Position numbers and translations under genes: made by a program
Shown here: piece after piece, positions 1-64,000 of the stretch
Numbering within the stretch: position 1 is the stretch's first letter
How the letters are laid out: every line of letters starts with the position of its first letter
The notes under the pieces: model-generated
The model's input: only the letters and a program-made list of their open reading frames with translations
What the model was told of the DNA's origin: nothing
Database searches by the model: none
Assembly: GCA_913020045.1 (NCBI GenBank)
Contig: CAJWBE010000017.1
Location: forward strand, 1,493-65,492
DNA: 64,000 nucleotides
Origin: an uncultured Oleiphilus sp.
GTDB taxonomy: Bacteria; Pseudomonadota; Gammaproteobacteria; Pseudomonadales; Oleiphilaceae
Reading direction: 5' to 3'

Positions 1-581
1 CGATTAAGCACCGTATTGGAATCGACGAGTTCGACTCAGAGCAGTTCTTAGTGGATTTCGTTGGCACGGTGAAAGAGTCTGGCTGCCAAACCTTTATTGT
101 CCATGCACGAAAAGCGATTCTCGATGGCTTAAGCCCTAAAGAAAATAGAGAAATCCCACCGCTAAACTATGACAGGGTGTACCGGATGAAACAGCACTAC
201 CCCGACTTAGAAATTATTATTAACGGCGGAATAAAAACATTAGCAGATTGCCAAACGCATCTTAAGTATGTTGACGGGGTCATGGTCGGCAGAGAAGCAT
301 ATCAACACCCATGGCTAATCTCCGAGATCGACACCGAAATCTATGACGATGAATGCTCACCACACTACAGCCGAAAAAGTGTCATTGAAGCGATGTATCC
401 CTATTTAGAAAACCAGCTAAGCCAAGGACAGAAACTAAACTACATGACCCGTCATTTGCTCGGTATCTTTCATGGACAGCCGGGTGGAAAACAGTTTCGC
501 CGGTATATCAGTGAAAACGCGCACTTACCGGGAGCGGACATCGGCGTACTGCGTCGAGCACTCGATTTGGTCAAAGAGTAA
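1..581 (+). CDS. dusA: tRNA-dihydrouridine synthase A, C-terminal part (5' end lies outside the window)
   Basis: The frame is open from base 3 (IKHRIGIDEFDSEQFLVDFVGT...). FIVHARKAILDGLSPKENREIPPLNY and INGGIKTL...VDGVMVGREAY are motifs I recognise from the DusA TIM barrel. Confidence 0.9.
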   Translation, partial: IKHRIGIDEFDSEQFLVDFVGTVKESGCQTFIVHARKAILDGLSPKENREIPPLNYDRVYRMKQHYPDLEIIINGGIKTLADCQTHLKYVDGVMVGREAYQHPWLISEIDTEIYDDECSPHYSRKSVIEAMYPYLENQLSQGQKLNYMTRHLLGIFHGQPGGKQFRRYISENAHLPGADIGVLRRALDLVKE

Positions 582-612
582 CCAAACACTCCCGACACCA
601 TTAAAAACTTTG

Positions 613-640
613 AAAACTTCTTCATACTTATGAAGTTTTT
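613..640 (+). terminator. Weak AT-rich hairpin plus T-run downstream of dusA
   Basis: aaaacttc (613-620) pairs with gaagtttt (632-639) across an 11-nt loop and runs into ttttt. The stem is AT-rich, so the call is tentative. Confidence 0.35.
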
Positions 641-728
641 GGGATTTACCCTACTTGCGTTTCACTGCTAAATCATTGACTCTTTAAGCTAAGACATACC
701 CATTAAGAACACCAAAAGAAGATATAAA

Positions 729-1685
729 ATGGCCAGTAAACTTACGCAGTTAAAAGAAATGACAACGGTTGTCGCAGACACCGGCGATATCGAAGCAATT
801 AAGCAATGGACACCGGTTGATGCAACCACCAACCCCTCTTTACTGCTTAAAGCCGCAGCGATGGCACAGTATCAACATTTATTAAATGCCTCAGCATCAT
901 ATGCCAGAGATCAGGTTACCGGCACTGACGCACAAGCAGCCCTGTCGTGCGATCACCTAGCCGTTTCGATCGGAAAAGAAATTCTTCAGGTCATTCCGGG
1001 TCGTATCTCTACGGAGGTCGATGCCCGACTATCATTTGATACCGCCGCCACGATTGAAAAAGCCAAACAATTGATTAGCTTGTACGAAGCACAAGGCGTT
1101 ACGCGAGACAGGGTGCTAATCAAAATAGCGTCAACTTGGGAAGGAATTAAAGCGGCTGAAATTCTTGAGAGCCAAGGCATTAACTGTAACCTGACGCTCT
1201 TGTTTAGTTTCGCCCAAGCAGTCGCAGCCGCAGAAGCTGGCGCTTATCTAATATCGCCATTTGTTGGCAGAATTCTTGATTGGTACAAAGCCAGCACCGG
1301 CAAAGCATCATATCCGGCCGATGAAGACCCCGGTGTCGTTTCTGTCACTAAGATTTACGACTACTATAAGTCACACGGTTATCAAACCATTGTAATGGGC
1401 GCTAGCTTTAGAAATCTCGATGAAATCGAACAGCTTGCTGGTTGCGACCGACTAACAATCAGTCCAGACCTGCTCGCAAAGTTAGATAATGACCCAGGAG
1501 AGCTCAAACGCGTGCTGTCGCCAAGCAAACTCGGCGCAGAACAGCCAACGCCGTTAACTGAGTCATCGTTCCGCTGGCAGCATAACGATGACGCCATGGC
1601 GACTGAAAAACTTGCAGAAGGCATTCGAAAATTTGCGGAGGACCAAGTAAAGCTTGAGAACCTAATGAGAGAGCGACTATCTTGA
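729..1685 (+). CDS. talB: Transaldolase B
   Basis: 318 aa. [43 protein letters not shown] and [11 protein letters not shown] are typical of class I transaldolase. Confidence 0.95.
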
Positions 1686-2128
1686 TTGAAAAACTAAAGA
1701 AACTATTTGCTGCGACAAAGCACGATTCAGTAGAACAGTCCGACGAATCCATTCGCCTTGCCTGCTTAGTCATGATGCTGGAAACGGCTAAAGCGGATCA
1801 CTCCTTAGACAAGGATGAACTGTCCGCGATCCAGCTATACGCCGAACAGCATTTTGAGCTAGACCCAGAGACAGTCAAAATGCTCGTCCAAGAAGCGAAA
1901 CAAAAAGCAGACCACGCGACGTCTCTATATGAGTTCACCTCGCTGATCAATGAAAACTTCGATGAGCCTAAAAAGTATCAAGTCATTCAGTCGATGTGGC
2001 GCGTCGCCTACGCCGACGGCCAGATTGACCGCTATGAAGAGCATATTATTCGGCGTGCAGCCGACCTTTTGTATGTTGAGCACGCTCGCTTTATTGAAGC
2101 GAAGTTATCGATCAAGCCTCACGAATAG
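1682..2128 (+). CDS. TerB-family (tellurite-resistance-like / DjlA N-domain-like) protein
   Basis: 148 aa. The TTG start overlaps the talB stop. [18 protein letters not shown] ... [25 protein letters not shown] is the paired-helix TerB pattern. Confidence 0.65.
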
Positions 2129-2137
2129 AGCCAGACC

Positions 2138-2863
2138 ATGATCATTGTTGGCCACCGGGGCGCTCGCAATGAAGCACCCGAAAACACACTTGAGTCGTTC
2201 GTCCATGCTTATCAGCATGGCTGCCGTCACTTTGAACTCGATGTGCAGCTAAGCCAAGACAAGCAGCTTATAGTTTTTCACGACACCACGCTGAAACGCA
2301 CAACCGGACACCGCGGTCGAATGACCGACTTCACGGCACAAGAACTCAGCAATTTTGATGCAAGACTTAACACACCCGGCTGGCCCCGACCTTGCCCTAT
2401 TCCTGCGTTAAAAACCGTTGTCGAAGCTCTTCCCGATGTTTCTCACTGGCAGTTTGAAGTCAAAACCGATAGCCGGTTACGTCTTTCGATTGTTGCTGAG
2501 CAACTTGTTCACTTTATCAGCGCTTTCGATTTAAAAAAGCGAGCAACCATCACATCGTCAAACCGATGGTTTCTCAAGCAGGTCAAAAAACGAAGCACAC
2601 GATCGTCGACTGGACTCGTTGCCGAAAGTCGACTTTATGACCCGGTTAAATCGGCTACCGCACTCGGTTGCGACTATCTATGCCTAAGTGACAAGCTTGT
2701 CTCGGCCAAACGAGTGCATGATGCCAGACAAAAAGGCCTACATTGCTCGGTCTGGACGATAAATGATTTAAAAAGAATGAATGAACTGCGGCACTTAGGT
2801 GTGGATAGCGTCATTACGGATGTGCCAAGCAAGGCGCTCAAGTTTATGAGCGCCTCCGTTTAA
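2138..2863 (+). CDS. Glycerophosphodiester phosphodiesterase family protein
   Basis: The N-terminus IVGHRGARNEAPENTLESF ... FELDVQLSQDKQLIVFHD is the GDPD catalytic signature. Confidence 0.85.
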   Translation: MIIVGHRGARNEAPENTLESFVHAYQHGCRHFELDVQLSQDKQLIVFHDTTLKRTTGHRGRMTDFTAQELSNFDARLNTPGWPRPCPIPALKTVVEALPDVSHWQFEVKTDSRLRLSIVAEQLVHFISAFDLKKRATITSSNRWFLKQVKKRSTRSSTGLVAESRLYDPVKSATALGCDYLCLSDKLVSAKRVHDARQKGLHCSVWTINDLKRMNELRHLGVDSVITDVPSKALKFMSASV

Positions 2864-2865
2864 TG

Positions 2866-3822
2866 TTAGCTTGGGAATAGTTCGAAGGAGTAACGAAATT
2901 TCTGCTGTTGTGCGCCAGATTTATCACCAAAATTAACCAGCAATAAGCGATTACAGATTTTCGATTCCAGGTCAGGCTCATTAAGCGTGCTCTCTTCCAT
3001 CTTACAGCTAGAAACCGCACCCGACTCTTCGATCACTAAGAGTGGCGTAATCAAACCCTGTAACGATGGTTTTTTGCGAAGCGCGCGATCATAAATCCGT
3101 TGTATTGCTGATTTATTAGCATCCATTGTGCGACGTATTTCTTCCGTCGATCGCCCTGCGACGACTTGTTGGGCCGCCTCTTCTTCCACCACTGCTGCAA
3201 ACACTTCATCGGCCTCAGCTACTTCAGTCACAGCGCGAGACGCTAAGCTCAATGATTGCGTTTCGGTTGTTAACTGGGTTTCATCCACACCAGCGCTACG
3301 TTGGGCAGAAGTCGCTCGTGAAGCAAGTTTATCATTCACCTTACGGGCAATAGGTTTAGCCGTAATCGTCTTCGGTGTATCCAATTTAACTGTGTCAGCT
3401 AAAGCGCTTAGCTTTGATAGCTGCGAGCTCATTGCAAGTAAACCAGACTTCTTTGCTTTCTCCCGCGCCAGTTTTACGTCTTTCTTCTTCGGTTTCGGCT
3501 TAGGTTTTTTGGCTACCTTAGGCTCCGGTTTTTTCTTGGGCTTAGGTTTCTCAGCAACTTTTTCCTCGGGTTTTGGCTCGGGTTTCTTCTCTTCTTTTTT
3601 CTTGATAATAGGCTTTGGTAACTCTTTCTTTTTAAGAACTACTTTTGCCAGTTGTGGTGGAAGTTTTTCCAACTCTTCGCGCTTTTGCTCAGGCAGGTTG
3701 GTCAAGCTTACAAACACAGCCACAAGCAAAAACACTGGCACCACTGCCGCCATAATGCGGATTAGTCGGCGCTTTTCCCCTTTCTCGGGATTCCACGGTA
3801 AGCCTTGGCGTACAAAAATCAC
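2866..3822 (-). CDS. TonB-like energy transducer with an AgmX/PglI-type C-terminal domain
   Basis: It has an N-terminal TM helix (IMAAVVPVFLLVAVFVSL) and a Lys/Pro/Glu rod (KKEEKKPEPKPEEKVAEKPKPKKKPEPKVAKKPKPKPKKK). The C-terminus IQRIYDRALRKKPSLQGLITPLLVIEESGAVSSCKMEES...ICNRLLLVNF looks more like the AgmX/PglI pattern than the canonical TonB_C YP..A motif. Confidence 0.75.
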   Translation of the reverse strand: MIFVRQGLPWNPEKGEKRRLIRIMAAVVPVFLLVAVFVSLTNLPEQKREELEKLPPQLAKVVLKKKELPKPIIKKKEEKKPEPKPEEKVAEKPKPKKKPEPKVAKKPKPKPKKKDVKLAREKAKKSGLLAMSSQLSKLSALADTVKLDTPKTITAKPIARKVNDKLASRATSAQRSAGVDETQLTTETQSLSLASRAVTEVAEADEVFAAVVEEEAAQQVVAGRSTEEIRRTMDANKSAIQRIYDRALRKKPSLQGLITPLLVIEESGAVSSCKMEESTLNEPDLESKICNRLLLVNFGDKSGAQQQKFRYSFELFPS

Positions 3823-3824
3823 GA

Positions 3825-4325
3825 TTAAGCCTCCTGTGCAACCTGGCGACTAACGGCTAGCGAAATGCTCGCATAACCCGCATCAACGCAAGTCGACATA
3901 ATTTTCTTTAGCAACTCATAAGGCAGTTCTTTGTCAGCAACAATCGTGATAGGGCGCCCTGCATCTGGCGCTGGAGAGCGAGCTCTCGCCGATTGATAGT
4001 CAAGCTCCGCTTTTAAAAGGGGCTCAACATCGCCGTCAAAAGCACGCATATCAGCGACTTTTACGATGGGTCGACCACCTACCAAAATATTTTCGCCCGT
4101 CACTGCAAGCGCAAGCGCTTCTTTAGGCATTTGGTCGGCATTCGATACTGGTAATTCGATTTTCTTATTCTGGTTAAGAACTTGAACATCGGAAGAAGAG
4201 TTAACCATCAAGAAAAAAACCAAAATGGTAAAAATATCCATCAACGAAACAAGGTTCAGCTTGCTCTGGTTCTTCCCACGACGCTGATGCCGTTGAATCC
4301 GTTTAGCCTTGGCAGACTCTTTCAT
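3825..4325 (-). CDS. exbD: ExbD/TolR family biopolymer transport protein
   Basis: 166 aa. LNLVSLMDIFTILVFFLMV contains the single TM helix with the conserved Asp. The ATGA overlaps the upstream exbD. Confidence 0.9.
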   Translation of the reverse strand: MKESAKAKRIQRHQRRGKNQSKLNLVSLMDIFTILVFFLMVNSSSDVQVLNQNKKIELPVSNADQMPKEALALAVTGENILVGGRPIVKVADMRAFDGDVEPLLKAELDYQSARARSPAPDAGRPITIVADKELPYELLKKIMSTCVDAGYASISLAVSRQVAQEA

Positions 4326-4867
4326 GATTTCACCTTGCTTTGTTCCATGTGGTCTTTGTTCGCAACATTGTCGCTCTCACCCACTATGTTCGGAGCATCC
4401 GCGATGGAAACCTCAGGAAATAACTCTGCGTAAACCACACTGCCTGCCAATACCGTCTGAAATGCTCGCACCGTATCCATGACCGTGACCAAGGTCTGAT
4501 AAGAGGTATTCTGCATAGCCATAATAGTAATGTCCTTCTTCTCAGGAACGCGTGCTTTGATGTCCTGCATGACACGGCCAAGCAAATCAAAGTCATAGCC
4601 CTTGTCGCGGCTAGGAATCTGCTTAATCACCCCACCCTTGTTATCTGAAACAACTAACTGATCTTCGAGGATAATCACCTGGAGCTGAAGCGCTTTATCC
4701 AGATCAGTGGACGAATTCGCCGCATCTGGAAAGTTTAACTCCAGCACTGAGGTATGTGCGATGATCATGTTGATCAACAGAATAGGCACCAACACGATCA
4801 TGAGGTTCATGAACGCAGTAATGTCTAAATCTGCTTCCGCTTGATGGCGTCGTAATCGACGTTTCAT
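4322..4867 (-). CDS. exbD: ExbD/TolR family biopolymer transport protein (second paralog)
   Basis: 181 aa. DITAFMNLMIVLVPILLI is followed by a periplasmic domain. Confidence 0.9.
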   Translation of the reverse strand: MKRRLRRHQAEADLDITAFMNLMIVLVPILLINMIIAHTSVLELNFPDAANSSTDLDKALQLQVIILEDQLVVSDNKGGVIKQIPSRDKGYDFDLLGRVMQDIKARVPEKKDITIMAMQNTSYQTLVTVMDTVRAFQTVLAGSVVYAELFPEVSIADAPNIVGESDNVANKDHMEQSKVKS

Positions 4868-4896
4868 AGCCTACTCCCGCTCACGCGATAATTACT

Positions 4897-5592
4897 TCAA
4901 ACAGCCGGAGCGGCTTGCGCACCAAGCGTCGGCTCTTGAGGTTTTGCCGCCTGACGAACTGGCGCCGACGAGCGTTCGCTAATCAAGTTCATGACCTTGA
5001 CGCCTGCCATCTCAAAACTATCAACGATTTCGTTAGTCTTGGTCTGCAATACAGAATGAATCAGCAATAAAGGAATCGCCGCAATCAAACCAAATGCGGT
5101 TGTGTTCATTGCCACAGAAATACTTTGCGAGAGCAAAGACGCTTTTTCAGCAGGGTCTGCCGATGCCACGGCCGTAAACGCTGCGATCAAGCCAATAATG
5201 GTTCCGAGCAGACCAAGTAAAGTGGAAACGTTAGCAAGTGTCGCGAGATACTGCGTTCGTTTTTCTAGACGAGGCATTGTTTCAAGCAGCCCCTCTTCCA
5301 TCGCATACTCAATTTCTTCACGTGGTTGTTTGCGCGCTAATCGCTGTAAACCAGCTCCGACCATTGTGCCCATGGCACTATCGGAGTCAGACGCATACTT
5401 TAATGCGCCGTTTAACTCTTTGCCTCGGATCATTCCATATAACTTATCGAAAACGGTTCGGTTACTTCGCTTTGCAATGGTGAGATAGGTATATCGTTCA
5501 ACGGCGATTATGACGCCCACTAACAATACAATTGAAATCGGATACATGAAGAAACCGCCCTCTTGGAAAAAGCGGATAGTGGTCTCAATCAT
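4897..5592 (-). CDS. exbB: MotA/TolQ/ExbB proton-channel protein
   Basis: FMYPISIVLLVGVIIAVERY ... STLLGLLGTIIGLIAAF ... AMNTTAFGLIAAIPLL is the ExbB/TolQ signature. I prefer the ATG at 5592, which has AGGAG 8 nt upstream, over the ORF-track start at 5637. Confidence 0.9.
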   Translation of the reverse strand: MIETTIRFFQEGGFFMYPISIVLLVGVIIAVERYTYLTIAKRSNRTVFDKLYGMIRGKELNGALKYASDSDSAMGTMVGAGLQRLARKQPREEIEYAMEEGLLETMPRLEKRTQYLATLANVSTLLGLLGTIIGLIAAFTAVASADPAEKASLLSQSISVAMNTTAFGLIAAIPLLLIHSVLQTKTNEIVDSFEMAGVKVMNLISERSSAPVRQAAKPQEPTLGAQAAPAV

Positions 5593-5857
5593 TGCGTGGT
5601 CACTCCTGTAGGATGATTGATTCAAAAAGAAATTCACTGCCCTGCGCTAAATACAGCTCAATAGCGATAAATTACGACAATGTGAAAAAGTGTAGAACGA
5701 ACAAGAAGAAATTGCGGTGATATCTAATGTGCTTTTTGTTGCGTTTTGTGTTCATGGCGATCCTTGCACAAACAAAATGTGACACGCGTCATCTTAATCA
5801 GATAAAAACACTGGATAAACACGTATTTGAGCTGGGCGCATTAATCGCCCTCTATTT

Positions 5858-6187
5858 CTAACGCTTCACGTCGAGCTTTGGGCTCTTCATGAATTGCTCA
5901 TGATACCCAATAAGTCGTTGAAATTCAGTTCTTTCTAATGGTTCTAGTCCTCGCTGAACAGCGAAATTTCTCTCAGGAGCCTCAATCCCTTGAATCTCAG
6001 GATTCTGCCATGGCACCAAATAAAGAATCGTAGGAAGTTCTTGATTCCCTCTAATTTTAGCGCCTTCAATGGTAATAATTTCATCTTCGGCCCAAGCCGT
6101 CTGAAATCCAAGCACCATAACAGCGCTTAGCAAAACGCCACATATCGCTCGACAATTAAGCTCAACTAAACTGAGTTTATCGATCAT
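5858..6187 (-). CDS. Small secreted protein, unknown function
   Basis: 109 aa with a signal peptide (AICGVLLSAVMVLGFQTAWA). The ATGA overlaps the upstream TPR gene. Confidence 0.5.
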   Translation of the reverse strand: MIDKLSLVELNCRAICGVLLSAVMVLGFQTAWAEDEIITIEGAKIRGNQELPTILYLVPWQNPEIQGIEAPERNFAVQRGLEPLERTEFQRLIGYHEQFMKSPKLDVKR

Positions 6188-6843
6188 GCTCCATCCTCCA
6201 AACGCCGCTTGAGGTCGAAAATCCAGTCCTTCACCTGAGAATCTGGTTTATCTAACATAGACTGATATTGCTCATAGAGTGGCAAAGCTTCTTGTAAACG
6301 GCCTAAATACAGGTCAAGCAGTATCGCTAGATTGCGAATAGCTGGCAGGTAGCTAGGGTCTGCCGCCAATGACTGTCGATAAAACGCCTCTGACGCCTCA
6401 AACTTTCCCGACTCTCTAGCCAGTACACCTTTTAAATTAAGCGCCTGTTTATGATCAGGTTTCTGCTTGAGAACTTCGGCTAGCGCGGCCTCAGCATCGT
6501 CATTCTTTTCCTCCAACAACGCAATCTGCGCCAAATTAAAACGCGGATTAATCAGCGCGGGCCGGGCTTCCAAAATTTCTATATAAGCCTCTTTCGCATC
6601 CTCTAACTGGCCCTCACGTTGCATGTTTAGTGCGGCAATGAACTGTTGCTCAAGACGCGAGTTTTCTTTCTGCTTCAGCACATCGGCATCCGACGCTATC
6701 GGTTCTTTTTTTGAAAGCTGAGAACAACCTGCCATCAGTAAGACCAACAAGCTGCACGAGAAATACTTACTCGCCAAGGAAAAACCCTCGGTTAGGCTTG
6801 TGCGAGTGAAAAATGAAACTGGCAACAATTTACTCAAAGACAT
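6184..6843 (-). CDS. TPR-repeat lipoprotein
   Basis: Lipobox LLMAGC. It has TPR-like repeats (EDAKEAYIEILEARP, AEAALAEVLKQKPDH, ASEAFYRQSLAADPSY). It overlaps the upstream gene end by 14 nt. Confidence 0.75.
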   Translation of the reverse strand: MSLSKLLPVSFFTRTSLTEGFSLASKYFSCSLLVLLMAGCSQLSKKEPIASDADVLKQKENSRLEQQFIAALNMQREGQLEDAKEAYIEILEARPALINPRFNLAQIALLEEKNDDAEAALAEVLKQKPDHKQALNLKGVLARESGKFEASEAFYRQSLAADPSYLPAIRNLAILLDLYLGRLQEALPLYEQYQSMLDKPDSQVKDWIFDLKRRLEDGA

Positions 6844-9661
6844 CGGCTAGCTCCTGCTTTAATTCCGCTTTGTCGTAACGACCTGGCAAAAGCTCCTTCA
6901 GCGAAATAAAGCTATTCTTAACCCACTCATCATAAATACCACTCCAGCTTCGACTCGCATTCTGCTCATGAATATCGATGGCATTCTCTTCAAAAGGAAA
7001 GGCCTGTTCCTCCAGCAGAATTTCATACTGCTCAAGCTCGAGTGCGTTAAGACCACCTGGACGATCTGAGTCCATTAAGTCACGGCTCAACTGCGCATAG
7101 ATATCTGCCATACGATAACCAGCCTCAGTAGCAAACGAAGAGACCCCATAGCTGGCAGTCTTCTTGAATGCGGCCATCGCTTTTTCCAACGCTTTTGTTT
7201 TCTTAACCATCGTGACATTCAATGGCAACTTAAGCTTAATCGCCTTATAGCGAGTAAATGCATCGTTCGCCAACACTGACGAAGCAGACGCTGCCAAGTA
7301 AATCATTCTGTCATCCGCCTTTGACCCCAATCGATCGACTGTTTTCATCATCTTCGCTAACCAAAACCGGCGTTTAATAGGCTCGTCATTCTCTTCATAA
7401 ATCTCAGCCAAACGGTTTGCCGCCTCCATATAAACGTCTGCGGGCTCTGGATAGGTGTTGGCATAGCTACGATAATTATCAATGGCTTTATCGACATTCT
7501 TCGCTCTGTCGTATAGCTCAGCGGCAATGAACAACGTTTCCTGTTTTTCTTTCTCTGTTTTAGCGAGCGATATCATTACCTTCAGCTCATCGGCTGCCAA
7601 CTCCCATTGTTCGGTCTCTCGGTAAGCCAACGCCATCTTAGGAACTAAGGTATTTAATTGCAGATGCTGTGGATAGCGACCACGAAACAGTTTCATTTGC
7701 TCGATCGCGGATGACCAATTTTTCAACTCAACGAGGTAGGCAATCGCATCATACTCTGCGTTGGTTCGCAGCGTTGACGTTGGCGCGACTTGCCCCACAC
7801 GCAACAACTCTAAAATTGCGCCTTGTTTGTCTCCTGCCAATAGACGACCCTCGGCTTGCCTGAATACTGTCGCGGCAAGGTTCTCAATCAATGCAGGCTT
7901 ACGCTTATCGCCTTTACCTAGCGCAGCTAAAGCAGACGCATAGGCCCCTTCAGCACGAAGGTAATCTTGCAACGCGTACAAACTGTGCGCTTTGATAATT
8001 TTGGTTTCCAACAATACAGTGGGTGTTGGACTTGGCAACCACACTAACAGTTGATCGGCTAGTTCAATGCTTTGCTCATAACGCTTTTCAGAGAAGGCAA
8101 ACTGCGTGGCGACATACAGTACATCCGCAGCACGCTTATCTGCGTGATGTTGCCTAACAAACAATAATCTGTTCAGCTGCTGACGCTGACGGTTTTCATA
8201 CCACTGCTCTGGACGTTCGGGAGACCAAGTTTTTGCAAACTCGCGATAAGCCAAAATTGCCGCATAAGCCGACTCGGCTGCATTTTCATAGTCTGGAAAG
8301 TCGTAACCCGCCGCTTCAAAAGCGCCGATTGCGAAGGCCCAATTACCCAGCTGAACATGACACTCACCTAACAAGAACAATGAGTTAGCCGTATTTTCAT
8401 GCGAAGGAAACGTATCGACAAACGCTTGATAATACTTCGCGGCTTGCGAATAGTTAGCTTGGCTCTTAGTACGCTCTCCTGTCTTCGCGCTGCGCTGAGC
8501 AATAACGTAATGACGATTAGCAAGCTCTGGCAACAGCAGCTCCAGCTGGCTGTATACGAAGGTTAAATCTTTGTCTTGGTTATCAAACCAATACGGACTT
8601 CCCAGCCCGTACTCATCTACAAACCGCACCTTCTCTTCGAGAATATTGGCTTTAAAACCTGCTTTTTGAAGCGTATGAATCACGTTAACTTGATAGCGAG
8701 GCGCCCATAAACTCAACGGATGAAGTGCAATAAATCGCTGATAGACTTCAATGGCATCGGTGTACTGTTCTTTCCCGATTAGCAAATCACTGTATCGATC
8801 GTAAACAACGATTTCGTAGGCCTTAGGACCCGTTGTCGCAAACAACTCTTCAAGCGCATCTGCTCCGCCTAAGTAAGAAAACGATAGCCCCATCACACGA
8901 AATAGGTCTTCAACCATCGTACGATGTCTAGACTCAACATCCGCTAAGGCCATACTTTTCGGCATCGCCATATCTAATACATCAGCAAAGGCTAGCAAGG
9001 ACTTCTTATAAGCATTTTGCTTAAATAAGCTCCACCCTTTCATATAATTAGCATTCATCAAAAACGGTGATGCGCCCTGATGAATCACAAACTGAAAAGC
9101 CTGTTGAGCAGAGCGATAATGGCCCAATGTAAACAGGATTTCGCCTCGTCTAAATTGCACTTCCGTGGCATAAACAGATTCAGGAAACTGCTCAATCAAA
9201 GCATTCAAGGTAAGCAAATGTTCGTCAACATTACCTTTTAGGTCGTGGGTTTTCGCCAACTGGTAGTAGACTTGATCATTGACCTCTCGGTCAGGGTATT
9301 TCGCAAGTAAGCCTTCATAGGCACTGACCGCGACATCCAACTCATCAATGGCTTGGTCTGCCATTAACTCTTCACCCTTTATTAGTTTCAAGTCTGCTAG
9401 GCGATGAAGCACACTTAATTGCTCCTCTGGATCTGTCAGGAGAGGCAGTAATCGAGTGTAGTTATCAATAACAACTTGAACATCGAGTGGCTCATCGACT
9501 CTGCTCGACAATACCGCTGGTTCAATATCACTTGGTTGAAGCGATTCAAGCCGCGTCGGGTCAAGTTGCGGCTGTTCCGGCGTCGTTTCAAACATCTGGC
9601 ACCCGCTCAAACCCAGCACCAGCATTAACCAGAACGACTGCCTCATTGCTCTTGTTATCAT
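6830..9661 (-). CDS. Large (943 aa) multi-TPR lipoprotein
   Basis: Lipobox LGLSGC. Helical TPR-like repeats run through the whole length (YYQLAKTH, AQQAFQFVI, AIEVYQRFIALHP, AAKYYQAFVDTFP, AIDNYRSYANTYP). The ATGA overlaps the upstream gene. Confidence 0.8.
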   Translation of the reverse strand: MITRAMRQSFWLMLVLGLSGCQMFETTPEQPQLDPTRLESLQPSDIEPAVLSSRVDEPLDVQVVIDNYTRLLPLLTDPEEQLSVLHRLADLKLIKGEELMADQAIDELDVAVSAYEGLLAKYPDREVNDQVYYQLAKTHDLKGNVDEHLLTLNALIEQFPESVYATEVQFRRGEILFTLGHYRSAQQAFQFVIHQGASPFLMNANYMKGWSLFKQNAYKKSLLAFADVLDMAMPKSMALADVESRHRTMVEDLFRVMGLSFSYLGGADALEELFATTGPKAYEIVVYDRYSDLLIGKEQYTDAIEVYQRFIALHPLSLWAPRYQVNVIHTLQKAGFKANILEEKVRFVDEYGLGSPYWFDNQDKDLTFVYSQLELLLPELANRHYVIAQRSAKTGERTKSQANYSQAAKYYQAFVDTFPSHENTANSLFLLGECHVQLGNWAFAIGAFEAAGYDFPDYENAAESAYAAILAYREFAKTWSPERPEQWYENRQRQQLNRLLFVRQHHADKRAADVLYVATQFAFSEKRYEQSIELADQLLVWLPSPTPTVLLETKIIKAHSLYALQDYLRAEGAYASALAALGKGDKRKPALIENLAATVFRQAEGRLLAGDKQGAILELLRVGQVAPTSTLRTNAEYDAIAYLVELKNWSSAIEQMKLFRGRYPQHLQLNTLVPKMALAYRETEQWELAADELKVMISLAKTEKEKQETLFIAAELYDRAKNVDKAIDNYRSYANTYPEPADVYMEAANRLAEIYEENDEPIKRRFWLAKMMKTVDRLGSKADDRMIYLAASASSVLANDAFTRYKAIKLKLPLNVTMVKKTKALEKAMAAFKKTASYGVSSFATEAGYRMADIYAQLSRDLMDSDRPGGLNALELEQYEILLEEQAFPFEENAIDIHEQNASRSWSGIYDEWVKNSFISLKELLPGRYDKAELKQELADVFE

Positions 9662-11772
9662 GGAGCCTCCTCCAGCGCTGAATCCGCCGACTGAGCCTCA
9701 GCCTTACTTTGAGCTGGAGGTAACGAGATGTTTGGTGAACTCTCTTCTCCAACAGATAATTCTTGGTCATCTCGATAAATAGAGTCTGCAATGCGTGCCT
9801 GTGCATGACGTGACGCCAAACGGTAACGACTTACCTCACCCGACTGTCTTCCAAGCTCCTCGCGCACCTGCGTCAAAAGTCTCTCGCGCACGTTAGCCAA
9901 GCCTAGCGCCAACTGCTGTCTAATTTCAGTCAATCTACTTTTTGCGCTATCGACCCGGGCAACCAATGCATGTTGGAAGGAATTATTCGCCAACTCGCTT
10001 TTTAGCTTGGCATGACGAAGTACGAACTCCTCCATCGAACGACCCAACTGCTTCAGTTCTGATTGTGCAGCCCAACGGTTAACGCCGTACCGGTCAGCGA
10101 TCCACCAGGTAAAGTACCCTTCGATTCTTGACAGTTTTTGTTCATATTCAATTTTATCTTCATCGTTTGACAATACAGAGAGGGTTTGTCTAACATTGCG
10201 GATCTGTTGAGCAAATTCCATCTGGGCTTCATCCATGAAAAACTCAATATTCTCTTCCGCTAAAGCCGCGTTAATAACTTTTTCATAAGCACTCTGCTGC
10301 TCTATCCAATGAGCCGCCTGCTGCGCCTCCAGCTCTTTTTCGACCACTCGTAAACGCTCATTACGCTGCGTTTCACGCGTTTCCAGCATCAATTCAAACG
10401 ACGCCAAGCGCTTATCCCACACAGACAAAGAATCCCCTAGCTTGTAGAGTTCATGCAAGTCTCGCAAGCCCCACTGGAAACGCTCGCCCGATAATAGTTC
10501 AGCAATACTGAAATCCGACGGATACACATTGATACGCCCATAAGCATCGTTTTCAACATGGCCGGCGCCAAGTTGCAATTCGCGGCTGCCCATGACTGTT
10601 TCGTTAGTCTGATCGTCATCAATAAGAGCGCTAGCGTCAGCCTCAACATTTGGGGTCGCTATCGCCAGCAGTAACTTTTCCTCGTTGAGTTCACTTTGCT
10701 GCTGCAATAGTTGTTCTAGCTGCAAATCATAGTGCGCCCCAGCACTTTGATAAGCTTGCAGCGCCAAACTTGGCTCGCCCATTTGCTCATATAGATAGGC
10801 CAGTGCATAAGGCACCTGCTGCAACCAAGGCGTAAACAAGTAGGTATCGCGCAAACGATTCAAAGCCGACAGCGCTAACGAGTATTCTTTGTTATGCGCC
10901 ATAGCAACGGCATAATTAAATAAGGCTTGCTCGGAGAACGGACTATCAAAAGAAACCTTTTTAAGATGTCCGGCCGCCCGAGAGTAATCTTTCCCTTCAA
11001 GGCAGAGTTGACCTAGCGTTAGGCGAATACGGTCACCTAACAAGTCTCGCTCGCGCTTGTCTTCATCCGACTCAAGAGAAAGCGTTTTCAAAGACGCTAA
11101 TAGCTTTTCTAAACTCTCACGTGAGCCCACCTCATTAACTTGATTAGGCTCTGTCAGTAAGGCTTGGTTATAGCGTATGTAAACACTAAACAAGGAGTTT
11201 TCGGGGAAGGAGTCGATCCCAAGCGCATTAAGATCATGAACGCCTGGACTTTTCAGCTTCAGTTGAGCCCTGAGATAAACAAGCTCTTCGGCGTTTTCCG
11301 GGCTGTCGTCAGCTAATTGCTCTAGATCCAAGCGTGAGAATGCAGCCTCTGCCGAGCTGAAATCCTGCGCTAAATAATGAACCTTACCTAGGTAAAACCA
11401 AGCTTGGTTTCGAACGCCCGCCGGCACGCGTGCTTCAAGCTCTTCGGCTAATACTGACTCAAAGTGTGACTGCGCTTCATTGACCATACCGTAAGCCAGG
11501 AGAAGACCACCCTCTACCAGCAGAGGGTGATCCGCATGTCCTTTAATTCCGCCGCGTTCTTTTGCGACATTCAGTAGAGTCAGTGCTTCAAATGATTGCC
11601 CCTGGTAATAGTGGAACAATGCCTCACCGTACAAGAGGTCTTTCGCTTGTGCTGGGTAGTCAATGTCAGCCTGGGCGCTCTGCAACCCCAACGCCGCGCC
11701 CAACAAAACACAGGGTAAGCACCTACGTCTTATGCGCCAACAAATCTGTCTAATCGTTTGTCCGATCACCAT
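9658..11772 (-). CDS. Periplasmic TPR plus coiled-coil protein (about 704 aa)
   Basis: It has a signal peptide (CVLLGAALGLQSAQA) and N-terminal TPR-like repeats. The C-terminal third is long heptad-like helices (LEAQQAAHWIEQQSAYEKVINAAL...). I prefer the ATG at 11772, 7 nt after the upstream stop; the track start is 11820. Confidence 0.7.
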   Translation of the reverse strand: MVIGQTIRQICWRIRRRCLPCVLLGAALGLQSAQADIDYPAQAKDLLYGEALFHYYQGQSFEALTLLNVAKERGGIKGHADHPLLVEGGLLLAYGMVNEAQSHFESVLAEELEARVPAGVRNQAWFYLGKVHYLAQDFSSAEAAFSRLDLEQLADDSPENAEELVYLRAQLKLKSPGVHDLNALGIDSFPENSLFSVYIRYNQALLTEPNQVNEVGSRESLEKLLASLKTLSLESDEDKRERDLLGDRIRLTLGQLCLEGKDYSRAAGHLKKVSFDSPFSEQALFNYAVAMAHNKEYSLALSALNRLRDTYLFTPWLQQVPYALAYLYEQMGEPSLALQAYQSAGAHYDLQLEQLLQQQSELNEEKLLLAIATPNVEADASALIDDDQTNETVMGSRELQLGAGHVENDAYGRINVYPSDFSIAELLSGERFQWGLRDLHELYKLGDSLSVWDKRLASFELMLETRETQRNERLRVVEKELEAQQAAHWIEQQSAYEKVINAALAEENIEFFMDEAQMEFAQQIRNVRQTLSVLSNDEDKIEYEQKLSRIEGYFTWWIADRYGVNRWAAQSELKQLGRSMEEFVLRHAKLKSELANNSFQHALVARVDSAKSRLTEIRQQLALGLANVRERLLTQVREELGRQSGEVSRYRLASRHAQARIADSIYRDDQELSVGEESSPNISLPPAQSKAEAQSADSALEEAP

Positions 11773-11779
11773 AGTTGGA

Positions 11780-12433
11780 TTAATCCCACTCGACGATGCT
11801 GACATGAGGTTGATAATCATTTGACTGATCTCTCACCCGAATTTCGAGCGCTTTTAAGTCGGTACCCTTTTCGAAACTCAAGGAGGCTGCCTTCTTATAA
11901 TGACGACTATCCGGACCCAGCCCTTCTACAAAAACCGTCACTTCATGATCACCCGTTTTCAAATTCCCCATGTGCAAGCGCTGCATGCCGCCACGATGGA
12001 GTGCCTTGGTTTGACGATCTGTATACAAGTGCGTCGCAACGACCTCATCATCCAATTTTAATTTGACGCTATCCAAGCGCAGGAACTGACCGGTGTCCAC
12101 GCTCAAAAATACAGAAAACTGCGTATTGGCAGGGAACAATAAATCTTCTTCTAGGATAAATAAGTCACGATTAAGTCGAATAACTTTCTTCTTCAACTCT
12201 TCTAAACTCAGTGCTACTGGCTGGGTTTGATCAATTTCAGTCTCAGCATTAAGGTTTTCATCGTTAGCTACTGCAGCGCCCGCGAGCTCCGCACTATCGG
12301 CGACTGTCTCAGAGTTTTGTAAAGGGTTTTGTGGTGGCTCTTGCGCGAAACTACTGCTTGCCAATCCTAACAAGCAAATAAAGACGCCTTTAGACCAGCA
12401 AGAAACAAGGTGATGAGGATGCGTAATTTTCAT
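11780..12433 (-). CDS. Periplasmic protein, unknown function (about 217 aa)
   Basis: It has a signal peptide (VFICLLGLASSSFAQ), an acidic linker and a beta-rich C-terminal domain. The ATG at 12433 has AGGA upstream; the track start is 12484. Confidence 0.55.
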   Translation of the reverse strand: MKITHPHHLVSCWSKGVFICLLGLASSSFAQEPPQNPLQNSETVADSAELAGAAVANDENLNAETEIDQTQPVALSLEELKKKVIRLNRDLFILEEDLLFPANTQFSVFLSVDTGQFLRLDSVKLKLDDEVVATHLYTDRQTKALHRGGMQRLHMGNLKTGDHEVTVFVEGLGPDSRHYKKAASLSFEKGTDLKALEIRVRDQSNDYQPHVSIVEWD

Positions 12434-12447
12434 GTGCAATGGTCCTG

Positions 12448-13629
12448 TTAAAATTCCACTATGAGTGACGTACGCGTCACCCATGCATCAAATTGATATA
12501 GGGGCTCGTCGCCCGGCAGAAAACTACCTTCCGCCGTGACGTCTCGAAAGTTTTCGTATTGGTAGTCTAGGTAATCTCCCTGCAAGCTGAATTGCATGCG
12601 CTTAACAAAGGGGATAACACCTTGCTTAATTTCATAACTTACGCCAAAACCAATGGTCGTACCGTCATAGGTACTAAGCTCTTTATCTCTACCATAATGA
12701 GTTTGTGAATTTGCGAACGGAAATAAATCGGAATAAAACTCAGCTTGATCTTGGGTGTATAGACGATAGCTCACCTCAAATATCCAGCTCTCTTGAAAAG
12801 CATGGCTGTAGGCAATGTCATAGGTGTGGGACTGAATATCCCAGCTATCGTTAAAATATCGATACTCTGCTTTTATTGAGGCGCGATACGGCAAGTAATA
12901 CATTCCACGTAAACCAAACGCTGTACTCGTTCGCGTGTCGGGATAGTTTTCTTCCTGTACCAAAAAATTTGTTGCATCACCGGGGTCGATAAAGCGATTA
13001 GATCGATAAGGGTTTTCTAATTTTCCTTCATCCGTAATGACATCAACATCTAGTCCAATAATGGCATTTTTGGTGAGTACTTGAGTCACGCCTAACTTGT
13101 AGTTCTGTCGATTCGCTTCTTCAAATTCGCTCCGGTCCTGGTCCCGCTTACCCACATCATCCCAGCCTCTCGCATACGCTAACGAAAGTGAGGTGAGGTC
13201 GCCAAAAAAATCTTGCGCAATGCCAAAGTAAGCAGTGTTCGCTTCGTAATCGTTTTCCGAACTATTAGTATAGCCCGCACTTAGAATCGCTTTTTCATAT
13301 AGAAAGTCGACACCGCCGCTCATCTCGGTACGCTCTTCTTCGTACTCGCTCGCTCCGGAGGCGATGACATCGACAGACGCCGCCGAAATCGAATCAACGT
13401 AATGGTGCCCTGTCACGGAGACTTGAGGACCAATACTCTTTCGAACCAACAGCGACGGGCCATTAATTTTCATGCCACCGCCATCATAGTTGTGATACAT
13501 CAAATCCACAGAGTCAGGAGGCAGTGTTGCTCCAGACACGAAACTAGAGGCAACGAGCGTCCCAACGAGGGCGCCACACAGTGACAAAGCCCGGACAGTC
13601 AGTCGAGATGAGACAGCTTGCTTGAGCAC
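12448..13629 (-). CDS. DUF3570-like outer-membrane beta-barrel protein
   Basis: It has a signal peptide and alternating beta-strand patterns, and it ends with ...RTSLIVEF (C-terminal Phe beta-signal). Position next to DUF4266 and TlpA matches the trio I know. The GTG at 13629 lies 1 nt after the DUF4266 stop; the track start is 13722. Confidence 0.65.
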   Translation of the reverse strand: MLKQAVSSRLTVRALSLCGALVGTLVASSFVSGATLPPDSVDLMYHNYDGGGMKINGPSLLVRKSIGPQVSVTGHHYVDSISAASVDVIASGASEYEEERTEMSGGVDFLYEKAILSAGYTNSSENDYEANTAYFGIAQDFFGDLTSLSLAYARGWDDVGKRDQDRSEFEEANRQNYKLGVTQVLTKNAIIGLDVDVITDEGKLENPYRSNRFIDPGDATNFLVQEENYPDTRTSTAFGLRGMYYLPYRASIKAEYRYFNDSWDIQSHTYDIAYSHAFQESWIFEVSYRLYTQDQAEFYSDLFPFANSQTHYGRDKELSTYDGTTIGFGVSYEIKQGVIPFVKRMQFSLQGDYLDYQYENFRDVTAEGSFLPGDEPLYQFDAWVTRTSLIVEF

Positions 13630-13630
13630 C

Positions 13631-13867
13631 CTAGTTACAACCACAACCACCTCCCGTTCCACCTTCGGCACCGCGGGCACCTTCACGCGCTTGATATACG
13701 TGATGCATATAGGTATCGGCAAAGCCGTTTCGGCTGAGGCTCATAATAGGGTCTGCCAGGTTGTCCCGCTCGTAAGGTTTTACCCAGGGTTTAAAGTCCG
13801 CACAGGCAACGCCCATCGTAGACAACAGTGCAATAACAACAAATCTAGTCAGTAAGCGGATCTTCAT
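13631..13867 (-). CDS. DUF4266-like small lipoprotein
   Basis: MKIRLL...LSTMGVAC lipobox. The C-terminus ...GGTGGGCGCN is the distinctive glycine/cysteine tail of DUF4266. Confidence 0.7.
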   Translation of the reverse strand: MKIRLLTRFVVIALLSTMGVACADFKPWVKPYERDNLADPIMSLSRNGFADTYMHHVYQAREGARGAEGGTGGGCGCN

Positions 13868-13890
13868 GTGGCAACCTTTCAAAATCATTC

Positions 13891-14406
13891 TTATTCGCGA
13901 ATCAATGTTTTAACTTGCTTAGCATAGTCATCTTCATAACCAGGCTTGTAACCCCTGTGCATAAACCGACGATTCCCATTTCGATCAATCATAATGGTCG
14001 TCGGCATCGCATCCACGTCATATAACTCGCTGATTCGGCTCTCGTTATCGTAAAGAATAGGAAATGTAACCGGCACCGCATCTAAAAAGCGGTCTGCATC
14101 TGACGAGTCTTCGTCCACGTTGACAGCCAAAATGGTAAAACCGAACTTACTGTATTTTTTATAGATGTCATCCATTAGCGGCATTTCTTGACGACAAGGC
14201 CCGCACCAAGAAGCCCAAAAGTTCAGCATGACGACTTCGCCGCGTAAATCCTCTAAACGAACATTCGCGCCCTCTTTGTTTTTCAAGGTAAAGTCAGGTG
14301 CTAGCCCTTCCACTTCGTTTGCACTGATCACCGTACTCGTTAGTAATACTGCTGCCACCAGACTCCGCCATGTAAAACCAAATAGTCTATTCACAATAAT
14401 GTTCAT
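13891..14406 (-). CDS. TlpA/ResA/DsbE-family periplasmic thiol:disulfide oxidoreductase
   Basis: It has a signal peptide. APDFTLKNKEGANVRLEDLRGEVVMLNFWASWCGPCRQEMP contains the WCGPC thioredoxin active site. Confidence 0.9.
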   Translation of the reverse strand: MNIIVNRLFGFTWRSLVAAVLLTSTVISANEVEGLAPDFTLKNKEGANVRLEDLRGEVVMLNFWASWCGPCRQEMPLMDDIYKKYSKFGFTILAVNVDEDSSDADRFLDAVPVTFPILYDNESRISELYDVDAMPTTIMIDRNGNRRFMHRGYKPGYEDDYAKQVKTLIRE

Positions 14407-14480
14407 TCTCTGTATCCCTCTTAACGAATAATGTCTGCATTACTTGTTTGCCGACACACGGCTTAAATTGTTTACGTCAC

Positions 14481-15125
14481 CTAAAAGAAAAAAGATAAAC
14501 CAGTACTTAGCTCTGTATTCATACTGGTTTTGGTTTCTCCCAACACATCAATATCGTAAAAATGCTCGCGAAATGTCACATGCATCGCTAACCAATCATT
14601 GACCAGCACCTGATACCCAGCACCCGCCATCGCCGTGAAGCGATTATCGCCAGCAAAATCAGTGGCGCCCGCACCACCGATCAAGTAAAAGTTGGTGTTG
14701 AACGCATAGGTGTCGCCAGAAAAAGGGCCTTTTAAAAACGCCTCACCAGGAAGAATATTGTAGCCAAATGCAACATTGTAAAACCGGTATTCACGGTCCT
14801 CGTCCGACAGAAGCTCAACATTACCAGCCAGCTTTTCAAAGCTAGTTTCTCCGCCCTCAGCTAGGCCAAGATTGGCTTCCAAAAAGAACGACTCAGTCAA
14901 GTGATACGCAACTCGCACGCCATAAAGCATTGAAGACTCGAAGTCTTCAATATTAATCACCCCACCAAACACACCCAATTCGAAGTTTTCTGTATCAATT
15001 AATGATTCATCAACTTTCTGTGGTCGCACATCGGGCTCTATGAGCGGTTTAACCTCTTCTGCGGACGCGGCCATAGCCCCTATCGCCAAAAAGAAAGACA
15101 GCACACCACGACATAAGTGAGGCAT
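14481..15125 (-). CDS. Small outer-membrane beta-barrel protein (about 214 aa)
   Basis: It has a signal peptide (VLSFFLAIGAMAASA), alternating hydrophobic strands and the terminal ...STGLSFFF. The ATG at 15125 shares one base with the upstream TAA (TAATG). Confidence 0.7.
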   Translation of the reverse strand: MPHLCRGVLSFFLAIGAMAASAEEVKPLIEPDVRPQKVDESLIDTENFELGVFGGVINIEDFESSMLYGVRVAYHLTESFFLEANLGLAEGGETSFEKLAGNVELLSDEDREYRFYNVAFGYNILPGEAFLKGPFSGDTYAFNTNFYLIGGAGATDFAGDNRFTAMAGAGYQVLVNDWLAMHVTFREHFYDIDVLGETKTSMNTELSTGLSFFF

Positions 15126-15898
15126 TAAAAAAATACGCTTAGTCCTAATTTCCATTCTGTTGCTTCTTCATTAGATTCTTCGTTAGTAAAAACTTTATAG
15201 TCATTCACTTCGAGGCGAACAAAAAAACGATCGCTGACATAACAACGCATGCCGATTCCTGCGTGGGCCATCGAGTTAATACTGTTATCGACACTCAGCA
15301 ATGTTGCTTTGGGTTTTATCTTGATCTGCCCGCCACCTATTCTAAAGAATGGAGAGAAGCGCCACTGAGGAAAGGGCTGATGAACAAGCGCCGCACTGAG
15401 CATTTGTATTTCGGAACTGTTTCCTAAAATCTGTGACACGGATAATTCCGCGGATAAATTTGCGGTCATCCAATAGCCCAAATAACCCGAATTAACGGCG
15501 GTGCTGTCGAATTCACCCATCTGCAAACCCGACTCCCAGCGGCGCGTTCTGAAGTCGTCAAACCTAGGCTCTGTAATCGAGACCGTGTCTCCCGTCGCGT
15601 CCTCGGTAAGCAATAAGTCATCAATCGATACCCAGCCCAAGCGGCCTTTCGCATCGCTGACCTTCATCCAATCAGTTTTACGCTTAAGCAGAGTTAGCCA
15701 TTCACCTTTTTCGCTCGTGTGAATAACGGGAAACCCCTGTGCTGGACCGGAACGGAAGTCAATAAACGGTTCTGCCACTCTCACCTGCTGAGTATTGGAG
15801 TCCGCAACCCAAAACTTCCACCAGTCGTCAGCAGCCGCCTCAAGCGACAGCATGCTAAACAACAATAAACAGATAGAACGTTGTAACAACTTAATCAT
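15125..15898 (-). CDS. SH3-domain plus outer-membrane beta-barrel protein
   Basis: It has a signal peptide and a bacterial SH3-like segment (FIDFRSGPAQGFPVIHTSEKGEWLTLLKRKTDWMKVSDAKGRLGWV). The barrel-like C-terminal half ends ...WKLGLSVFF. Confidence 0.7.
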   Translation of the reverse strand: MIKLLQRSICLLLFSMLSLEAAADDWWKFWVADSNTQQVRVAEPFIDFRSGPAQGFPVIHTSEKGEWLTLLKRKTDWMKVSDAKGRLGWVSIDDLLLTEDATGDTVSITEPRFDDFRTRRWESGLQMGEFDSTAVNSGYLGYWMTANLSAELSVSQILGNSSEIQMLSAALVHQPFPQWRFSPFFRIGGGQIKIKPKATLLSVDNSINSMAHAGIGMRCYVSDRFFVRLEVNDYKVFTNEESNEEATEWKLGLSVFF

Positions 15899-15985
15899 AA
15901 AACCTTTCTACAAAGGGTCACGGGGTAGACACTAAACAAGCTGATTAAACGACTCATCAAGCGACTCAATTCACTTATTAAAATG

Positions 15986-18712
15986 CTAGTTTTCTGGTGC
16001 CAAAAACGGGTTATTCCAGTATTGGGCGCCGATATCTAGCCACTCTGAGATTAACTTTAGCTCAACCCCACTCAAATACCCGTCATGACTGCCGCCATTT
16101 TCAAATAGATTAATAAAATTGGGGCTCGACAGCGCTCCGCCCACTCGCATCGTTGGTGCGACAGGTATTGGTACTGGGTCGAAAATAGGGATTGGGTTCC
16201 CATCGCCGTCCAAAGCTAACTCTCCATCCTCATCAACTTCAAATTCTCCGGTGTCCACTAAGACAATGACGTCCTGTAGAATGCCACCATTAATTTCTTG
16301 CTCATTGTCATTGAACAATAACTCCCGATACGACTTAAAGTGGTCTGCTTCATCAGTGGACGCTCCGTTACTTAAGTCCAGTTGAGCAACGGGAACCATC
16401 GTGGCATCCATGTCATCGACGTCATCATGGCAACTGGTGCATGTGTTATCGGCCAAGACGGTCACCTCATCAACATCAAACACGCGGCGATCAACCTGCC
16501 AGATAGGATGTATGTGTTCAGGGTAGTTGATGGTCAAACGGCATAGGCTGCTACCCAGCAACAAACAGGGGCTGTCTGGCGCAACCGGAGAATTGGAGAG
16601 CAGATCTTCATAAAGGTAAGCGATTGGGTCAGCCTTGGCCGTTACCATCTCATCGGTCCACTCATCCTCATAAACAATATCGGCCGTTAAGTTTCTGACG
16701 CCGTTCACCAAGGCATAAACTTCAGCCATCGTTTCGCCCAAGTCCGCCGACAAACCGGGCTCCGAATTAGGAAAGGCGCCAATGGTCAATGCACCTGGGT
16801 TAATGGTGCTGGGCCCAGCATCAACGCGACCATGCGGCACTTCACTCGCACCTGTATGGCAACCTAAACACTCAATACTCTCTCCAGGCCTAACGGTTAA
16901 CCAGTTTTGGTGACGCTGAGAAGTTCGGCGTCCGTTTTCATCCAATATGCTAATCGCAAATGCCACGTTAGCCGGTACCGTAAATTTAACTGAACCGTCA
17001 GGCTCAACCGGCACATAGCCGAGAATTTCTCGCATAGATTGCGCTCTACTGCGGCCAAAGGCGGTATTCTGAAAGTCATACTCAAACTCACTCGGAATAG
17101 AGACCGGTTTTTCGATTCGCACAAAACGCGCAGGCCGGTCGTCAGCAGACGACAATATTGGGTTCGCGGTATCTGCGGGATTGCCAAGCGGGCTAGTATC
17201 AACACCATCAAAATCGTAAACGCTGCGGATATGAACAACACCTAAACCATCATCAGCTAACGCCGTTGCATCCCCGTCAAGTACTATCGGTTCAATGAAG
17301 TTTGGACTCACGCGTTCTGTCAACACCACAGCCTCATCAAACATTTGCCCTTGTTCAGGAAGTTCAATGGGTCGCTGGGTATCGCCGTCCACAATCCATA
17401 GTCCGTAAAGTGGAGCGGCAGATTCGTAATCGCCCGAGTTAATTTTCTCTTGCGTGCAGATTTCTACTGGATTGTTATTAATGGCATCAGGGTCAGCCAG
17501 ACTCTCGCGAATACGGCAAATACTCCATGAAGCCAAATAACGGTTTGTGCCGTCATATAATGGAAACAGCGACCCATAGTTGCCTTCAAGGCTAGGTTCG
17601 CCAGACGTGTTCACGCCAGACACCACCTCAGACTGCCCTGAACCTGGAAAACCTTGAATCGTTTGATCGGCCTCGACATAGTCGCTCACCGCTATTTGCA
17701 TCGGCTTGCCACTATAGATCTGCGACTCAAACTCTCTCAACTTAACAATAATGTCTCCATTTGGCGCCTCTAAAGGTCGAGAATACTGCACAGCCCCTCC
17801 GTCGCCGGAGTCATGGGAGTGCCTTCCATATAGGTAGTTAAGGCCGGTGCCGTCTGGGTTCACCTCATAAAGGTTCATACCGTTATTACCGGTTTGACCT
17901 GCGTTATCCCAGCGAGAAAATAGAATCTTACCGTTCTGCTGCACGACAGGATTGAGGTCATGACTTTGGTTGAAGGTTATTTGCTCAATGTTACTCCCGC
18001 TCTGCTCTACGACATGCAGCAAAAATGACTCAACATAACGATCACCGTTCAGGTCATTTAAGCGGTCTTCTTCGGTCGCCGCATATTGAGACTTACCTTC
18101 GTCCGTTAGAATCCCTTTGGAAATCTTCTGTCGCGTTGATGAGAAAACGATGCGTCCGTCCGGCAAAAACGCGGGCGAAATATCATGCCCATTTGCTGCG
18201 GTTCCGTCAGTCATGACTTTTGACAGACTCTCGCTCTCCATATCGTAAAGCCACAAGTTCCAGCGTGGTTGAAATTCAGGGTCTATCCCTTCCAGCTCAG
18301 GCGCTCGCATAGAAAATACGAGCTTCGTTCCATCAGGCGAGACGTTTAAATCTCGGACGTCATAATTCGGTTCGCTAAATGCGCTTGAAGAGATATCTTT
18401 CGCCAAGGCATCTGGAGACGAATTCGCTTTGATATATAAACGTGCCCCAGGCCGAAATGTCTGAGGAATACGCAGATCATCCGTTTGCAGTTGATTGGGG
18501 TCATCCTCATCAAACAAAAGCGGTCTTTTGATAAATGCCACTGCCTGATCTGAAATAACAGGGCCAGACGAGCCATCACTGCTACCAAGACTACAAGCAG
18601 ACAATACCAGGGTAACAAGCGCCAGATAGGCACTAAGGCGCAATTTCATCACGAGTTTTTTGTTAATAAATGTTAACTGCAAAATATTCACAAATGGTTT
18701 CCTGTTCCACAT
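15986..18712 (-). CDS. TolB/PD40-like beta-propeller lipoprotein with two CXXCH motifs
   Basis: Lipobox LVLSAC. PD40-type repeats: NVSPDGTKLVFSMR, ISPAFLPDGRIVFSSTR, LNPVVQQNGKILFSRWD. The CXXCH motifs are CLGCH (16844-16870 region) and CTSCH (16427-16441). The start is uncertain: ATG 18712 has GAGG upstream, while ATG 18649 gives a canonical 19-aa lipoprotein signal. Confidence 0.75.
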   Translation of the reverse strand: MWNRKPFVNILQLTFINKKLVMKLRLSAYLALVTLVLSACSLGSSDGSSGPVISDQAVAFIKRPLLFDEDDPNQLQTDDLRIPQTFRPGARLYIKANSSPDALAKDISSSAFSEPNYDVRDLNVSPDGTKLVFSMRAPELEGIDPEFQPRWNLWLYDMESESLSKVMTDGTAANGHDISPAFLPDGRIVFSSTRQKISKGILTDEGKSQYAATEEDRLNDLNGDRYVESFLLHVVEQSGSNIEQITFNQSHDLNPVVQQNGKILFSRWDNAGQTGNNGMNLYEVNPDGTGLNYLYGRHSHDSGDGGAVQYSRPLEAPNGDIIVKLREFESQIYSGKPMQIAVSDYVEADQTIQGFPGSGQSEVVSGVNTSGEPSLEGNYGSLFPLYDGTNRYLASWSICRIRESLADPDAINNNPVEICTQEKINSGDYESAAPLYGLWIVDGDTQRPIELPEQGQMFDEAVVLTERVSPNFIEPIVLDGDATALADDGLGVVHIRSVYDFDGVDTSPLGNPADTANPILSSADDRPARFVRIEKPVSIPSEFEYDFQNTAFGRSRAQSMREILGYVPVEPDGSVKFTVPANVAFAISILDENGRRTSQRHQNWLTVRPGESIECLGCHTGASEVPHGRVDAGPSTINPGALTIGAFPNSEPGLSADLGETMAEVYALVNGVRNLTADIVYEDEWTDEMVTAKADPIAYLYEDLLSNSPVAPDSPCLLLGSSLCRLTINYPEHIHPIWQVDRRVFDVDEVTVLADNTCTSCHDDVDDMDATMVPVAQLDLSNGASTDEADHFKSYRELLFNDNEQEINGGILQDVIVLVDTGEFEVDEDGELALDGDGNPIPIFDPVPIPVAPTMRVGGALSSPNFINLFENGGSHDGYLSGVELKLISEWLDIGAQYWNNPFLAPEN

Positions 18713-18914
18713 AATCACCCTCACTGTAACGACTTAGGTCAGGATTATGTTCCTAAGTATGTGCGCTTCTGCGGTTCTCTCCATAGCACTTAAGTAACGC
18801 AATGTAAGGGTGTGAGCTAGCACTCAATTGCTCTCCAATAAGTTCAACTACACTAGAAAACATCGTAATTAAGACCTGTTGTCTTGAAGCATAGGTCAAT
18901 TGAGGACACTCGCC

Positions 18915-20150
18915 ATGACGGTCTCGAAGATTAACTACAAACAATTAGCGAAAACATTACCAAGCTGTATTGTTCTTGCCACTGCCTGCTTAGCAACGAA
19001 TGTAGCCCTTGCGGGTGATCGCGAACAGGCTAAACGAATACATGATCGTATCGCAGGGGTGCCTCCAACTCAGGCAGTGCTCGACTTGATGGAAGCCGAC
19101 ATTGCTGCCGGTGATGCGCAAGCTGCAGCAGATAGAGCGATGGAAAACGACGGTTTCTACAATGTCACGCTTAAAAACTTTGTTGCTCCATGGACCAATG
19201 AAGCGATGTCTAGTTTCGTTCCGCTCAACGATTACACGGCAACCGTGATTGGCATCGTTAAGGATAATGAAGACTTTCGAACAATTCTCTACGATGACGT
19301 TTTATATGTCGCAGACGATAGCCTTGGTTTGACTGAATACTCTGTCAGCGACAACGACCACTACGAAGAATTGGAAGCGAGCGGTGAAAGCCTTCAAGAC
19401 AACCTAGTTCGCGTACCTCAATCAAGTGAAAATGATATCCCAAGCACCGATACCGCAGGGATTATGACTTCGCGGGCTGCTGCGCAAGCATTTTTCAGCG
19501 CCGGCACCAATCGCGCTATGTTCCGCTTCACCATGCTGAACCACCTTTGCAACGATATGGAGCAGGTCAATGACACGACACGCCCACCCGATCGCGTACG
19601 GCAAGATATTTCAAGAAGCCCTGGCGGCGATAGCAGAATATTTCTGAATAGCTGCGTAGGGTGTCATAGCGGCATGGACCCCTTAGCTCAGGCATTCGCC
19701 TACTTTGACTTCGAATATGATGCGAACGCCGACCCAGATGGACTATTTGGCGAACTCGTCTACAACACAATTGGCACTGTTGACCCAGACTCCGGCACTC
19801 GGGTGCAGGGAAAATATTTGATCAACGCAACCAATTTTGAGCATGGTTTTATTACACCTGACGATCGCTGGGACAACTACTGGCGTCAAGGGGCGAATCG
19901 ATTCCTAGGCTGGGACCCGAGCGGCGACGGATTTGGTAACGGCGCAAAGTCTATGGGACAAGAGCTCGCAAATTCAGATGCCTTTGCTCAGTGTCAGGTT
20001 AAAAAAGTATTCAAGAACGTTTGTCTTCGTGAGCCGGGCGACAGTAACGACCGCGACCAAGTTGACGACATGGTTGATTCGTTTGAAGCAAGTGGCTACA
20101 ACCTAAAGCAAGTCTTTGCTGATTCCGCCACCTACTGCATGGGGCCTTAA
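18915..20150 (+). CDS. Secreted CXXCH protein, DUF1588-like
   Basis: GAGGA lies 8 nt before the ATG at 18915. It has a signal peptide (IVLATACLATNVALA). NSCVGCHSGMDPL resembles the C..CH..DP motif I associate with the DUF1585/1588 group. Confidence 0.6.
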   Translation: MTVSKINYKQLAKTLPSCIVLATACLATNVALAGDREQAKRIHDRIAGVPPTQAVLDLMEADIAAGDAQAAADRAMENDGFYNVTLKNFVAPWTNEAMSSFVPLNDYTATVIGIVKDNEDFRTILYDDVLYVADDSLGLTEYSVSDNDHYEELEASGESLQDNLVRVPQSSENDIPSTDTAGIMTSRAAAQAFFSAGTNRAMFRFTMLNHLCNDMEQVNDTTRPPDRVRQDISRSPGGDSRIFLNSCVGCHSGMDPLAQAFAYFDFEYDANADPDGLFGELVYNTIGTVDPDSGTRVQGKYLINATNFEHGFITPDDRWDNYWRQGANRFLGWDPSGDGFGNGAKSMGQELANSDAFAQCQVKKVFKNVCLREPGDSNDRDQVDDMVDSFEASGYNLKQVFADSATYCMGP

Positions 20151-20206
20151 GAGTGAACATTTTCAAGCACTCCCCGCGTGAGATGACCAAATTTGGAGAA
20201 GGAACC

Positions 20207-22693
20207 ATGAGCCATTTAAGAAGCAAACTTTCAAAACTATTGCTGTTATTCAGTGCCTCTATCCTAATAAGCGCATGTGGCTCTGGGCAGTCGACAGAAG
20301 ACCTTCCAGACCTCAGTGGCTCTGGATCAGGTTCCAGCTCACTATATAGTGGCGAAACCGCTCGTACCGATGATATTGCCAGCTTCCAAGAAAACTTTTG
20401 GACGCCTCTACTGAACGAAGCAAGCTGCGAAACGTGTCATGGCGCGGGTGGACAAACGCCTACCTTCGTGCGTGATGACAACATCAACCTTGCCTACGCT
20501 GAAGCTAATTCGGTCGTAGACTCTAACGACCCAGCCTCATCGGATATCGTTGAGAAAGTGCGAAATGGACATAACTGTTGGGAGGCCTCAGACAATGCAT
20601 GTGCAGCGTTAATGACAGCCTTTATTGAAAACTGGCTAGCGGCAGACACCAGCGCGCAGAAAGAAATTGTACTTCGAGCACCTGAAATAAAAGACCCTGG
20701 CGCAACCAAAGTATTCCCTCAAACTAGTGCTGGTTTCGGCGGCATTCATACACTACTCACTACATATTGTTCCGACTGCCACGTGCAGGGAATACAAACT
20801 CCGTTCATTGGCAGTAGCGACATTGATGTCTCTTACGACGCCGCGAAGAACAGAATTGATCTAGAACTCCCCTCTGCTTCGCGCTTAGTACAGCGGCTAC
20901 GAACCGAATTTCACAACTGTTGGGGCGGCGATTGCGGCACCTCCGCGACTGAAATGCAAAATGCCATTGCAGCGTATGCCGATGGTATCGACACCGGCGA
21001 CTTCGACGACACGCTCGTCACCAGTAAAGCCCTATCACTCACACAGGATGGTATTGCCGCGAATACCGGCGGACGCTTCGAAGATGACGTCATCGCACTG
21101 TATGAATTCAAAACAGGCGAAGGCTCGGTTGCTTACGACACTAGCGGCATCTCTCCGCTACTAAACCTAGGTCTTTCAGGTAACGTTGATTGGGTTGGTG
21201 GCTGGGGTATTCGAGTTGGGCCCGCTTATCTTGATGAAGAAACCATGCTGAATATCGGCAATGGTAAAGCACAAGGTTCAACCTCTTCGAGTAAAAAAAT
21301 ATATGACTTGATTGTCGCGGGACGCGGCGAGTACAGCCTGGAAGCGTGGGTGGTCCCGAATAACGTTTCACAAGAAGATGCCCGCATCATTAGTTACTCA
21401 GGCTCAGAAACCACACGAAACTTCGCGTTAGGACAAACCCTGTACAACTATGATGTGCTTCAACGCAGTTCTACCACTGACCAAAATGAAGCGTTTTCGA
21501 CCGCGGATGGCGACGAGCGCTTGCAAGCGACACTTCAGCATGTGGTCGTGACCTATAAACCCACTGAAGGTCGACGTATCTATGTGAATGGCACGTTTAC
21601 CGATGATATTGATACTGACGGTGTTGGAGGCTCTCTCGCTGAATGGCAGGATAACTTTGCATTCGTCCTTGGAAACGAAACAGACGGCAACTCGCTATGG
21701 CAAGGTACGCTGCGCATGGTGGCTGTTCATAATCGCGTTCTCACACAAGAACAGATCTCTCAGAACTACAATGTTGGCGTCGGTGAGAAGTTCTTTTTAC
21801 TGTTCAGCATTTCGGAAAACATTGGGGTAAACGAAGCTTACGTGGTGTTTGAAGTAAGTCAGTTCGACAGCTACAGCTATTTATTCAGCAACCCCTTCTT
21901 CGTGACACTAGACGAAACAGAAACGTTTAGCGGCATCGCACTCGCTGGCATGAAGATAGGGATTAATGGCAAAGAAGCGACGGTAGGACAAGCCTACAAG
22001 AATCTTAGCCTGACACTTGATAGCAGTGCCTTTGTAGAGGGACGTCAAACGCTTTCGGATATTGGCACCATCATTAACTTAGAGCTGGGACCAGATAGCG
22101 ATGAATTCTTCCTCAGTTTTGAAACGCTTGGTGGGGAAAGCAATGTTGTCGTTGAAGGTGAGCTTACGGATCCAGCCGCGCCGGCGGATCTCGATGACGC
22201 TTCAGACATCGGACTTAAAACCTTCGATGAAATCAATGCAAGTATGTCTGTCATGACAGACATACCCGTTACACAAAGTGCCGTTGCCGCCACCTATACC
22301 ACTATTCGCCAACAGCTACCGACTGTTGAAGCGGTCGGAGGCTTCTTGTCTGCGCATCAAATGGCTGTCACACAGTTAGCCATTCAATACTGTAATGCAT
22401 TGGTAGAAGATAACGTCGTTAGAGCGAGCTACTTCCCCGGCTTTGATTTTAACGAAGCTTATAGTGATGCATTTGATGCCCCGGGACGCGCTCTTATTAT
22501 CGACCCGCTTTTAGATCGTATGGTTGGGAGCTCTTTAGACTCGCAGCCGAGTGATATCGACGTTGAAGACGAACTCAATGATTTGATGGATATACTGACA
22601 GTTTGTTCCGGTGACTGCAGTGATCGCACCGAAACCGTTGTTAAAGCCACTTGTGCTGCTGTATTGGGCAGTGCCACAACCTTAGTCCAATAA
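20207..22693 (+). CDS. Lipoprotein with duplicated CXXCH modules and a LamG (concanavalin-like) domain
   Basis: The ATG at 20207 has GGAGAAGG upstream. Lipobox LISAC. CETCH and CSDCH are each followed by HNCW. The LamG-like core is YSLEAWVVPNN...LQHVVVTYKPTEGRRIYVNG...LWQGTLRMVAVHNRVLTQEQISQNY. Confidence 0.7.
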   Translation: MSHLRSKLSKLLLLFSASILISACGSGQSTEDLPDLSGSGSGSSSLYSGETARTDDIASFQENFWTPLLNEASCETCHGAGGQTPTFVRDDNINLAYAEANSVVDSNDPASSDIVEKVRNGHNCWEASDNACAALMTAFIENWLAADTSAQKEIVLRAPEIKDPGATKVFPQTSAGFGGIHTLLTTYCSDCHVQGIQTPFIGSSDIDVSYDAAKNRIDLELPSASRLVQRLRTEFHNCWGGDCGTSATEMQNAIAAYADGIDTGDFDDTLVTSKALSLTQDGIAANTGGRFEDDVIALYEFKTGEGSVAYDTSGISPLLNLGLSGNVDWVGGWGIRVGPAYLDEETMLNIGNGKAQGSTSSSKKIYDLIVAGRGEYSLEAWVVPNNVSQEDARIISYSGSETTRNFALGQTLYNYDVLQRSSTTDQNEAFSTADGDERLQATLQHVVVTYKPTEGRRIYVNGTFTDDIDTDGVGGSLAEWQDNFAFVLGNETDGNSLWQGTLRMVAVHNRVLTQEQISQNYNVGVGEKFFLLFSISENIGVNEAYVVFEVSQFDSYSYLFSNPFFVTLDETETFSGIALAGMKIGINGKEATVGQAYKNLSLTLDSSAFVEGRQTLSDIGTIINLELGPDSDEFFLSFETLGGESNVVVEGELTDPAAPADLDDASDIGLKTFDEINASMSVMTDIPVTQSAVAATYTTIRQQLPTVEAVGGFLSAHQMAVTQLAIQYCNALVEDNVVRASYFPGFDFNEAYSDAFDAPGRALIIDPLLDRMVGSSLDSQPSDIDVEDELNDLMDILTVCSGDCSDRTETVVKATCAAVLGSATTLVQ

Positions 22694-22717
22694 GCAGCGG
22701 TTCAGGAGGAATTTATA

Positions 22718-24298
22718 ATGATTATTAAACCAACGAAAAAGCAGACACTTGAGCTCAACGATCCGCTACAACATAGTGATCACGCTAAGCCGAAAACGCG
22801 TCGCGAGTTTATTGCGCAAGGTTTTGCCGCTGGCGGCGCTAGCGTGTTCGGCGCCTCAGCGTTAAGCCTCTTTGCTAACCCAAACCAAGCGTATGCGGCA
22901 CTCTCTTCAGACTTAGAGGCCCTCAAAGCTTCGTGCGGTATCGCAACCGAGGGTGCTGGAAAAATTCCATTTATCTGCATCGACTTAGCCGGTGGCGCAA
23001 ATATCGCGGGTTCGAATGTCTTGGTAGGCAGAAATGGTGGTCAGAAAGAATTTCTCACCACGGCAGGCTACAGTAAGCTTGGCCTTCCCGCTGATATGAT
23101 TCCAACGGCTCCCAATATGGCATCGGCCTCAGGCGACCATATCAACGAAGATTTGGGCATTGCCTTTCACTCGGAAAGTGCATTTTTACGCGGTATTCAA
23201 GAGCGCTGCTCTGCCGACACCCAAGCAGCGATTGACGGAGCGGTAATACCCGCTCGATCAGAAAATGACACAGGTAACAACCCACACAACCCTATGTACG
23301 GTATCTATCGTGCCGGTGCAGACGGTTCGTTGTTGAGCTTAATCGGCTCACGCAGTTCTGAGTCCGGCGGCAACTCAATGGCGCCCATGGACTTAATTGA
23401 CCCATCTGTTCGTCCAACCAAAATCGATCGACCTAGTGATGTTACTGGCTTAGTCGATGTTGGTGACTTGGTAGGACTGCTCAGTCAAGACGATGCAGTA
23501 GCGGTAATGGAGTCTATTCAGCGCATCAGCGACCAGAAAATGAATCAAGTGAATGCATTTCAAGACGTTTCCGCTCGGGACGTGGTAAATGATTTAGTGC
23601 GATGCGGCTATGTAAAAAGTGCCGATATCGCCGACCGCTTCGGTAACCCGAACTCACTAAACCCTGAAGCTGACGTAGACATTGTCGGACCCAGCGGTAT
23701 ATTTAGTACCGACGAATTCAATAGCGAAGGAGAGTTTCGCAAAGCCGCCTCAGTCATGAAACTTGTTGTAAATGGCTATGCCGGCGCCGGCACTATCACG
23801 ATGGGTGGTTTTGACTATCACACGGGTGAACGTGGCACAGGAGAACAAAGAGACTTACGCGCGGGACGATGCATGGGGGCATGCCTCGAATACGCAAAAC
23901 GTATGAACCAGCCATTAATGCTGTATGTGTGTTCAGATGGATCGGTGGCTAGTAATGGAAGAATCGATGACAGCATGGCAGGGGCAGGAAAAGGTGAATG
24001 GACCGGCGATAATCAATCGACCGCGGCCTCTTTCTTTCTCGTTTACAACCCTGGCGGACGAGCAGGACTTGTCGACAACAATGAAAGCAGACGTCAAATC
24101 GGTTATATGCGCTCTGATGCCTCGGTAGAGACCTCCTCAAGTCCCGCGGCTAACAATGTTAACTTGCTAGTGCAAACCGTCTTATTAAACTACATGGCAC
24201 TTAATGGAGAACAAGCAAGTTTCGAGGATCGCTTTATGAATCACGGACTAGGTAACGCAACGCTCCGTGACAGTCTAGTAGCATTCAACCCATTGTGA
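22718..24298 (+). CDS. Tat-signal periplasmic protein, DUF1501/DUF1552-like
   Basis: AGGAGG RBS. Twin-arginine leader KTRREFIAQGFAAGGASVFGASAL. FICIDLAGGANIAGSN and GGFDYHTGERG resemble the metal-site motifs of the DUF1501 (sulfatase/phosphatase-fold) class. Confidence 0.6.
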   Translation: MIIKPTKKQTLELNDPLQHSDHAKPKTRREFIAQGFAAGGASVFGASALSLFANPNQAYAALSSDLEALKASCGIATEGAGKIPFICIDLAGGANIAGSNVLVGRNGGQKEFLTTAGYSKLGLPADMIPTAPNMASASGDHINEDLGIAFHSESAFLRGIQERCSADTQAAIDGAVIPARSENDTGNNPHNPMYGIYRAGADGSLLSLIGSRSSESGGNSMAPMDLIDPSVRPTKIDRPSDVTGLVDVGDLVGLLSQDDAVAVMESIQRISDQKMNQVNAFQDVSARDVVNDLVRCGYVKSADIADRFGNPNSLNPEADVDIVGPSGIFSTDEFNSEGEFRKAASVMKLVVNGYAGAGTITMGGFDYHTGERGTGEQRDLRAGRCMGACLEYAKRMNQPLMLYVCSDGSVASNGRIDDSMAGAGKGEWTGDNQSTAASFFLVYNPGGRAGLVDNNESRRQIGYMRSDASVETSSSPAANNVNLLVQTVLLNYMALNGEQASFEDRFMNHGLGNATLRDSLVAFNPL

Positions 24299-24346
24299 GC
24301 CATTAGCCTTGAAGGACCAAACAGGCTACTCAGACGATCTGAAGCA

Positions 24347-25336
24347 CTATTGCGGCGAGGTTAAACCCGCGGAATAGTGCATATTCCTATTCTGATCAAT
24401 CAGGATAGCATCAACGCCAGTTAAGCTGTCGATCAACGCCAGCCCTCGCTGAGTGCCTAGAACAAATACCGCTGTCGACAAAGCGTCTGTATCAATAGCC
24501 TCTTCACCAATAACTGTCACGCTTTGCAGCTCCGCTGCGGGCTTGCCAGTGCTTGGCGACAGAATATGGTGAACTCTATCCCCATCGTCATCGATAAAGT
24601 AACGCTCGTAGTCACCCGATGTCGATACAGCGACATTTGAAAGCGGCAAACGAACGGCAAGCGACTCAGGCTGCCTTGGGTCCTTAATCCCAATTACCCA
24701 CTCTTCGCCACGTTTGGAACCGAGCAAACGCATATCTCCGCCCGCACTGACTCTAGCGTGTTTAATCCCTCGACCAATCAGCACTTCGACTGCCTTATCG
24801 ACTGAATAGCCTTTAGCCACACCGCCTAGATCTAAGCGAACACCCGGTTTCTTAAAGTAGATAGTTTGGTTATCTTTATCGAGTATCACCAAGCGGTAAT
24901 TTATTAAACTGATGGCAGGATCGATGACGGATTGCGAAGGTTGACGCTTTTCTCGGTAGTCATACAGGTAACCGACGGAAGCGAAAGTCATATCGAAGGC
25001 TCCGTCACTCAAACGCGACATTTCTATTGACGAATTTAAGACTTGAAATAGTGGCGACGAAACCACGACAGGGTGCGCGGCGGCCGTTCGATTGACATGC
25101 GACAACTCGGAACTTTCAGTATAACGATTCATCACTTCATCGACTTCACGAAAAACCGTCGCTAACTCCGCATCAATCGCTGCATGGTTTTCGCCTGAGG
25201 ACGCATCAAGCCAGTAACTCCACTCAATGTTCGTAGTCATCGCTTTAATCGCATGGCTATGCCAATCAGCCAACACATTTGTGGATACGACCGCTGCGGA
25301 AACGGCCAGCGCATTCAGGACACGTTTATAACTCAT
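24347..25336 (-). CDS. apbE: FAD:protein FMN transferase (ApbE family), periplasmic
   Basis: It has a signal peptide and the ApbE hallmarks SELSHVN, GAFDMT, RLDLGGVAKGYSVDKA, AGGDMRL, VSTSGDYERY, HHILSPSTGKP and TDALSTAVFVLG. Confidence 0.9.
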   Translation of the reverse strand: MSYKRVLNALAVSAAVVSTNVLADWHSHAIKAMTTNIEWSYWLDASSGENHAAIDAELATVFREVDEVMNRYTESSELSHVNRTAAAHPVVVSSPLFQVLNSSIEMSRLSDGAFDMTFASVGYLYDYREKRQPSQSVIDPAISLINYRLVILDKDNQTIYFKKPGVRLDLGGVAKGYSVDKAVEVLIGRGIKHARVSAGGDMRLLGSKRGEEWVIGIKDPRQPESLAVRLPLSNVAVSTSGDYERYFIDDDGDRVHHILSPSTGKPAAELQSVTVIGEEAIDTDALSTAVFVLGTQRGLALIDSLTGVDAILIDQNRNMHYSAGLTSPQ

Positions 25337-27957
25337 GGCTCCTTGTGTTCCTGAACGGGCCTAACAGCACTGCCAAATACCTCAACCTCTTTCAAAGCCA
25401 GAATACGACCACTCGGACCAGCAACCACAAGATACTGGGATTTCACGCCTTTGCCTTCTAACGAAATACGAATCTTTGGACGATAGGAAGCGATCTGAGC
25501 GACCTGATTAAACCCTCCAGAATGACCATCTGACACCCAGATAGAGATAGGAAAGCTTTCCTGGCCTTCACCATAAATCACGATCTCATCAAGCAAGTAA
25601 GTGTTACCCAAATCAACTTTCCATGAAGGTGCCCCTTTTGCCTCAGATCTATAGCCTCTCGACTGCCAGTCGCCATCGATCGCTTGACTTGGGGAATACA
25701 AATACGGCATCTGAGGACTAGCCATACTGCTTGCAGCAACAGTGCGCCCATAGGCCAGATTTTTTCGTGCTTGTTGATCTGGCGTCTGCCATGAGTATGC
25801 CGTTGGGATATACCCCGTACCATAAAACGACTGCATCCAAATGTAGTAAATCCCTAAACCAATGGCGAGAATCCCGGTTGCCAAAACATTGCGATGCTTC
25901 GATTCAGATCGGAACCAGAACAATGCAACACAAAAACAAAAGCTAGCGAGCGACAGCCAAAGGCCTACTTGCATACTTTGGCTAACGTAGCGCAATTGAA
26001 CGGAATGGGCACCAGCAGGAATCATTGCCCCTAGATTATTGCCATTCACTTCAAGCGCCTGGGCGGTTTGGCCATTTACCGCCACTTCCCATCGATCATT
26101 AAAAGGTATGTTAGTAGCAAAAAGCACTTGCTGATGAGCGTTGACATCAAATATCAACTCGTTAAAAGACGCCTTCACAAGGTTTATTTTGTCTTTACCA
26201 GCAATGCCCTGCTCTGGTGTGACACGAATATTCTGATCAGCAAACACCGCCGCCTGACCAAAATCGCGCTCTCTCCCTAAAAATGCCCAAACGGCTTCTT
26301 TAACGGAAAAACTGCGAACATCGCGATAAAGCGTTGCCAACCTAGGCTCAATGAAACTTCGATCAAGTTGCTCCACCACGCTTTGTTGGCTCAAACCAAA
26401 TCCAGGCGTAGCTTCTGTCACAAATTCATCATATTTATTTCGGTCCAGCTGCGAGAGAGTAGGCATCACCTTATTCTCTTCAACCCACGTTCCATAACGC
26501 ATGGACAATGCTGTTTGCGAAAAAATACCCACAGCTAAACACGCCAAAACCATATTTCGTGCAGAGTGCGCCTTCGATATACACACTATCCACGCGCCCG
26601 CCAAAACAAGATTGAGAACACCAAGGTAGAACCAATAGTTGTGAACACTATTTGAAATATCATTTATTTTTTCAGGCACAAAGACATTGGAAACCGACAA
26701 ATAGCTATCGGCAAATACATTCATGATCACAAATACGGCTAAAGGCATACCGACTAAAGCTGCTTTAGTGATGGTGGTTAACTTAGCTGTGTCAGGCAGC
26801 CTTGCAACTAACCAAACGGCAAGCAGTAAAAACGGGAAGATTAGCCATAACGAATACCGTCCGGGTACACGAAAGCTATCTGCCAAGGGAAAAAACTTCC
26901 AAACCCAGTAATGTAAAGGCGTTGCGTTACCCATTGTGATTAATAACGAGACGACTAAAAATGCGAATAGAAACCAAATTACTTTTGGCGCTTTTAGAAT
27001 AATTGCAAAGAATGGAATAAGCATCAAAACCCACAAACTCAGGACCGACCCGCCAAATGCGCTCATCACATCCGCGCTCAAGGGTGCATAGAAACTTCTT
27101 AGAATACCGCCGATAGAGTCCTGATAGGCCAAAGACCAATCGTACGGATTCTCAGTTCTCATTGAGGCACTAGATAAAAATTCAAAATAAAATGGTATGG
27201 CATAAGGAGCCGCACACAGAGCACCTAAGGTCACTAACAAAAACAACCATACCCATTGTTTAAGCAGCGCAGAAATAGCAGGTACAACGTAATTTTTGTT
27301 AGGCAAACTCGCAATAAAAAACGGCGTAAACAGCGCAAGAAAACCGGCCGCGAGATAGCCCAAATATGTAACCTGTGGATGACCACCGGCCATCAGCAGA
27401 TAAGACGACGCGACAACCCCTACCCCTACGACAAGCGACCGTGGACGCAAAAACGTAAGCAACACAAAGCACCCTAACGCCAAAAATGCCGTATGATTTT
27501 CCAACGAAGCGCCATACCTAAAATGATCTAGCATACGGAGATTAAAAACAGCGTAAACAGAAAGCAATAGTGCGACAAGCCCACCTACGCCAAGGTTACG
27601 CAGAGTGCAAAAAAATAATAGTGTCACCATGCCGATCGACACAAGTCGAAGCATGGTATTAACCGATAATGCGCTACCGTCCCAATAGCCAGGCATAACC
27701 CGTGCGATATGAGTAATAGGGTGAGAGGCCTGCCCTAACGTCATCGCCGCTGCACTCTGCCCCCCGGCAAAACCAGGTGCGTACAACGGAAAAGCGCCGT
27801 GTTCAATCGATTGATTCACTTCCATCTGAGCTTCAATTGGGTAATGCGTGTAATCTGCACCAATCGTTAGGTCAGAAAACGCGGGCACCAACCAATACAG
27901 AATTAAAAACGGCATCAACAGCGCTAGTAACGGTAAGCCACTATTCTTTAAGGTCAT
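25333..27957 (-). CDS. YfhO-like polytopic membrane protein (putative GT-C glycosyltransferase) with a C-terminal F5/8 type C (discoidin) domain
   Basis: 874 aa with more than 12 hydrophobic helices. The N-terminus (GADYTHYPIEAQ...GAFPLYAPGFAGGQS) resembles YfhO. The C-terminus AYGRTVAASS...SQAIDGDWQSRGYRSEAKGAPSWKVDLGNTYLLDEIVIYGEG is discoidin-like. Confidence 0.7.
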   Translation of the reverse strand: MTLKNSGLPLLALLMPFLILYWLVPAFSDLTIGADYTHYPIEAQMEVNQSIEHGAFPLYAPGFAGGQSAAAMTLGQASHPITHIARVMPGYWDGSALSVNTMLRLVSIGMVTLLFFCTLRNLGVGGLVALLLSVYAVFNLRMLDHFRYGASLENHTAFLALGCFVLLTFLRPRSLVVGVGVVASSYLLMAGGHPQVTYLGYLAAGFLALFTPFFIASLPNKNYVVPAISALLKQWVWLFLLVTLGALCAAPYAIPFYFEFLSSASMRTENPYDWSLAYQDSIGGILRSFYAPLSADVMSAFGGSVLSLWVLMLIPFFAIILKAPKVIWFLFAFLVVSLLITMGNATPLHYWVWKFFPLADSFRVPGRYSLWLIFPFLLLAVWLVARLPDTAKLTTITKAALVGMPLAVFVIMNVFADSYLSVSNVFVPEKINDISNSVHNYWFYLGVLNLVLAGAWIVCISKAHSARNMVLACLAVGIFSQTALSMRYGTWVEENKVMPTLSQLDRNKYDEFVTEATPGFGLSQQSVVEQLDRSFIEPRLATLYRDVRSFSVKEAVWAFLGRERDFGQAAVFADQNIRVTPEQGIAGKDKINLVKASFNELIFDVNAHQQVLFATNIPFNDRWEVAVNGQTAQALEVNGNNLGAMIPAGAHSVQLRYVSQSMQVGLWLSLASFCFCVALFWFRSESKHRNVLATGILAIGLGIYYIWMQSFYGTGYIPTAYSWQTPDQQARKNLAYGRTVAASSMASPQMPYLYSPSQAIDGDWQSRGYRSEAKGAPSWKVDLGNTYLLDEIVIYGEGQESFPISIWVSDGHSGGFNQVAQIASYRPKIRISLEGKGVKSQYLVVAGPSGRILALKEVEVFGSAVRPVQEHKEP

Positions 27958-28150
27958 ATCTGAGAGTTCTCTTCTTTATTTTTCTGAGTTAGACGCGGCG
28001 CAAACATTCACCGAAAGCTCAAGCATAAATGCGCAAGCGAACACATTCTAGAGCAAAGCCGCGCAAAGCTTTTGTAAAATATAATATATTTCATACGCCC
28101 CTCACATTTCGACCAACTAATACGAAGCGAATTTTACTCGCACTACGTCA

Positions 28151-28180
28151 TTCAGCTATATTCCCGTGCGAGCCTATAAT
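28151..28180 (+). promoter_or_regulatory. Candidate sigma70 promoter for the GT2 operon
   Basis: A perfect TATAAT sits at 28175-28180, with a weak -35 TTCAGC at 28151-28156 (18-nt spacer), about 43 nt upstream of the ATG at 28223. Confidence 0.25.
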
Positions 28181-28222
28181 TCAAACTATCTCACGCCCAC
28201 TTTACTAAAACCGAGCCGCTGA

Positions 28223-29221
28223 ATGAGCAAGCCACACTCGACCGTCGAAATATCCATTGTGATTCCGCTTTATAACGAATCAGGAAATATCGCACGGTTA
28301 GCCGAAGAAATAGTAAAAGCGCTACCTCCCAAAGAGGTTGACTACGAATTATTGCTCGTCGACGACGGCAGCGTTGATGATACTTGGTCAGTCATTGAGG
28401 AAGCTTGTAATAGCACTCCTCATATCCAAGGTATTCGACTCTCGCGCAATTTTGGCCACCAAAATGCACTACTTGCAGGCCTTAGCAAAGCGCGCGGCAA
28501 AGCAGTCATTTCGATGGATGGCGATATGCAACATCCGCCCTCCTACCTTCCTGAGTTAATCGAGCTTTGGCGACAAGGTAATAAAGTCGTTTCCACTAAG
28601 CGAACGAGAACTGAACACTTGGGTAAATTTAAAACCAAAACGTCTGAGTGGTTTTATAAGGTTTTTTCATGGCTGTCAGGTGTGCAAATTGAAGAAGGGA
28701 GTTCAGACTTTCGACTGATCGACCGTCAAGTTCTTACCGAACTACTGCGTTTCAACGATGTTAACCCTTTCCTGCGCGGCGCTGTAAAATGGCTGGGTTT
28801 CGATAAACATACAGCATGCTTAGAGTATCAGGTTGGCCAGCGCCATGAAGGCGAATCAAGCTATAACCTAAAACGCATGCTCAACTTCGCTAACAGCGCG
28901 ATTGTCTCGTTTTCCACCAAACCTCTGTTATTAGGGATTTGGCTCGGACTCGCGACTAGTGCCATCGCATTTACGGAACTCATTTATATTATCGTTCTCT
29001 GGAGTTTGGGTGAAACCGTACCGGGCTGGGCATCTACCGTGGGCATTATCGCCCTATTGTTTGGCGTGCTTTTTATCTTACTAGGGGTTATCGGCCTTTA
29101 TTTGTCTCGCATTCATACTGCGCTACAACAACGCCCAAAATTTGTAATCGGAAATATTACTGAAGCTATTGAGCCTGTTGAGGGTTCGAAAACGAAACAA
29201 CCTGAGGAGCTGACTTCATGA
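28223..29221 (+). CDS. Family 2 glycosyltransferase, polyprenyl-phosphate sugar transferase type (ArnC/GtrB-like)
   Basis: VEISIVIPLYNESGNI ... ELLLVDDGSVDDT ... ISMDGDMQHPP, followed by two C-terminal TM helices, is the GtrB/ArnC architecture. Confidence 0.9.
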   Translation: MSKPHSTVEISIVIPLYNESGNIARLAEEIVKALPPKEVDYELLLVDDGSVDDTWSVIEEACNSTPHIQGIRLSRNFGHQNALLAGLSKARGKAVISMDGDMQHPPSYLPELIELWRQGNKVVSTKRTRTEHLGKFKTKTSEWFYKVFSWLSGVQIEEGSSDFRLIDRQVLTELLRFNDVNPFLRGAVKWLGFDKHTACLEYQVGQRHEGESSYNLKRMLNFANSAIVSFSTKPLLLGIWLGLATSAIAFTELIYIIVLWSLGETVPGWASTVGIIALLFGVLFILLGVIGLYLSRIHTALQQRPKFVIGNITEAIEPVEGSKTKQPEELTS

Positions 29222-29559
29222 GCCAAGCAGTTTGGTTCCCAGCTTTAATCATTGTCTATGCCCTTGTCAGTGGCTATGGCCTGTACCTGTTAAAAGCGTC
29301 TCAAGAATTTCTTAGCTCAGGCTTCTTACTTGGCTGCCTGTTTTATGGCGGGGGCTTTGTGATCTGGATTTTCATCTTACGGCTATTCCCTCTTTCGATC
29401 GCATTTCCTACAGCAGCGGGCGCACTCATTATTGCGACACAAATTGCAGGTGTTTACTATTTAAAAGAGTCGTTAGCGCCGACCACGATCGCAGGCATTG
29501 TGTTTATCGCGATTGGTATCCTTTTGATTTATGCGAATACGGCTAAAAACCATGGATAA
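29218..29559 (+). CDS. Small 4-TM EamA/SMR-like membrane protein (ArnE/F- or GtrA-like candidate flippase)
   Basis: 113 aa with four hydrophobic helices. The ATGA overlaps the GT2 stop. Confidence 0.65.
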   Translation: MSQAVWFPALIIVYALVSGYGLYLLKASQEFLSSGFLLGCLFYGGGFVIWIFILRLFPLSIAFPTAAGALIIATQIAGVYYLKESLAPTTIAGIVFIAIGILLIYANTAKNHG

Positions 29560-30328
29560 GATAGAACAGCAAAGAGAGCACTTCAATTCGGTAGCCGAAC
29601 GTTATCGAACCGCACGTAAACACGAAAATCACTTACTCCTCAAATCACTTATTTGGGAGCAATTTCTTGGGCGCCACCCAGAACTAAAGAAAGATGGCCT
29701 TGTCGTTTTAGAGGCGATGTGTGGGTTTGCAGACGGTAAAAAAATCCTTGAGACGACGCTCAATATAACGACAAATTATGAGGGGTTTGATTACAGCGAT
29801 GAAGTACTTGAAACGCTCAAAGAAGAACAACCGGATCTTAAAGTTTTTCATGCAGACGCGGGTGCAGTCGAACTAGAAAAAGATAAGTACGAAGTCATTA
29901 TTTTGCTAGGGGGGCTACATCATGTTCCGCACATGGCAAAAGAAGTCGTGGCTCGACTCAGCCAGTCTATCAAACCTGGGGGCTACTTTATTAACCTTGA
30001 ACCAACTAATGGTAACCCTCTGTTCAAAGCAGTCCGTGAAAGGATCTACGCTAAGAACAGTTTATTTGATGAGGAAACCGAGCGGGCCTTTGAGGTCAGC
30101 GAATTAATGGACTTTTTTGAAAGCAGCAATATGAAACCCGTCGATATCACCTACCCCGGGCTAAGTTCATATGTTCTTTACTACAACCCAGATGCCTTTC
30201 CTTCACTAAATCTAGGCGGACAAAAAATGGTGAGAAGCTTGTTTGCTCTCGACAAGCTCTTTCTGAGAAATACACTTGGGCGTTGGTTCTCATTTGCAAC
30301 ACTAAGCCTTTGGCAAAAGGCTGGTTAA
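29552..30328 (+). CDS. Class I SAM-dependent methyltransferase
   Basis: VLEAMCGFADG (motif I), a downstream acidic residue, IILLGGLHHV and LKPGGYFINLE. The start is either 29552 (MDKIEQQ) or the in-frame ATG at 29531. Confidence 0.8.
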   Translation: MDKIEQQREHFNSVAERYRTARKHENHLLLKSLIWEQFLGRHPELKKDGLVVLEAMCGFADGKKILETTLNITTNYEGFDYSDEVLETLKEEQPDLKVFHADAGAVELEKDKYEVIILLGGLHHVPHMAKEVVARLSQSIKPGGYFINLEPTNGNPLFKAVRERIYAKNSLFDEETERAFEVSELMDFFESSNMKPVDITYPGLSSYVLYYNPDAFPSLNLGGQKMVRSLFALDKLFLRNTLGRWFSFATLSLWQKAG

Positions 30329-30462
30329 CAAGTATCAACGCGGTAGGCTTGCGACTAAGAGGGATTACTGACTATACTTTGCAACGCCAGTGAGCTTAAC
30401 CGTCACGTTGGGTCACACTAGATCATTAATATAAATATAACATTGAGAAAAGGTGAAAGAGT

Positions 30463-30681
30463 ATGGGTGAGCGATTAGCTCTTTGGTATCGAGAACAGGG
30501 TGAGTATGTAACAGGCGCATTGTTTGGTTTAGTCGCGCTAGACATTTTTATGTTTTTGGTACATTGCATCATTGAACGGACGACTGCTGGCTACAGCCTT
30601 ACAACGCTAGTCATAACTCTTGGACTATTTTTCGTTGCCTATGTTGAACGGCTATATGGCGAGCAAGAGGCTGCGCACTAA
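30463..30681 (+). CDS. Small two-TM membrane protein, unknown function
   Basis: 72 aa with GGTGAAAG upstream and two hydrophobic helices. It is followed by a clean terminator. Confidence 0.4.
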   Translation: MGERLALWYREQGEYVTGALFGLVALDIFMFLVHCIIERTTAGYSLTTLVITLGLFFVAYVERLYGEQEAAH

Positions 30682-30724
30682 ACACCTCAAGCCAACAAGT
30701 TTGGCACTAAATAACACCTGAAAA

Positions 30725-30754
30725 AAGCAAGCACTCAAGCGCTTGCTTTTTTTT
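30725..30754 (+). terminator. Rho-independent terminator
   Basis: aagcaagc (30725-30732) pairs with gcttgctt (30741-30748) and is followed by tttttt. Confidence 0.6.
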
Positions 30755-30925
30755 GCCCTCGATTCGCTTGACCCCAATCTTCGAGACATAAAAAATCATC
30801 TCCCCTATTTTTAATACTAGGCACAGGTAAAGCGCTTATCTGGTATTAAAATTGCAAATTCTTCAATCAAGCGTCAAAGAACGGTCATACATTGCCGTCG
30901 TAGATAATTGAAGAGAAGCCAAGTT

Positions 30926-31555
30926 ATGCCACAAATTACCGCAGAACAAGCACTCCAAGTTCCCCAGCAACTAAAGCGTCAGGGAGCTCAAACCGGCCAT
31001 CAACAAGAATCGGCCCCCTCTCAAGCGACGCCGAACAAAAAAAGTTTGGGCGATGATGCGGTCACGCTGAACGCACAAGAAAATACCAATACGTTAAAAA
31101 AATTACCCGTCGAAGATTTCAAACAGTCATTGGGCAGCGACAATAGCTATTTAAAAGAGACGCTCAAAGTAAAGCTCGCGGAATTTAATCTAAACTCGAA
31201 TACACCGCTATCGATTAGCAAAGACACCTTCGGAAAGCTAGAAATAAAAGGGCCTCTGTTACAGGGCGACCTAGACCGAATCACCAAAGACCTGGAGCAA
31301 AGCCCTGCGTTTATGAATGCATTTGGACGAGTCAGTCAACACCAGCCAACATTAGATTACGTCGACAATGTCGTCAAAATCTCACAAGCCTATGGGGTGG
31401 GCAACACGCTTTTTAATTCGTTAGTCAGTGAGGACAGTCAATTTAATGGCTTAACAGATATCGCGCATCGCTATCAAACGATGCGCACGACTAGCCAGCA
31501 AGAAGCCCCACAGAACGCAGAGCCGATCGAACGCTTTCAGCTAGTGATCAATTAA
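30926..31555 (+). CDS. Hypothetical Gln-rich protein
   Basis: The ORF has an ATG at 30926 (the track uses TTG 30908). I recognised no motif. Confidence 0.45.
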   Translation: MPQITAEQALQVPQQLKRQGAQTGHQQESAPSQATPNKKSLGDDAVTLNAQENTNTLKKLPVEDFKQSLGSDNSYLKETLKVKLAEFNLNSNTPLSISKDTFGKLEIKGPLLQGDLDRITKDLEQSPAFMNAFGRVSQHQPTLDYVDNVVKISQAYGVGNTLFNSLVSEDSQFNGLTDIAHRYQTMRTTSQQEAPQNAEPIERFQLVIN

Positions 31556-31562
31556 AACGGAT

Positions 31563-32183
31563 TTACACAAAAGCACTGATGTCGCCACAACCTTCTCTTA
31601 ACACGACAGGCTCCTCGCCCGACAAGTCGATAACAGAAGTTGCATCAAAACCGCAGAATCCACCGTCAATAACAAGATCCAAATGATGTTCAAGCGAGGC
31701 GCGAATATCATACGGATCAGTCATCGGTGAATCTTCACCTGGAAGAATCAAAGAGGTACTCATTAGCGGGTGCTGCAATTCCTCGACAAGCGCCAGGGCA
31801 ATCGCATTATCGGGAATTCTAATACCAATTTGCCTACGCTTAGGATGCATTAGTCTACGTGGCACTTCAGTCGTCGCCTGCAAAATAAACGTATAAGGCC
31901 CTGGCGTATGCGCCTTGATCTGGCGATATTGAGTATTATCCAGCTTTGAATAGGTAGCGATTTTGGATAAGTCGCGACAAACTAACGTGAAGTTGTGCTT
32001 GTCCGTTAACCGGCGAATTTGACGAATACGGTCGACCGCTGCTTTGTTTCCTAGGTCACAGCCCAACGCATAGGCTGAATCAGTAGGGTAAGCAATAACG
32101 CCGCCGCTTTCGACGATATCCACAGCTTGGCGAATTAATCTTGCCTGCGGGTTATCCGGGTGGATCTGAAAAAATTGACTCAC
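31563..32183 (-). CDS. yciO: YciO (Sua5/YciO/YrdC family, L-threonylcarbamoyladenylate synthase-like)
   Basis: 206 aa. MSQFFQIHPDNPQARLIRQAVDIVESGGVIAYPTDSAYALGC...HNFTLVCRDLS is near-collinear with E. coli YciO as I remember it. Confidence 0.9.
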   Translation of the reverse strand: MSQFFQIHPDNPQARLIRQAVDIVESGGVIAYPTDSAYALGCDLGNKAAVDRIRQIRRLTDKHNFTLVCRDLSKIATYSKLDNTQYRQIKAHTPGPYTFILQATTEVPRRLMHPKRRQIGIRIPDNAIALALVEELQHPLMSTSLILPGEDSPMTDPYDIRASLEHHLDLVIDGGFCGFDATSVIDLSGEEPVVLREGCGDISAFV

Positions 32184-32207
32184 GTTTCACGCACTCCTTT
32201 TTACCAA

Positions 32208-32525
32208 TTATCCGCTCTTCGAGCCGCCCATGCAGTTCGGGGATGCAGGCGCTGCTTCAGCGTTAGAACTCCATTCCGTTGGCGTATGCAAATGCAACGC
32301 AACAGCATGTAAACCTTCGCTCATCATCGGAGTTAGTAGCCGATAGACTTGCTGATGACGCTTAACTTTTGGTAAACCCTCAAAGTCTTCACTAACTAGT
32401 ACCAGTTTAAAGTGAGTTTCTGAGTTCGGAGGCACACTGTGCATATGACTTTCATTGATAACCTCCAAGTGAGCTAAGGCAAACGCCTCGGTCAGCATTG
32501 CTACGATATCGTTTCTGCGCTGCAT
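32208..32525 (-). CDS. bolA: BolA family transcriptional regulator
   Basis: LEVINESHMHSVPPNSETHFKLVLVSEDFEG...RHQQVY...LHAVALHLHTPTEW. The true start is probably the ATG at 32525 (MQRRNDIV); the upstream 53 codons of the track ORF are Cys-rich and unlike BolA. Confidence 0.85.
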   Translation of the reverse strand: MQRRNDIVAMLTEAFALAHLEVINESHMHSVPPNSETHFKLVLVSEDFEGLPKVKRHQQVYRLLTPMMSEGLHAVALHLHTPTEWSSNAEAAPASPNCMGGSKSG

Positions 32526-32836
32526 ATCAGCCCTCACTGTTCCCGCACCATAAAAATCGAGCATACTAAAGCGTAAATTCTCGGAAAGCGAGCATATTCT
32601 GATCAAGTCGACTGGCGCCGATAAAAGCCTGTCATAGGAACGATGACAACAAAAAAACCACAGACACTCACAATCTAAACTCAACTCACACGAAACTGCC
32701 GTAGAACCAATGAAATTAAAGTCGGAAAATCTGAAAAACCATCTACACTGAATTCAAAAGAATTTAAACAAAATTAATAACATAGCAAGCACTGAGTTGA
32801 TGGTGCGCCGCGGTGTAGAATTCGGGGGTAATCAAG

Positions 32837-33526
32837 TTGAAAATTGCATTATTGGAAGACGAAGTAGAGCAAGCGCAAAACCTGAAAGATCTTTTGACTC
32901 AGAACCAGCACAGCTGTGACTGCTTCCATACAGGTAAGTCTTTTCTGTATTCAGTTCTGCACACAAGCTACGATCTTTTGATTCTAGACTGGCAACTTCC
33001 TGATATGGAAGGCACTGAAGTGCTGAAGCAAATCCGTTCAGAGTTGAACTGGCGGGTGCCAGTATTATTCTTAACCCAACGTGACAGCGAAGCCGATATT
33101 ATTACGGCCCTGGAAGTGGGTGCTGATGACTATCTTGTCAAACCTGCTAGACCCGGAGAGTTAACCGCACGCGTCCATGCTTTAGGCCGCAGAACGAGCG
33201 GAGAAACTGAAGTACAAGAAGCATTGGAAGTCGGCCCCTACTCTATCGATATGAGTCGCCGAACGATTGTTTACCAAGGAAAGGAAGTTACTCTCACTGA
33301 TAAGGATTTTGATCTGGCCGTCTTTATGTTTCAAAATATTGGTCGGCTGTTGTCGCGAGATTTTTTGTTGGAGCGTGTGTGGGGAATTTCCTCGGACATC
33401 AACACCCGAACCGTCGACACTCACGTCAGTAGGCTTCGCCGAAAACTAGACATTAAAGCCGAGAATGGATATCGGATAAAAACGATTTATCAGCATGGTT
33501 ACCGACTCGAATCTATGGGTGACTAA
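32837..33526 (+). CDS. OmpR/PhoB-family response regulator
   Basis: The receiver is MKIALLEDE...DLLILDWQLPDMEG...LFLTQRD...DDYLVKP. The winged helix is RTVDTHVSRLRRKL...IKTIYQHGYRL. Confidence 0.9.
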   Translation: MKIALLEDEVEQAQNLKDLLTQNQHSCDCFHTGKSFLYSVLHTSYDLLILDWQLPDMEGTEVLKQIRSELNWRVPVLFLTQRDSEADIITALEVGADDYLVKPARPGELTARVHALGRRTSGETEVQEALEVGPYSIDMSRRTIVYQGKEVTLTDKDFDLAVFMFQNIGRLLSRDFLLERVWGISSDINTRTVDTHVSRLRRKLDIKAENGYRIKTIYQHGYRLESMGD

Positions 33527-33574
33527 GACACAAGACCTCACTTAAATAGGTCGCTTGAAAGAGTAATTGAATTA

Positions 33575-35203
33575 ATGATGTATCTGCAGGCCGACCAAAA
33601 TATCTATCACCGACTCATCAGAGTTATTGCGCTAGTGTGTCTGTTGTGCCAGTTTCCAGCCGCGATTGCGATCGACGACGGCATGTCAGACCCCGAGGCA
33701 GATTGGTTCTATACTTATCGCCCCTCTGACTCATTTCAAGAAATTGGTCAGCGGTTCCTTAACAACAAGTATCGCTGGCCAGACCTAGTACGCTATAACA
33801 AGATTGAAGACCCTGCGAGCTTGCAACCAGGCTCTATTATTAAAATCCCTATCGCATGGCTAAAGTTTCAGCCCCGTCCAGCCAAAACACTATCCGTCGA
33901 TGGCAATGTATTAGTTAAGAAAGGTCAGCTAGCTAGATTTGAACTACTCAAATCGAATGCTCTCATCCATGTCGGGCACGAAATCATGAGTCGCAATGGC
34001 ACAGCGCTAATCAAACTCGCGGACAACTCCATCATTCGGGTCGAACCAGAAACGCACATTGCCTTTAATCGTCTTTCGCACTTTGGTGATACCGGCATGG
34101 TAGACACCCGTATTCGACTTAAAAGAGGCGGTATCATCAATACGGTCGCGCCTTTGCTGAAGGGGTCGCGCTTTGAAATTAGAACACCCTCTGCGGTCGC
34201 CGCAGTGAGAGGAACTGAATTTCGAATACGCTCGAATGATGAAGGCACGCAGATTGAAGTAACGGAAGGAGTCGTCAGCTTTGGACATGCACACGGCCTC
34301 CAGACAATCCGTGCAGGTCAAGGCGCCAGCGTCTCGCCTCAGAGCGCCCTAATGGAAACACGGCGCTTATATGAACCTCCCTCACGAAATTTTGGATCGG
34401 GTAATATTAAAGACCTTCCCGTGACACTTAGCTGGGAACCGGTCCCCGGAGCGGCCAGCTATAAGTATGAACTTACCGCCACTGACGAAAGCGGACAAAT
34501 GGTTCGTACCAAAGAAACTAACCAACCATCAGTAGAGCTTAATCACGTCAAATCGGGCAACTATCAAGTTGCAATGCGGGCAGTTGATGCAGAAGGGTTC
34601 GAAGGCCTAAATGACTCAGCAGCGATAGAAGTGGCGCTAGACGGGGACACACCAACTCTTCTGTTTCCTCCATCAGGCAGCGTCATTAATAGTGCTGACC
34701 TAAAGTTCGATTGGTCGATGGAGGACGAAGCGACGACAAAAAGTAAGCTTCAAGTATCGATAGATTCAAGCTTCAATGACTTGGTCATTGATCAGCAGTT
34801 CGCTGCCAGAAGTCAAAGCGATTTGCGCAACAAATTAGGGCCAGGCCTTTATCACTGGCGTGTCGTTGGACTGAGCGGCCAACACATAGAGTCTGCCAGT
34901 AAATCTCATCAAGTCTCGGTTAGAGGCTTGATGAAGCAAACCAAGATCCTAAGCGTAAACTACGTGAAAGAGCAGGTAGGCCTGTTCTGGAATTCCGTTC
35001 CAGAGGCAAATGGCTATATACTGCAGGTCTCTGACTCACCCAACTTCCTGTCTATTTTACGCGAAGAAAGCATTCAAAAGCCGAGCGCATTTTTGAAGCT
35101 CAGCCAAGGAAAGCAATACTATGCAAGGGTCAAAGGGATACCCAGCGATCTATATCAATCTGAGTTCGGACCCAGCGAGACACTATTTGTCCCCAAAGAT
35201 TAA
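33575..35203 (+). CDS. LysM plus FecR-domain plus Ig/FN3-like repeat periplasmic protein
   Basis: Signal peptide. LysM: YTYRPSDSFQEIGQRFL...WPDLVRYNKIEDPASLQPGSIIKIP. FecR-like: ALIKLADNSIIRVEPETHIAF...AAVRGTEFRIR. Three repeats carry W..VPGA..Y-type FN3 signatures. Confidence 0.8.
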   Translation: MMYLQADQNIYHRLIRVIALVCLLCQFPAAIAIDDGMSDPEADWFYTYRPSDSFQEIGQRFLNNKYRWPDLVRYNKIEDPASLQPGSIIKIPIAWLKFQPRPAKTLSVDGNVLVKKGQLARFELLKSNALIHVGHEIMSRNGTALIKLADNSIIRVEPETHIAFNRLSHFGDTGMVDTRIRLKRGGIINTVAPLLKGSRFEIRTPSAVAAVRGTEFRIRSNDEGTQIEVTEGVVSFGHAHGLQTIRAGQGASVSPQSALMETRRLYEPPSRNFGSGNIKDLPVTLSWEPVPGAASYKYELTATDESGQMVRTKETNQPSVELNHVKSGNYQVAMRAVDAEGFEGLNDSAAIEVALDGDTPTLLFPPSGSVINSADLKFDWSMEDEATTKSKLQVSIDSSFNDLVIDQQFAARSQSDLRNKLGPGLYHWRVVGLSGQHIESASKSHQVSVRGLMKQTKILSVNYVKEQVGLFWNSVPEANGYILQVSDSPNFLSILREESIQKPSAFLKLSQGKQYYARVKGIPSDLYQSEFGPSETLFVPKD

Positions 35204-35260
35204 TCAACTGAATAGCATTGAGCGCTTTTCACTCATTCACGGATTTAGATTCTAAAATAC

Positions 35261-37852
35261 ATGTCCAGAGACATTAACGACCCGCACCCCTATGAACAGC
35301 CGTTACTAACGCTGGCTCTTATTTTGGTTTGCGTGTTTCTAATTCAGACACAAGCAGCCAAGCGCCTTGATCTGATCGCTTATGATGCGGCCATACAAAT
35401 GCTGCCGACACCACTGGAAGATAGCGTCGTTATTGTTGCCGTCGATGAAAAAAGTCTTAACGGTATTGGCCAATGGCCTTGGCGCCGGGCAATTCACGCG
35501 CAACTCATTGATAAACTCAGCCGCTACAACGCATCCCTTATTGCGTTCGACATTATTTTTTCCGAGCATGATACTGCGCATCCTGAAGATGATGAGATTC
35601 TCGCAGACTCCATTCGCTCAAGTGCAAATGTCATTTTGCCCATGCACATACACCCATTGAGCTATGGCTCTTCGATGTCCGAAATACTACCCATCCCGCC
35701 CTTGGTGAGTGCAGCAAAAAAGCTTGGGCACGTCCACGTTGAACTAGACGAAGACGGACTTGCGCGAGGAATCTATCTCAACTCTGGTATTGGCGATGAC
35801 CACTGGCCTGCCCTTTCCATGGCAATGGCAATGGAAACCAACCCAATGATCCGCTATCAAAAACAAGCCGCAGACCAAGTCAAAGCACCGTACATATCAG
35901 TCAAAACTGAATATCGACTTATTCCGTTTGCTGGCCAACGGGGAAGCTACCCCTCATACAGCTATTTAGATGTCATGGCAGATAAAGTCCCGCCCGAAGT
36001 GTTTCGTGACAAAGTCGTGCTAATTGGCGCCAGTGCTGTTGGCCTAGGCGACATCATTCCAACCCCCATTACAACGCAGAATACGCCGATGTCAGGTGTA
36101 GAGTTTCACGCCAATGCCTATGCCTCTATCATGAATGACTCAGCAATTCGCAGTGTCGGACCGGTTTGGAGCTACCTCTTAACATTTGCGTTAATCATGA
36201 TCCCTATTCTGATATTCCCCCGCCTGTCACCAACGTTGGTAATGCCGAGCACCGCCCTGCTAACATTACTGTGCGCCGGTTTTAGCTATCTGCTATTAAA
36301 AACCGATCACACATGGTTCGCTCCGATGAATGCAATTATTGGCATTTTGCTCGCGTACCCTTTGTGGAGCTGGCAGCGAATGCGGCACCTTAATCGTTTC
36401 TTTTCTCAAGAACTTGCGCGTCTTTCACAAGAACCCGATCTCGGCTTTAGACGCTTGGGCCAGCATAGTGTTGAAAAGATATTCCTTTCGCTACTAGCGC
36501 TGCTCAAGCCCAGCCATTATGTGTTAAAGCAAAACAATCAGACGCTTCATTGCTTGGGCCAAGAACTTTTCGATGAGCTGAAACCCGCAGACGATGACCA
36601 ATGGCACCATGACGAACATACCAGCTCGTTGTTTATTAAGGATCGCAGCACTAGCTATCAGTTGTCACTGCGCTGGGAGCACTCTACGCAACGAAATCAA
36701 ATTAAAAACTTTCTAGACAAGCTAGACCTCAAGCTGCAGCGCGACAACAACCCTAAGCGTTATTATGAGCAAATTAGTAATCGTATTGGTCAGGTCCATG
36801 AAGCGATCACATCGATGCAGGACATGCGGACCTTTATATCAAAAGGTTTTGAAGAAATGCCTGGTGCCGTCGTAGTAACCGACCCCGTTGGCCTGATTAT
36901 CTATTGCAATAGTCGAGCAAATGAGTGGCTAAACGACACGGACTCGCCCCTCACCGGCCAAACAATTCATCATGTCTTCGCGCAAAATGTCGAAGAGTCT
37001 GAGTCGCTGCAACAACAAATTGTATCGGTATTGCTCGAAACCAAAGAGTGTGAGTTTGAAGCCCTCGTAAAAGAACGCGACACCTTAATTCACTGCATTC
37101 CTTTTGTCGTTGACGAGCACAGTGACGCTGGCATGATGATTAGCCTGTCAGATGTCACCGCAATTAGAGCTCAGCAACGAGAAAAAAACCAACTGATCGA
37201 CTTTCTATCTCACGATGTACGGTCACCACTGGTGTCGCAGCTTGCATTACTGCATGGTCTGCGCAACGGTCGAGTCGAATGGCATGACAGACTAATTGAC
37301 GACATCGAGGGACATGCTCAGCGTAGCCTCAATCTGTCTGAACAGTTCTTGCAGATCACTCGTGCAGAGCAAATCACAGAGGGTGAGTTTTATGAATTTG
37401 ACTTGCTCAGCGCGGTCGAAAACGCGATCGATTCGGTTAACCATTTAGCGTGCGAAAAGAAAATAAGCATCCATTTAAATACGGAGCAAGAAGCTTGGTT
37501 AGAAGGCAACGCTGAACTAATGGAACGTGCCGTCATCAACCTGCTTAGTAACGCCATCAAATACAGTAATGACGACACTCGCATTGATATCGTCCTAAAA
37601 CAAAATGAAGGCTGGGTATCATTGCAAGTCACAGACCAGGGTTTTGGCATTTCTGTCGAAGAGCTGCCCCATATATTTGACCGCTTCAGACGGCAACGTT
37701 CATCCGAAGTGTCAGGTGAAAAAGGAGCTGGCCTGGGCTTGAATTTTGTTAAGGTCGTGGTGGAAAAACACTTGGGTGAGTTAGCCGTTGACAGCCAGCT
37801 TGGACAAGGCACAACCTTTACCCTAATATTCCCTCTCTTAGCTAGCGCTTAA
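35261..37852 (+). CDS. CHASE2-domain sensor histidine kinase
   Basis: The CHASE2-like periplasmic domain is VIVAVDEKSLNGIGQWPWRRAIHAQLIDKL...VLIGASAVGLGD. It is followed by three TM helices, a PAS-like segment, the H-box FLSHDVRSPL and an HATPase (DQGFGI, GAGLGL). Confidence 0.85.
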   Translation: MSRDINDPHPYEQPLLTLALILVCVFLIQTQAAKRLDLIAYDAAIQMLPTPLEDSVVIVAVDEKSLNGIGQWPWRRAIHAQLIDKLSRYNASLIAFDIIFSEHDTAHPEDDEILADSIRSSANVILPMHIHPLSYGSSMSEILPIPPLVSAAKKLGHVHVELDEDGLARGIYLNSGIGDDHWPALSMAMAMETNPMIRYQKQAADQVKAPYISVKTEYRLIPFAGQRGSYPSYSYLDVMADKVPPEVFRDKVVLIGASAVGLGDIIPTPITTQNTPMSGVEFHANAYASIMNDSAIRSVGPVWSYLLTFALIMIPILIFPRLSPTLVMPSTALLTLLCAGFSYLLLKTDHTWFAPMNAIIGILLAYPLWSWQRMRHLNRFFSQELARLSQEPDLGFRRLGQHSVEKIFLSLLALLKPSHYVLKQNNQTLHCLGQELFDELKPADDDQWHHDEHTSSLFIKDRSTSYQLSLRWEHSTQRNQIKNFLDKLDLKLQRDNNPKRYYEQISNRIGQVHEAITSMQDMRTFISKGFEEMPGAVVVTDPVGLIIYCNSRANEWLNDTDSPLTGQTIHHVFAQNVEESESLQQQIVSVLLETKECEFEALVKERDTLIHCIPFVVDEHSDAGMMISLSDVTAIRAQQREKNQLIDFLSHDVRSPLVSQLALLHGLRNGRVEWHDRLIDDIEGHAQRSLNLSEQFLQITRAEQITEGEFYEFDLLSAVENAIDSVNHLACEKKISIHLNTEQEAWLEGNAELMERAVINLLSNAIKYSNDDTRIDIVLKQNEGWVSLQVTDQGFGISVEELPHIFDRFRRQRSSEVSGEKGAGLGLNFVKVVVEKHLGELAVDSQLGQGTTFTLIFPLLASA

Positions 37853-37922
37853 GCTAATATTTCTCGCCAAGTAAATAAAAGCGTTACGCTCATTAAACAC
37901 CGATACGAAGGAAATCTCTTTT

Positions 37923-38366
37923 ATGTCTAGCCGACTATTACAACTTGCTGTCATCGCATCATGTTTATCTTTAGCTGCCTGCACCGGCACACGTCCTAAC
38001 TCATTGGGCAATGCAAATACAAACCTGCAATCATGCCCAGATAGCCCCAACTGTGTTTCAAGCGTAGATAACACTGAGGATGAAGAGCATTTTATAAAAG
38101 CCCTCGATGCAAGTAACCAAAGCGAGCCGATACTAAAAATCGCCAGCATTATCGAAGCAGATGGTGGAAACATTATTATCAAAACACCTACCTATATTTA
38201 TGCCGAGTTCACGAGCGACCTGATGCACTTCGTCGACGACGTTGAGTTTTTGTTGATACCTCAAACAAACAAAATCGAGGTGCGATCAGCCTCTCGTTTA
38301 GGACGCAGCGATTTTGGCGTAAACCGAGATCGTATCGAATTAATTCGCTCTGCATTCCAGCGGTAA
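37923..38366 (+). CDS. DUF1499-like lipoprotein
   Basis: Lipobox LSLAAC. CPDSPNCVSS is the motif I associate with DUF1499. Confidence 0.7.
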   Translation: MSSRLLQLAVIASCLSLAACTGTRPNSLGNANTNLQSCPDSPNCVSSVDNTEDEEHFIKALDASNQSEPILKIASIIEADGGNIIIKTPTYIYAEFTSDLMHFVDDVEFLLIPQTNKIEVRSASRLGRSDFGVNRDRIELIRSAFQR

Positions 38367-38372
38367 ACGACA

Positions 38373-39260
38373 ATGAATCAACCTACTCAGCAGAAGGTTC
38401 TATTTATCGGACTAGGGGTGATGGGCTTCCACATGGCCGCTCATCTATCAAAAAAATACGACACCTTCGTCTATAACCGAACACAGTCTAAAGCAGACGA
38501 CTGGAATGCGGAGTTTGAGGGCACAACGTGTCCTGACTTAAGCGCCCTACCAGATAGCCTAGATTACATTCTAACCTGCATTGGGAATGATAATGACTTG
38601 AGAGACGTCTACCTCTCTGACAATGGCCTGATCCAACAGGCGACGCCTGGAACAATACTGATCGACCATACAACCGCATCCGCTGATGTCGCGAGAGAGA
38701 TAGCAAGTGCCGCTAACGCCAGAGGCCTTAGCTTTATTGATGCCCCCGTGTCTGGTGGAGAGCAAGGCGCGATAAACGGACAATTAACTGTCATGTGTGG
38801 CGCTGACAAAGACGTCTTCAAGCAAGCTAGACCGGTGATGGACTGCTTTGCTAAAGCCGTTAGCTGCTTAGGACCAAATGGCGCCGGGCAGCTCACGAAA
38901 ATGTGCAACCAGATTGCGATAGCAGGTCTTGTTCAAGGCTTATCAGAATCTATTCATTTTGCAGAGCAAGCTGGATTAGACCCCCAAAACGTTATTGACG
39001 TTATATCAAAAGGCGCTGCACAATCTTGGCAAATGGATAACCGACACAAAACCATGATCGCTGGCGAATTTAATCACGGTTTTGCGGTTGACTGGATGCG
39101 CAAAGACTTGGGCATCTGTTTAGATGAAGCCCGACGAAACGCCGCCAAGCTCCCTGTGACAGCGTTGGTCGACCAATTCTATGCTGACGTACAAGACATG
39201 GGCGGGCAACGCTGGGATACCTCAGGCCTTCTCGAAAGGTTGCGAAGTAAAAAGTCTTAA
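38373..39260 (+). CDS. NAD(P)-dependent 3-hydroxyisobutyrate dehydrogenase-family oxidoreductase
   Basis: VLFIGLGVMGFHMAAHL (Rossmann fold), DAPVSGG and GAGQLTKMCNQ are HIBADH-family motifs. Confidence 0.85.
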   Translation: MNQPTQQKVLFIGLGVMGFHMAAHLSKKYDTFVYNRTQSKADDWNAEFEGTTCPDLSALPDSLDYILTCIGNDNDLRDVYLSDNGLIQQATPGTILIDHTTASADVAREIASAANARGLSFIDAPVSGGEQGAINGQLTVMCGADKDVFKQARPVMDCFAKAVSCLGPNGAGQLTKMCNQIAIAGLVQGLSESIHFAEQAGLDPQNVIDVISKGAAQSWQMDNRHKTMIAGEFNHGFAVDWMRKDLGICLDEARRNAAKLPVTALVDQFYADVQDMGGQRWDTSGLLERLRSKKS

Positions 39261-39332
39261 TACGCGACTGCCTGCTTGAGCCCTAGCGCTCGCGATACAA
39301 CCGAGGTGACGGCTCACTTAATGAAGCGCAAT

Positions 39333-39372
39333 AAAAAACCAAATGAATGCGCTTGGCAAACATTTGGTTTTT
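39333..39372. terminator. Bidirectional terminator between the convergent oxidoreductase gene and topA
   Basis: A 12-bp stem, aaaaaccaaatg / catttggttttt, is flanked by an A-run and a T-run. Confidence 0.65.
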
Positions 39373-39421
39373 GCTACGGTCTCTCACACGCACGCCCTTA
39401 AAGACGTGCCAAACGTGAACG

Positions 39422-42085
39422 CTACTTTTTCTTCTTTGGCGCCGCCTTCTTTCTTACCGTTTTTTTGGCTTCAGTGACGACCCATTTTCCATTCTGATGA
39501 TAAGCTGACCAGCCCGTCGCTTTGCCTTTTTCTTCAGTCATCACATATTGCTCTTTCGTCTTTCGACTATAACGAACAATAGAATGGTTGCCCTTGTTAT
39601 CCTTGGTCGGCGCATCAAACAAGAACGCATATTTTGGATCGATCTCATCTTTATGCGGTAACAACTCACTGATCAAGGGTGCACGCGTTTCACGGTTCTT
39701 CGGGAATTTACTTGCCGCCAAAAACAGCCCAGCTGCACCATCACGCAGAATATATGTATCCTCAACCTTTTCACAAGCTAACTCAGGCATCGGAACTGGA
39801 TCCATTTTTGGCGGTGCAGGATCACCACTTCTCAGTAACTTACGTGTGTTTTTGCACTCTTCGTTCGTGCAACCGAAGTACTTACCAAAACGGCCAGTTT
39901 TCAGCTGCATCTCGGATTCGCACTTGTCGCATTCTAACAGAGGTCCGTCATAGCCTTTTATCTTGAACTCGCCCTTCTCAACTTCAAAGCCAGAACAATC
40001 AGGGTTATTGCCGCAAACATGAAGCTTGCGCCCTTCGTCGATTAAATAACTCTCCATCGACGTCGCACAAATCGAGCAACGATGCTTCTTACGCAGAAGT
40101 TTAGACTCGCCCTCGTCATCGTCAGCACTTGCGGCCTCATCACCCGGCGTTAAGTTTATCGTCGACTTGCAGCGCTCTTTTGGCGGCAAAGCGTAACCTG
40201 AACAGCCCAAGAAAACACCCGTACTCGCTGTACGAACCTGCATATTACGGCCGCACGTTGGGCAAGGAATATCTGTCTCAGTAGGGTCATTCGCGCGCAT
40301 ACCATCATTTGCCGCTTCTGCCTTATCTAGCTGTGTGACAAAGCCGCCATAAAATGTATCCAGCACGTCTTTCCAGTTCTTTTGCCCAGTTGCGACATCA
40401 TCCAACTGCTCTTCCATTTGAGCCGTGAAACCGTAATCCATCAAATCATCAAATGACTCAACCAATCGGTCAGTAACGATATCTCCCATTTTCTCAGCAT
40501 AGAAACGTCGGTTTTCTACTCTGGCATAACCACGGTCCTGAATCGTCGAAATAATGGCCGCGTAAGTCGATGGACGTCCGATACCACGTTTTTCCAACTC
40601 CTTAACCAATGCGGCTTCTGAAAAGCGCGGCGATGGCTTAGTGAAATGCTGTTTAGGGTCAAGTGCCTGCAGAGACAGCGCATCGCCGAGCTTAAAGTCC
40701 GGAAGCAACACATCATCATCTTTCTTGCTAGCGGTTGGGCTAACTTTCAAGAAACCATCAAATTTGACGACTCGGCCCCGTATTTTCAGCACATAGTCAC
40801 TAGCACTCGCTTCGACTGACGAGCTCAAGAACTCCGCATCGCTCATTTGACAAGCAACGAAATTTCGCCAGATAAGGTCATAAAGCCTCTCAGCGTCTTT
40901 TTCTAGATTCTTGACACCAGAGGTCTGTATGGTCACATCTGACGGTCTAATCGCTTCGTGTGCTTCCTGAGCACCGTCCTTGCTGCTATATAGACGAGGA
41001 TTCTCAGGCAAGTACTTAGCACCAAAATTATCGGCGATATAATCACGACAATTCGAAACGGCCTCGGCACTCAGGTTGGTCGAGTCGGTACGCATGTAAG
41101 TAATGTAGCCAGCCTCGTACAAGCGCTGCGCCAACATCATAGTTTTCTTAACACTAAATCCCATTCGCGTGCTCGCCGCTTGTTGCAGCGTAGACGTAAT
41201 AAACGGTGCATTCGGACGAGACCGCGTGGGCTTATCGTCGCGCTTGCTAATTTTGTAGTCAGACGCTTTCAATGCAGCCAAATGCTGATTGGTGTCTGCT
41301 TCACTTAAGGGACGAAAATTAGTGCCATCTTTTTTTACCACTTGAAAACGGGAGACCTCGTTCGCTCCGCGCTTCAAGTCGGCAAAAACCTCCCAGTATT
41401 CTTCAGGAATAAACGCACGAATCTCTCGCTCACGATCTACGATAAGCCTAACCGCAACCGACTGCACTCTGCCTGCTGACAAACCACGTGCTACCTTTGC
41501 CCAAAGCAATGGCGACACCATAAAACCCACAACGCGATCTAAAAAGCGTCGCGCCTGCTGCGCATCAACACGTGACTGATCCAACACCGATGGCGACTTA
41601 AATGCATCCTGGATCGCTTTCTTCGTAATTTCATTAAACACCACGCGGCGGTAACGTGACTCGTCACCCCCAATCGCTTCTTTTAAATGCCAAGCAATCG
41701 CCTCTCCCTCTCTATCCAAATCCGTCGCGAGATAGATTTCGTCAGCATCTTTAGCGAGTTTTTTTAGCTCTGCGACGACTTTTTCTTTACCAGGCAAAAT
41801 TTCATATTTGGCAGCCCACTTCTTCAAGGGGTTGATCCCCATACGTGCGATCAATTGTTCTTTAGATTTTTTCTTTTTGTGAATGATTTTATCTTCAGGG
41901 CTCAATTTACGCGTTACTGCCGCCTGCTTTGCTCGCTCAGCTGGCGTCGACGTGGAGCCGCCACCAGACGTTGGCAAATCTCGAATGTGGCCCACACTCG
42001 ACTTCACGATGTAATCGGAACCAAGATACTTGTTAATAGTCTTGGCTTTAGCTGGTGATTCCACGATTACTAGGGACTTACCCAT
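39422..42085 (-). CDS. topA: DNA topoisomerase I
   Basis: [22 protein letters not shown] (Toprim domain), the active-site region YITYMRTDS and C-terminal Cys4 zinc ribbons. The ATG at 42085 is the conserved start; the track ORF adds 26 hydrophobic codons. Confidence 0.95.
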
Positions 42086-42415
42086 AACTCTCCATACTGA
42101 CAGTTCAGTTAACAACGTAGGCAAAAAGATAATACTTGCGATGGCAAATAATGAGATGACCAAGGCAAAAGTGCTTGTTCAAAGCACAAATCAGGCGACA
42201 TATATATTGATTTGTAGCGGGAGGGTCAAGTAAATGCAAAGTTTTTTCATTCTTAGAAGCAATTAATAAATTGCGCTTTAGGCGAATATCACTGTTTTTC
42301 AGAAAACAAATAACGTACTGAAATTACTTGCTAGACTATCTAATGAAGCAATAAAACCAACTTCTACTGGTCCAGTTTTTAAACCTGAAACAAACAACTA
42401 TTATCATAGGCCGAT

Positions 42416-43171
42416 ATGTCAATCTCGCTAATCGCTGGCGTCATCATACTCCTCGTAATCTGCTCGCTCGTTGTTAGCTCAATCAGCTACAGCCGTCAAA
42501 AAGCTATTGCACAAAGGCGCAAAGAAATTGCGCGTTATAAACTGACGATAGAAGAATTAAGCGAATACAGAAACTTCCTATTAAAAGTAGACCCCGATTA
42601 CGACATACTGACTCTCCTGCAAAAACAATTACTCCATGCGGTAGAACAAATACTAGATCGCGTTCCCGACGACCAACAAATGCAGCGACGCACAAATGTA
42701 GAAAACGCACTACTGCAACAAATCATGCAACAACAGCGCAATAAGCCGCTGGCCCAAGTAATGGAAAGCGACGAAGAACTATCTCAAGCCAAAAAGAATC
42801 TCTCGAGCATCGCCAAGCATCTCGACCTTTCACGAAACTCCGGCACGCTAAGCCCTGCGTCTCACCAAAATTTTACGGTACATATAAAGAACATCGGCTT
42901 ACTTATTGACGTAGAAAGCCATCAACACCAAGCCCAACTATTTGCTGAGCAAGGAGACGTAGTCCTCTATCTGACACATTTGAAGCAGGCTCGTGATGCA
43001 TTGCGCAAAGCACCGATAGAGTCTGAGGAGAAAAATCAACGCATCCGCCAGCTGACGGAAGTACTCAATGAAACAAAGCGCACCAATAAAATCACGCCAC
43101 TTCCGCCACGAGATTCTGCGGATAGTGAACACAGCACCGAGGGCGAATCAAGTATCGAGGACCCTTCCTAA
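42416..43171 (+). CDS. Membrane-anchored coiled-coil protein, unknown function
   Basis: It has an N-terminal TM helix followed by a helical, Gln/Arg-rich body. It occupies the same position as the hypothetical gene between topA and fadA in Pseudomonas (from memory). Confidence 0.5.
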   Translation: MSISLIAGVIILLVICSLVVSSISYSRQKAIAQRRKEIARYKLTIEELSEYRNFLLKVDPDYDILTLLQKQLLHAVEQILDRVPDDQQMQRRTNVENALLQQIMQQQRNKPLAQVMESDEELSQAKKNLSSIAKHLDLSRNSGTLSPASHQNFTVHIKNIGLLIDVESHQHQAQLFAEQGDVVLYLTHLKQARDALRKAPIESEEKNQRIRQLTEVLNETKRTNKITPLPPRDSADSEHSTEGESSIEDPS

Positions 43172-43241
43172 CCCAATCGGTGTCGGACTGTTCTAAAGGA
43201 AAGACCTAAGTAAATTTCTCTAAGTCGACTGGCTGAAAAGC

Positions 43242-43277
43242 AAAAAAAGGGCCGAAACTTTCGCTTCAGCCCTTTTA
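43242..43277. terminator. Bidirectional terminator (convergent 42416-43171 and fadA)
   Basis: aaaaaaa-gggccgaa / ttcagccc-tttt forms a 9-bp stem with one mismatch and an 8-nt loop. Confidence 0.6.
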
Positions 43278-43296
43278 GTCTTGCGACTACGTTACC

Positions 43297-44496
<1,200 letters not shown>

Positions 44497-44503
44497 TCAG
44501 CAA

Positions 44504-46654
44504 TTAGCCGAAAAACTTCTTGCCAGTTTTAGCCATTTCTCTCATACCTTCCGTTGGAACGTATAGAGCACCTAAATCAGCATACTTGTCTGCCATCTTG
44601 TTGAATTCTTCGATACCGATCGAATCGATATAACGAAGTGCACCACCACGGAATGGAGGGAAACCAATACCGAAGATAAGACCCATATCGGCTTCTGCCG
44701 CAGTCTCGACGATATTGTCTTCTAGACAACGAACAGTTTCGATGCACAATGGAATCATCATTCGTTCGATGATTTCTTCGTCCGTAAACTCTTTGCTGCC
44801 TTCAACAACAGGCTTCAACATTTCATAAACGCTAGCGTCTTTCACTTTCTTCTGCTTGCCTTTACGGTCAAGTTCGTAAGTGTAGAAGCCTTTGTCTGTT
44901 TTCTGACCATAACGGCCATCATCGAACATCACGTCAATCGCAGTACGGAAGTCATGTGACATACGATCAGGGAAGCCTTCAGCCATCACTTCACCAGCAT
45001 GCTTACCGGTATCCATGCCAACTACGTCAAGTAGGTAAGCAGGACCCATCGGCCAACCGAACTTCTCCATTAGCTTGTCGACATGCTGGAAGTCAGCACC
45101 GTCACGCACTAGCGCACAGAAACCACCGAAGTATGGGAACAAGATGCGGTTGACTAAAAAGCCTGGGCAGTCGTTAACAACAACAGGTGTTTTACCCATT
45201 GCTTTCGCGTAGCCTACAGTTGTCGCAATCGTTTCTTCGCTCGTTTTCGCGCCACGAATGATCTCAACAAGAGGCATCATGTGTACGGGGTTGAAGAAAT
45301 GCATGCCACAGAAGTTTTCTGGGCGTTTCAAGTTCTTCGCAAGAAGATCGATCGAAATGGTTGAAGTGTTTGAAGTAATCACTGTGTCTTCAGACACTTG
45401 ATCTTCTACTTCACACAGTACGATATCTTTAACTTTAGGGTTCTCAACAACCGCTTCAACCACTAGGTCGACGTCACCGAAGTCGCCGTAGCTCAATGCT
45501 GGGTCGATTGCGTTCAGGATGTCAGCCATTTTGTCAGCTTTCATCTTGCCCTTGTTAACACGACTAGTCAGTAGTTTCTTCGCTTCGTTCAATCCAAGAT
45601 CGATACCCGCTTGCGCGATATCTTTCATGATGATTGGCGTACCTTTAAGCGCCGACTGGTAAGCGATACCGCCACCCATGATGCCAGCACCAAGAACGGC
45701 TGCTTTCTTCACTTTAGTCGCTTTAGGCTCTAGCGCTTTTGCTTGAGCTTTCAATGCTTGATCATTCAAAAACAAACCAATCAAAGACGCTGAAACTGAC
45801 GTTTTAGCCATCTTAGCGAAGCCTTTAGCTTCTACTTCAATTGCTTTGTCTCGAGACATACCCGAGTGCTTCTGCATCGCTTTAATCGCTTCAACAGGCG
45901 CTGGGTAGTTAGGACCCGCCTGGCCGGCAACGAAACCTTTAGCCGTTTCGAATACCATCATGCTTTCCATTGGGTTCAATTTCAGCTTGCTTGTTTTCTC
46001 TTCGCGAACTGATTTGTAATCCAACTTTCCAGCAATTGCTTGCTGGACCAAAGCAATCGCAGCAGCTTCTAATTTCTCAGGAGCAACCACAGCATCAACC
46101 GCACCAAATTTAAGTGCGTCTGGCGCTTTGTATTCTTTAGTGCCCGCAATCCATTCGATTGCATTGTCTGCACCGATCACACGTGGCAAACGAACCGTGC
46201 CACCAAAACCAGGGAAGATCCCTAGTTTAACTTCAGGCAAACCAACCTTAGCGACTGTCGACATAACACGGTAGTCGGTAGATAGGCACATCTCGAAACC
46301 ACCACCCAACGCGATACCGTTGATTGCAGTTACAGTAGGAAATGGCAAATCTTCTATTGCACTAAAGACAGAGTTGGCTTTTAAATTGTTCGCAACAAGC
46401 TCTTCTTCAGGGCCCGCAAACAATTCAGTAAATTCTGTAATATCAGCGCCAACGATAAAGCAGTCTTTCGAGCTTGTGACGATAAGACCTTTGATGCCAC
46501 TGGCACCTTTGAGGCTTTCTGCTGCCGCACCGAGTTCTTCTATTGTAAGTCGGTTAAATTTGTTAACTGACTCGCCTTCTAGATCAAAGTTAAGCTGCGC
46601 AATGCCGCCCTCAATCTCTTTAACCGTGATGGCTTTACCTTCGTAAATCATCAA
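44504..46654 (-). CDS. fadB: Fatty-acid oxidation complex alpha subunit (enoyl-CoA hydratase / 3-hydroxyacyl-CoA dehydrogenase)
   Basis: 716 aa. The crotonase half has [14 protein letters not shown]. The NAD site is [14 protein letters not shown], followed by the HFFNP motif. Confidence 0.95.
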
Positions 46655-46759
46655 CTGCTCTCCAAGTTAATTGTCCGTGCTCATACTGTTGTCCGACACT
46701 TCAAGACTTCAGCATTAGCAGAGTAATTGTTCCCGTAAAAGTGACCGGGAGCTTCCGAA

Positions 46760-46779
46760 ATTCATACGATCGTTTGAAT
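46760..46779. promoter_or_regulatory. Candidate TetR/PsrA-type operator in the fadBA promoter
   Basis: This is a 20-bp imperfect palindrome, ATTCATACGATCGTTTGAAT, with 18 of 20 positions symmetric. The bottom strand reads CAAAC-GATC-GTATG. It lies about 105 nt upstream of the fadB ATG and just downstream of a perfect TTGACA (46815-46820, minus strand). Confidence 0.4.
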
Positions 46780-47109
46780 CGCGAGGTGCGAACCATGGAA
46801 AAATTTTGCTCATTTGTCAATAAATATCGTGAACTAGTGCACTAAAAGTCCGTTCCAAAAAACACTGAAAAACAGATATATCTTTGTTTTTTAAAGATTT
46901 TGTTTACCTTCATTGATCCTCGGACAAATCAAGCCCATCCAATCACTTACAGCCAAAGAACCCAGGCACTGCGCAGTCATATATTCTTTTCTGCCAATTT
47001 GTATCTTATAGATTCACTACTACACTGAATTAAAGCGATTTTTTAACAAGAATCACCCGCACCCTTGAGTCAGCAAGAAACACCTTATTGAATAAACGGA
47101 GACTAATGA

Positions 47110-47919
47110 ATGAGCCTTTTCCAATCTCTCGGAAACCACATCAGCAAAACAATCACAACGGTAGGGTTGAGCCTCGCCCTTGTATCAGGTTCGGCTCTAG
47201 CTGAAGAGAATCCAACGCTCGACAGTGCGTATCAGATTCTCGTTAACTCTTATTACTCGATCAACGGGTTTTACAACTTCAGTGCAAACCAAGCTGACAA
47301 ACAACAAAGCGAGCTCATTCAAGAGTCGATGGACAACATCGACACACTTGTTGAAACTCTTGGAGAAGCGCTAGCGGAGTCACCGCAAGCGGAGGTCATT
47401 AACGACGCTAAAGAAAAATGGACGACTTACCGGAAAAAGCTGGAACAGAATGTAGACGAAGTAGAAAAAACTGGCTATCCGGACCTACGCCTTGCCGGAG
47501 ATATGGCAAGCAGTAACATCGCGTTTAACGATGCGATCACTAACTTGTACGATATTATCACCGCTCAGAGCAATCCGTCTGAACTAACGCAAACCGCTTA
47601 CGACGCATCTACAATGCTTGCATTGATGATGACAAAGTATTCTGCTCGCTCTACCTCAACAGTCAGCCAAGCATATTCTGGCGGTGGTACAGACATAACG
47701 ATTGATGCTTTAGCCGTCCAATTTGAAGAAAAATTAGACAACCTAACTCTACTAACAAGCGAGAACCAAGAAGCCGTTCAGCTACTAGACTCAGCAAGAA
47801 CGCAGTGGGACTTTATTAAAAGCTCCTACATCAATTACAACGAAAACCGAGTTAACTTCATCGTCAATCTGTACTCGAAGAAAATCATCAGCAACATTGT
47901 CGATGTCGTTAAAGGATAA
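47110..47919 (+). CDS. Secreted all-helical protein, unknown function
   Basis: It has a signal peptide (VGLSLALVSGSALA) and a helical composition. I recognised no motif. Confidence 0.5.
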   Translation: MSLFQSLGNHISKTITTVGLSLALVSGSALAEENPTLDSAYQILVNSYYSINGFYNFSANQADKQQSELIQESMDNIDTLVETLGEALAESPQAEVINDAKEKWTTYRKKLEQNVDEVEKTGYPDLRLAGDMASSNIAFNDAITNLYDIITAQSNPSELTQTAYDASTMLALMMTKYSARSTSTVSQAYSGGGTDITIDALAVQFEEKLDNLTLLTSENQEAVQLLDSARTQWDFIKSSYINYNENRVNFIVNLYSKKIISNIVDVVKG

Positions 47920-47957
47920 CCGCCACGGCTAACCCTGAAGACTCTGTCGGCCGCCTC

Positions 47958-48434
47958 TTAATTGAAGCAGCTACTCAGGCAGAGTCTTAGCTTTTCTACC
48001 AGCCCTTGAATATCGTCCTCAGTCCCTACTTCACGCCAAATAACGGCCACTCCCAGCGGGCTAAACACCAAGGCCTCAGCAGACTCGGGCCAAGCAGACA
48101 AAAGGCCAGCCGCCTCAACCCGCTGTCGTAAGGGGTCTAGCATATCCAACTCGTGAAGATTCGCATCAAAAGACAATCGAACGACTTTGAATCCTTTCAA
48201 CGACGCACTTGCGCCGCCATCATTCCCCAATTCATAACTCACATATCCACGGTGATCATCCACCCAAGGGATCATCTGAGTCGCCATTGCTTTATCGATC
48301 AAACGAACACGGGCAGAACACTCCATAGCGCGTTTTCGCATCGCAGAAATACGCTTCTCGCGCGGAGAAGGCATTACCCATAACACCGAGCCCGCCATCG
48401 CAAGGGTCAGTAATATGGCGATAACAAAACCCAT
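47958..48434 (-). CDS. Membrane-anchored protein, unknown function
   Basis: It has an N-terminal TM helix. The start shares one base with the uup stop (TAATG), which implies coupling to uup. Confidence 0.5.
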   Translation of the reverse strand: MGFVIAILLTLAMAGSVLWVMPSPREKRISAMRKRAMECSARVRLIDKAMATQMIPWVDDHRGYVSYELGNDGGASASLKGFKVVRLSFDANLHELDMLDPLRQRVEAAGLLSAWPESAEALVFSPLGVAVIWREVGTEDDIQGLVEKLRLCLSSCFN

Positions 48435-50413
48435 TATAGGCCCGCCTCTTCTTCTAGCTCCATCCAGCGTTCAATAGCCTCAGCCAATTCACTTTCAAGC
48501 TCTTGTAGACGCTTTCCTGCCGCCTCAACGTCAGCCTGATCACCGCTATAGAATGAAGCGTCGCTCATTCGCAAATTCAGATCAGCGAGCTCCTGCTCTA
48601 GCTGCTCAATTTTCCCTGGCAGCGCCTCCAATTCACGCTGGACCTTATAACTTAGCTTTTTCTTCGCGGATGACTGACTAGCAGCCGGCGCCAAGACGTC
48701 GCTGTTTTTTGGTTTAGCATCATCTGTTACTGCAGACGCTTCAGTGTCAATAGCTGGAGACCCTGTTTGAACCGCCGCATCGACGGAGCCAAATGTAGAC
48801 TCATCCGCCAACACACCTCCGGTTTGGCGAACCCAATCCTGATAACCGCCAACATACTCGGAAATTCTTCCACCGCCCTCAAATACAATCGTACTTGTGA
48901 CCACTTGGTCGAGAAAATCCCTATCGTGACTTGTTATCAGAAGTGTGCCATCAAAATCACTCAGTTTTTCTTCTAATAACTCCAGCGTCTCAACATCCAA
49001 ATCATTGGTTGGCTCATCCATCACAATCAGATTCGCCGGACGCGCAAACAAACGCGCTAGCAACAGGCGATTTGTCTCGCCACCAGAAAGCGCTTTAACA
49101 GGCGAGCGAGCGCGCTCAGACGTAAAGAGAAAGTCATTTAAATAGCTCATCACATGGCGCTGCTTGCCGTTTAACTCAACAAACTCATGACCATCAGCCA
49201 CATTGTCAAACACCGCCTGTTCCGGATCAAGACCCGCTCTAAGCTGATCAAAATAAGCCACTTCTAGTTTCGTGCCTAGCTTAAGAGTTCCCGCGTTTGG
49301 CGCCAATTGACCGAGCAAAAGGCGTAGCAATGTAGTTTTTCCAGCGCCATTGGCTCCGATCAAGCCAATACGGTCACCACGAAGAATACTTGTCGTAAAG
49401 CTCTTGACGATACTGCGGCCGTCATCAAACGCATAATCGATCGCTTCTGCCTCAACCACCAGCTTTCCTGACGGCGCCGCAGACGCGATACTCATGCTCG
49501 CTTTGCCCTGACGTTCTAGCCGTGCCTTGCGCTCATCACGCATTGACTTAAGCGCTCTAACACGACCTTCATTGCGCGTACGTCGAGCCTTAATCCCCTG
49601 ACGAATCCAAACCTCTTCTTCAGACAAACGCTTATCAAATAGCTTGTTCTGGCGCGCTTCATCTTCTAGCTGCTTTTGTTTATCTGCCAGATAGTCTTCG
49701 TAACCGCCGCGGAAAGACGTCAAGTTACCACGGTCCAACTCAACAATGCCGGACGCAAGGGCTTTAACAAATGCTCTATCGTGACTCACAAATAACAGCG
49801 CGCCCCTGAATTCTTTCAACTGCTGCTCTAACCAACGGATAGTATTAATATCCAAATGGTTGGTCGGCTCATCAAGCAATAAGAGATCCGGCTCATTAAT
49901 CAAAGCCTTTGCCAGCAATACTCGTCTACGCCACCCTCCCGATAAGGACTTCATCGTGGCATCTTCTTCGATACCAAAGCGCTTCAACATATGAGAAATT
50001 TTGCTTTGAAAAGACCAACCATCAACCCCTTCGATTTTATCTTGCAACACCTGCATTTCCGCTAACATATCGTCAGAAAAACCTGCATCGCCTTGGTTGA
50101 CTAGGGCATGATAACGCTGCAACCACCCACCCATATCGCCCAAGCCTTCGGCAACGACGTCAAATGCCAAACGCTCATCCGCCGCGGGCATCATTTGTGG
50201 TAAAAAACCCATTTTGAGCGACTTATCAAAGACCACTTCTCCAGAGTCAGGCAAAGCGACCTTGGTCAGCAAACTCATTAACGAGGACTTCCCCTCGCCG
50301 TTGCGACCAAGAAGACAAATTTTGTCCCCGGGTTCAATAACAAAATCCACTTCATCCAACAAAGGTTTGTGGCCATAGGCTAGCGATACACGCTCTAAAC
50401 GAATTAAACTCAT
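48434..50413 (-). CDS. uup: ABC-F family ATPase Uup
   Basis: It has two ABC cassettes (GRNGEGKS, LSGGWRRRVLLA; GANGAGKT, LSGGETNRLLLA) and a C-terminal coiled coil. Confidence 0.9.
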   Translation of the reverse strand: MSLIRLERVSLAYGHKPLLDEVDFVIEPGDKICLLGRNGEGKSSLMSLLTKVALPDSGEVVFDKSLKMGFLPQMMPAADERLAFDVVAEGLGDMGGWLQRYHALVNQGDAGFSDDMLAEMQVLQDKIEGVDGWSFQSKISHMLKRFGIEEDATMKSLSGGWRRRVLLAKALINEPDLLLLDEPTNHLDINTIRWLEQQLKEFRGALLFVSHDRAFVKALASGIVELDRGNLTSFRGGYEDYLADKQKQLEDEARQNKLFDKRLSEEEVWIRQGIKARRTRNEGRVRALKSMRDERKARLERQGKASMSIASAAPSGKLVVEAEAIDYAFDDGRSIVKSFTTSILRGDRIGLIGANGAGKTTLLRLLLGQLAPNAGTLKLGTKLEVAYFDQLRAGLDPEQAVFDNVADGHEFVELNGKQRHVMSYLNDFLFTSERARSPVKALSGGETNRLLLARLFARPANLIVMDEPTNDLDVETLELLEEKLSDFDGTLLITSHDRDFLDQVVTSTIVFEGGGRISEYVGGYQDWVRQTGGVLADESTFGSVDAAVQTGSPAIDTEASAVTDDAKPKNSDVLAPAASQSSAKKKLSYKVQRELEALPGKIEQLEQELADLNLRMSDASFYSGDQADVEAAGKRLQELESELAEAIERWMELEEEAGL

Positions 50414-50606
50414 AATGCTCGTTGACTAGTTAAAAAGACGCTGGCGAATCTCGCCAATTTTTGAGAGTGGACTATGCTTTATGAGGCTAGTACACAACTC
50501 GGCAGGAACGCGATAAGCGATCCATCAGGACAATTTAAGCATTATGCTATAAGTCTTGGTGCCACCCTAACCTTTTTGACGTTCCGGACTTTTTAGGAGC
50601 CTTACA

Positions 50607-51170
50607 TTGACGGCAAAGCAACAAAACTCTACCGCAAATAGACCTGACCTCGATTGGAGCCAGGTGCGCGAGACCATCAACATGCTCACGCTTGCAGTTT
50701 CACAAATTGAATGCACGATGACAGACGGAGAGAAATCCGTCTCCGAGCTATCCGAGTCATTCACTTATATTGCCAGTAAACTGCAGGAAATCACGGAAAA
50801 AGCGAACGAAGACATTGCTAAAGACGCGTCATTGAAAGTTGATGCAGAAGACGTGCATTCTCGCGTTGTGAACGCGATCATCTCGTTCCAGTTTTATGAC
50901 CGACTCTCCCAAAGACTCGATCACGTCAAACGAGATTTATTATGGCTAAGCGAGCTAGTCAGCAATCCAGAGGAGCTATATAACCCCTCTTCGTGGAAAA
51001 AATTGCAAGAAGACATCATGTCGAACTATACGATGGAAGAAGAGCGCTTAATGTTTCAGCACATCATGTCCGGCGCTAGCGTTCAGGAAGCGCTTGAAAT
51101 TTATCATCATCACTTCGAAAAAAGTAAAGAGAAGGACGACAATACCAATGACGAGGTTGACCTCTTTTAG
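50607..51170 (+). CDS. Hypothetical helical protein (possible distant CheZ-like; see findings)
   Basis: 187 aa with a TTG start. It is helical, contains FQFYDRLSQRL and ends in an acidic tail, ...DDNTNDEVDLF. Confidence 0.45.
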   Translation: MTAKQQNSTANRPDLDWSQVRETINMLTLAVSQIECTMTDGEKSVSELSESFTYIASKLQEITEKANEDIAKDASLKVDAEDVHSRVVNAIISFQFYDRLSQRLDHVKRDLLWLSELVSNPEELYNPSSWKKLQEDIMSNYTMEEERLMFQHIMSGASVQEALEIYHHHFEKSKEKDDNTNDEVDLF

Positions 51171-51250
51171 TCAACCAATCGTCTGTGCAGTTCAGGCCTC
51201 GAATGAACAAAGTATTGTCAGACTGTTTTCGGCCAAGAACAGACTGTCGC

Positions 51251-52045
51251 TCAATCAATCAGAACAAGTTCGTCTTTTAGACCAATGGTACCATTCGTTA
51301 GTGGAACCAAATTCTGACCAAAACAAACGCCATGCTCATTCTTACGATAAGTAGCGAGTGTGCGCAGGGGCTCCTTTCCTCGCTCACCTTCGCCATTAAT
51401 CGTTGTCATCACACATCGACTGCAAGGTTTAACGACCGCAAACTCGATCGAACCGATACGGATACGACGCCAACCATCTTCTTCAAAGGCAGTTCGCCCA
51501 GCAAAAACAATATTGGGCCGAAAGCGAGACATCGGTACCGGCGCATCGAGACGGCTATTCAAGTCTGCTAGAGAGGCGGTATTGCAAAGAAGTACAGGAA
51601 ACCCATCGGCAAAACTAACGCGACGATCGGCATTAAAATACTCACGATCAACTTGTCGAAAAGAGCTGTCCGGCATATACACAAGCCTAACAGGCTTTCC
51701 AATATAGTCACTCAGCACGCTATCCGCATCCCCAGACCTGACACCCAGCGCCGCGACACTATCGCCCCACACACTCACCTGCAAAGGTTCAGAGAACTCA
51801 TTCACTCGATACGTTAAACACCCAAAGGAAGCATGATGCAGACTCAACTTGCCAGCCAGCAACTCGGCCGATATAAAGCTGAGGCAAGTATCAGAGCGCT
51901 GTGTAATAAACTGGCCATTGCCATCAACCAGCATAAAGCGTCGGTCCGAGGCAGGGCCAAACTCGTCGAAGGACAGCGACTCAACGTCAATTTCACCCAG
52001 TGACTTTACGGGATAATAGAGTAGAGACTTAATAGAAAAAGACAT
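51251..52045 (-). CDS. MOSC domain protein (YcbX-like, lacking the ferredoxin domain)
   Basis: The MOSC N-terminal beta-barrel is LLYYPVKSLGE...DRRFMLVD. The MOSC core is FADGFPVLL...RFRPNIV...VKPCSRCVMTT. Confidence 0.85.
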   Translation of the reverse strand: MSFSIKSLLYYPVKSLGEIDVESLSFDEFGPASDRRFMLVDGNGQFITQRSDTCLSFISAELLAGKLSLHHASFGCLTYRVNEFSEPLQVSVWGDSVAALGVRSGDADSVLSDYIGKPVRLVYMPDSSFRQVDREYFNADRRVSFADGFPVLLCNTASLADLNSRLDAPVPMSRFRPNIVFAGRTAFEEDGWRRIRIGSIEFAVVKPCSRCVMTTINGEGERGKEPLRTLATYRKNEHGVCFGQNLVPLTNGTIGLKDELVLID

Positions 52046-52136
52046 GAGATAGGCACCTAACCGCTTCGATCAGCAATGCTATCACAGAGATTTTATTGAT
52101 TGTTAAGAATAGAGAAAAACGAAGAGTTAAGAAATT

Positions 52137-52212
52137 TGGAGCGGGAAACGAGATTCGAACTCGCGACCCCAACCTTGGCAAGGTTGTGCTCTACCAACTG
52201 AGCTATTCCCGC
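52137..52212 (-). tRNA. tRNA-Gly (anticodon GCC)
   Basis: The reverse complement reads GCGGGAATAGCTCAGTTGGTAGAGCACAACCTTGCCAAGGTTGGGGTCGCGAGTTCGAATCTCGTTTCCCGCTCCA. It is 76 nt, folds as a cloverleaf, has the anticodon loop CTTGCCAAG and an encoded CCA. Confidence 0.95.
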
Positions 52213-52454
52213 TTAATTTCTTTTGTGTTTTTACTTGCACTCCAAGTGAGGTCGACCACAAAACAACAGGACAAACCTCAAAAAACTTCAATTAAGTCAA
52301 AGACTAAGCTTAAATAAAAAGCCATCAACTTCGAAGTGGGGCGTATTATATGGAGTGACTTTTATGCTTGCAAGCATTAATTCCTGAAATAAATGCATTT
52401 TGCAGTCATTGCCGGCCTCAATGCTATAAAACCGGCAACGCTTCTCACTAAACG

Positions 52455-54812
<2,358 letters not shown>

Positions 54813-54966
54813 AGATAAACCTGCTGAAATGACACCTTCTAATAGTAGACGCACCTTGCGCACTTAACTAATTTATAGCAGGTTTTACAATAACAACAAC
54901 GAGGATTTAAATGCGTTTTATACGATTTGCTTAGTTAAACTTTGTTTTAACAGCAGTTTTTAGTTT

Positions 54967-55182
54967 TTATGCACTGCGAAGCAATCGAAAACGCGGCACT
55001 GAATTTCCATCAACGGTGACACTTTCAACAAACATTGCATGCGGCCTTACCCACAAACCAAACTCACCATACAGCGCTCGATAGACAACCATCGCCTCTT
55101 CAGTTTCACTGTGATGAGCCAAACCAATCACTTCGTAATGGGCTCCTTTGTAGTGTTCATAGACTCCTGGCTCAACCATCAA
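54967..55182 (-). CDS. DUF1653 domain protein
   Basis: GVYEHYKGAHYEVIGLAHHSETEEAMVVYRALYGEFGLWVRP is the DUF1653 pattern. Confidence 0.8.
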   Translation of the reverse strand: MMVEPGVYEHYKGAHYEVIGLAHHSETEEAMVVYRALYGEFGLWVRPHAMFVESVTVDGNSVPRFRLLRSA

Positions 55183-55520
55183 GCTCTCTCCATCCCAAGC
55201 AAACGACGCAACACCGACTCCAATAAAATGACAACAATCATCAGAGCAAAGGCATAAAGCATATAGGCCCCCGCTTCCAAGGCCTTCTCATGATGGCCAA
55301 GAATCCAGTCGTAGAAACCGACCAGATAAGCAGGCGCCAACCACATTTCATCATGCTCAATATTGATTGGGGTAAATAGCACCGCTGCCAGGACCGCCCT
55401 CAAAGAGCGTCGCGTGCGTCGCCACGTAATATTCCCAGTCATGCGCCAGAACACGATGACAATACCCACTGCCGCCAGCAAATAAACCAACCAAGCTATG
55501 ACGTAACCACTTATTTCCAA
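55179..55520 (-). CDS. Small membrane protein, unknown function
   Basis: 113 aa with three hydrophobic helices. The ATGA overlaps the downstream DUF1653 gene. Confidence 0.5.
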   Translation of the reverse strand: MEISGYVIAWLVYLLAAVGIVIVFWRMTGNITWRRTRRSLRAVLAAVLFTPINIEHDEMWLAPAYLVGFYDWILGHHEKALEAGAYMLYAFALMIVVILLESVLRRLLGMERA

Positions 55521-55552
55521 AATAAACCCCTAGCTAACACGCGCTGAAAACC

Positions 55553-55990
55553 TCACAGGTTATCAATAATATATAAGTCCAAGTCTTCCTCATCGACCTC
55601 CGCTTCGGAGATCGCCTTTCCCCTCACAGAGACATGAGCAGCATGCACTGAGTATGGGTCACCGGACACCAGAGGGTGCCAATCGGGCAAACCCTGACCT
55701 TCATAAATAAGTCGATAGGCACACGTTGACGGCAAGTATGCAAATTCGCTTAAGTTCTCAGGCCGCAACGACACACAATCGGGAACATGCTTTAAACGCT
55801 CCTGATAAACGGAGCAACGACAAGCGTCCAAGTCCAAAAACTCACAAGCAACAGAGGTAAAACAAAGCTCGCCACTGTCCTCATCTTCTAGTTTATGCAG
55901 ACAACATTTGCCACAGCCGTCACATAAAGACTCCCATTGTTGGGTATCCATTTCCTGCAATGAAAGGTGCGTCCAAAATTTCTCACTCAT
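55553..55990 (-). CDS. ycgN: YcgN (UPF0260) cysteine-cluster protein
   Basis: WESLCDGCGKCCLHKLEDEDSGELCFTSVACEFLDLDACRCSVYQER. Confidence 0.85.
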   Translation of the reverse strand: MSEKFWTHLSLQEMDTQQWESLCDGCGKCCLHKLEDEDSGELCFTSVACEFLDLDACRCSVYQERLKHVPDCVSLRPENLSEFAYLPSTCAYRLIYEGQGLPDWHPLVSGDPYSVHAAHVSVRGKAISEAEVDEEDLDLYIIDNL

Positions 55991-56000
55991 GACGGACGGC

Positions 56001-56354
56001 CTAACCGTGCAAAGAATCTTTAGGCGATGCCGGAACCAAGGCTGGGTCCACTCTGTCTAGGTCAGATTCGGCAGGAGGCATCTGCAAATAAAAACCCTGC
56101 TCCGCGATACTTGCCAGCACCCGAGACGCCTCAGCCCGCGCGAGGACCTTATCTTTCGTAAGCACCATATCCATCACATGGAGCGGCGTGCCGAGCATAG
56201 ACACGAGCGCTTCAGGAAGCTCGTCTAGTTTCGCGCTGCGATCCATATAAACATACATCTCTTGCTTTCGAGAGCTCTTATAAATGGAACAAAACCGCTT
56301 GGCGTCTGATGTATATTCTTTCACTAAAAAAACCTCATTGAACTGCGCTAGCAA
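56001..56354 (-). CDS. ycgL: YcgL domain protein
   Basis: CSIYKSSRKQEMYVYMD...LPEALVSMLG. An alternative GTG start at 56324 has GAGG upstream. Confidence 0.8.
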   Translation of the reverse strand: MLAQFNEVFLVKEYTSDAKRFCSIYKSSRKQEMYVYMDRSAKLDELPEALVSMLGTPLHVMDMVLTKDKVLARAEASRVLASIAEQGFYLQMPPAESDLDRVDPALVPASPKDSLHG

Positions 56355-56364
56355 AACTATAAAA

Positions 56365-57483
56365 TTATGGCGCCAATATTTCTAAAAATGGCTGTTCGAG
56401 ATAAGTCGATCGCCAACCTCGGTACGCCAAGGGTAAATCTGGTTTTTGATCACGTTGCACATCCACCACGACCTGCTCCAACAGTTTTCGAGACCCTAAT
56501 AACTGTTCAGCAATGCCCGTTTTCTCAGACACGCTTTTTACGACTTTCTTTAGCTTTCGAAAACTGTCCATCTCTAAGCCCTTCAAAGGCTTATCAACCA
56601 ACTCTAGTGCCGACATATCAACATCCAGCGGCAACGCTAACTGCGCTAGTAAGGCGTCACCAAATTGTCGAACAGATTTGTGCCGAATACCCTTTAAGCG
56701 GTTCAGTTCAGACGTTGTTTGCGGTGCTTTTTCTGCAAAACTAATCAGCAATGCATCGCTAAACACCCAAGACTTTGGTAAGTCTTTAGACACTGCAATC
56801 TCATCGCGCCAACATACCAGCTGCTTTAAACGCGCTTGCTGACTAACCTCTAGGCTCCATGCACCCCGCAGCTTCAAATACGCTTTATCTGTATTTTCTT
56901 TTCCTAAACGAACCTGATCTATCAAGCTTTTGGTTTCGTCTAAACATGCGGCTAGCAAGCCGGCCTGTGTAAGCGCTTCATGCAGTTTCTCATACAGAGT
57001 CGTTAGATATTCCGTGTCTTTCACTGCATAGACTATCTGCGTATCACTCAACGGGCGCTGCAGCCAATCAGAACGTGTTTCCGATTTATCTAACTCTACA
57101 TCCAACACACTTTTCACTAATGCCTGATAGCCTAGCGATGCGCCATAGCCCAAAAAGGCCGCTGCGATTTGCGTATCAAACACGTTCTCTGGGTACACAC
57201 CAACAACATTGCGCAGCAATTCAACGTCTTCACTCATTGAATGCATTACCACTACCGTGTCCGGACTAGTCAATACTGGAGCAAACCGCTCCAGGTCATT
57301 GACGGCAAGCGGGTCGACCAACACCACCGACTCGTTGTCCGCAATCTGCAGCAAGCCAGGTTTGGCAAAATATGTATTGGTGCGTTCAAACTCAGTGTCC
57401 AGCGCAATAAAAGGCTTCTTCAACCAGTCATCGACCCTAGCAGAAAGTATTTCGCCCTCATTAACCCATTCAAAATCTGACAT
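56365..57483 (-). CDS. rnd: Ribonuclease D
   Basis: The DEDD 3'-5' exonuclease motifs are IALDTEFERT, VMHSMSEDVELL and YAVKDTEYL, followed by an HRDC-like region. Confidence 0.9.
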   Translation of the reverse strand: MSDFEWVNEGEILSARVDDWLKKPFIALDTEFERTNTYFAKPGLLQIADNESVVLVDPLAVNDLERFAPVLTSPDTVVVMHSMSEDVELLRNVVGVYPENVFDTQIAAAFLGYGASLGYQALVKSVLDVELDKSETRSDWLQRPLSDTQIVYAVKDTEYLTTLYEKLHEALTQAGLLAACLDETKSLIDQVRLGKENTDKAYLKLRGAWSLEVSQQARLKQLVCWRDEIAVSKDLPKSWVFSDALLISFAEKAPQTTSELNRLKGIRHKSVRQFGDALLAQLALPLDVDMSALELVDKPLKGLEMDSFRKLKKVVKSVSEKTGIAEQLLGSRKLLEQVVVDVQRDQKPDLPLAYRGWRSTYLEQPFLEILAP

Positions 57484-57487
57484 AACT

Positions 57488-58093
57488 CTATAAATTCTCT
57501 AACGGCTTTCGCCCTGAAAACGCATGACTCAACGTACCGCCATCCACAAACCCAAGCTCACCGCCCAACGGAATTCCATGTGCCAAACGAGTCAGCAAAA
57601 TATCTTTTCCGCTCAATAGCTCCGCAATATAATGGGCGGTTGCCTCGCCTTCAACCGTGGGGTTAGTTGCTAAAATAACCTCCGTTACTTCGCCACCGCG
57701 CATTCGCTCTATGAATGCAGGAATACCTATCTGTTCCGGCCCTCTTCCATCTAGAGGCGACAAGCTTCCCCCCAACACAAAATAAGAGCCCTTAAAGTAG
57801 CGCGCCTGTTCGATTGCAATAACGTCGGAAGGCGACTCAACAATGCACAGCGAAGCCGGGTCTCGCTGCACGTCTCTGCAAATCCGACAAAGCGCTTCTT
57901 CAGTAAGATTTCGGCATCGTTCACAATGCCCCACCTCGACCGACGCGGTTTGAAGTGCCGCTGCCAGACGCTGAGCCCCTACTCGGTTTCGCTCCAACAA
58001 ATGCATTGCCATTCGCTGCGCACTTTTATGCCCAACACCCGGTAGCTCTCGCAAGGAATCAATCAGTTCATCTATTACAGGACCAAAACTCAT
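57488..58093 (-). CDS. recR: Recombination protein RecR
   Basis: [13 protein letters not shown] (helix-hairpin-helix), the Cys4 zinc finger CERCRNL...CRIC and a Toprim domain ([10 protein letters not shown]). Confidence 0.95.
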
Positions 58094-58147
58094 AGCGATC
58101 TCATTTCTTGTTTACAGGACATACGACGAAAACACTTGAAAAAGCGC

Positions 58148-58477
58148 CTAAAAAGGCATTTTGAATCCCGGCGGCATCCCCATGCCAGACGCGAGCCCAG
58201 ACATCGCATTTTTGTTAGTTTCTTCAATTCTTCGCACGGCATCATTGACTGCCGCCGCCAACAAATCTTCCAAAAGCTCTTTGTCTTCAGTCATCAATGA
58301 CGAGTCGATATCAACTTTACGAACATCATGACGACCGTTCATGATCACCTTAACCATGCCAGCGCCCGACTCCCCCGTCACCTCGGCCTTCGCCATCTCT
58401 TCTTGTTGCTTCTGCATTTGTTCTTGAACTTTTTGGGCCTGCTTCATCAGATCGCCCATATTGCCGCCACCAAACAT
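58148..58477 (-). CDS. ybaB: Nucleoid-associated protein YbaB/EbfC
   Basis: 109 aa. [21 protein letters not shown]...[14 protein letters not shown].... Confidence 0.95.
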
Positions 58478-58487
58478 AACCTTTCTC

Positions 58488-60635
58488 CTAAACTAAATCG
58501 CCCAGCGCCTTAATGCTGCCATCCACAATGGATGCGTCAAAGGCCTCAATCAACTGCTTTACATTGGGGTCTCGCCCCGCCTCTTCTGTCGCTGCTTGCA
58601 ACATTTCGCCCGCACGACGCTCGCGCCACATCATTGGCGTTTCCTGCCCAGCCAGCAGGCCATCAACAAACTTGAGCGGTTTTGAATTACCCAAGAAAGC
58701 CTGCATCGCCTCAACAATTCTCTTTTCATGATTTGAATTCAACAAACGATAATGGCCGGTTTCAACATATAAAATCGTCTCATCATCCAGCTCATCCAAA
58801 GACATATTAAACATCAAGTTTTGGGTCATGCCTGATACAGCAACCTGCATAGAACGAACCGGCCATGATTCATGTTCACTTGAAGCCGAGCCAACCGGAG
58901 CGTCCGATAAAGGTGAAGATACCGCCTCTTCGTCTACCTGCTTATCCAAATCAGGCGAGCCAGCGACCGAATCAGTACCAAACGGGTCATCCCGCTTTTT
59001 TTCTGCCGCAGGGGGCGCAGCCACTGAGTCGACAATTGCCGCGCCACTGGCCTCGATATTCGCTTGCTCAACTGGCGCGATAGTATTGGGCATTTCAGGG
59101 TTTACTGACTGTTCGACTAAACCAGACGCACTCAAGCCCTCACCGGAAGACTCATATTGCTCTGGCTCAGCTTGTCCTGCAGCAGACCTTAGCTCAGTTT
59201 TTTTTTTGCTTGAGAGGCCTTGATCTGCCCCCTGACCCGACTGCTCAGTGGGTGCGATAGAGCCAGGCGCTGAAAAGTCTTCAGGAGAATGATCATCCGA
59301 TTCAGGAATGTACCCGTAGCTTTCAATCGGAGGAGGCTCCGGCATTTGCTGGGCAGATACGTCTTGAGACCCTGATTCAGATACATGAGTCTCTACCGAG
59401 GCGATAGGCTCTTGAGCCAATTCGGGTTCGGGCTCTAGTTCAGCCGCCACCGATACCGAAGCAGACGACTCAGAAATCAGTGCATCACTTGCTTCATTAA
59501 TCTCTTTTGCAGTCGAAATATTCGCCAATTCGCCTTGCTCAACAGGCGGCCTATCTAGCTGAAATGCCAACATACGAATTAGAGCCATCTCCAATCCGGC
59601 GCGCGGATCAGGATGCATCGTTAAGTCATTACGACTCACTAAGGCGATTTGGTAAAACAACTGCAAGTCTTCTGCACTCAAGCTCCTCGCATACTCACAC
59701 ACCTCACTCTGGTCACCCATCGTGTTGTCTGTTGCGCCTGGTACCGCTTGCTCGACAGCAATACGGTGCAAAATCGAAATTAATGAGGCCAAAACAGACT
59801 GATAATCGGGAGAAAATTCTGCCAAACTGCTCACCTCATCCAACACCATCTTGGCATCGTTAGCGATCAAGGCAGCCAGAATGCGATATACCCGCTTCTG
59901 ATCAATGGTCCCCAGCATGGCGCTCACGCCAGACTCGGACAGCACACTGTTGCCATAAGCGATCGCTTGATCAGTCAAACTCAATGCGTCACGCATACTC
60001 CCGTCAGCGGCGCGCGCTAACGCCCAAAGTGCCGGATCTTCAGCTGTCACCTGCTCTTCAGACAAAATATGCTGCAAATGTCCGACAATTCGTTCTGGCG
60101 ACATGTTCTTCAAATTAAACTGCAAACATCGCGACAGAATCGTGACCGGCAGCTTCTGCGGGTCAGTTGTCGCGAACAAAAACTTAACGTGCTCTGGGGG
60201 CTCTTCAAGTGTTTTCAGTAAAGCATTGAAACTGGACTGAGAAAGCATGTGCACTTCATCAATCAGATATATTTTGAAACGGCCTTCGGTCGGCGCGTAC
60301 TGAACATTATCCAATAGCTCACGCATGTCTTCGACCTTAGTCCGCGACGCCGCATCAATTTCAATCAAATCAACGTAACGCCCCTCAACAATCGAGGTAC
60401 AGGCGCCGCACGTGCCACAAGGCTCAGCCGTAATCCCCTTATCGCAACTAAGGCACTTAGCGAGAATCCGGCCAATCGTTGTTTTACCAACGCCGCGTGT
60501 ACCGGTGAACAAATAGGCGTGATGAAGACGCTGACTTTCAAGCGCGTGAATCAGCGCTCTCAAGACATGCTCTTGACCAACCATTTGTTTGAAGTTTTGC
60601 GGACGCCACTTGCGAGCCAGTACTTGATAACTCAT
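58488..60635 (-). CDS. dnaX: DNA polymerase III subunits tau/gamma
   Basis: [15 protein letters not shown]...[15 protein letters not shown], a Cys4 zinc module and the clamp-loader motif LKTLEEPP. The tau-specific C-terminus is long and low-complexity. Confidence 0.95.
59198..59207 (-). other. A10 slippery run inside dnaX (candidate tau/gamma recoding site)
   Basis: The coding strand reads AGC AAA AAA AAA ACT GAG CTA AGG at codons 477-479. The -1 frame gives AAC TGA and the +1 frame gives CTG AGC TAA. Confidence 0.5.
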
Positions 60636-60941
60636 AACTGCTATCGAGGAATTCCAGATGATTAAATAGGGGACTTAGTTTACACGGACAAGCATCGCGA
60701 GAACACCGTAAATTAAGACCTGGCAAAGGAATAGTCAGGAGAATAGAAACTAAGAAAATGCCGCGTCAATAGTTGCAATACGATATATCCGGCGACGATC
60801 AGCCGAACCAAAAGCGCGATATTGACGAAAAGCCATTCCCTATACTATTCTCCGCAACGTAACGACAAACACGCCATACAAATCTGCACCAACCATCGCG
60901 GCAGCAAAGCAGAATCCACTATATGAAAAAAAGGAAATACC

Positions 60942-61412
60942 TTGCCAGTCAGCCCCCACCTGCTCGCAGCCATCAAAGCCCTTACTTTGGTTTCGGTTCT
61001 ATCTGGATGCACGACGTTTAACGGACTCAAGCCGCTCTATCCAGTCAAGAGCGGCTTCAAACTGGGCGAGCTATTAGTTGAAGAGCGAAACCCAACGTTT
61101 AGGTGGGAGGCCTATGAAGAGGATAACGTAAGCTACTCTCTGCGCCTTTATGAAGAAAAAGTATCCAAAGACAGCGTCATGGGGCTCCACGCTAGGTACA
61201 AAGATTTGACCTACGAACGCACAGACATAGAGTCGAACAAACATCAAATCGAAATTGAATTAACGCCCAATAGGCGATATTTTTGGTCAGTAAAACCTAA
61301 CGTTGAAGGAAGTAAGTGGTCAACCTTCGACTATTATTATTTCGTTTTAATATCGTGGGGATTTGGCTTTGACATGCCACATTCTTTTTCTACACCAAGG
61401 AACATGAATTAG
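60942..61412 (+). CDS. Lipoprotein, unknown function
   Basis: The TTG start has AAGGA 6 nt upstream. Lipobox VLSGC. The body is beta-rich. Confidence 0.55.
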   Translation: MPVSPHLLAAIKALTLVSVLSGCTTFNGLKPLYPVKSGFKLGELLVEERNPTFRWEAYEEDNVSYSLRLYEEKVSKDSVMGLHARYKDLTYERTDIESNKHQIEIELTPNRRYFWSVKPNVEGSKWSTFDYYYFVLISWGFGFDMPHSFSTPRNMN

Positions 61413-61470
61413 ATGGGAACGGTATAGAAAACAATCGTTTTTTTGAGTGGCAATTGATCGTAAGAAAATT

Positions 61471-61585
61471 GGTGATGACTCCCACCAGCTACACCCCGGC
61501 ACACGAATCCGCCGCTGTGGCTGCTCCCTTCCGGGCCTGACCAGGTTAACGGCTTATCATTGCGAGGGAACCAGTGAAAGTCACC
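61471..61585 (-). ncRNA. ffs: Signal recognition particle RNA (4.5S RNA)
   Basis: The reverse complement contains CCTGGTCAGGCCCGGAAGGGAGCAGCCACAGCGGCGGATTCGTGTGCCGGGGTGTAGCTGG. This nearly matches the conserved E. coli 4.5S domain IV core (ACCAGGUCAGGUCCGGAAGGAAGCAGCC...GUGUGCCGGGAUGUAGCUGG). The termini GGTGA.../...TCACC pair. The ends are accurate to within a few nt. Confidence 0.9.
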
Positions 61586-61790
61586 ATTGCAGCTTCTCCA
61601 AGGCCACTAATGAACATAGTAGTCTCGAAAAAGTGGCCGCATTCTATCAGAGCATTTCGGCCTTGGAAAGCAACAATCCAGACAAAATCCCACAAGAGTA
61701 GTTGAATAATGTCGCTTCTCGTTTTTTAAGCACGAACTGGCCGATTTTCATTCAAAAAAAGTGCAACCTTAACGTTAGATAACAGAAGAG

Positions 61791-64000
61791 TCACTTCCCG
61801 CCTAGTCGACCCAAGCTTGTTCGACTAATCCAGAGCTCTACCTCTTTCTGGCTTCGCGTGATGCCGGTATATGCCAAACGCCGCGTCACTAGGTCTCGCG
61901 CATAGTCCGGCACCACCACCATGACCCGCTCGTACTCGCAGCCTTGGCTCTTATGAATGCTAATTGCATACGCGCTTTGCCACTGGCGTATCAATGCCAG
62001 CGGCACGTGCAAATCGCCATCTATTTTGTCTGGAAACGCGACCGCGAATTGCGGCTGCTCGACTCCTACAAAGCCTGAGCGCGAATTCTGCTTACTCGAA
62101 AGTAATGCACTCTGATTCACGAGTTGTAAGTAGCCGACATCACCATTATATAAATCTAGGTCAGGCTGATTCTGAGTGACCATCACGACCTTGCCCTCGT
62201 ACAAACTTTGAGACTGCGCAAATCGTTGCTCAATTAAGCGATTAATATTCGTCGCACCCAGAGGCCCCTCATAGGTCGAGCACAAGATCTGAAATCGATC
62301 TTTTTCTGCGGCGAGTTGCACCACATCAGCCCCCCCCTTCACCAGTTCAAAATATGTTTCGTAACCAGAGAGACTCGCATCAAAATGATCAGCCAGTTGC
62401 ACATCGATACCGTTTTCTCGGACCGAGCTCTCACGTTTAATGCTCTCACCAACGACTCTGTCGCCTGCGCTTGATCTTGCGTCCAGATCGACCCACGTTA
62501 ACGGCGCTCGCTCGAACAAATCCTCGGGGCCGCTCGCGCGTCCAAGTGGGGTAGATAAAGGCAGCAATGATTCAACTGACCAGTCGCTATACCCGCGCAA
62601 AGCTTGCGCTAAGTCAAAAATAGGCCCAGAAAAACGATAGGTTTTGGTTAGCTGACAAATCAATCTCGCGGGAGTCTCGTCGCCACGCTCTCCAAGGCGC
62701 AGGGATGGCGGTAACACGCAACCATAAGCTCCGAGCGTTTCGGCCTGACTCGATGAGTACTCACACTGTTCTAGCCTAGCTATCCAATCGGCAAAAACCT
62801 CGCCAGGCTCGACAGGAGGCAATTGAAAGTGGTCACCCATGATCACTACGCGACTACGGCTAGGTATCGCACCGACTAAATCAGACATTAGCTTTTGATC
62901 AATCATCGATGCTTCGTCGATCAAAACAATATCTGCTCGCAAAGAAGCTTGCTCCGCACGCTCTAGCAGTAAGGTGTCGGAATGATGGAAATTTCGCCTA
63001 TCTATGAGACTATCGTCACACACTGCGCCGGGGACTCTTAACAATGCACGATGAATGGTTTCTCCTTGCTCGGGAAATGACTTATCGATTAGCGCTAACG
63101 TATCCTCATGAAGACCCGACTCTTGAGCCTCGCTAGCGCCACGCAATAACTCACACAAATCCTGGAATTGCTGCAAAATCGACGTGTGAAGGCGCACCGC
63201 TGCTTTTCCTGTCGGAGCAAGCAAGCGAACCACCGCTTTCGTTCTATTCTTGAGCGCATGACGAGCAAGGAGTAGTACTAGAATACGCGCTGCTGTAGAC
63301 GTCTTTCCTGTTCCAGGGCCGCCACTGACAAGGCAAAATGACTGAGTTAATGCCTGCACCGCCGCCACCGCTTGCCAGTCCGGCTCGACATCATTGTTTA
63401 CCGGCTTCGTTTTAGTATCGCGCTTACCCTGAGCCACGCTATTGCCGCCGGGCTCGGTTTTGAATAAGAGACGAAAGCTACGCTGCAAATATGCCGAAAG
63501 ATTATCCTGGCCGGACTCGTCAAGCCCAGCCCGCAGCACATCCTCTGAACAGCGCTGACGATCACTTAGCCAGCACTCTAACGATCGCCGCTGTAACCAA
63601 ACTCGCCGCAAATAAAGCCGCCCATCGGTCAGCACTAAAGGAGAATTAGCACCCGGTTCATCAGACATTACCTCCGATAGCTCAACCTCACTTTCGTCGT
63701 CGGGTAAAAAATCTTGCGAATGTAATAGTCCACCATTACGCAGCAATGCCAAGCAATTACTTAACGCAGAGCCGCCACTGGCCACATTAGAAATATTTTC
63801 GCTATCACCAGTACAGTCATCTTGTTTGACCGCCAGCCCGGCGCCTACGAACAAGCCTAACGACTGATAGGCCGCCAAGTCACTAAGTACAACGGCGATA
63901 TGACCAATGATTGAGGATGCTGAGCACAGCACCAATAAATCAACCGTTCGCGCATCGACCTTATTGAACGACGTGTCTGGTTCGACGTCGACGTCAGTGC
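61791..64000 (-). CDS. recD: Exodeoxyribonuclease V alpha subunit RecD (5' end probably outside the window)
   Basis: Walker A is LVSGGPGTGKTS, followed by DEASMID and the SF1 helicase motifs (HKSQGCEYE, YTGITRS). The frame stays open upstream of the track's TTG start at 63935 to the window edge (...VDARTVDLL...). Confidence 0.85.
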   Translation of the reverse strand, partial: TDVDVEPDTSFNKVDARTVDLLVLCSASSIIGHIAVVLSDLAAYQSLGLFVGAGLAVKQDDCTGDSENISNVASGGSALSNCLALLRNGGLLHSQDFLPDDESEVELSEVMSDEPGANSPLVLTDGRLYLRRVWLQRRSLECWLSDRQRCSEDVLRAGLDESGQDNLSAYLQRSFRLLFKTEPGGNSVAQGKRDTKTKPVNNDVEPDWQAVAAVQALTQSFCLVSGGPGTGKTSTAARILVLLLARHALKNRTKAVVRLLAPTGKAAVRLHTSILQQFQDLCELLRGASEAQESGLHEDTLALIDKSFPEQGETIHRALLRVPGAVCDDSLIDRRNFHHSDTLLLERAEQASLRADIVLIDEASMIDQKLMSDLVGAIPSRSRVVIMGDHFQLPPVEPGEVFADWIARLEQCEYSSSQAETLGAYGCVLPPSLRLGERGDETPARLICQLTKTYRFSGPIFDLAQALRGYSDWSVESLLPLSTPLGRASGPEDLFERAPLTWVDLDARSSAGDRVVGESIKRESSVRENGIDVQLADHFDASLSGYETYFELVKGGADVVQLAAEKDRFQILCSTYEGPLGATNINRLIEQRFAQSQSLYEGKVVMVTQNQPDLDLYNGDVGYLQLVNQSALLSSKQNSRSGFVGVEQPQFAVAFPDKIDGDLHVPLALIRQWQSAYAISIHKSQGCEYERVMVVVPDYARDLVTRRLAYTGITRSQKEVELWISRTSLGRLGGK

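Follow-up and report, generated by a model that had tools for sequence, protein, structure and literature searches.

Layout of the locus

The window, a 64,000-nucleotide stretch of DNA from an uncultured Oleiphilus sp., contains two envelope modules, G (2866-12433) and R (12448-25336), each conserved in its own right and here brought together. An ORF listing and a junction script reproduced the 15 co-directional minus-strand ORFs described in the earlier note, from 18724 down to 2866, with their overlaps and gaps. A one-base TAATG overlap lies at 15125, ATGA overlaps are present at 9658-9661, 6184-6187 and 4322-4325, and a 14-nt overlap is found at 6830-6843. If the gene-caller starts are used, the DUF4266 and DUF3570 genes share an extra 14-nt overlap (13631-13644). 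The larger gaps measure 265 nt (5593-5857), 74 nt (14407-14480) and 87 nt (15899-15985), and the translational coupling claimed for the whole set holds at some junctions only. An envelope-targeting feature had been proposed for each product, and a crude hydropathy scan (not SignalP) indeed revealed an N-terminal hydrophobic segment, lipobox or TM helix on all 15. The three barrels have a C-terminal Phe.

The 15-gene arrangement is far more than chance: about 55 genomes of Marinobacter, Oleiphilus and Hahella have the genes in this order, with GltC-like identity of only 33-49%. A single transcription unit of 15 genes, as first suggested, is unproven because the 265-nt gap and a hairpin precede the motor genes. 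Consensus promoter and terminator scans of the locus gave matches no better than in shuffled sequence. The hairpin (GGGCG-ATTAATG-CGCCC, 5834-5850) lies directly past the u109 stop. This gap, in which Rfam gave no match, may mark the edge of a module or contain an internal promoter. Together, the gaps of 265, 74 and 87 nt leave room for several transcripts. The boundary first drawn, 2866-18724, was too narrow, as the redox module runs past it to 25336.

Components of the two modules

Module G comprises the following features:

2866-3822, minus strand: GltG-like TonB/TolA-type transducer, 318 aa (NF033768 and GltG models)
3825-4325, minus strand: ExbD/TolR paralogue 2, AglS position, 166 aa (Pfam ExbD, 66 bits)
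4322-4867, minus strand: ExbD/TolR paralogue 1, AglQ position, 181 aa (Pfam ExbD, 43.9 bits)
4897-5592, minus strand: AglR-like TolQ/ExbB proton channel, 231 aa (Pfam MotA_ExbB, 105 bits)
5593-5857, minus strand: intergenic gap, 265 nt, preceding the motor genes (sequence)
5858-6187, minus strand: u109, small secreted protein, the "additional gene" of the gammaproteobacterial core
6184-6843, minus strand: GltE-like TPR lipoprotein, 219 aa (TPR families; lipobox MAGC)
6830-9661, minus strand: GltD-like large TPR lipoprotein, 943 aa (TPR, YbgF and BamD-type matches; lipobox LSGC)
9658-11820, minus strand: GltC-like TPR protein, up to 720 aa (weak TPR matches)
11780-12433, minus strand: u217, secreted protein (conservation and AF2 model)

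The GltG-like protein consists of a short cytoplasmic tail (about 17 residues), one TM helix (residues 18-36), a linker rich in Lys and Pro, and a C-terminal domain of AgmX/PglI type. An ordinary TonB_C-type C-terminus had been named in advance as evidence against a Glt-type machine; this domain scores 63.7 bits against the AgmX/PglI C-terminal model NF033768 (cut-off 40), and the protein has no match to Pfam TonB_C or to FHA, so this check does not speak against such a machine. Its score against the GltG model is 42.7 bits (E 2.8e-11). The AglR-like channel has three TM segments and starts at the ATG at 5592 according to the gene caller, in an ORF that runs on to a GTG at 5637. ExbD paralogue 2 keeps the TM Asp, as do 57/57 orthologues; paralogue 1 carries Asn in its place (FMNLM/FLNLM in 56 of 57 orthologues). 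The GltE-like protein matches the GltE model with 34.8 bits (E 9e-9), far under the cut-off of 225.

For u109, no family match was obtained in Pfam or NCBIfam. It is kept in 55 loci, in the position of gltF in Myxococcus, and the motor genes are absent after it in Hahella and some Oleiphilus loci. The true start of the GltC-like protein may be internal to its ORF. Directly upstream of its gene, u217 is always found (74 of 75 genome loci, core-only loci included). In an AF2 model (pLDDT 77), u217 consists of a linker rich in acidic residues, a helix and a beta-sandwich of Ig/transthyretin-like type (pLDDT above 90); Pfam gave no match for the protein and Foldseek only generic ones. Bermanella, Halioglobus and Steroidobacteraceae retain the block of nine genes from u217 to GltG, with identities of 22-33%.

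A reduced Agl/Glt core in Gammaproteobacteria had been mentioned in the earlier note, and Luciano et al. 2011 do list one: their Table S3 gives Maqu_1807-1814 as GltG/AglS/AglQ/AglR/[extra gene]/GltE/GltD/GltC (PMC3169522). In M. nauticus (L036), orthologue sizes and order agree with this cluster. The GltG-like orthologue agrees in size with Maqu_1807, ExbD paralogue 2 equals Maqu_1808 in size, u109 corresponds to the locus-tag gap Maqu_1811, and the GltE-like position agrees with Maqu_1812. The GltD-like protein is the orthologue of Maqu_1813, itself listed as a homologue of MXAN_4870, and the Marinobacter GltC-like orthologues (648-654 aa) agree with Maqu_1814, a listed MXAN_2541 homologue. 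Judged from sequence, the nine promoter-distal genes (2866-12433) are the gammaproteobacterial Agl/Glt core complex, which has already been catalogued.

Module R comprises six promoter-proximal genes, a divergent operon and an ApbE gene:

12448-13644, minus strand: DUF3570 protein, probable large OM barrel, C-terminal Phe (PF12094, 132 bits)
13631-13867, minus strand: DUF4266 small lipoprotein, C-terminal CGC (PF14086, 81 bits)
13891-14406, minus strand: TlpA/ResA-type periplasmic thiol-disulfide oxidoreductase, CGPC (AhpC-TSA, Redoxin; ResA subfamily, 132 bits)
14481-15125, minus strand: small OM beta-barrel, 214 aa, OMP_myx_plus family (TIGR04565, 146 bits, cut-off 60)
15125-15898, minus strand: small OM beta-barrel with N-terminal periplasmic SH3 domain, 257 aa (SH3_3/SH3_4, OMP_b-brl)
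15986-18712, minus strand: HZS-alpha-like lipoprotein, two CXXCH (PF18582, 64 bits; PD40; lipobox LSAC)
18900-20150, plus strand: secreted mono-haem protein, planctomycete-type PSCyt3/PSD2 (DUF1588/DUF1585), first gene of the divergent operon
20153-22693, plus strand: LamG (concanavalin-like) lipoprotein, two N-terminal CXXCH (Laminin_G_3, 68 bits; lipobox ISAC)
22718-24298, plus strand: u526, Tat-signal (TRREFI) periplasmic protein (conservation)
24347-25336, minus strand: secreted ApbE flavin transferase, convergent with u526 (PF02424, 267 bits)

Pfam and NCBIfam bore out the domain calls of the earlier note (MotA_ExbB, two ExbD, AgmX/PglI, three TPR proteins, two OMP barrels, TlpA/ResA, DUF4266, DUF3570 and a protein with two CXXCH). 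Its reading of the whole locus as a Glt machine stands for nine of the 15 genes; the six upstream genes form a separate module, found also without a nearby core, and none of them was identified as a Glt part by any test run.

The cysteines of the thiol proteins are strictly conserved, with the C-terminal CxC of DUF4266 and the CxxC of TlpA each in 63/63 orthologues. DUF3570 proteins are described as ApbE substrates (PMC8238504), and the one in the window has one canonical flavinylation-type motif, DVIASGAS. The canonical [S/T]GA[S/T] form is limited to the window and its nearest relative; 61 of 62 other orthologues have degenerate versions (DVLAT-AS, DSxSAAS). The ApbE gene is found at the edge of the module both in the window and in Marinobacter (L082), and of 32 metagenomic loci with sufficient flank, 16 have it near u526. 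The 214-aa barrel ends in FFF; the adjoining 257-aa SH3 barrel is weakly similar to it and scores 38 bits against TIGR04565, under the cut-off.

The HZS-alpha-like lipoprotein contains a beta-propeller, an HZS middle domain and a C-terminal domain, and both CXXCH are invariant in seven divergent orthologues and present in 57/59. In the divergent operon, the PSD2 match of the first protein is just short of the cut-off (23.5 bits) and that to PSCyt3 is weak; its single CXXCH is found in 58/58 orthologues, and the gene is co-conserved. Two CXXCH are kept in 50/50 orthologues of the LamG lipoprotein. The third protein, u526, has more than 8000 homologues, with about 70% identity across genera, and is labelled "GspF" in NCBI records; no Pfam or PDB sequence match was obtained. 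Its AF2 model is poor (pLDDT 56) and its Foldseek matches are weak (E >= 0.026), all to AP-superfamily enzymes, a hint that u526 possibly has an alkaline-phosphatase superfamily fold.

Linkage of the modules and candidate function

Of 23 HZS-anchored metagenomic loci with sufficient flank, 19 contain all nine genes of the module R set, and in one locus (L095) the set stands alone among housekeeping genes. On this evidence, together with its conserved cofactor motifs, module R is a real, autonomous redox set. In 21 metagenomic loci with both flanks resolved, the Glt core follows DUF3570 in seven, follows u526 in seven (an arrangement that Halioglobus and Steroidobacteraceae have as well), and is not nearby in the remaining seven. 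Core-only loci also exist, such as Bermanella L077. Two joining topologies recur, each in 7/21 loci, and the joint in the window is 14 nt long, which supports a linkage that is selected, not inherited just once. Neither module strictly requires the other in cis, since R lacks a nearby core in a third of resolved loci and the core also occurs without R. Co-conservation of the redox genes with the core in many genomes, anticipated earlier, was confirmed. A literature search found no paper describing this combination, in line with the earlier note, to which no description of it was known; the TlpA/DUF4266/DUF3570(+ApbE) set itself was already reported (PMC8238504).

The two small OmpA-like barrels look like a candidate interface between the modules, because they are present in R-only loci and adjoin a core without HZS in Bermanella L081, and because GltC of Myxococcus binds the paired OmpA-like barrels GltA/GltB (PMC4488436; PMC11761067). 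With intermediate confidence, we propose that the GltC-like protein docks a proton-driven Tol/Ton-like transducer to the two barrels, and that this transducer energises a redox complex of the outer membrane or sets its position. The scheme is modelled on Myxococcus Agl-Glt/Nfs and on Tol-Pal. Proton flow through an AglR pentamer with a heteromeric plug would act on the GltG-like protein, whose long Lys/Pro linker would span the peptidoglycan and engage the GltD/GltE scaffold beneath the outer membrane. This scaffold would be docked to the barrels by the GltC-like protein, and mechanical work might then assemble, gate, move or expose the redox cargo (haem lipoproteins, DUF3570 barrel). The parts, homology assignments, conservation and recurrent linkage are those observed above; physical coupling of the modules, the way in which energy flows and a redox substrate, if there is one, are inferences that we add to them. 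The linkage offers a first testable clue as to the target of a Glt-like motor outside myxobacteria.

It is possible, if somewhat doubtful, that the two systems are no more than neighbours and work independently, R being a self-sufficient periplasmic/OM oxidoreductase fed via TlpA, DUF4266 and DUF3570, and the core having an unrelated job such as envelope maintenance or polymer transport. The stand-alone R loci and core-only Bermanella favour such independence, as do the cores in Cellvibrio, Saccharophagus, Shewanella and Teredinibacter (PMC3169522) and DUF3570/DUF4266/thioredoxin/ApbE clusters described without any motor (PMC8238504). It fits poorly with two fusion topologies that each recur in several lineages, a joint of 14 nt in the window, linkage that survives protein identity as low as 22-37%, and barrels that travel with either module.

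Energised uptake of TonB/Tol-like type is improbable. In this reading, the GltG-like protein would power the entry of a metal or another substrate through the DUF3570 barrel or the small barrels, and the substrate would then be reduced or oxidised in the periplasm by the haem, flavin and thiol proteins (e.g. for iron assimilation). The ExbB/ExbD/TonB-like architecture of motor and anchor, the size and C-terminal Phe of DUF3570, and a VIT1 iron transporter in some DUF3570 clusters (Meheust et al., PMC8238504) are consistent with it. However, the locus has no Plug or TonB-dependent-receptor domain, the anchor does not match TonB_C, the conserved block holds no inner-membrane transporter gene, and TonB uptake systems contain nothing like the large GltD/E/C scaffold. 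A role in surface (gliding) motility or in polymer transport of the spore-coat type, as for Myxococcus Agl-Glt or Nfs, is very improbable despite the homologous core and a LamG domain that could bind carbohydrate. The GltG-like protein lacks FHA and has few cytoplasmic residues, and therefore no link to a cytoplasmic platform; GltH, GltI, GltJ and GltK were not found in the conserved block by family match and position; and Luciano et al. argue that the core is insufficient by itself for motility (PMC3169522).

Comparison with known systems

The HZS-alpha-like protein shares collinear propeller, middle and C-terminal domains and both haem motifs with HZS-alpha (PDB 5C2V; non-anammox homologues, PMC12758564). 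The two resemble each other only very weakly, with 35.5 bits against 5C2V_A and an NCBIfam score of 51.5 bits where the cut-off is 800. Unlike hydrazine synthase, it is a lipoprotein of an aerobic marine gammaproteobacterium with no beta/gamma partner; it is certainly not a hydrazine synthase.

As in the flavinylation clusters of Meheust et al. 2021 (PMC8238504), identical Pfam families adjoin, DUF4266 ends in CxC and a secreted ApbE lies at the edge. Here, however, the thioredoxin-like member is of TlpA/ResA type (AhpC-TSA/Redoxin) and not PF13899, DsbD is missing, the flavinylation motif is mostly degenerate in this DUF3570 subfamily, and the trio has OM barrels on one side and a Glt core on the other.

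Tol-Pal and ExbB-ExbD-TonB share with module G a proton-driven 5:2-type stator and a proline/lysine-rich, periplasm-spanning anchor, and the GltD-like protein has YbgF/CpoB-like TPR signatures. In contrast to them, the two ExbD/TolR subunits are non-identical (one without the TM Asp), the anchor C-terminus is of AgmX/PglI type, and TolB, Pal and a TonB-dependent receptor are absent from the window locus.

Myxococcus xanthus Agl-Glt/Agl-Nfs likewise has a TolQR-like motor with two different TolR-like subunits, a TonB/TolA-like GltG with an AgmX/PglI domain, a GltD/E/C TPR scaffold, and a pair of small OmpA-like barrels encoded near the GltC-like gene. The window differs in its FHA-less GltG-like protein and in a block without cytoplasmic platform genes or recognisable GltH, GltI, GltJ, GltK and CglB. 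The candidate cargo here is redox proteins, as opposed to adhesin or glycan in Myxococcus.

The gammaproteobacterial Agl/Glt core (PMC3169522; PMC3858216) agrees with module G in its genes and in their order, which is GltC-GltD-GltE-[small extra gene]-AglR-AglQ-AglS-GltG; module G matches Marinobacter Maqu_1807-1814 gene for gene. The published core (Luciano 2011; Wartel et al. 2013) is treated as a standalone seven-protein "basal transport machinery", whereas here it has an extra conserved member, u217, and in many genomes it adjoins a haem/flavin/thiol module of nine to ten genes that includes two small barrels.

Fifteen-gene run and its Glt-type core

Fifteen consecutive ORFs, all on the minus strand, extend from 2866 to 18724 in the ORF listing of the window. 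Gene starts were taken from independent gene callers on identical metagenomic contigs, and with these starts the minus-strand run, the overlaps, and the gaps described in an earlier note were reproduced. The envelope features that the note had ascribed to every product were found as well: each of the 15 carries an N-terminal hydrophobic segment, a lipobox, or TM helices, and all three barrel-type proteins end in a C-terminal Phe. According to Pfam and NCBIfam, the products are, promoter-proximal first, an HZS-like lipoprotein, an SH3-barrel, an OMP_myx_plus barrel, TlpA/ResA, DUF4266, DUF3570, u217 (217 aa, no family), TPR proteins of 720, 943, and 219 aa (T720, T943, and T219), u109 (109 aa, no family), MotA_ExbB, two ExbD proteins, and a 318-aa AgmX/PglI protein. 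The main junctions are as follows.

15125, minus strand: TAATG one-base overlap
9658-9661, 6184-6187, and 4322-4325, minus strand: ATGA overlaps
6830-6843, minus strand: 14-nt overlap
DUF4266/DUF3570 junction, minus strand: second 14-nt overlap, with gene-caller starts
Larger gaps: 265, 74, and 87 nt

Promoter and terminator consensus scans of 2500-19200 performed no better than on shuffled sequences, and transcripts were therefore not defined from them. No Rfam family was matched in window positions 1-30000. The 265-nt gap at 5593-5857, which precedes the motor genes, may mark the edge of a module or hold an internal promoter. A hairpin (5834-5850) lies inside it, directly after the u109 stop, and exactly this position is where Hahella and several Oleiphilus loci lack the motor block.

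The promoter-distal nine genes (2866-12433) contain a known assembly. The 'core complex' of Luciano et al. (2011) consists of aglR, aglQ, aglS, gltD, gltE, gltG, gltC, and one extra gene; it is clustered in several Gammaproteobacteria with unknown function (PMC3169522). For Marinobacter aquaeolei Maqu_1807-1814, their Table S3 lists GltG (324 aa), AglS (166), AglQ (170), and AglR (235), and, after one skipped tag, GltE (189), GltD (952), and GltC (648) (PMC3169522). Later papers still term the core a standalone seven-protein basal machinery, and our literature search found no functional study of a gammaproteobacterial Agl/Glt core. The nearest named relatives of the window are Oleiphilus and Marinobacter, and in a syntenic M. 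nauticus locus ORF sizes and order match both the window core and Maqu_1807-1814. Based on Table S3 and this match, T720 is assigned as GltC-like, T943 as GltD-like, and T219 as GltE-like, followed by AglR-, AglQ-, AglS-, and GltG-like proteins. By its place between the GltE-like and AglR-like genes, the small u109 is assigned as the extra gene of the core, in the gltF position.

Homology of the core to the M. xanthus proteins is taken from the published Table S3, and scoring here was against NCBIfam models alone. The GltG model matched the window anchor with 42.7 bits (E 2.8e-11, cut-off 650) and the GltE model matched T219 with 34.8 bits (E 9e-9, cut-off 225); GltD-, GltC-, GltA-, and GltB-type models gave no match at E <= 10. 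The Hahella locus without motor genes corresponds to HCH_02601-02603, and its motor is located in a nearby second cluster.

The stator genes match Pfam families (MotA_ExbB 105 bits; ExbD 43.9 and 66.1 bits), and the AglR-like and two ExbD genes are adjacent, with junctions of 29 nt and -4 nt. In the AglQ-position ExbD/TolR paralogue (4322-4867, minus strand), Asn occupies the canonical proton-binding Asp site of the TM helix (FMNLM/FLNLM) in 56 of 57 orthologues, whereas the AglS-position paralogue (3825-4325, minus strand) retains the Asp (LMDIF) in 57/57. This distribution implies that the plug is heteromeric and has just one protonatable Asp, and a one-Asp stator is predicted. The GltG-like anchor has a TM helix at residues 18-36 and a KP-rich linker, and its C-terminus passes the AgmX/PglI model NF033768 (63.7 bits, cut-off 40). 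TonB_C gave no match to it even at E <= 10, so the C-terminus is of the AgmX type proposed earlier and not an ordinary TonB_C. The anchor carries no FHA domain, with about 17 residues before the TM helix.

A scan of species-representative genomes with a GltC-like protein alignment gave 75 loci, and u217 is present in 74 of them, which marks it as a further core member, absent from the list of Luciano and colleagues. Its AlphaFold model is good (pLDDT 77) and comprises a signal peptide, an acidic linker, and a helix, together with an Ig/transthyretin-like sandwich; Foldseek returned generic beta-sandwiches and no specific structural match. The first ATG of the GltC-like ORF (9658-11820, minus strand) overlaps u217 by 41 nt. 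The true start is probably internal, because homologues align only from about residue 30-56.

Haem/flavin/thiol module and its linkage to the core

Upstream of the core, a set of haem, flavin, and thiol genes (12448-25336) continues into a divergent operon.

18900-20150, divergent operon: mono-haem PSCyt3/PSD2-type protein
20153-22693, divergent operon: lipoprotein with two CXXCH and a LamG domain
22718-24298, plus strand, divergent operon: u526, a Tat-signal protein without family
24347-25336, convergent with u526, as in Marinobacter: secreted ApbE, 267 bits

In the HZS-like lipoprotein (908 aa), Pfam and NCBIfam recognize PD40 and an HZS_alpha middle domain, and the sequence contains two CXXCH. 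Its alignment to hydrazine synthase alpha is collinear, though weak, and homologues of this kind are already known, without an assigned function (PMC12758564). A hydrazine synthase was rejected, as NF052339 scored 51.5 bits against an equivalog cut-off of 800. The neighbouring genes encode no CCP/MauG-type or HZS beta/gamma domains. The two adjacent small barrels are weakly alike and both have N-terminal extensions; TIGR04565 scores 146 bits on the OMP_myx_plus barrel, above its cut-off of 60, and 38 bits, below it, on the SH3-barrel. The trio consists of DUF3570 (PF12094, 132 bits), DUF4266 (PF14086, 81 bits), which ends in CGC, and a TlpA/ResA-type Redoxin/AhpC-TSA protein. Cofactor motifs of the module are conserved across orthologues.

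A flavinylation-associated system of unknown role that combines DUF3570, DUF4266, a thioredoxin-like protein, and ApbE has been described (Meheust 2021, PMC8238504), and in the window the four genes, including DUF4266 with its C-terminal CxC, share one neighbourhood. In the window DUF3570 (12448-13644, minus strand), a conserved site reads DVIASGAS, and an SGAT lies where the signal peptide is cleaved. The canonical [S/T]GA[S/T] motif is missing in 61 of 62 DUF3570 orthologues and is confined to the window and its closest relative; the proteins of Marinobacter, Hahella, and others have DVLAT-AS preceded by DSxSAAS, with ApbE still beside the locus. Two-site flavinylation was rejected after orthologue alignment, in which SGAT proved to be the signal-peptidase site and DVIASGAS to have its canonical form in this lineage alone. 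Two explanations are considered, a relaxed motif in this DUF3570 subfamily or a different substrate for ApbE.

More than 8000 relatives of u526 were found at about 70% identity. Its AlphaFold model is poor (pLDDT 56), and the Foldseek matches, non-significant and all to the alkaline-phosphatase superfamily, only hint at such a fold. In NCBI records, u526 homologues are called 'general secretion pathway protein GspF', and those of u217 (11780-12433, minus strand) 'AraC family transcriptional regulator'. Both names were rejected and look like propagated misannotations, since the proteins have export signals and lack the corresponding domains.

Conservation was followed in the 75 loci by tblastn with all window proteins. 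About 55 genomes of Marinobacter, Oleiphilus, and Hahella retain the full 15-gene order together with the divergent PSD2-LamG pair. Bermanella keeps the nine-gene block from u217 to GltG and has no redox genes, and the order in Halioglobus and Steroidobacteraceae is SH3-barrel<-HZS, then, divergently, PSD2->LamG->u526->u217->core. A metagenome scan with an HZS alignment retained the best 80 of at least 547 relatives; among these, 23 loci have sufficient flank, and 19 of the 23 carry all nine genes of the redox module. Where both flanks are resolved, again within the best 80 of at least 547, the core follows DUF3570, the arrangement of the window, in 7/21, follows u526 in 7/21, and is absent in 7/21. 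One locus (L095) has the redox module between RNase H/DnaQ and CorC/ffh/rimM/trmD.

The comparison of loci identifies the region as a fusion of two modules and not one ancestral 15-gene operon, since the redox module is complete by itself, occurs in three arrangements including one without the core, and in L095 has housekeeping flanks. Of the single 15-gene Agl/Glt-like machine proposed in the earlier note, the reduced core is retained, borne out by domain matches and by order and sizes equal to Maqu_1807-1814, but the upstream genes are a separate module that is also seen without it. The two independent junction types argue that proximity of the modules has been selected.

Both small barrels also occur with the redox module alone. 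In addition, an uncultured Bermanella sp. MAG (L081) has a second, more divergent Glt-type core at 6020-16667, with the SH3-barrel and OMP_myx_plus barrel divergently upstream and HZS, DUF3570, and cytochrome genes absent. The distribution suggests that the barrels are general partners of gammaproteobacterial cores, and makes them the likeliest interface between the modules.

Several neighbouring genes were also inspected.

25333-27957, minus strand: YfhO-like membrane protein with an F5/8 type C domain, 4-nt overlap with the ApbE start
28223-29221, plus strand: GT2 glycosyltransferase
29531-30328, plus strand: methyltransferase
33575-37852, plus strand: FecR-domain protein, then CHASE2 histidine kinase; an unrelated signalling pair
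52455-54863, minus strand: 802-aa ORF, some 35 kb away from the locus, that encodes a von Willebrand A domain

The glycan-related set (25333-30328) is probably outside the system, because Marinobacter has a chemoreceptor gene upstream of ApbE in place of the YfhO-like gene. The 802-aa ORF is listed solely because CglB, the Glt adhesin of Myxococcus, belongs to the VWA proteins.

Possible role and comparison with the Myxococcus machine

In the Myxococcus model, an AglR5-AglQ-AglS stator works with GltG, the GltG C-terminus and GltE are placed on GltD, and GltC bridges to the paired OmpA-like barrels GltA/GltB (PMC11761067, PMC4488436); the propeller lipoprotein CglB is handled by GltA/B/K (PMC11761067). 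By analogy, proton flow would drive the GltG-like anchor. By way of the GltD/E/C-like scaffold, the anchor would work on the two small barrels, and these in turn on the DUF3570 barrel and the redox lipoproteins. CglB would have a parallel in the HZS-like protein, a propeller lipoprotein whose gene lies next to the barrel genes. A speculative and rather improbable extension is that the motor energizes an outer-membrane redox machine, positioning, gating, or exposing the di-haem propeller lipoprotein and the possibly flavinylated DUF3570; electron transfer at the outer membrane or outside the cell would thereby be coupled to the proton gradient across the inner membrane. We know of no system with such coupling.

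The Agl/Glt core is regarded as the ancestor of gliding and spore-coat machines, and its role outside myxobacteria has been open since 2011. A gliding motor is judged unlikely here, given an anchor without FHA and a block without a recognizable GltH-K counterpart. Uptake of the TonB-ExbB-ExbD type is also judged improbable, as the anchor has no TonB_C and the conserved block contains no Plug or TonB_dep_Rec domain. The recurrent, rearrangement-tolerant linkage to the redox genes offers the core a candidate cargo, a defined haem/flavin/thiol outer-membrane module, and occurs in growable, genetically tractable genera such as Marinobacter and Hahella. For the orphan DUF3570/DUF4266/TlpA system it also provides a concrete envelope context, and likewise for the widespread HZS-alpha-like, PSD-type, and 'GspF'-misnamed proteins. 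Should the coupling prove real, Tol/Ton-type motors would have a new use.

Compared to M. xanthus GltG, which carries FHA and TonB_C, the window anchor has neither. The cytoplasmic coupling of the Myxococcus Agl-Glt/Nfs machines, via FHA on GltG and via GltI/GltJ, has no counterpart in the conserved block, which encodes no other single-pass or cytoplasmic protein. Myxococcus GltA/GltB (NfsA/NfsB) are paired paralogous OmpA-like barrels that bind GltC, and the window has two adjacent small barrels that are weakly similar to each other. The Glt core itself was already known; what is new is that it is recurrently coupled to an autonomous outer-membrane module of haem, flavin, and thiol proteins, that it has u217 as an extra member, and that a one-Asp stator is predicted.
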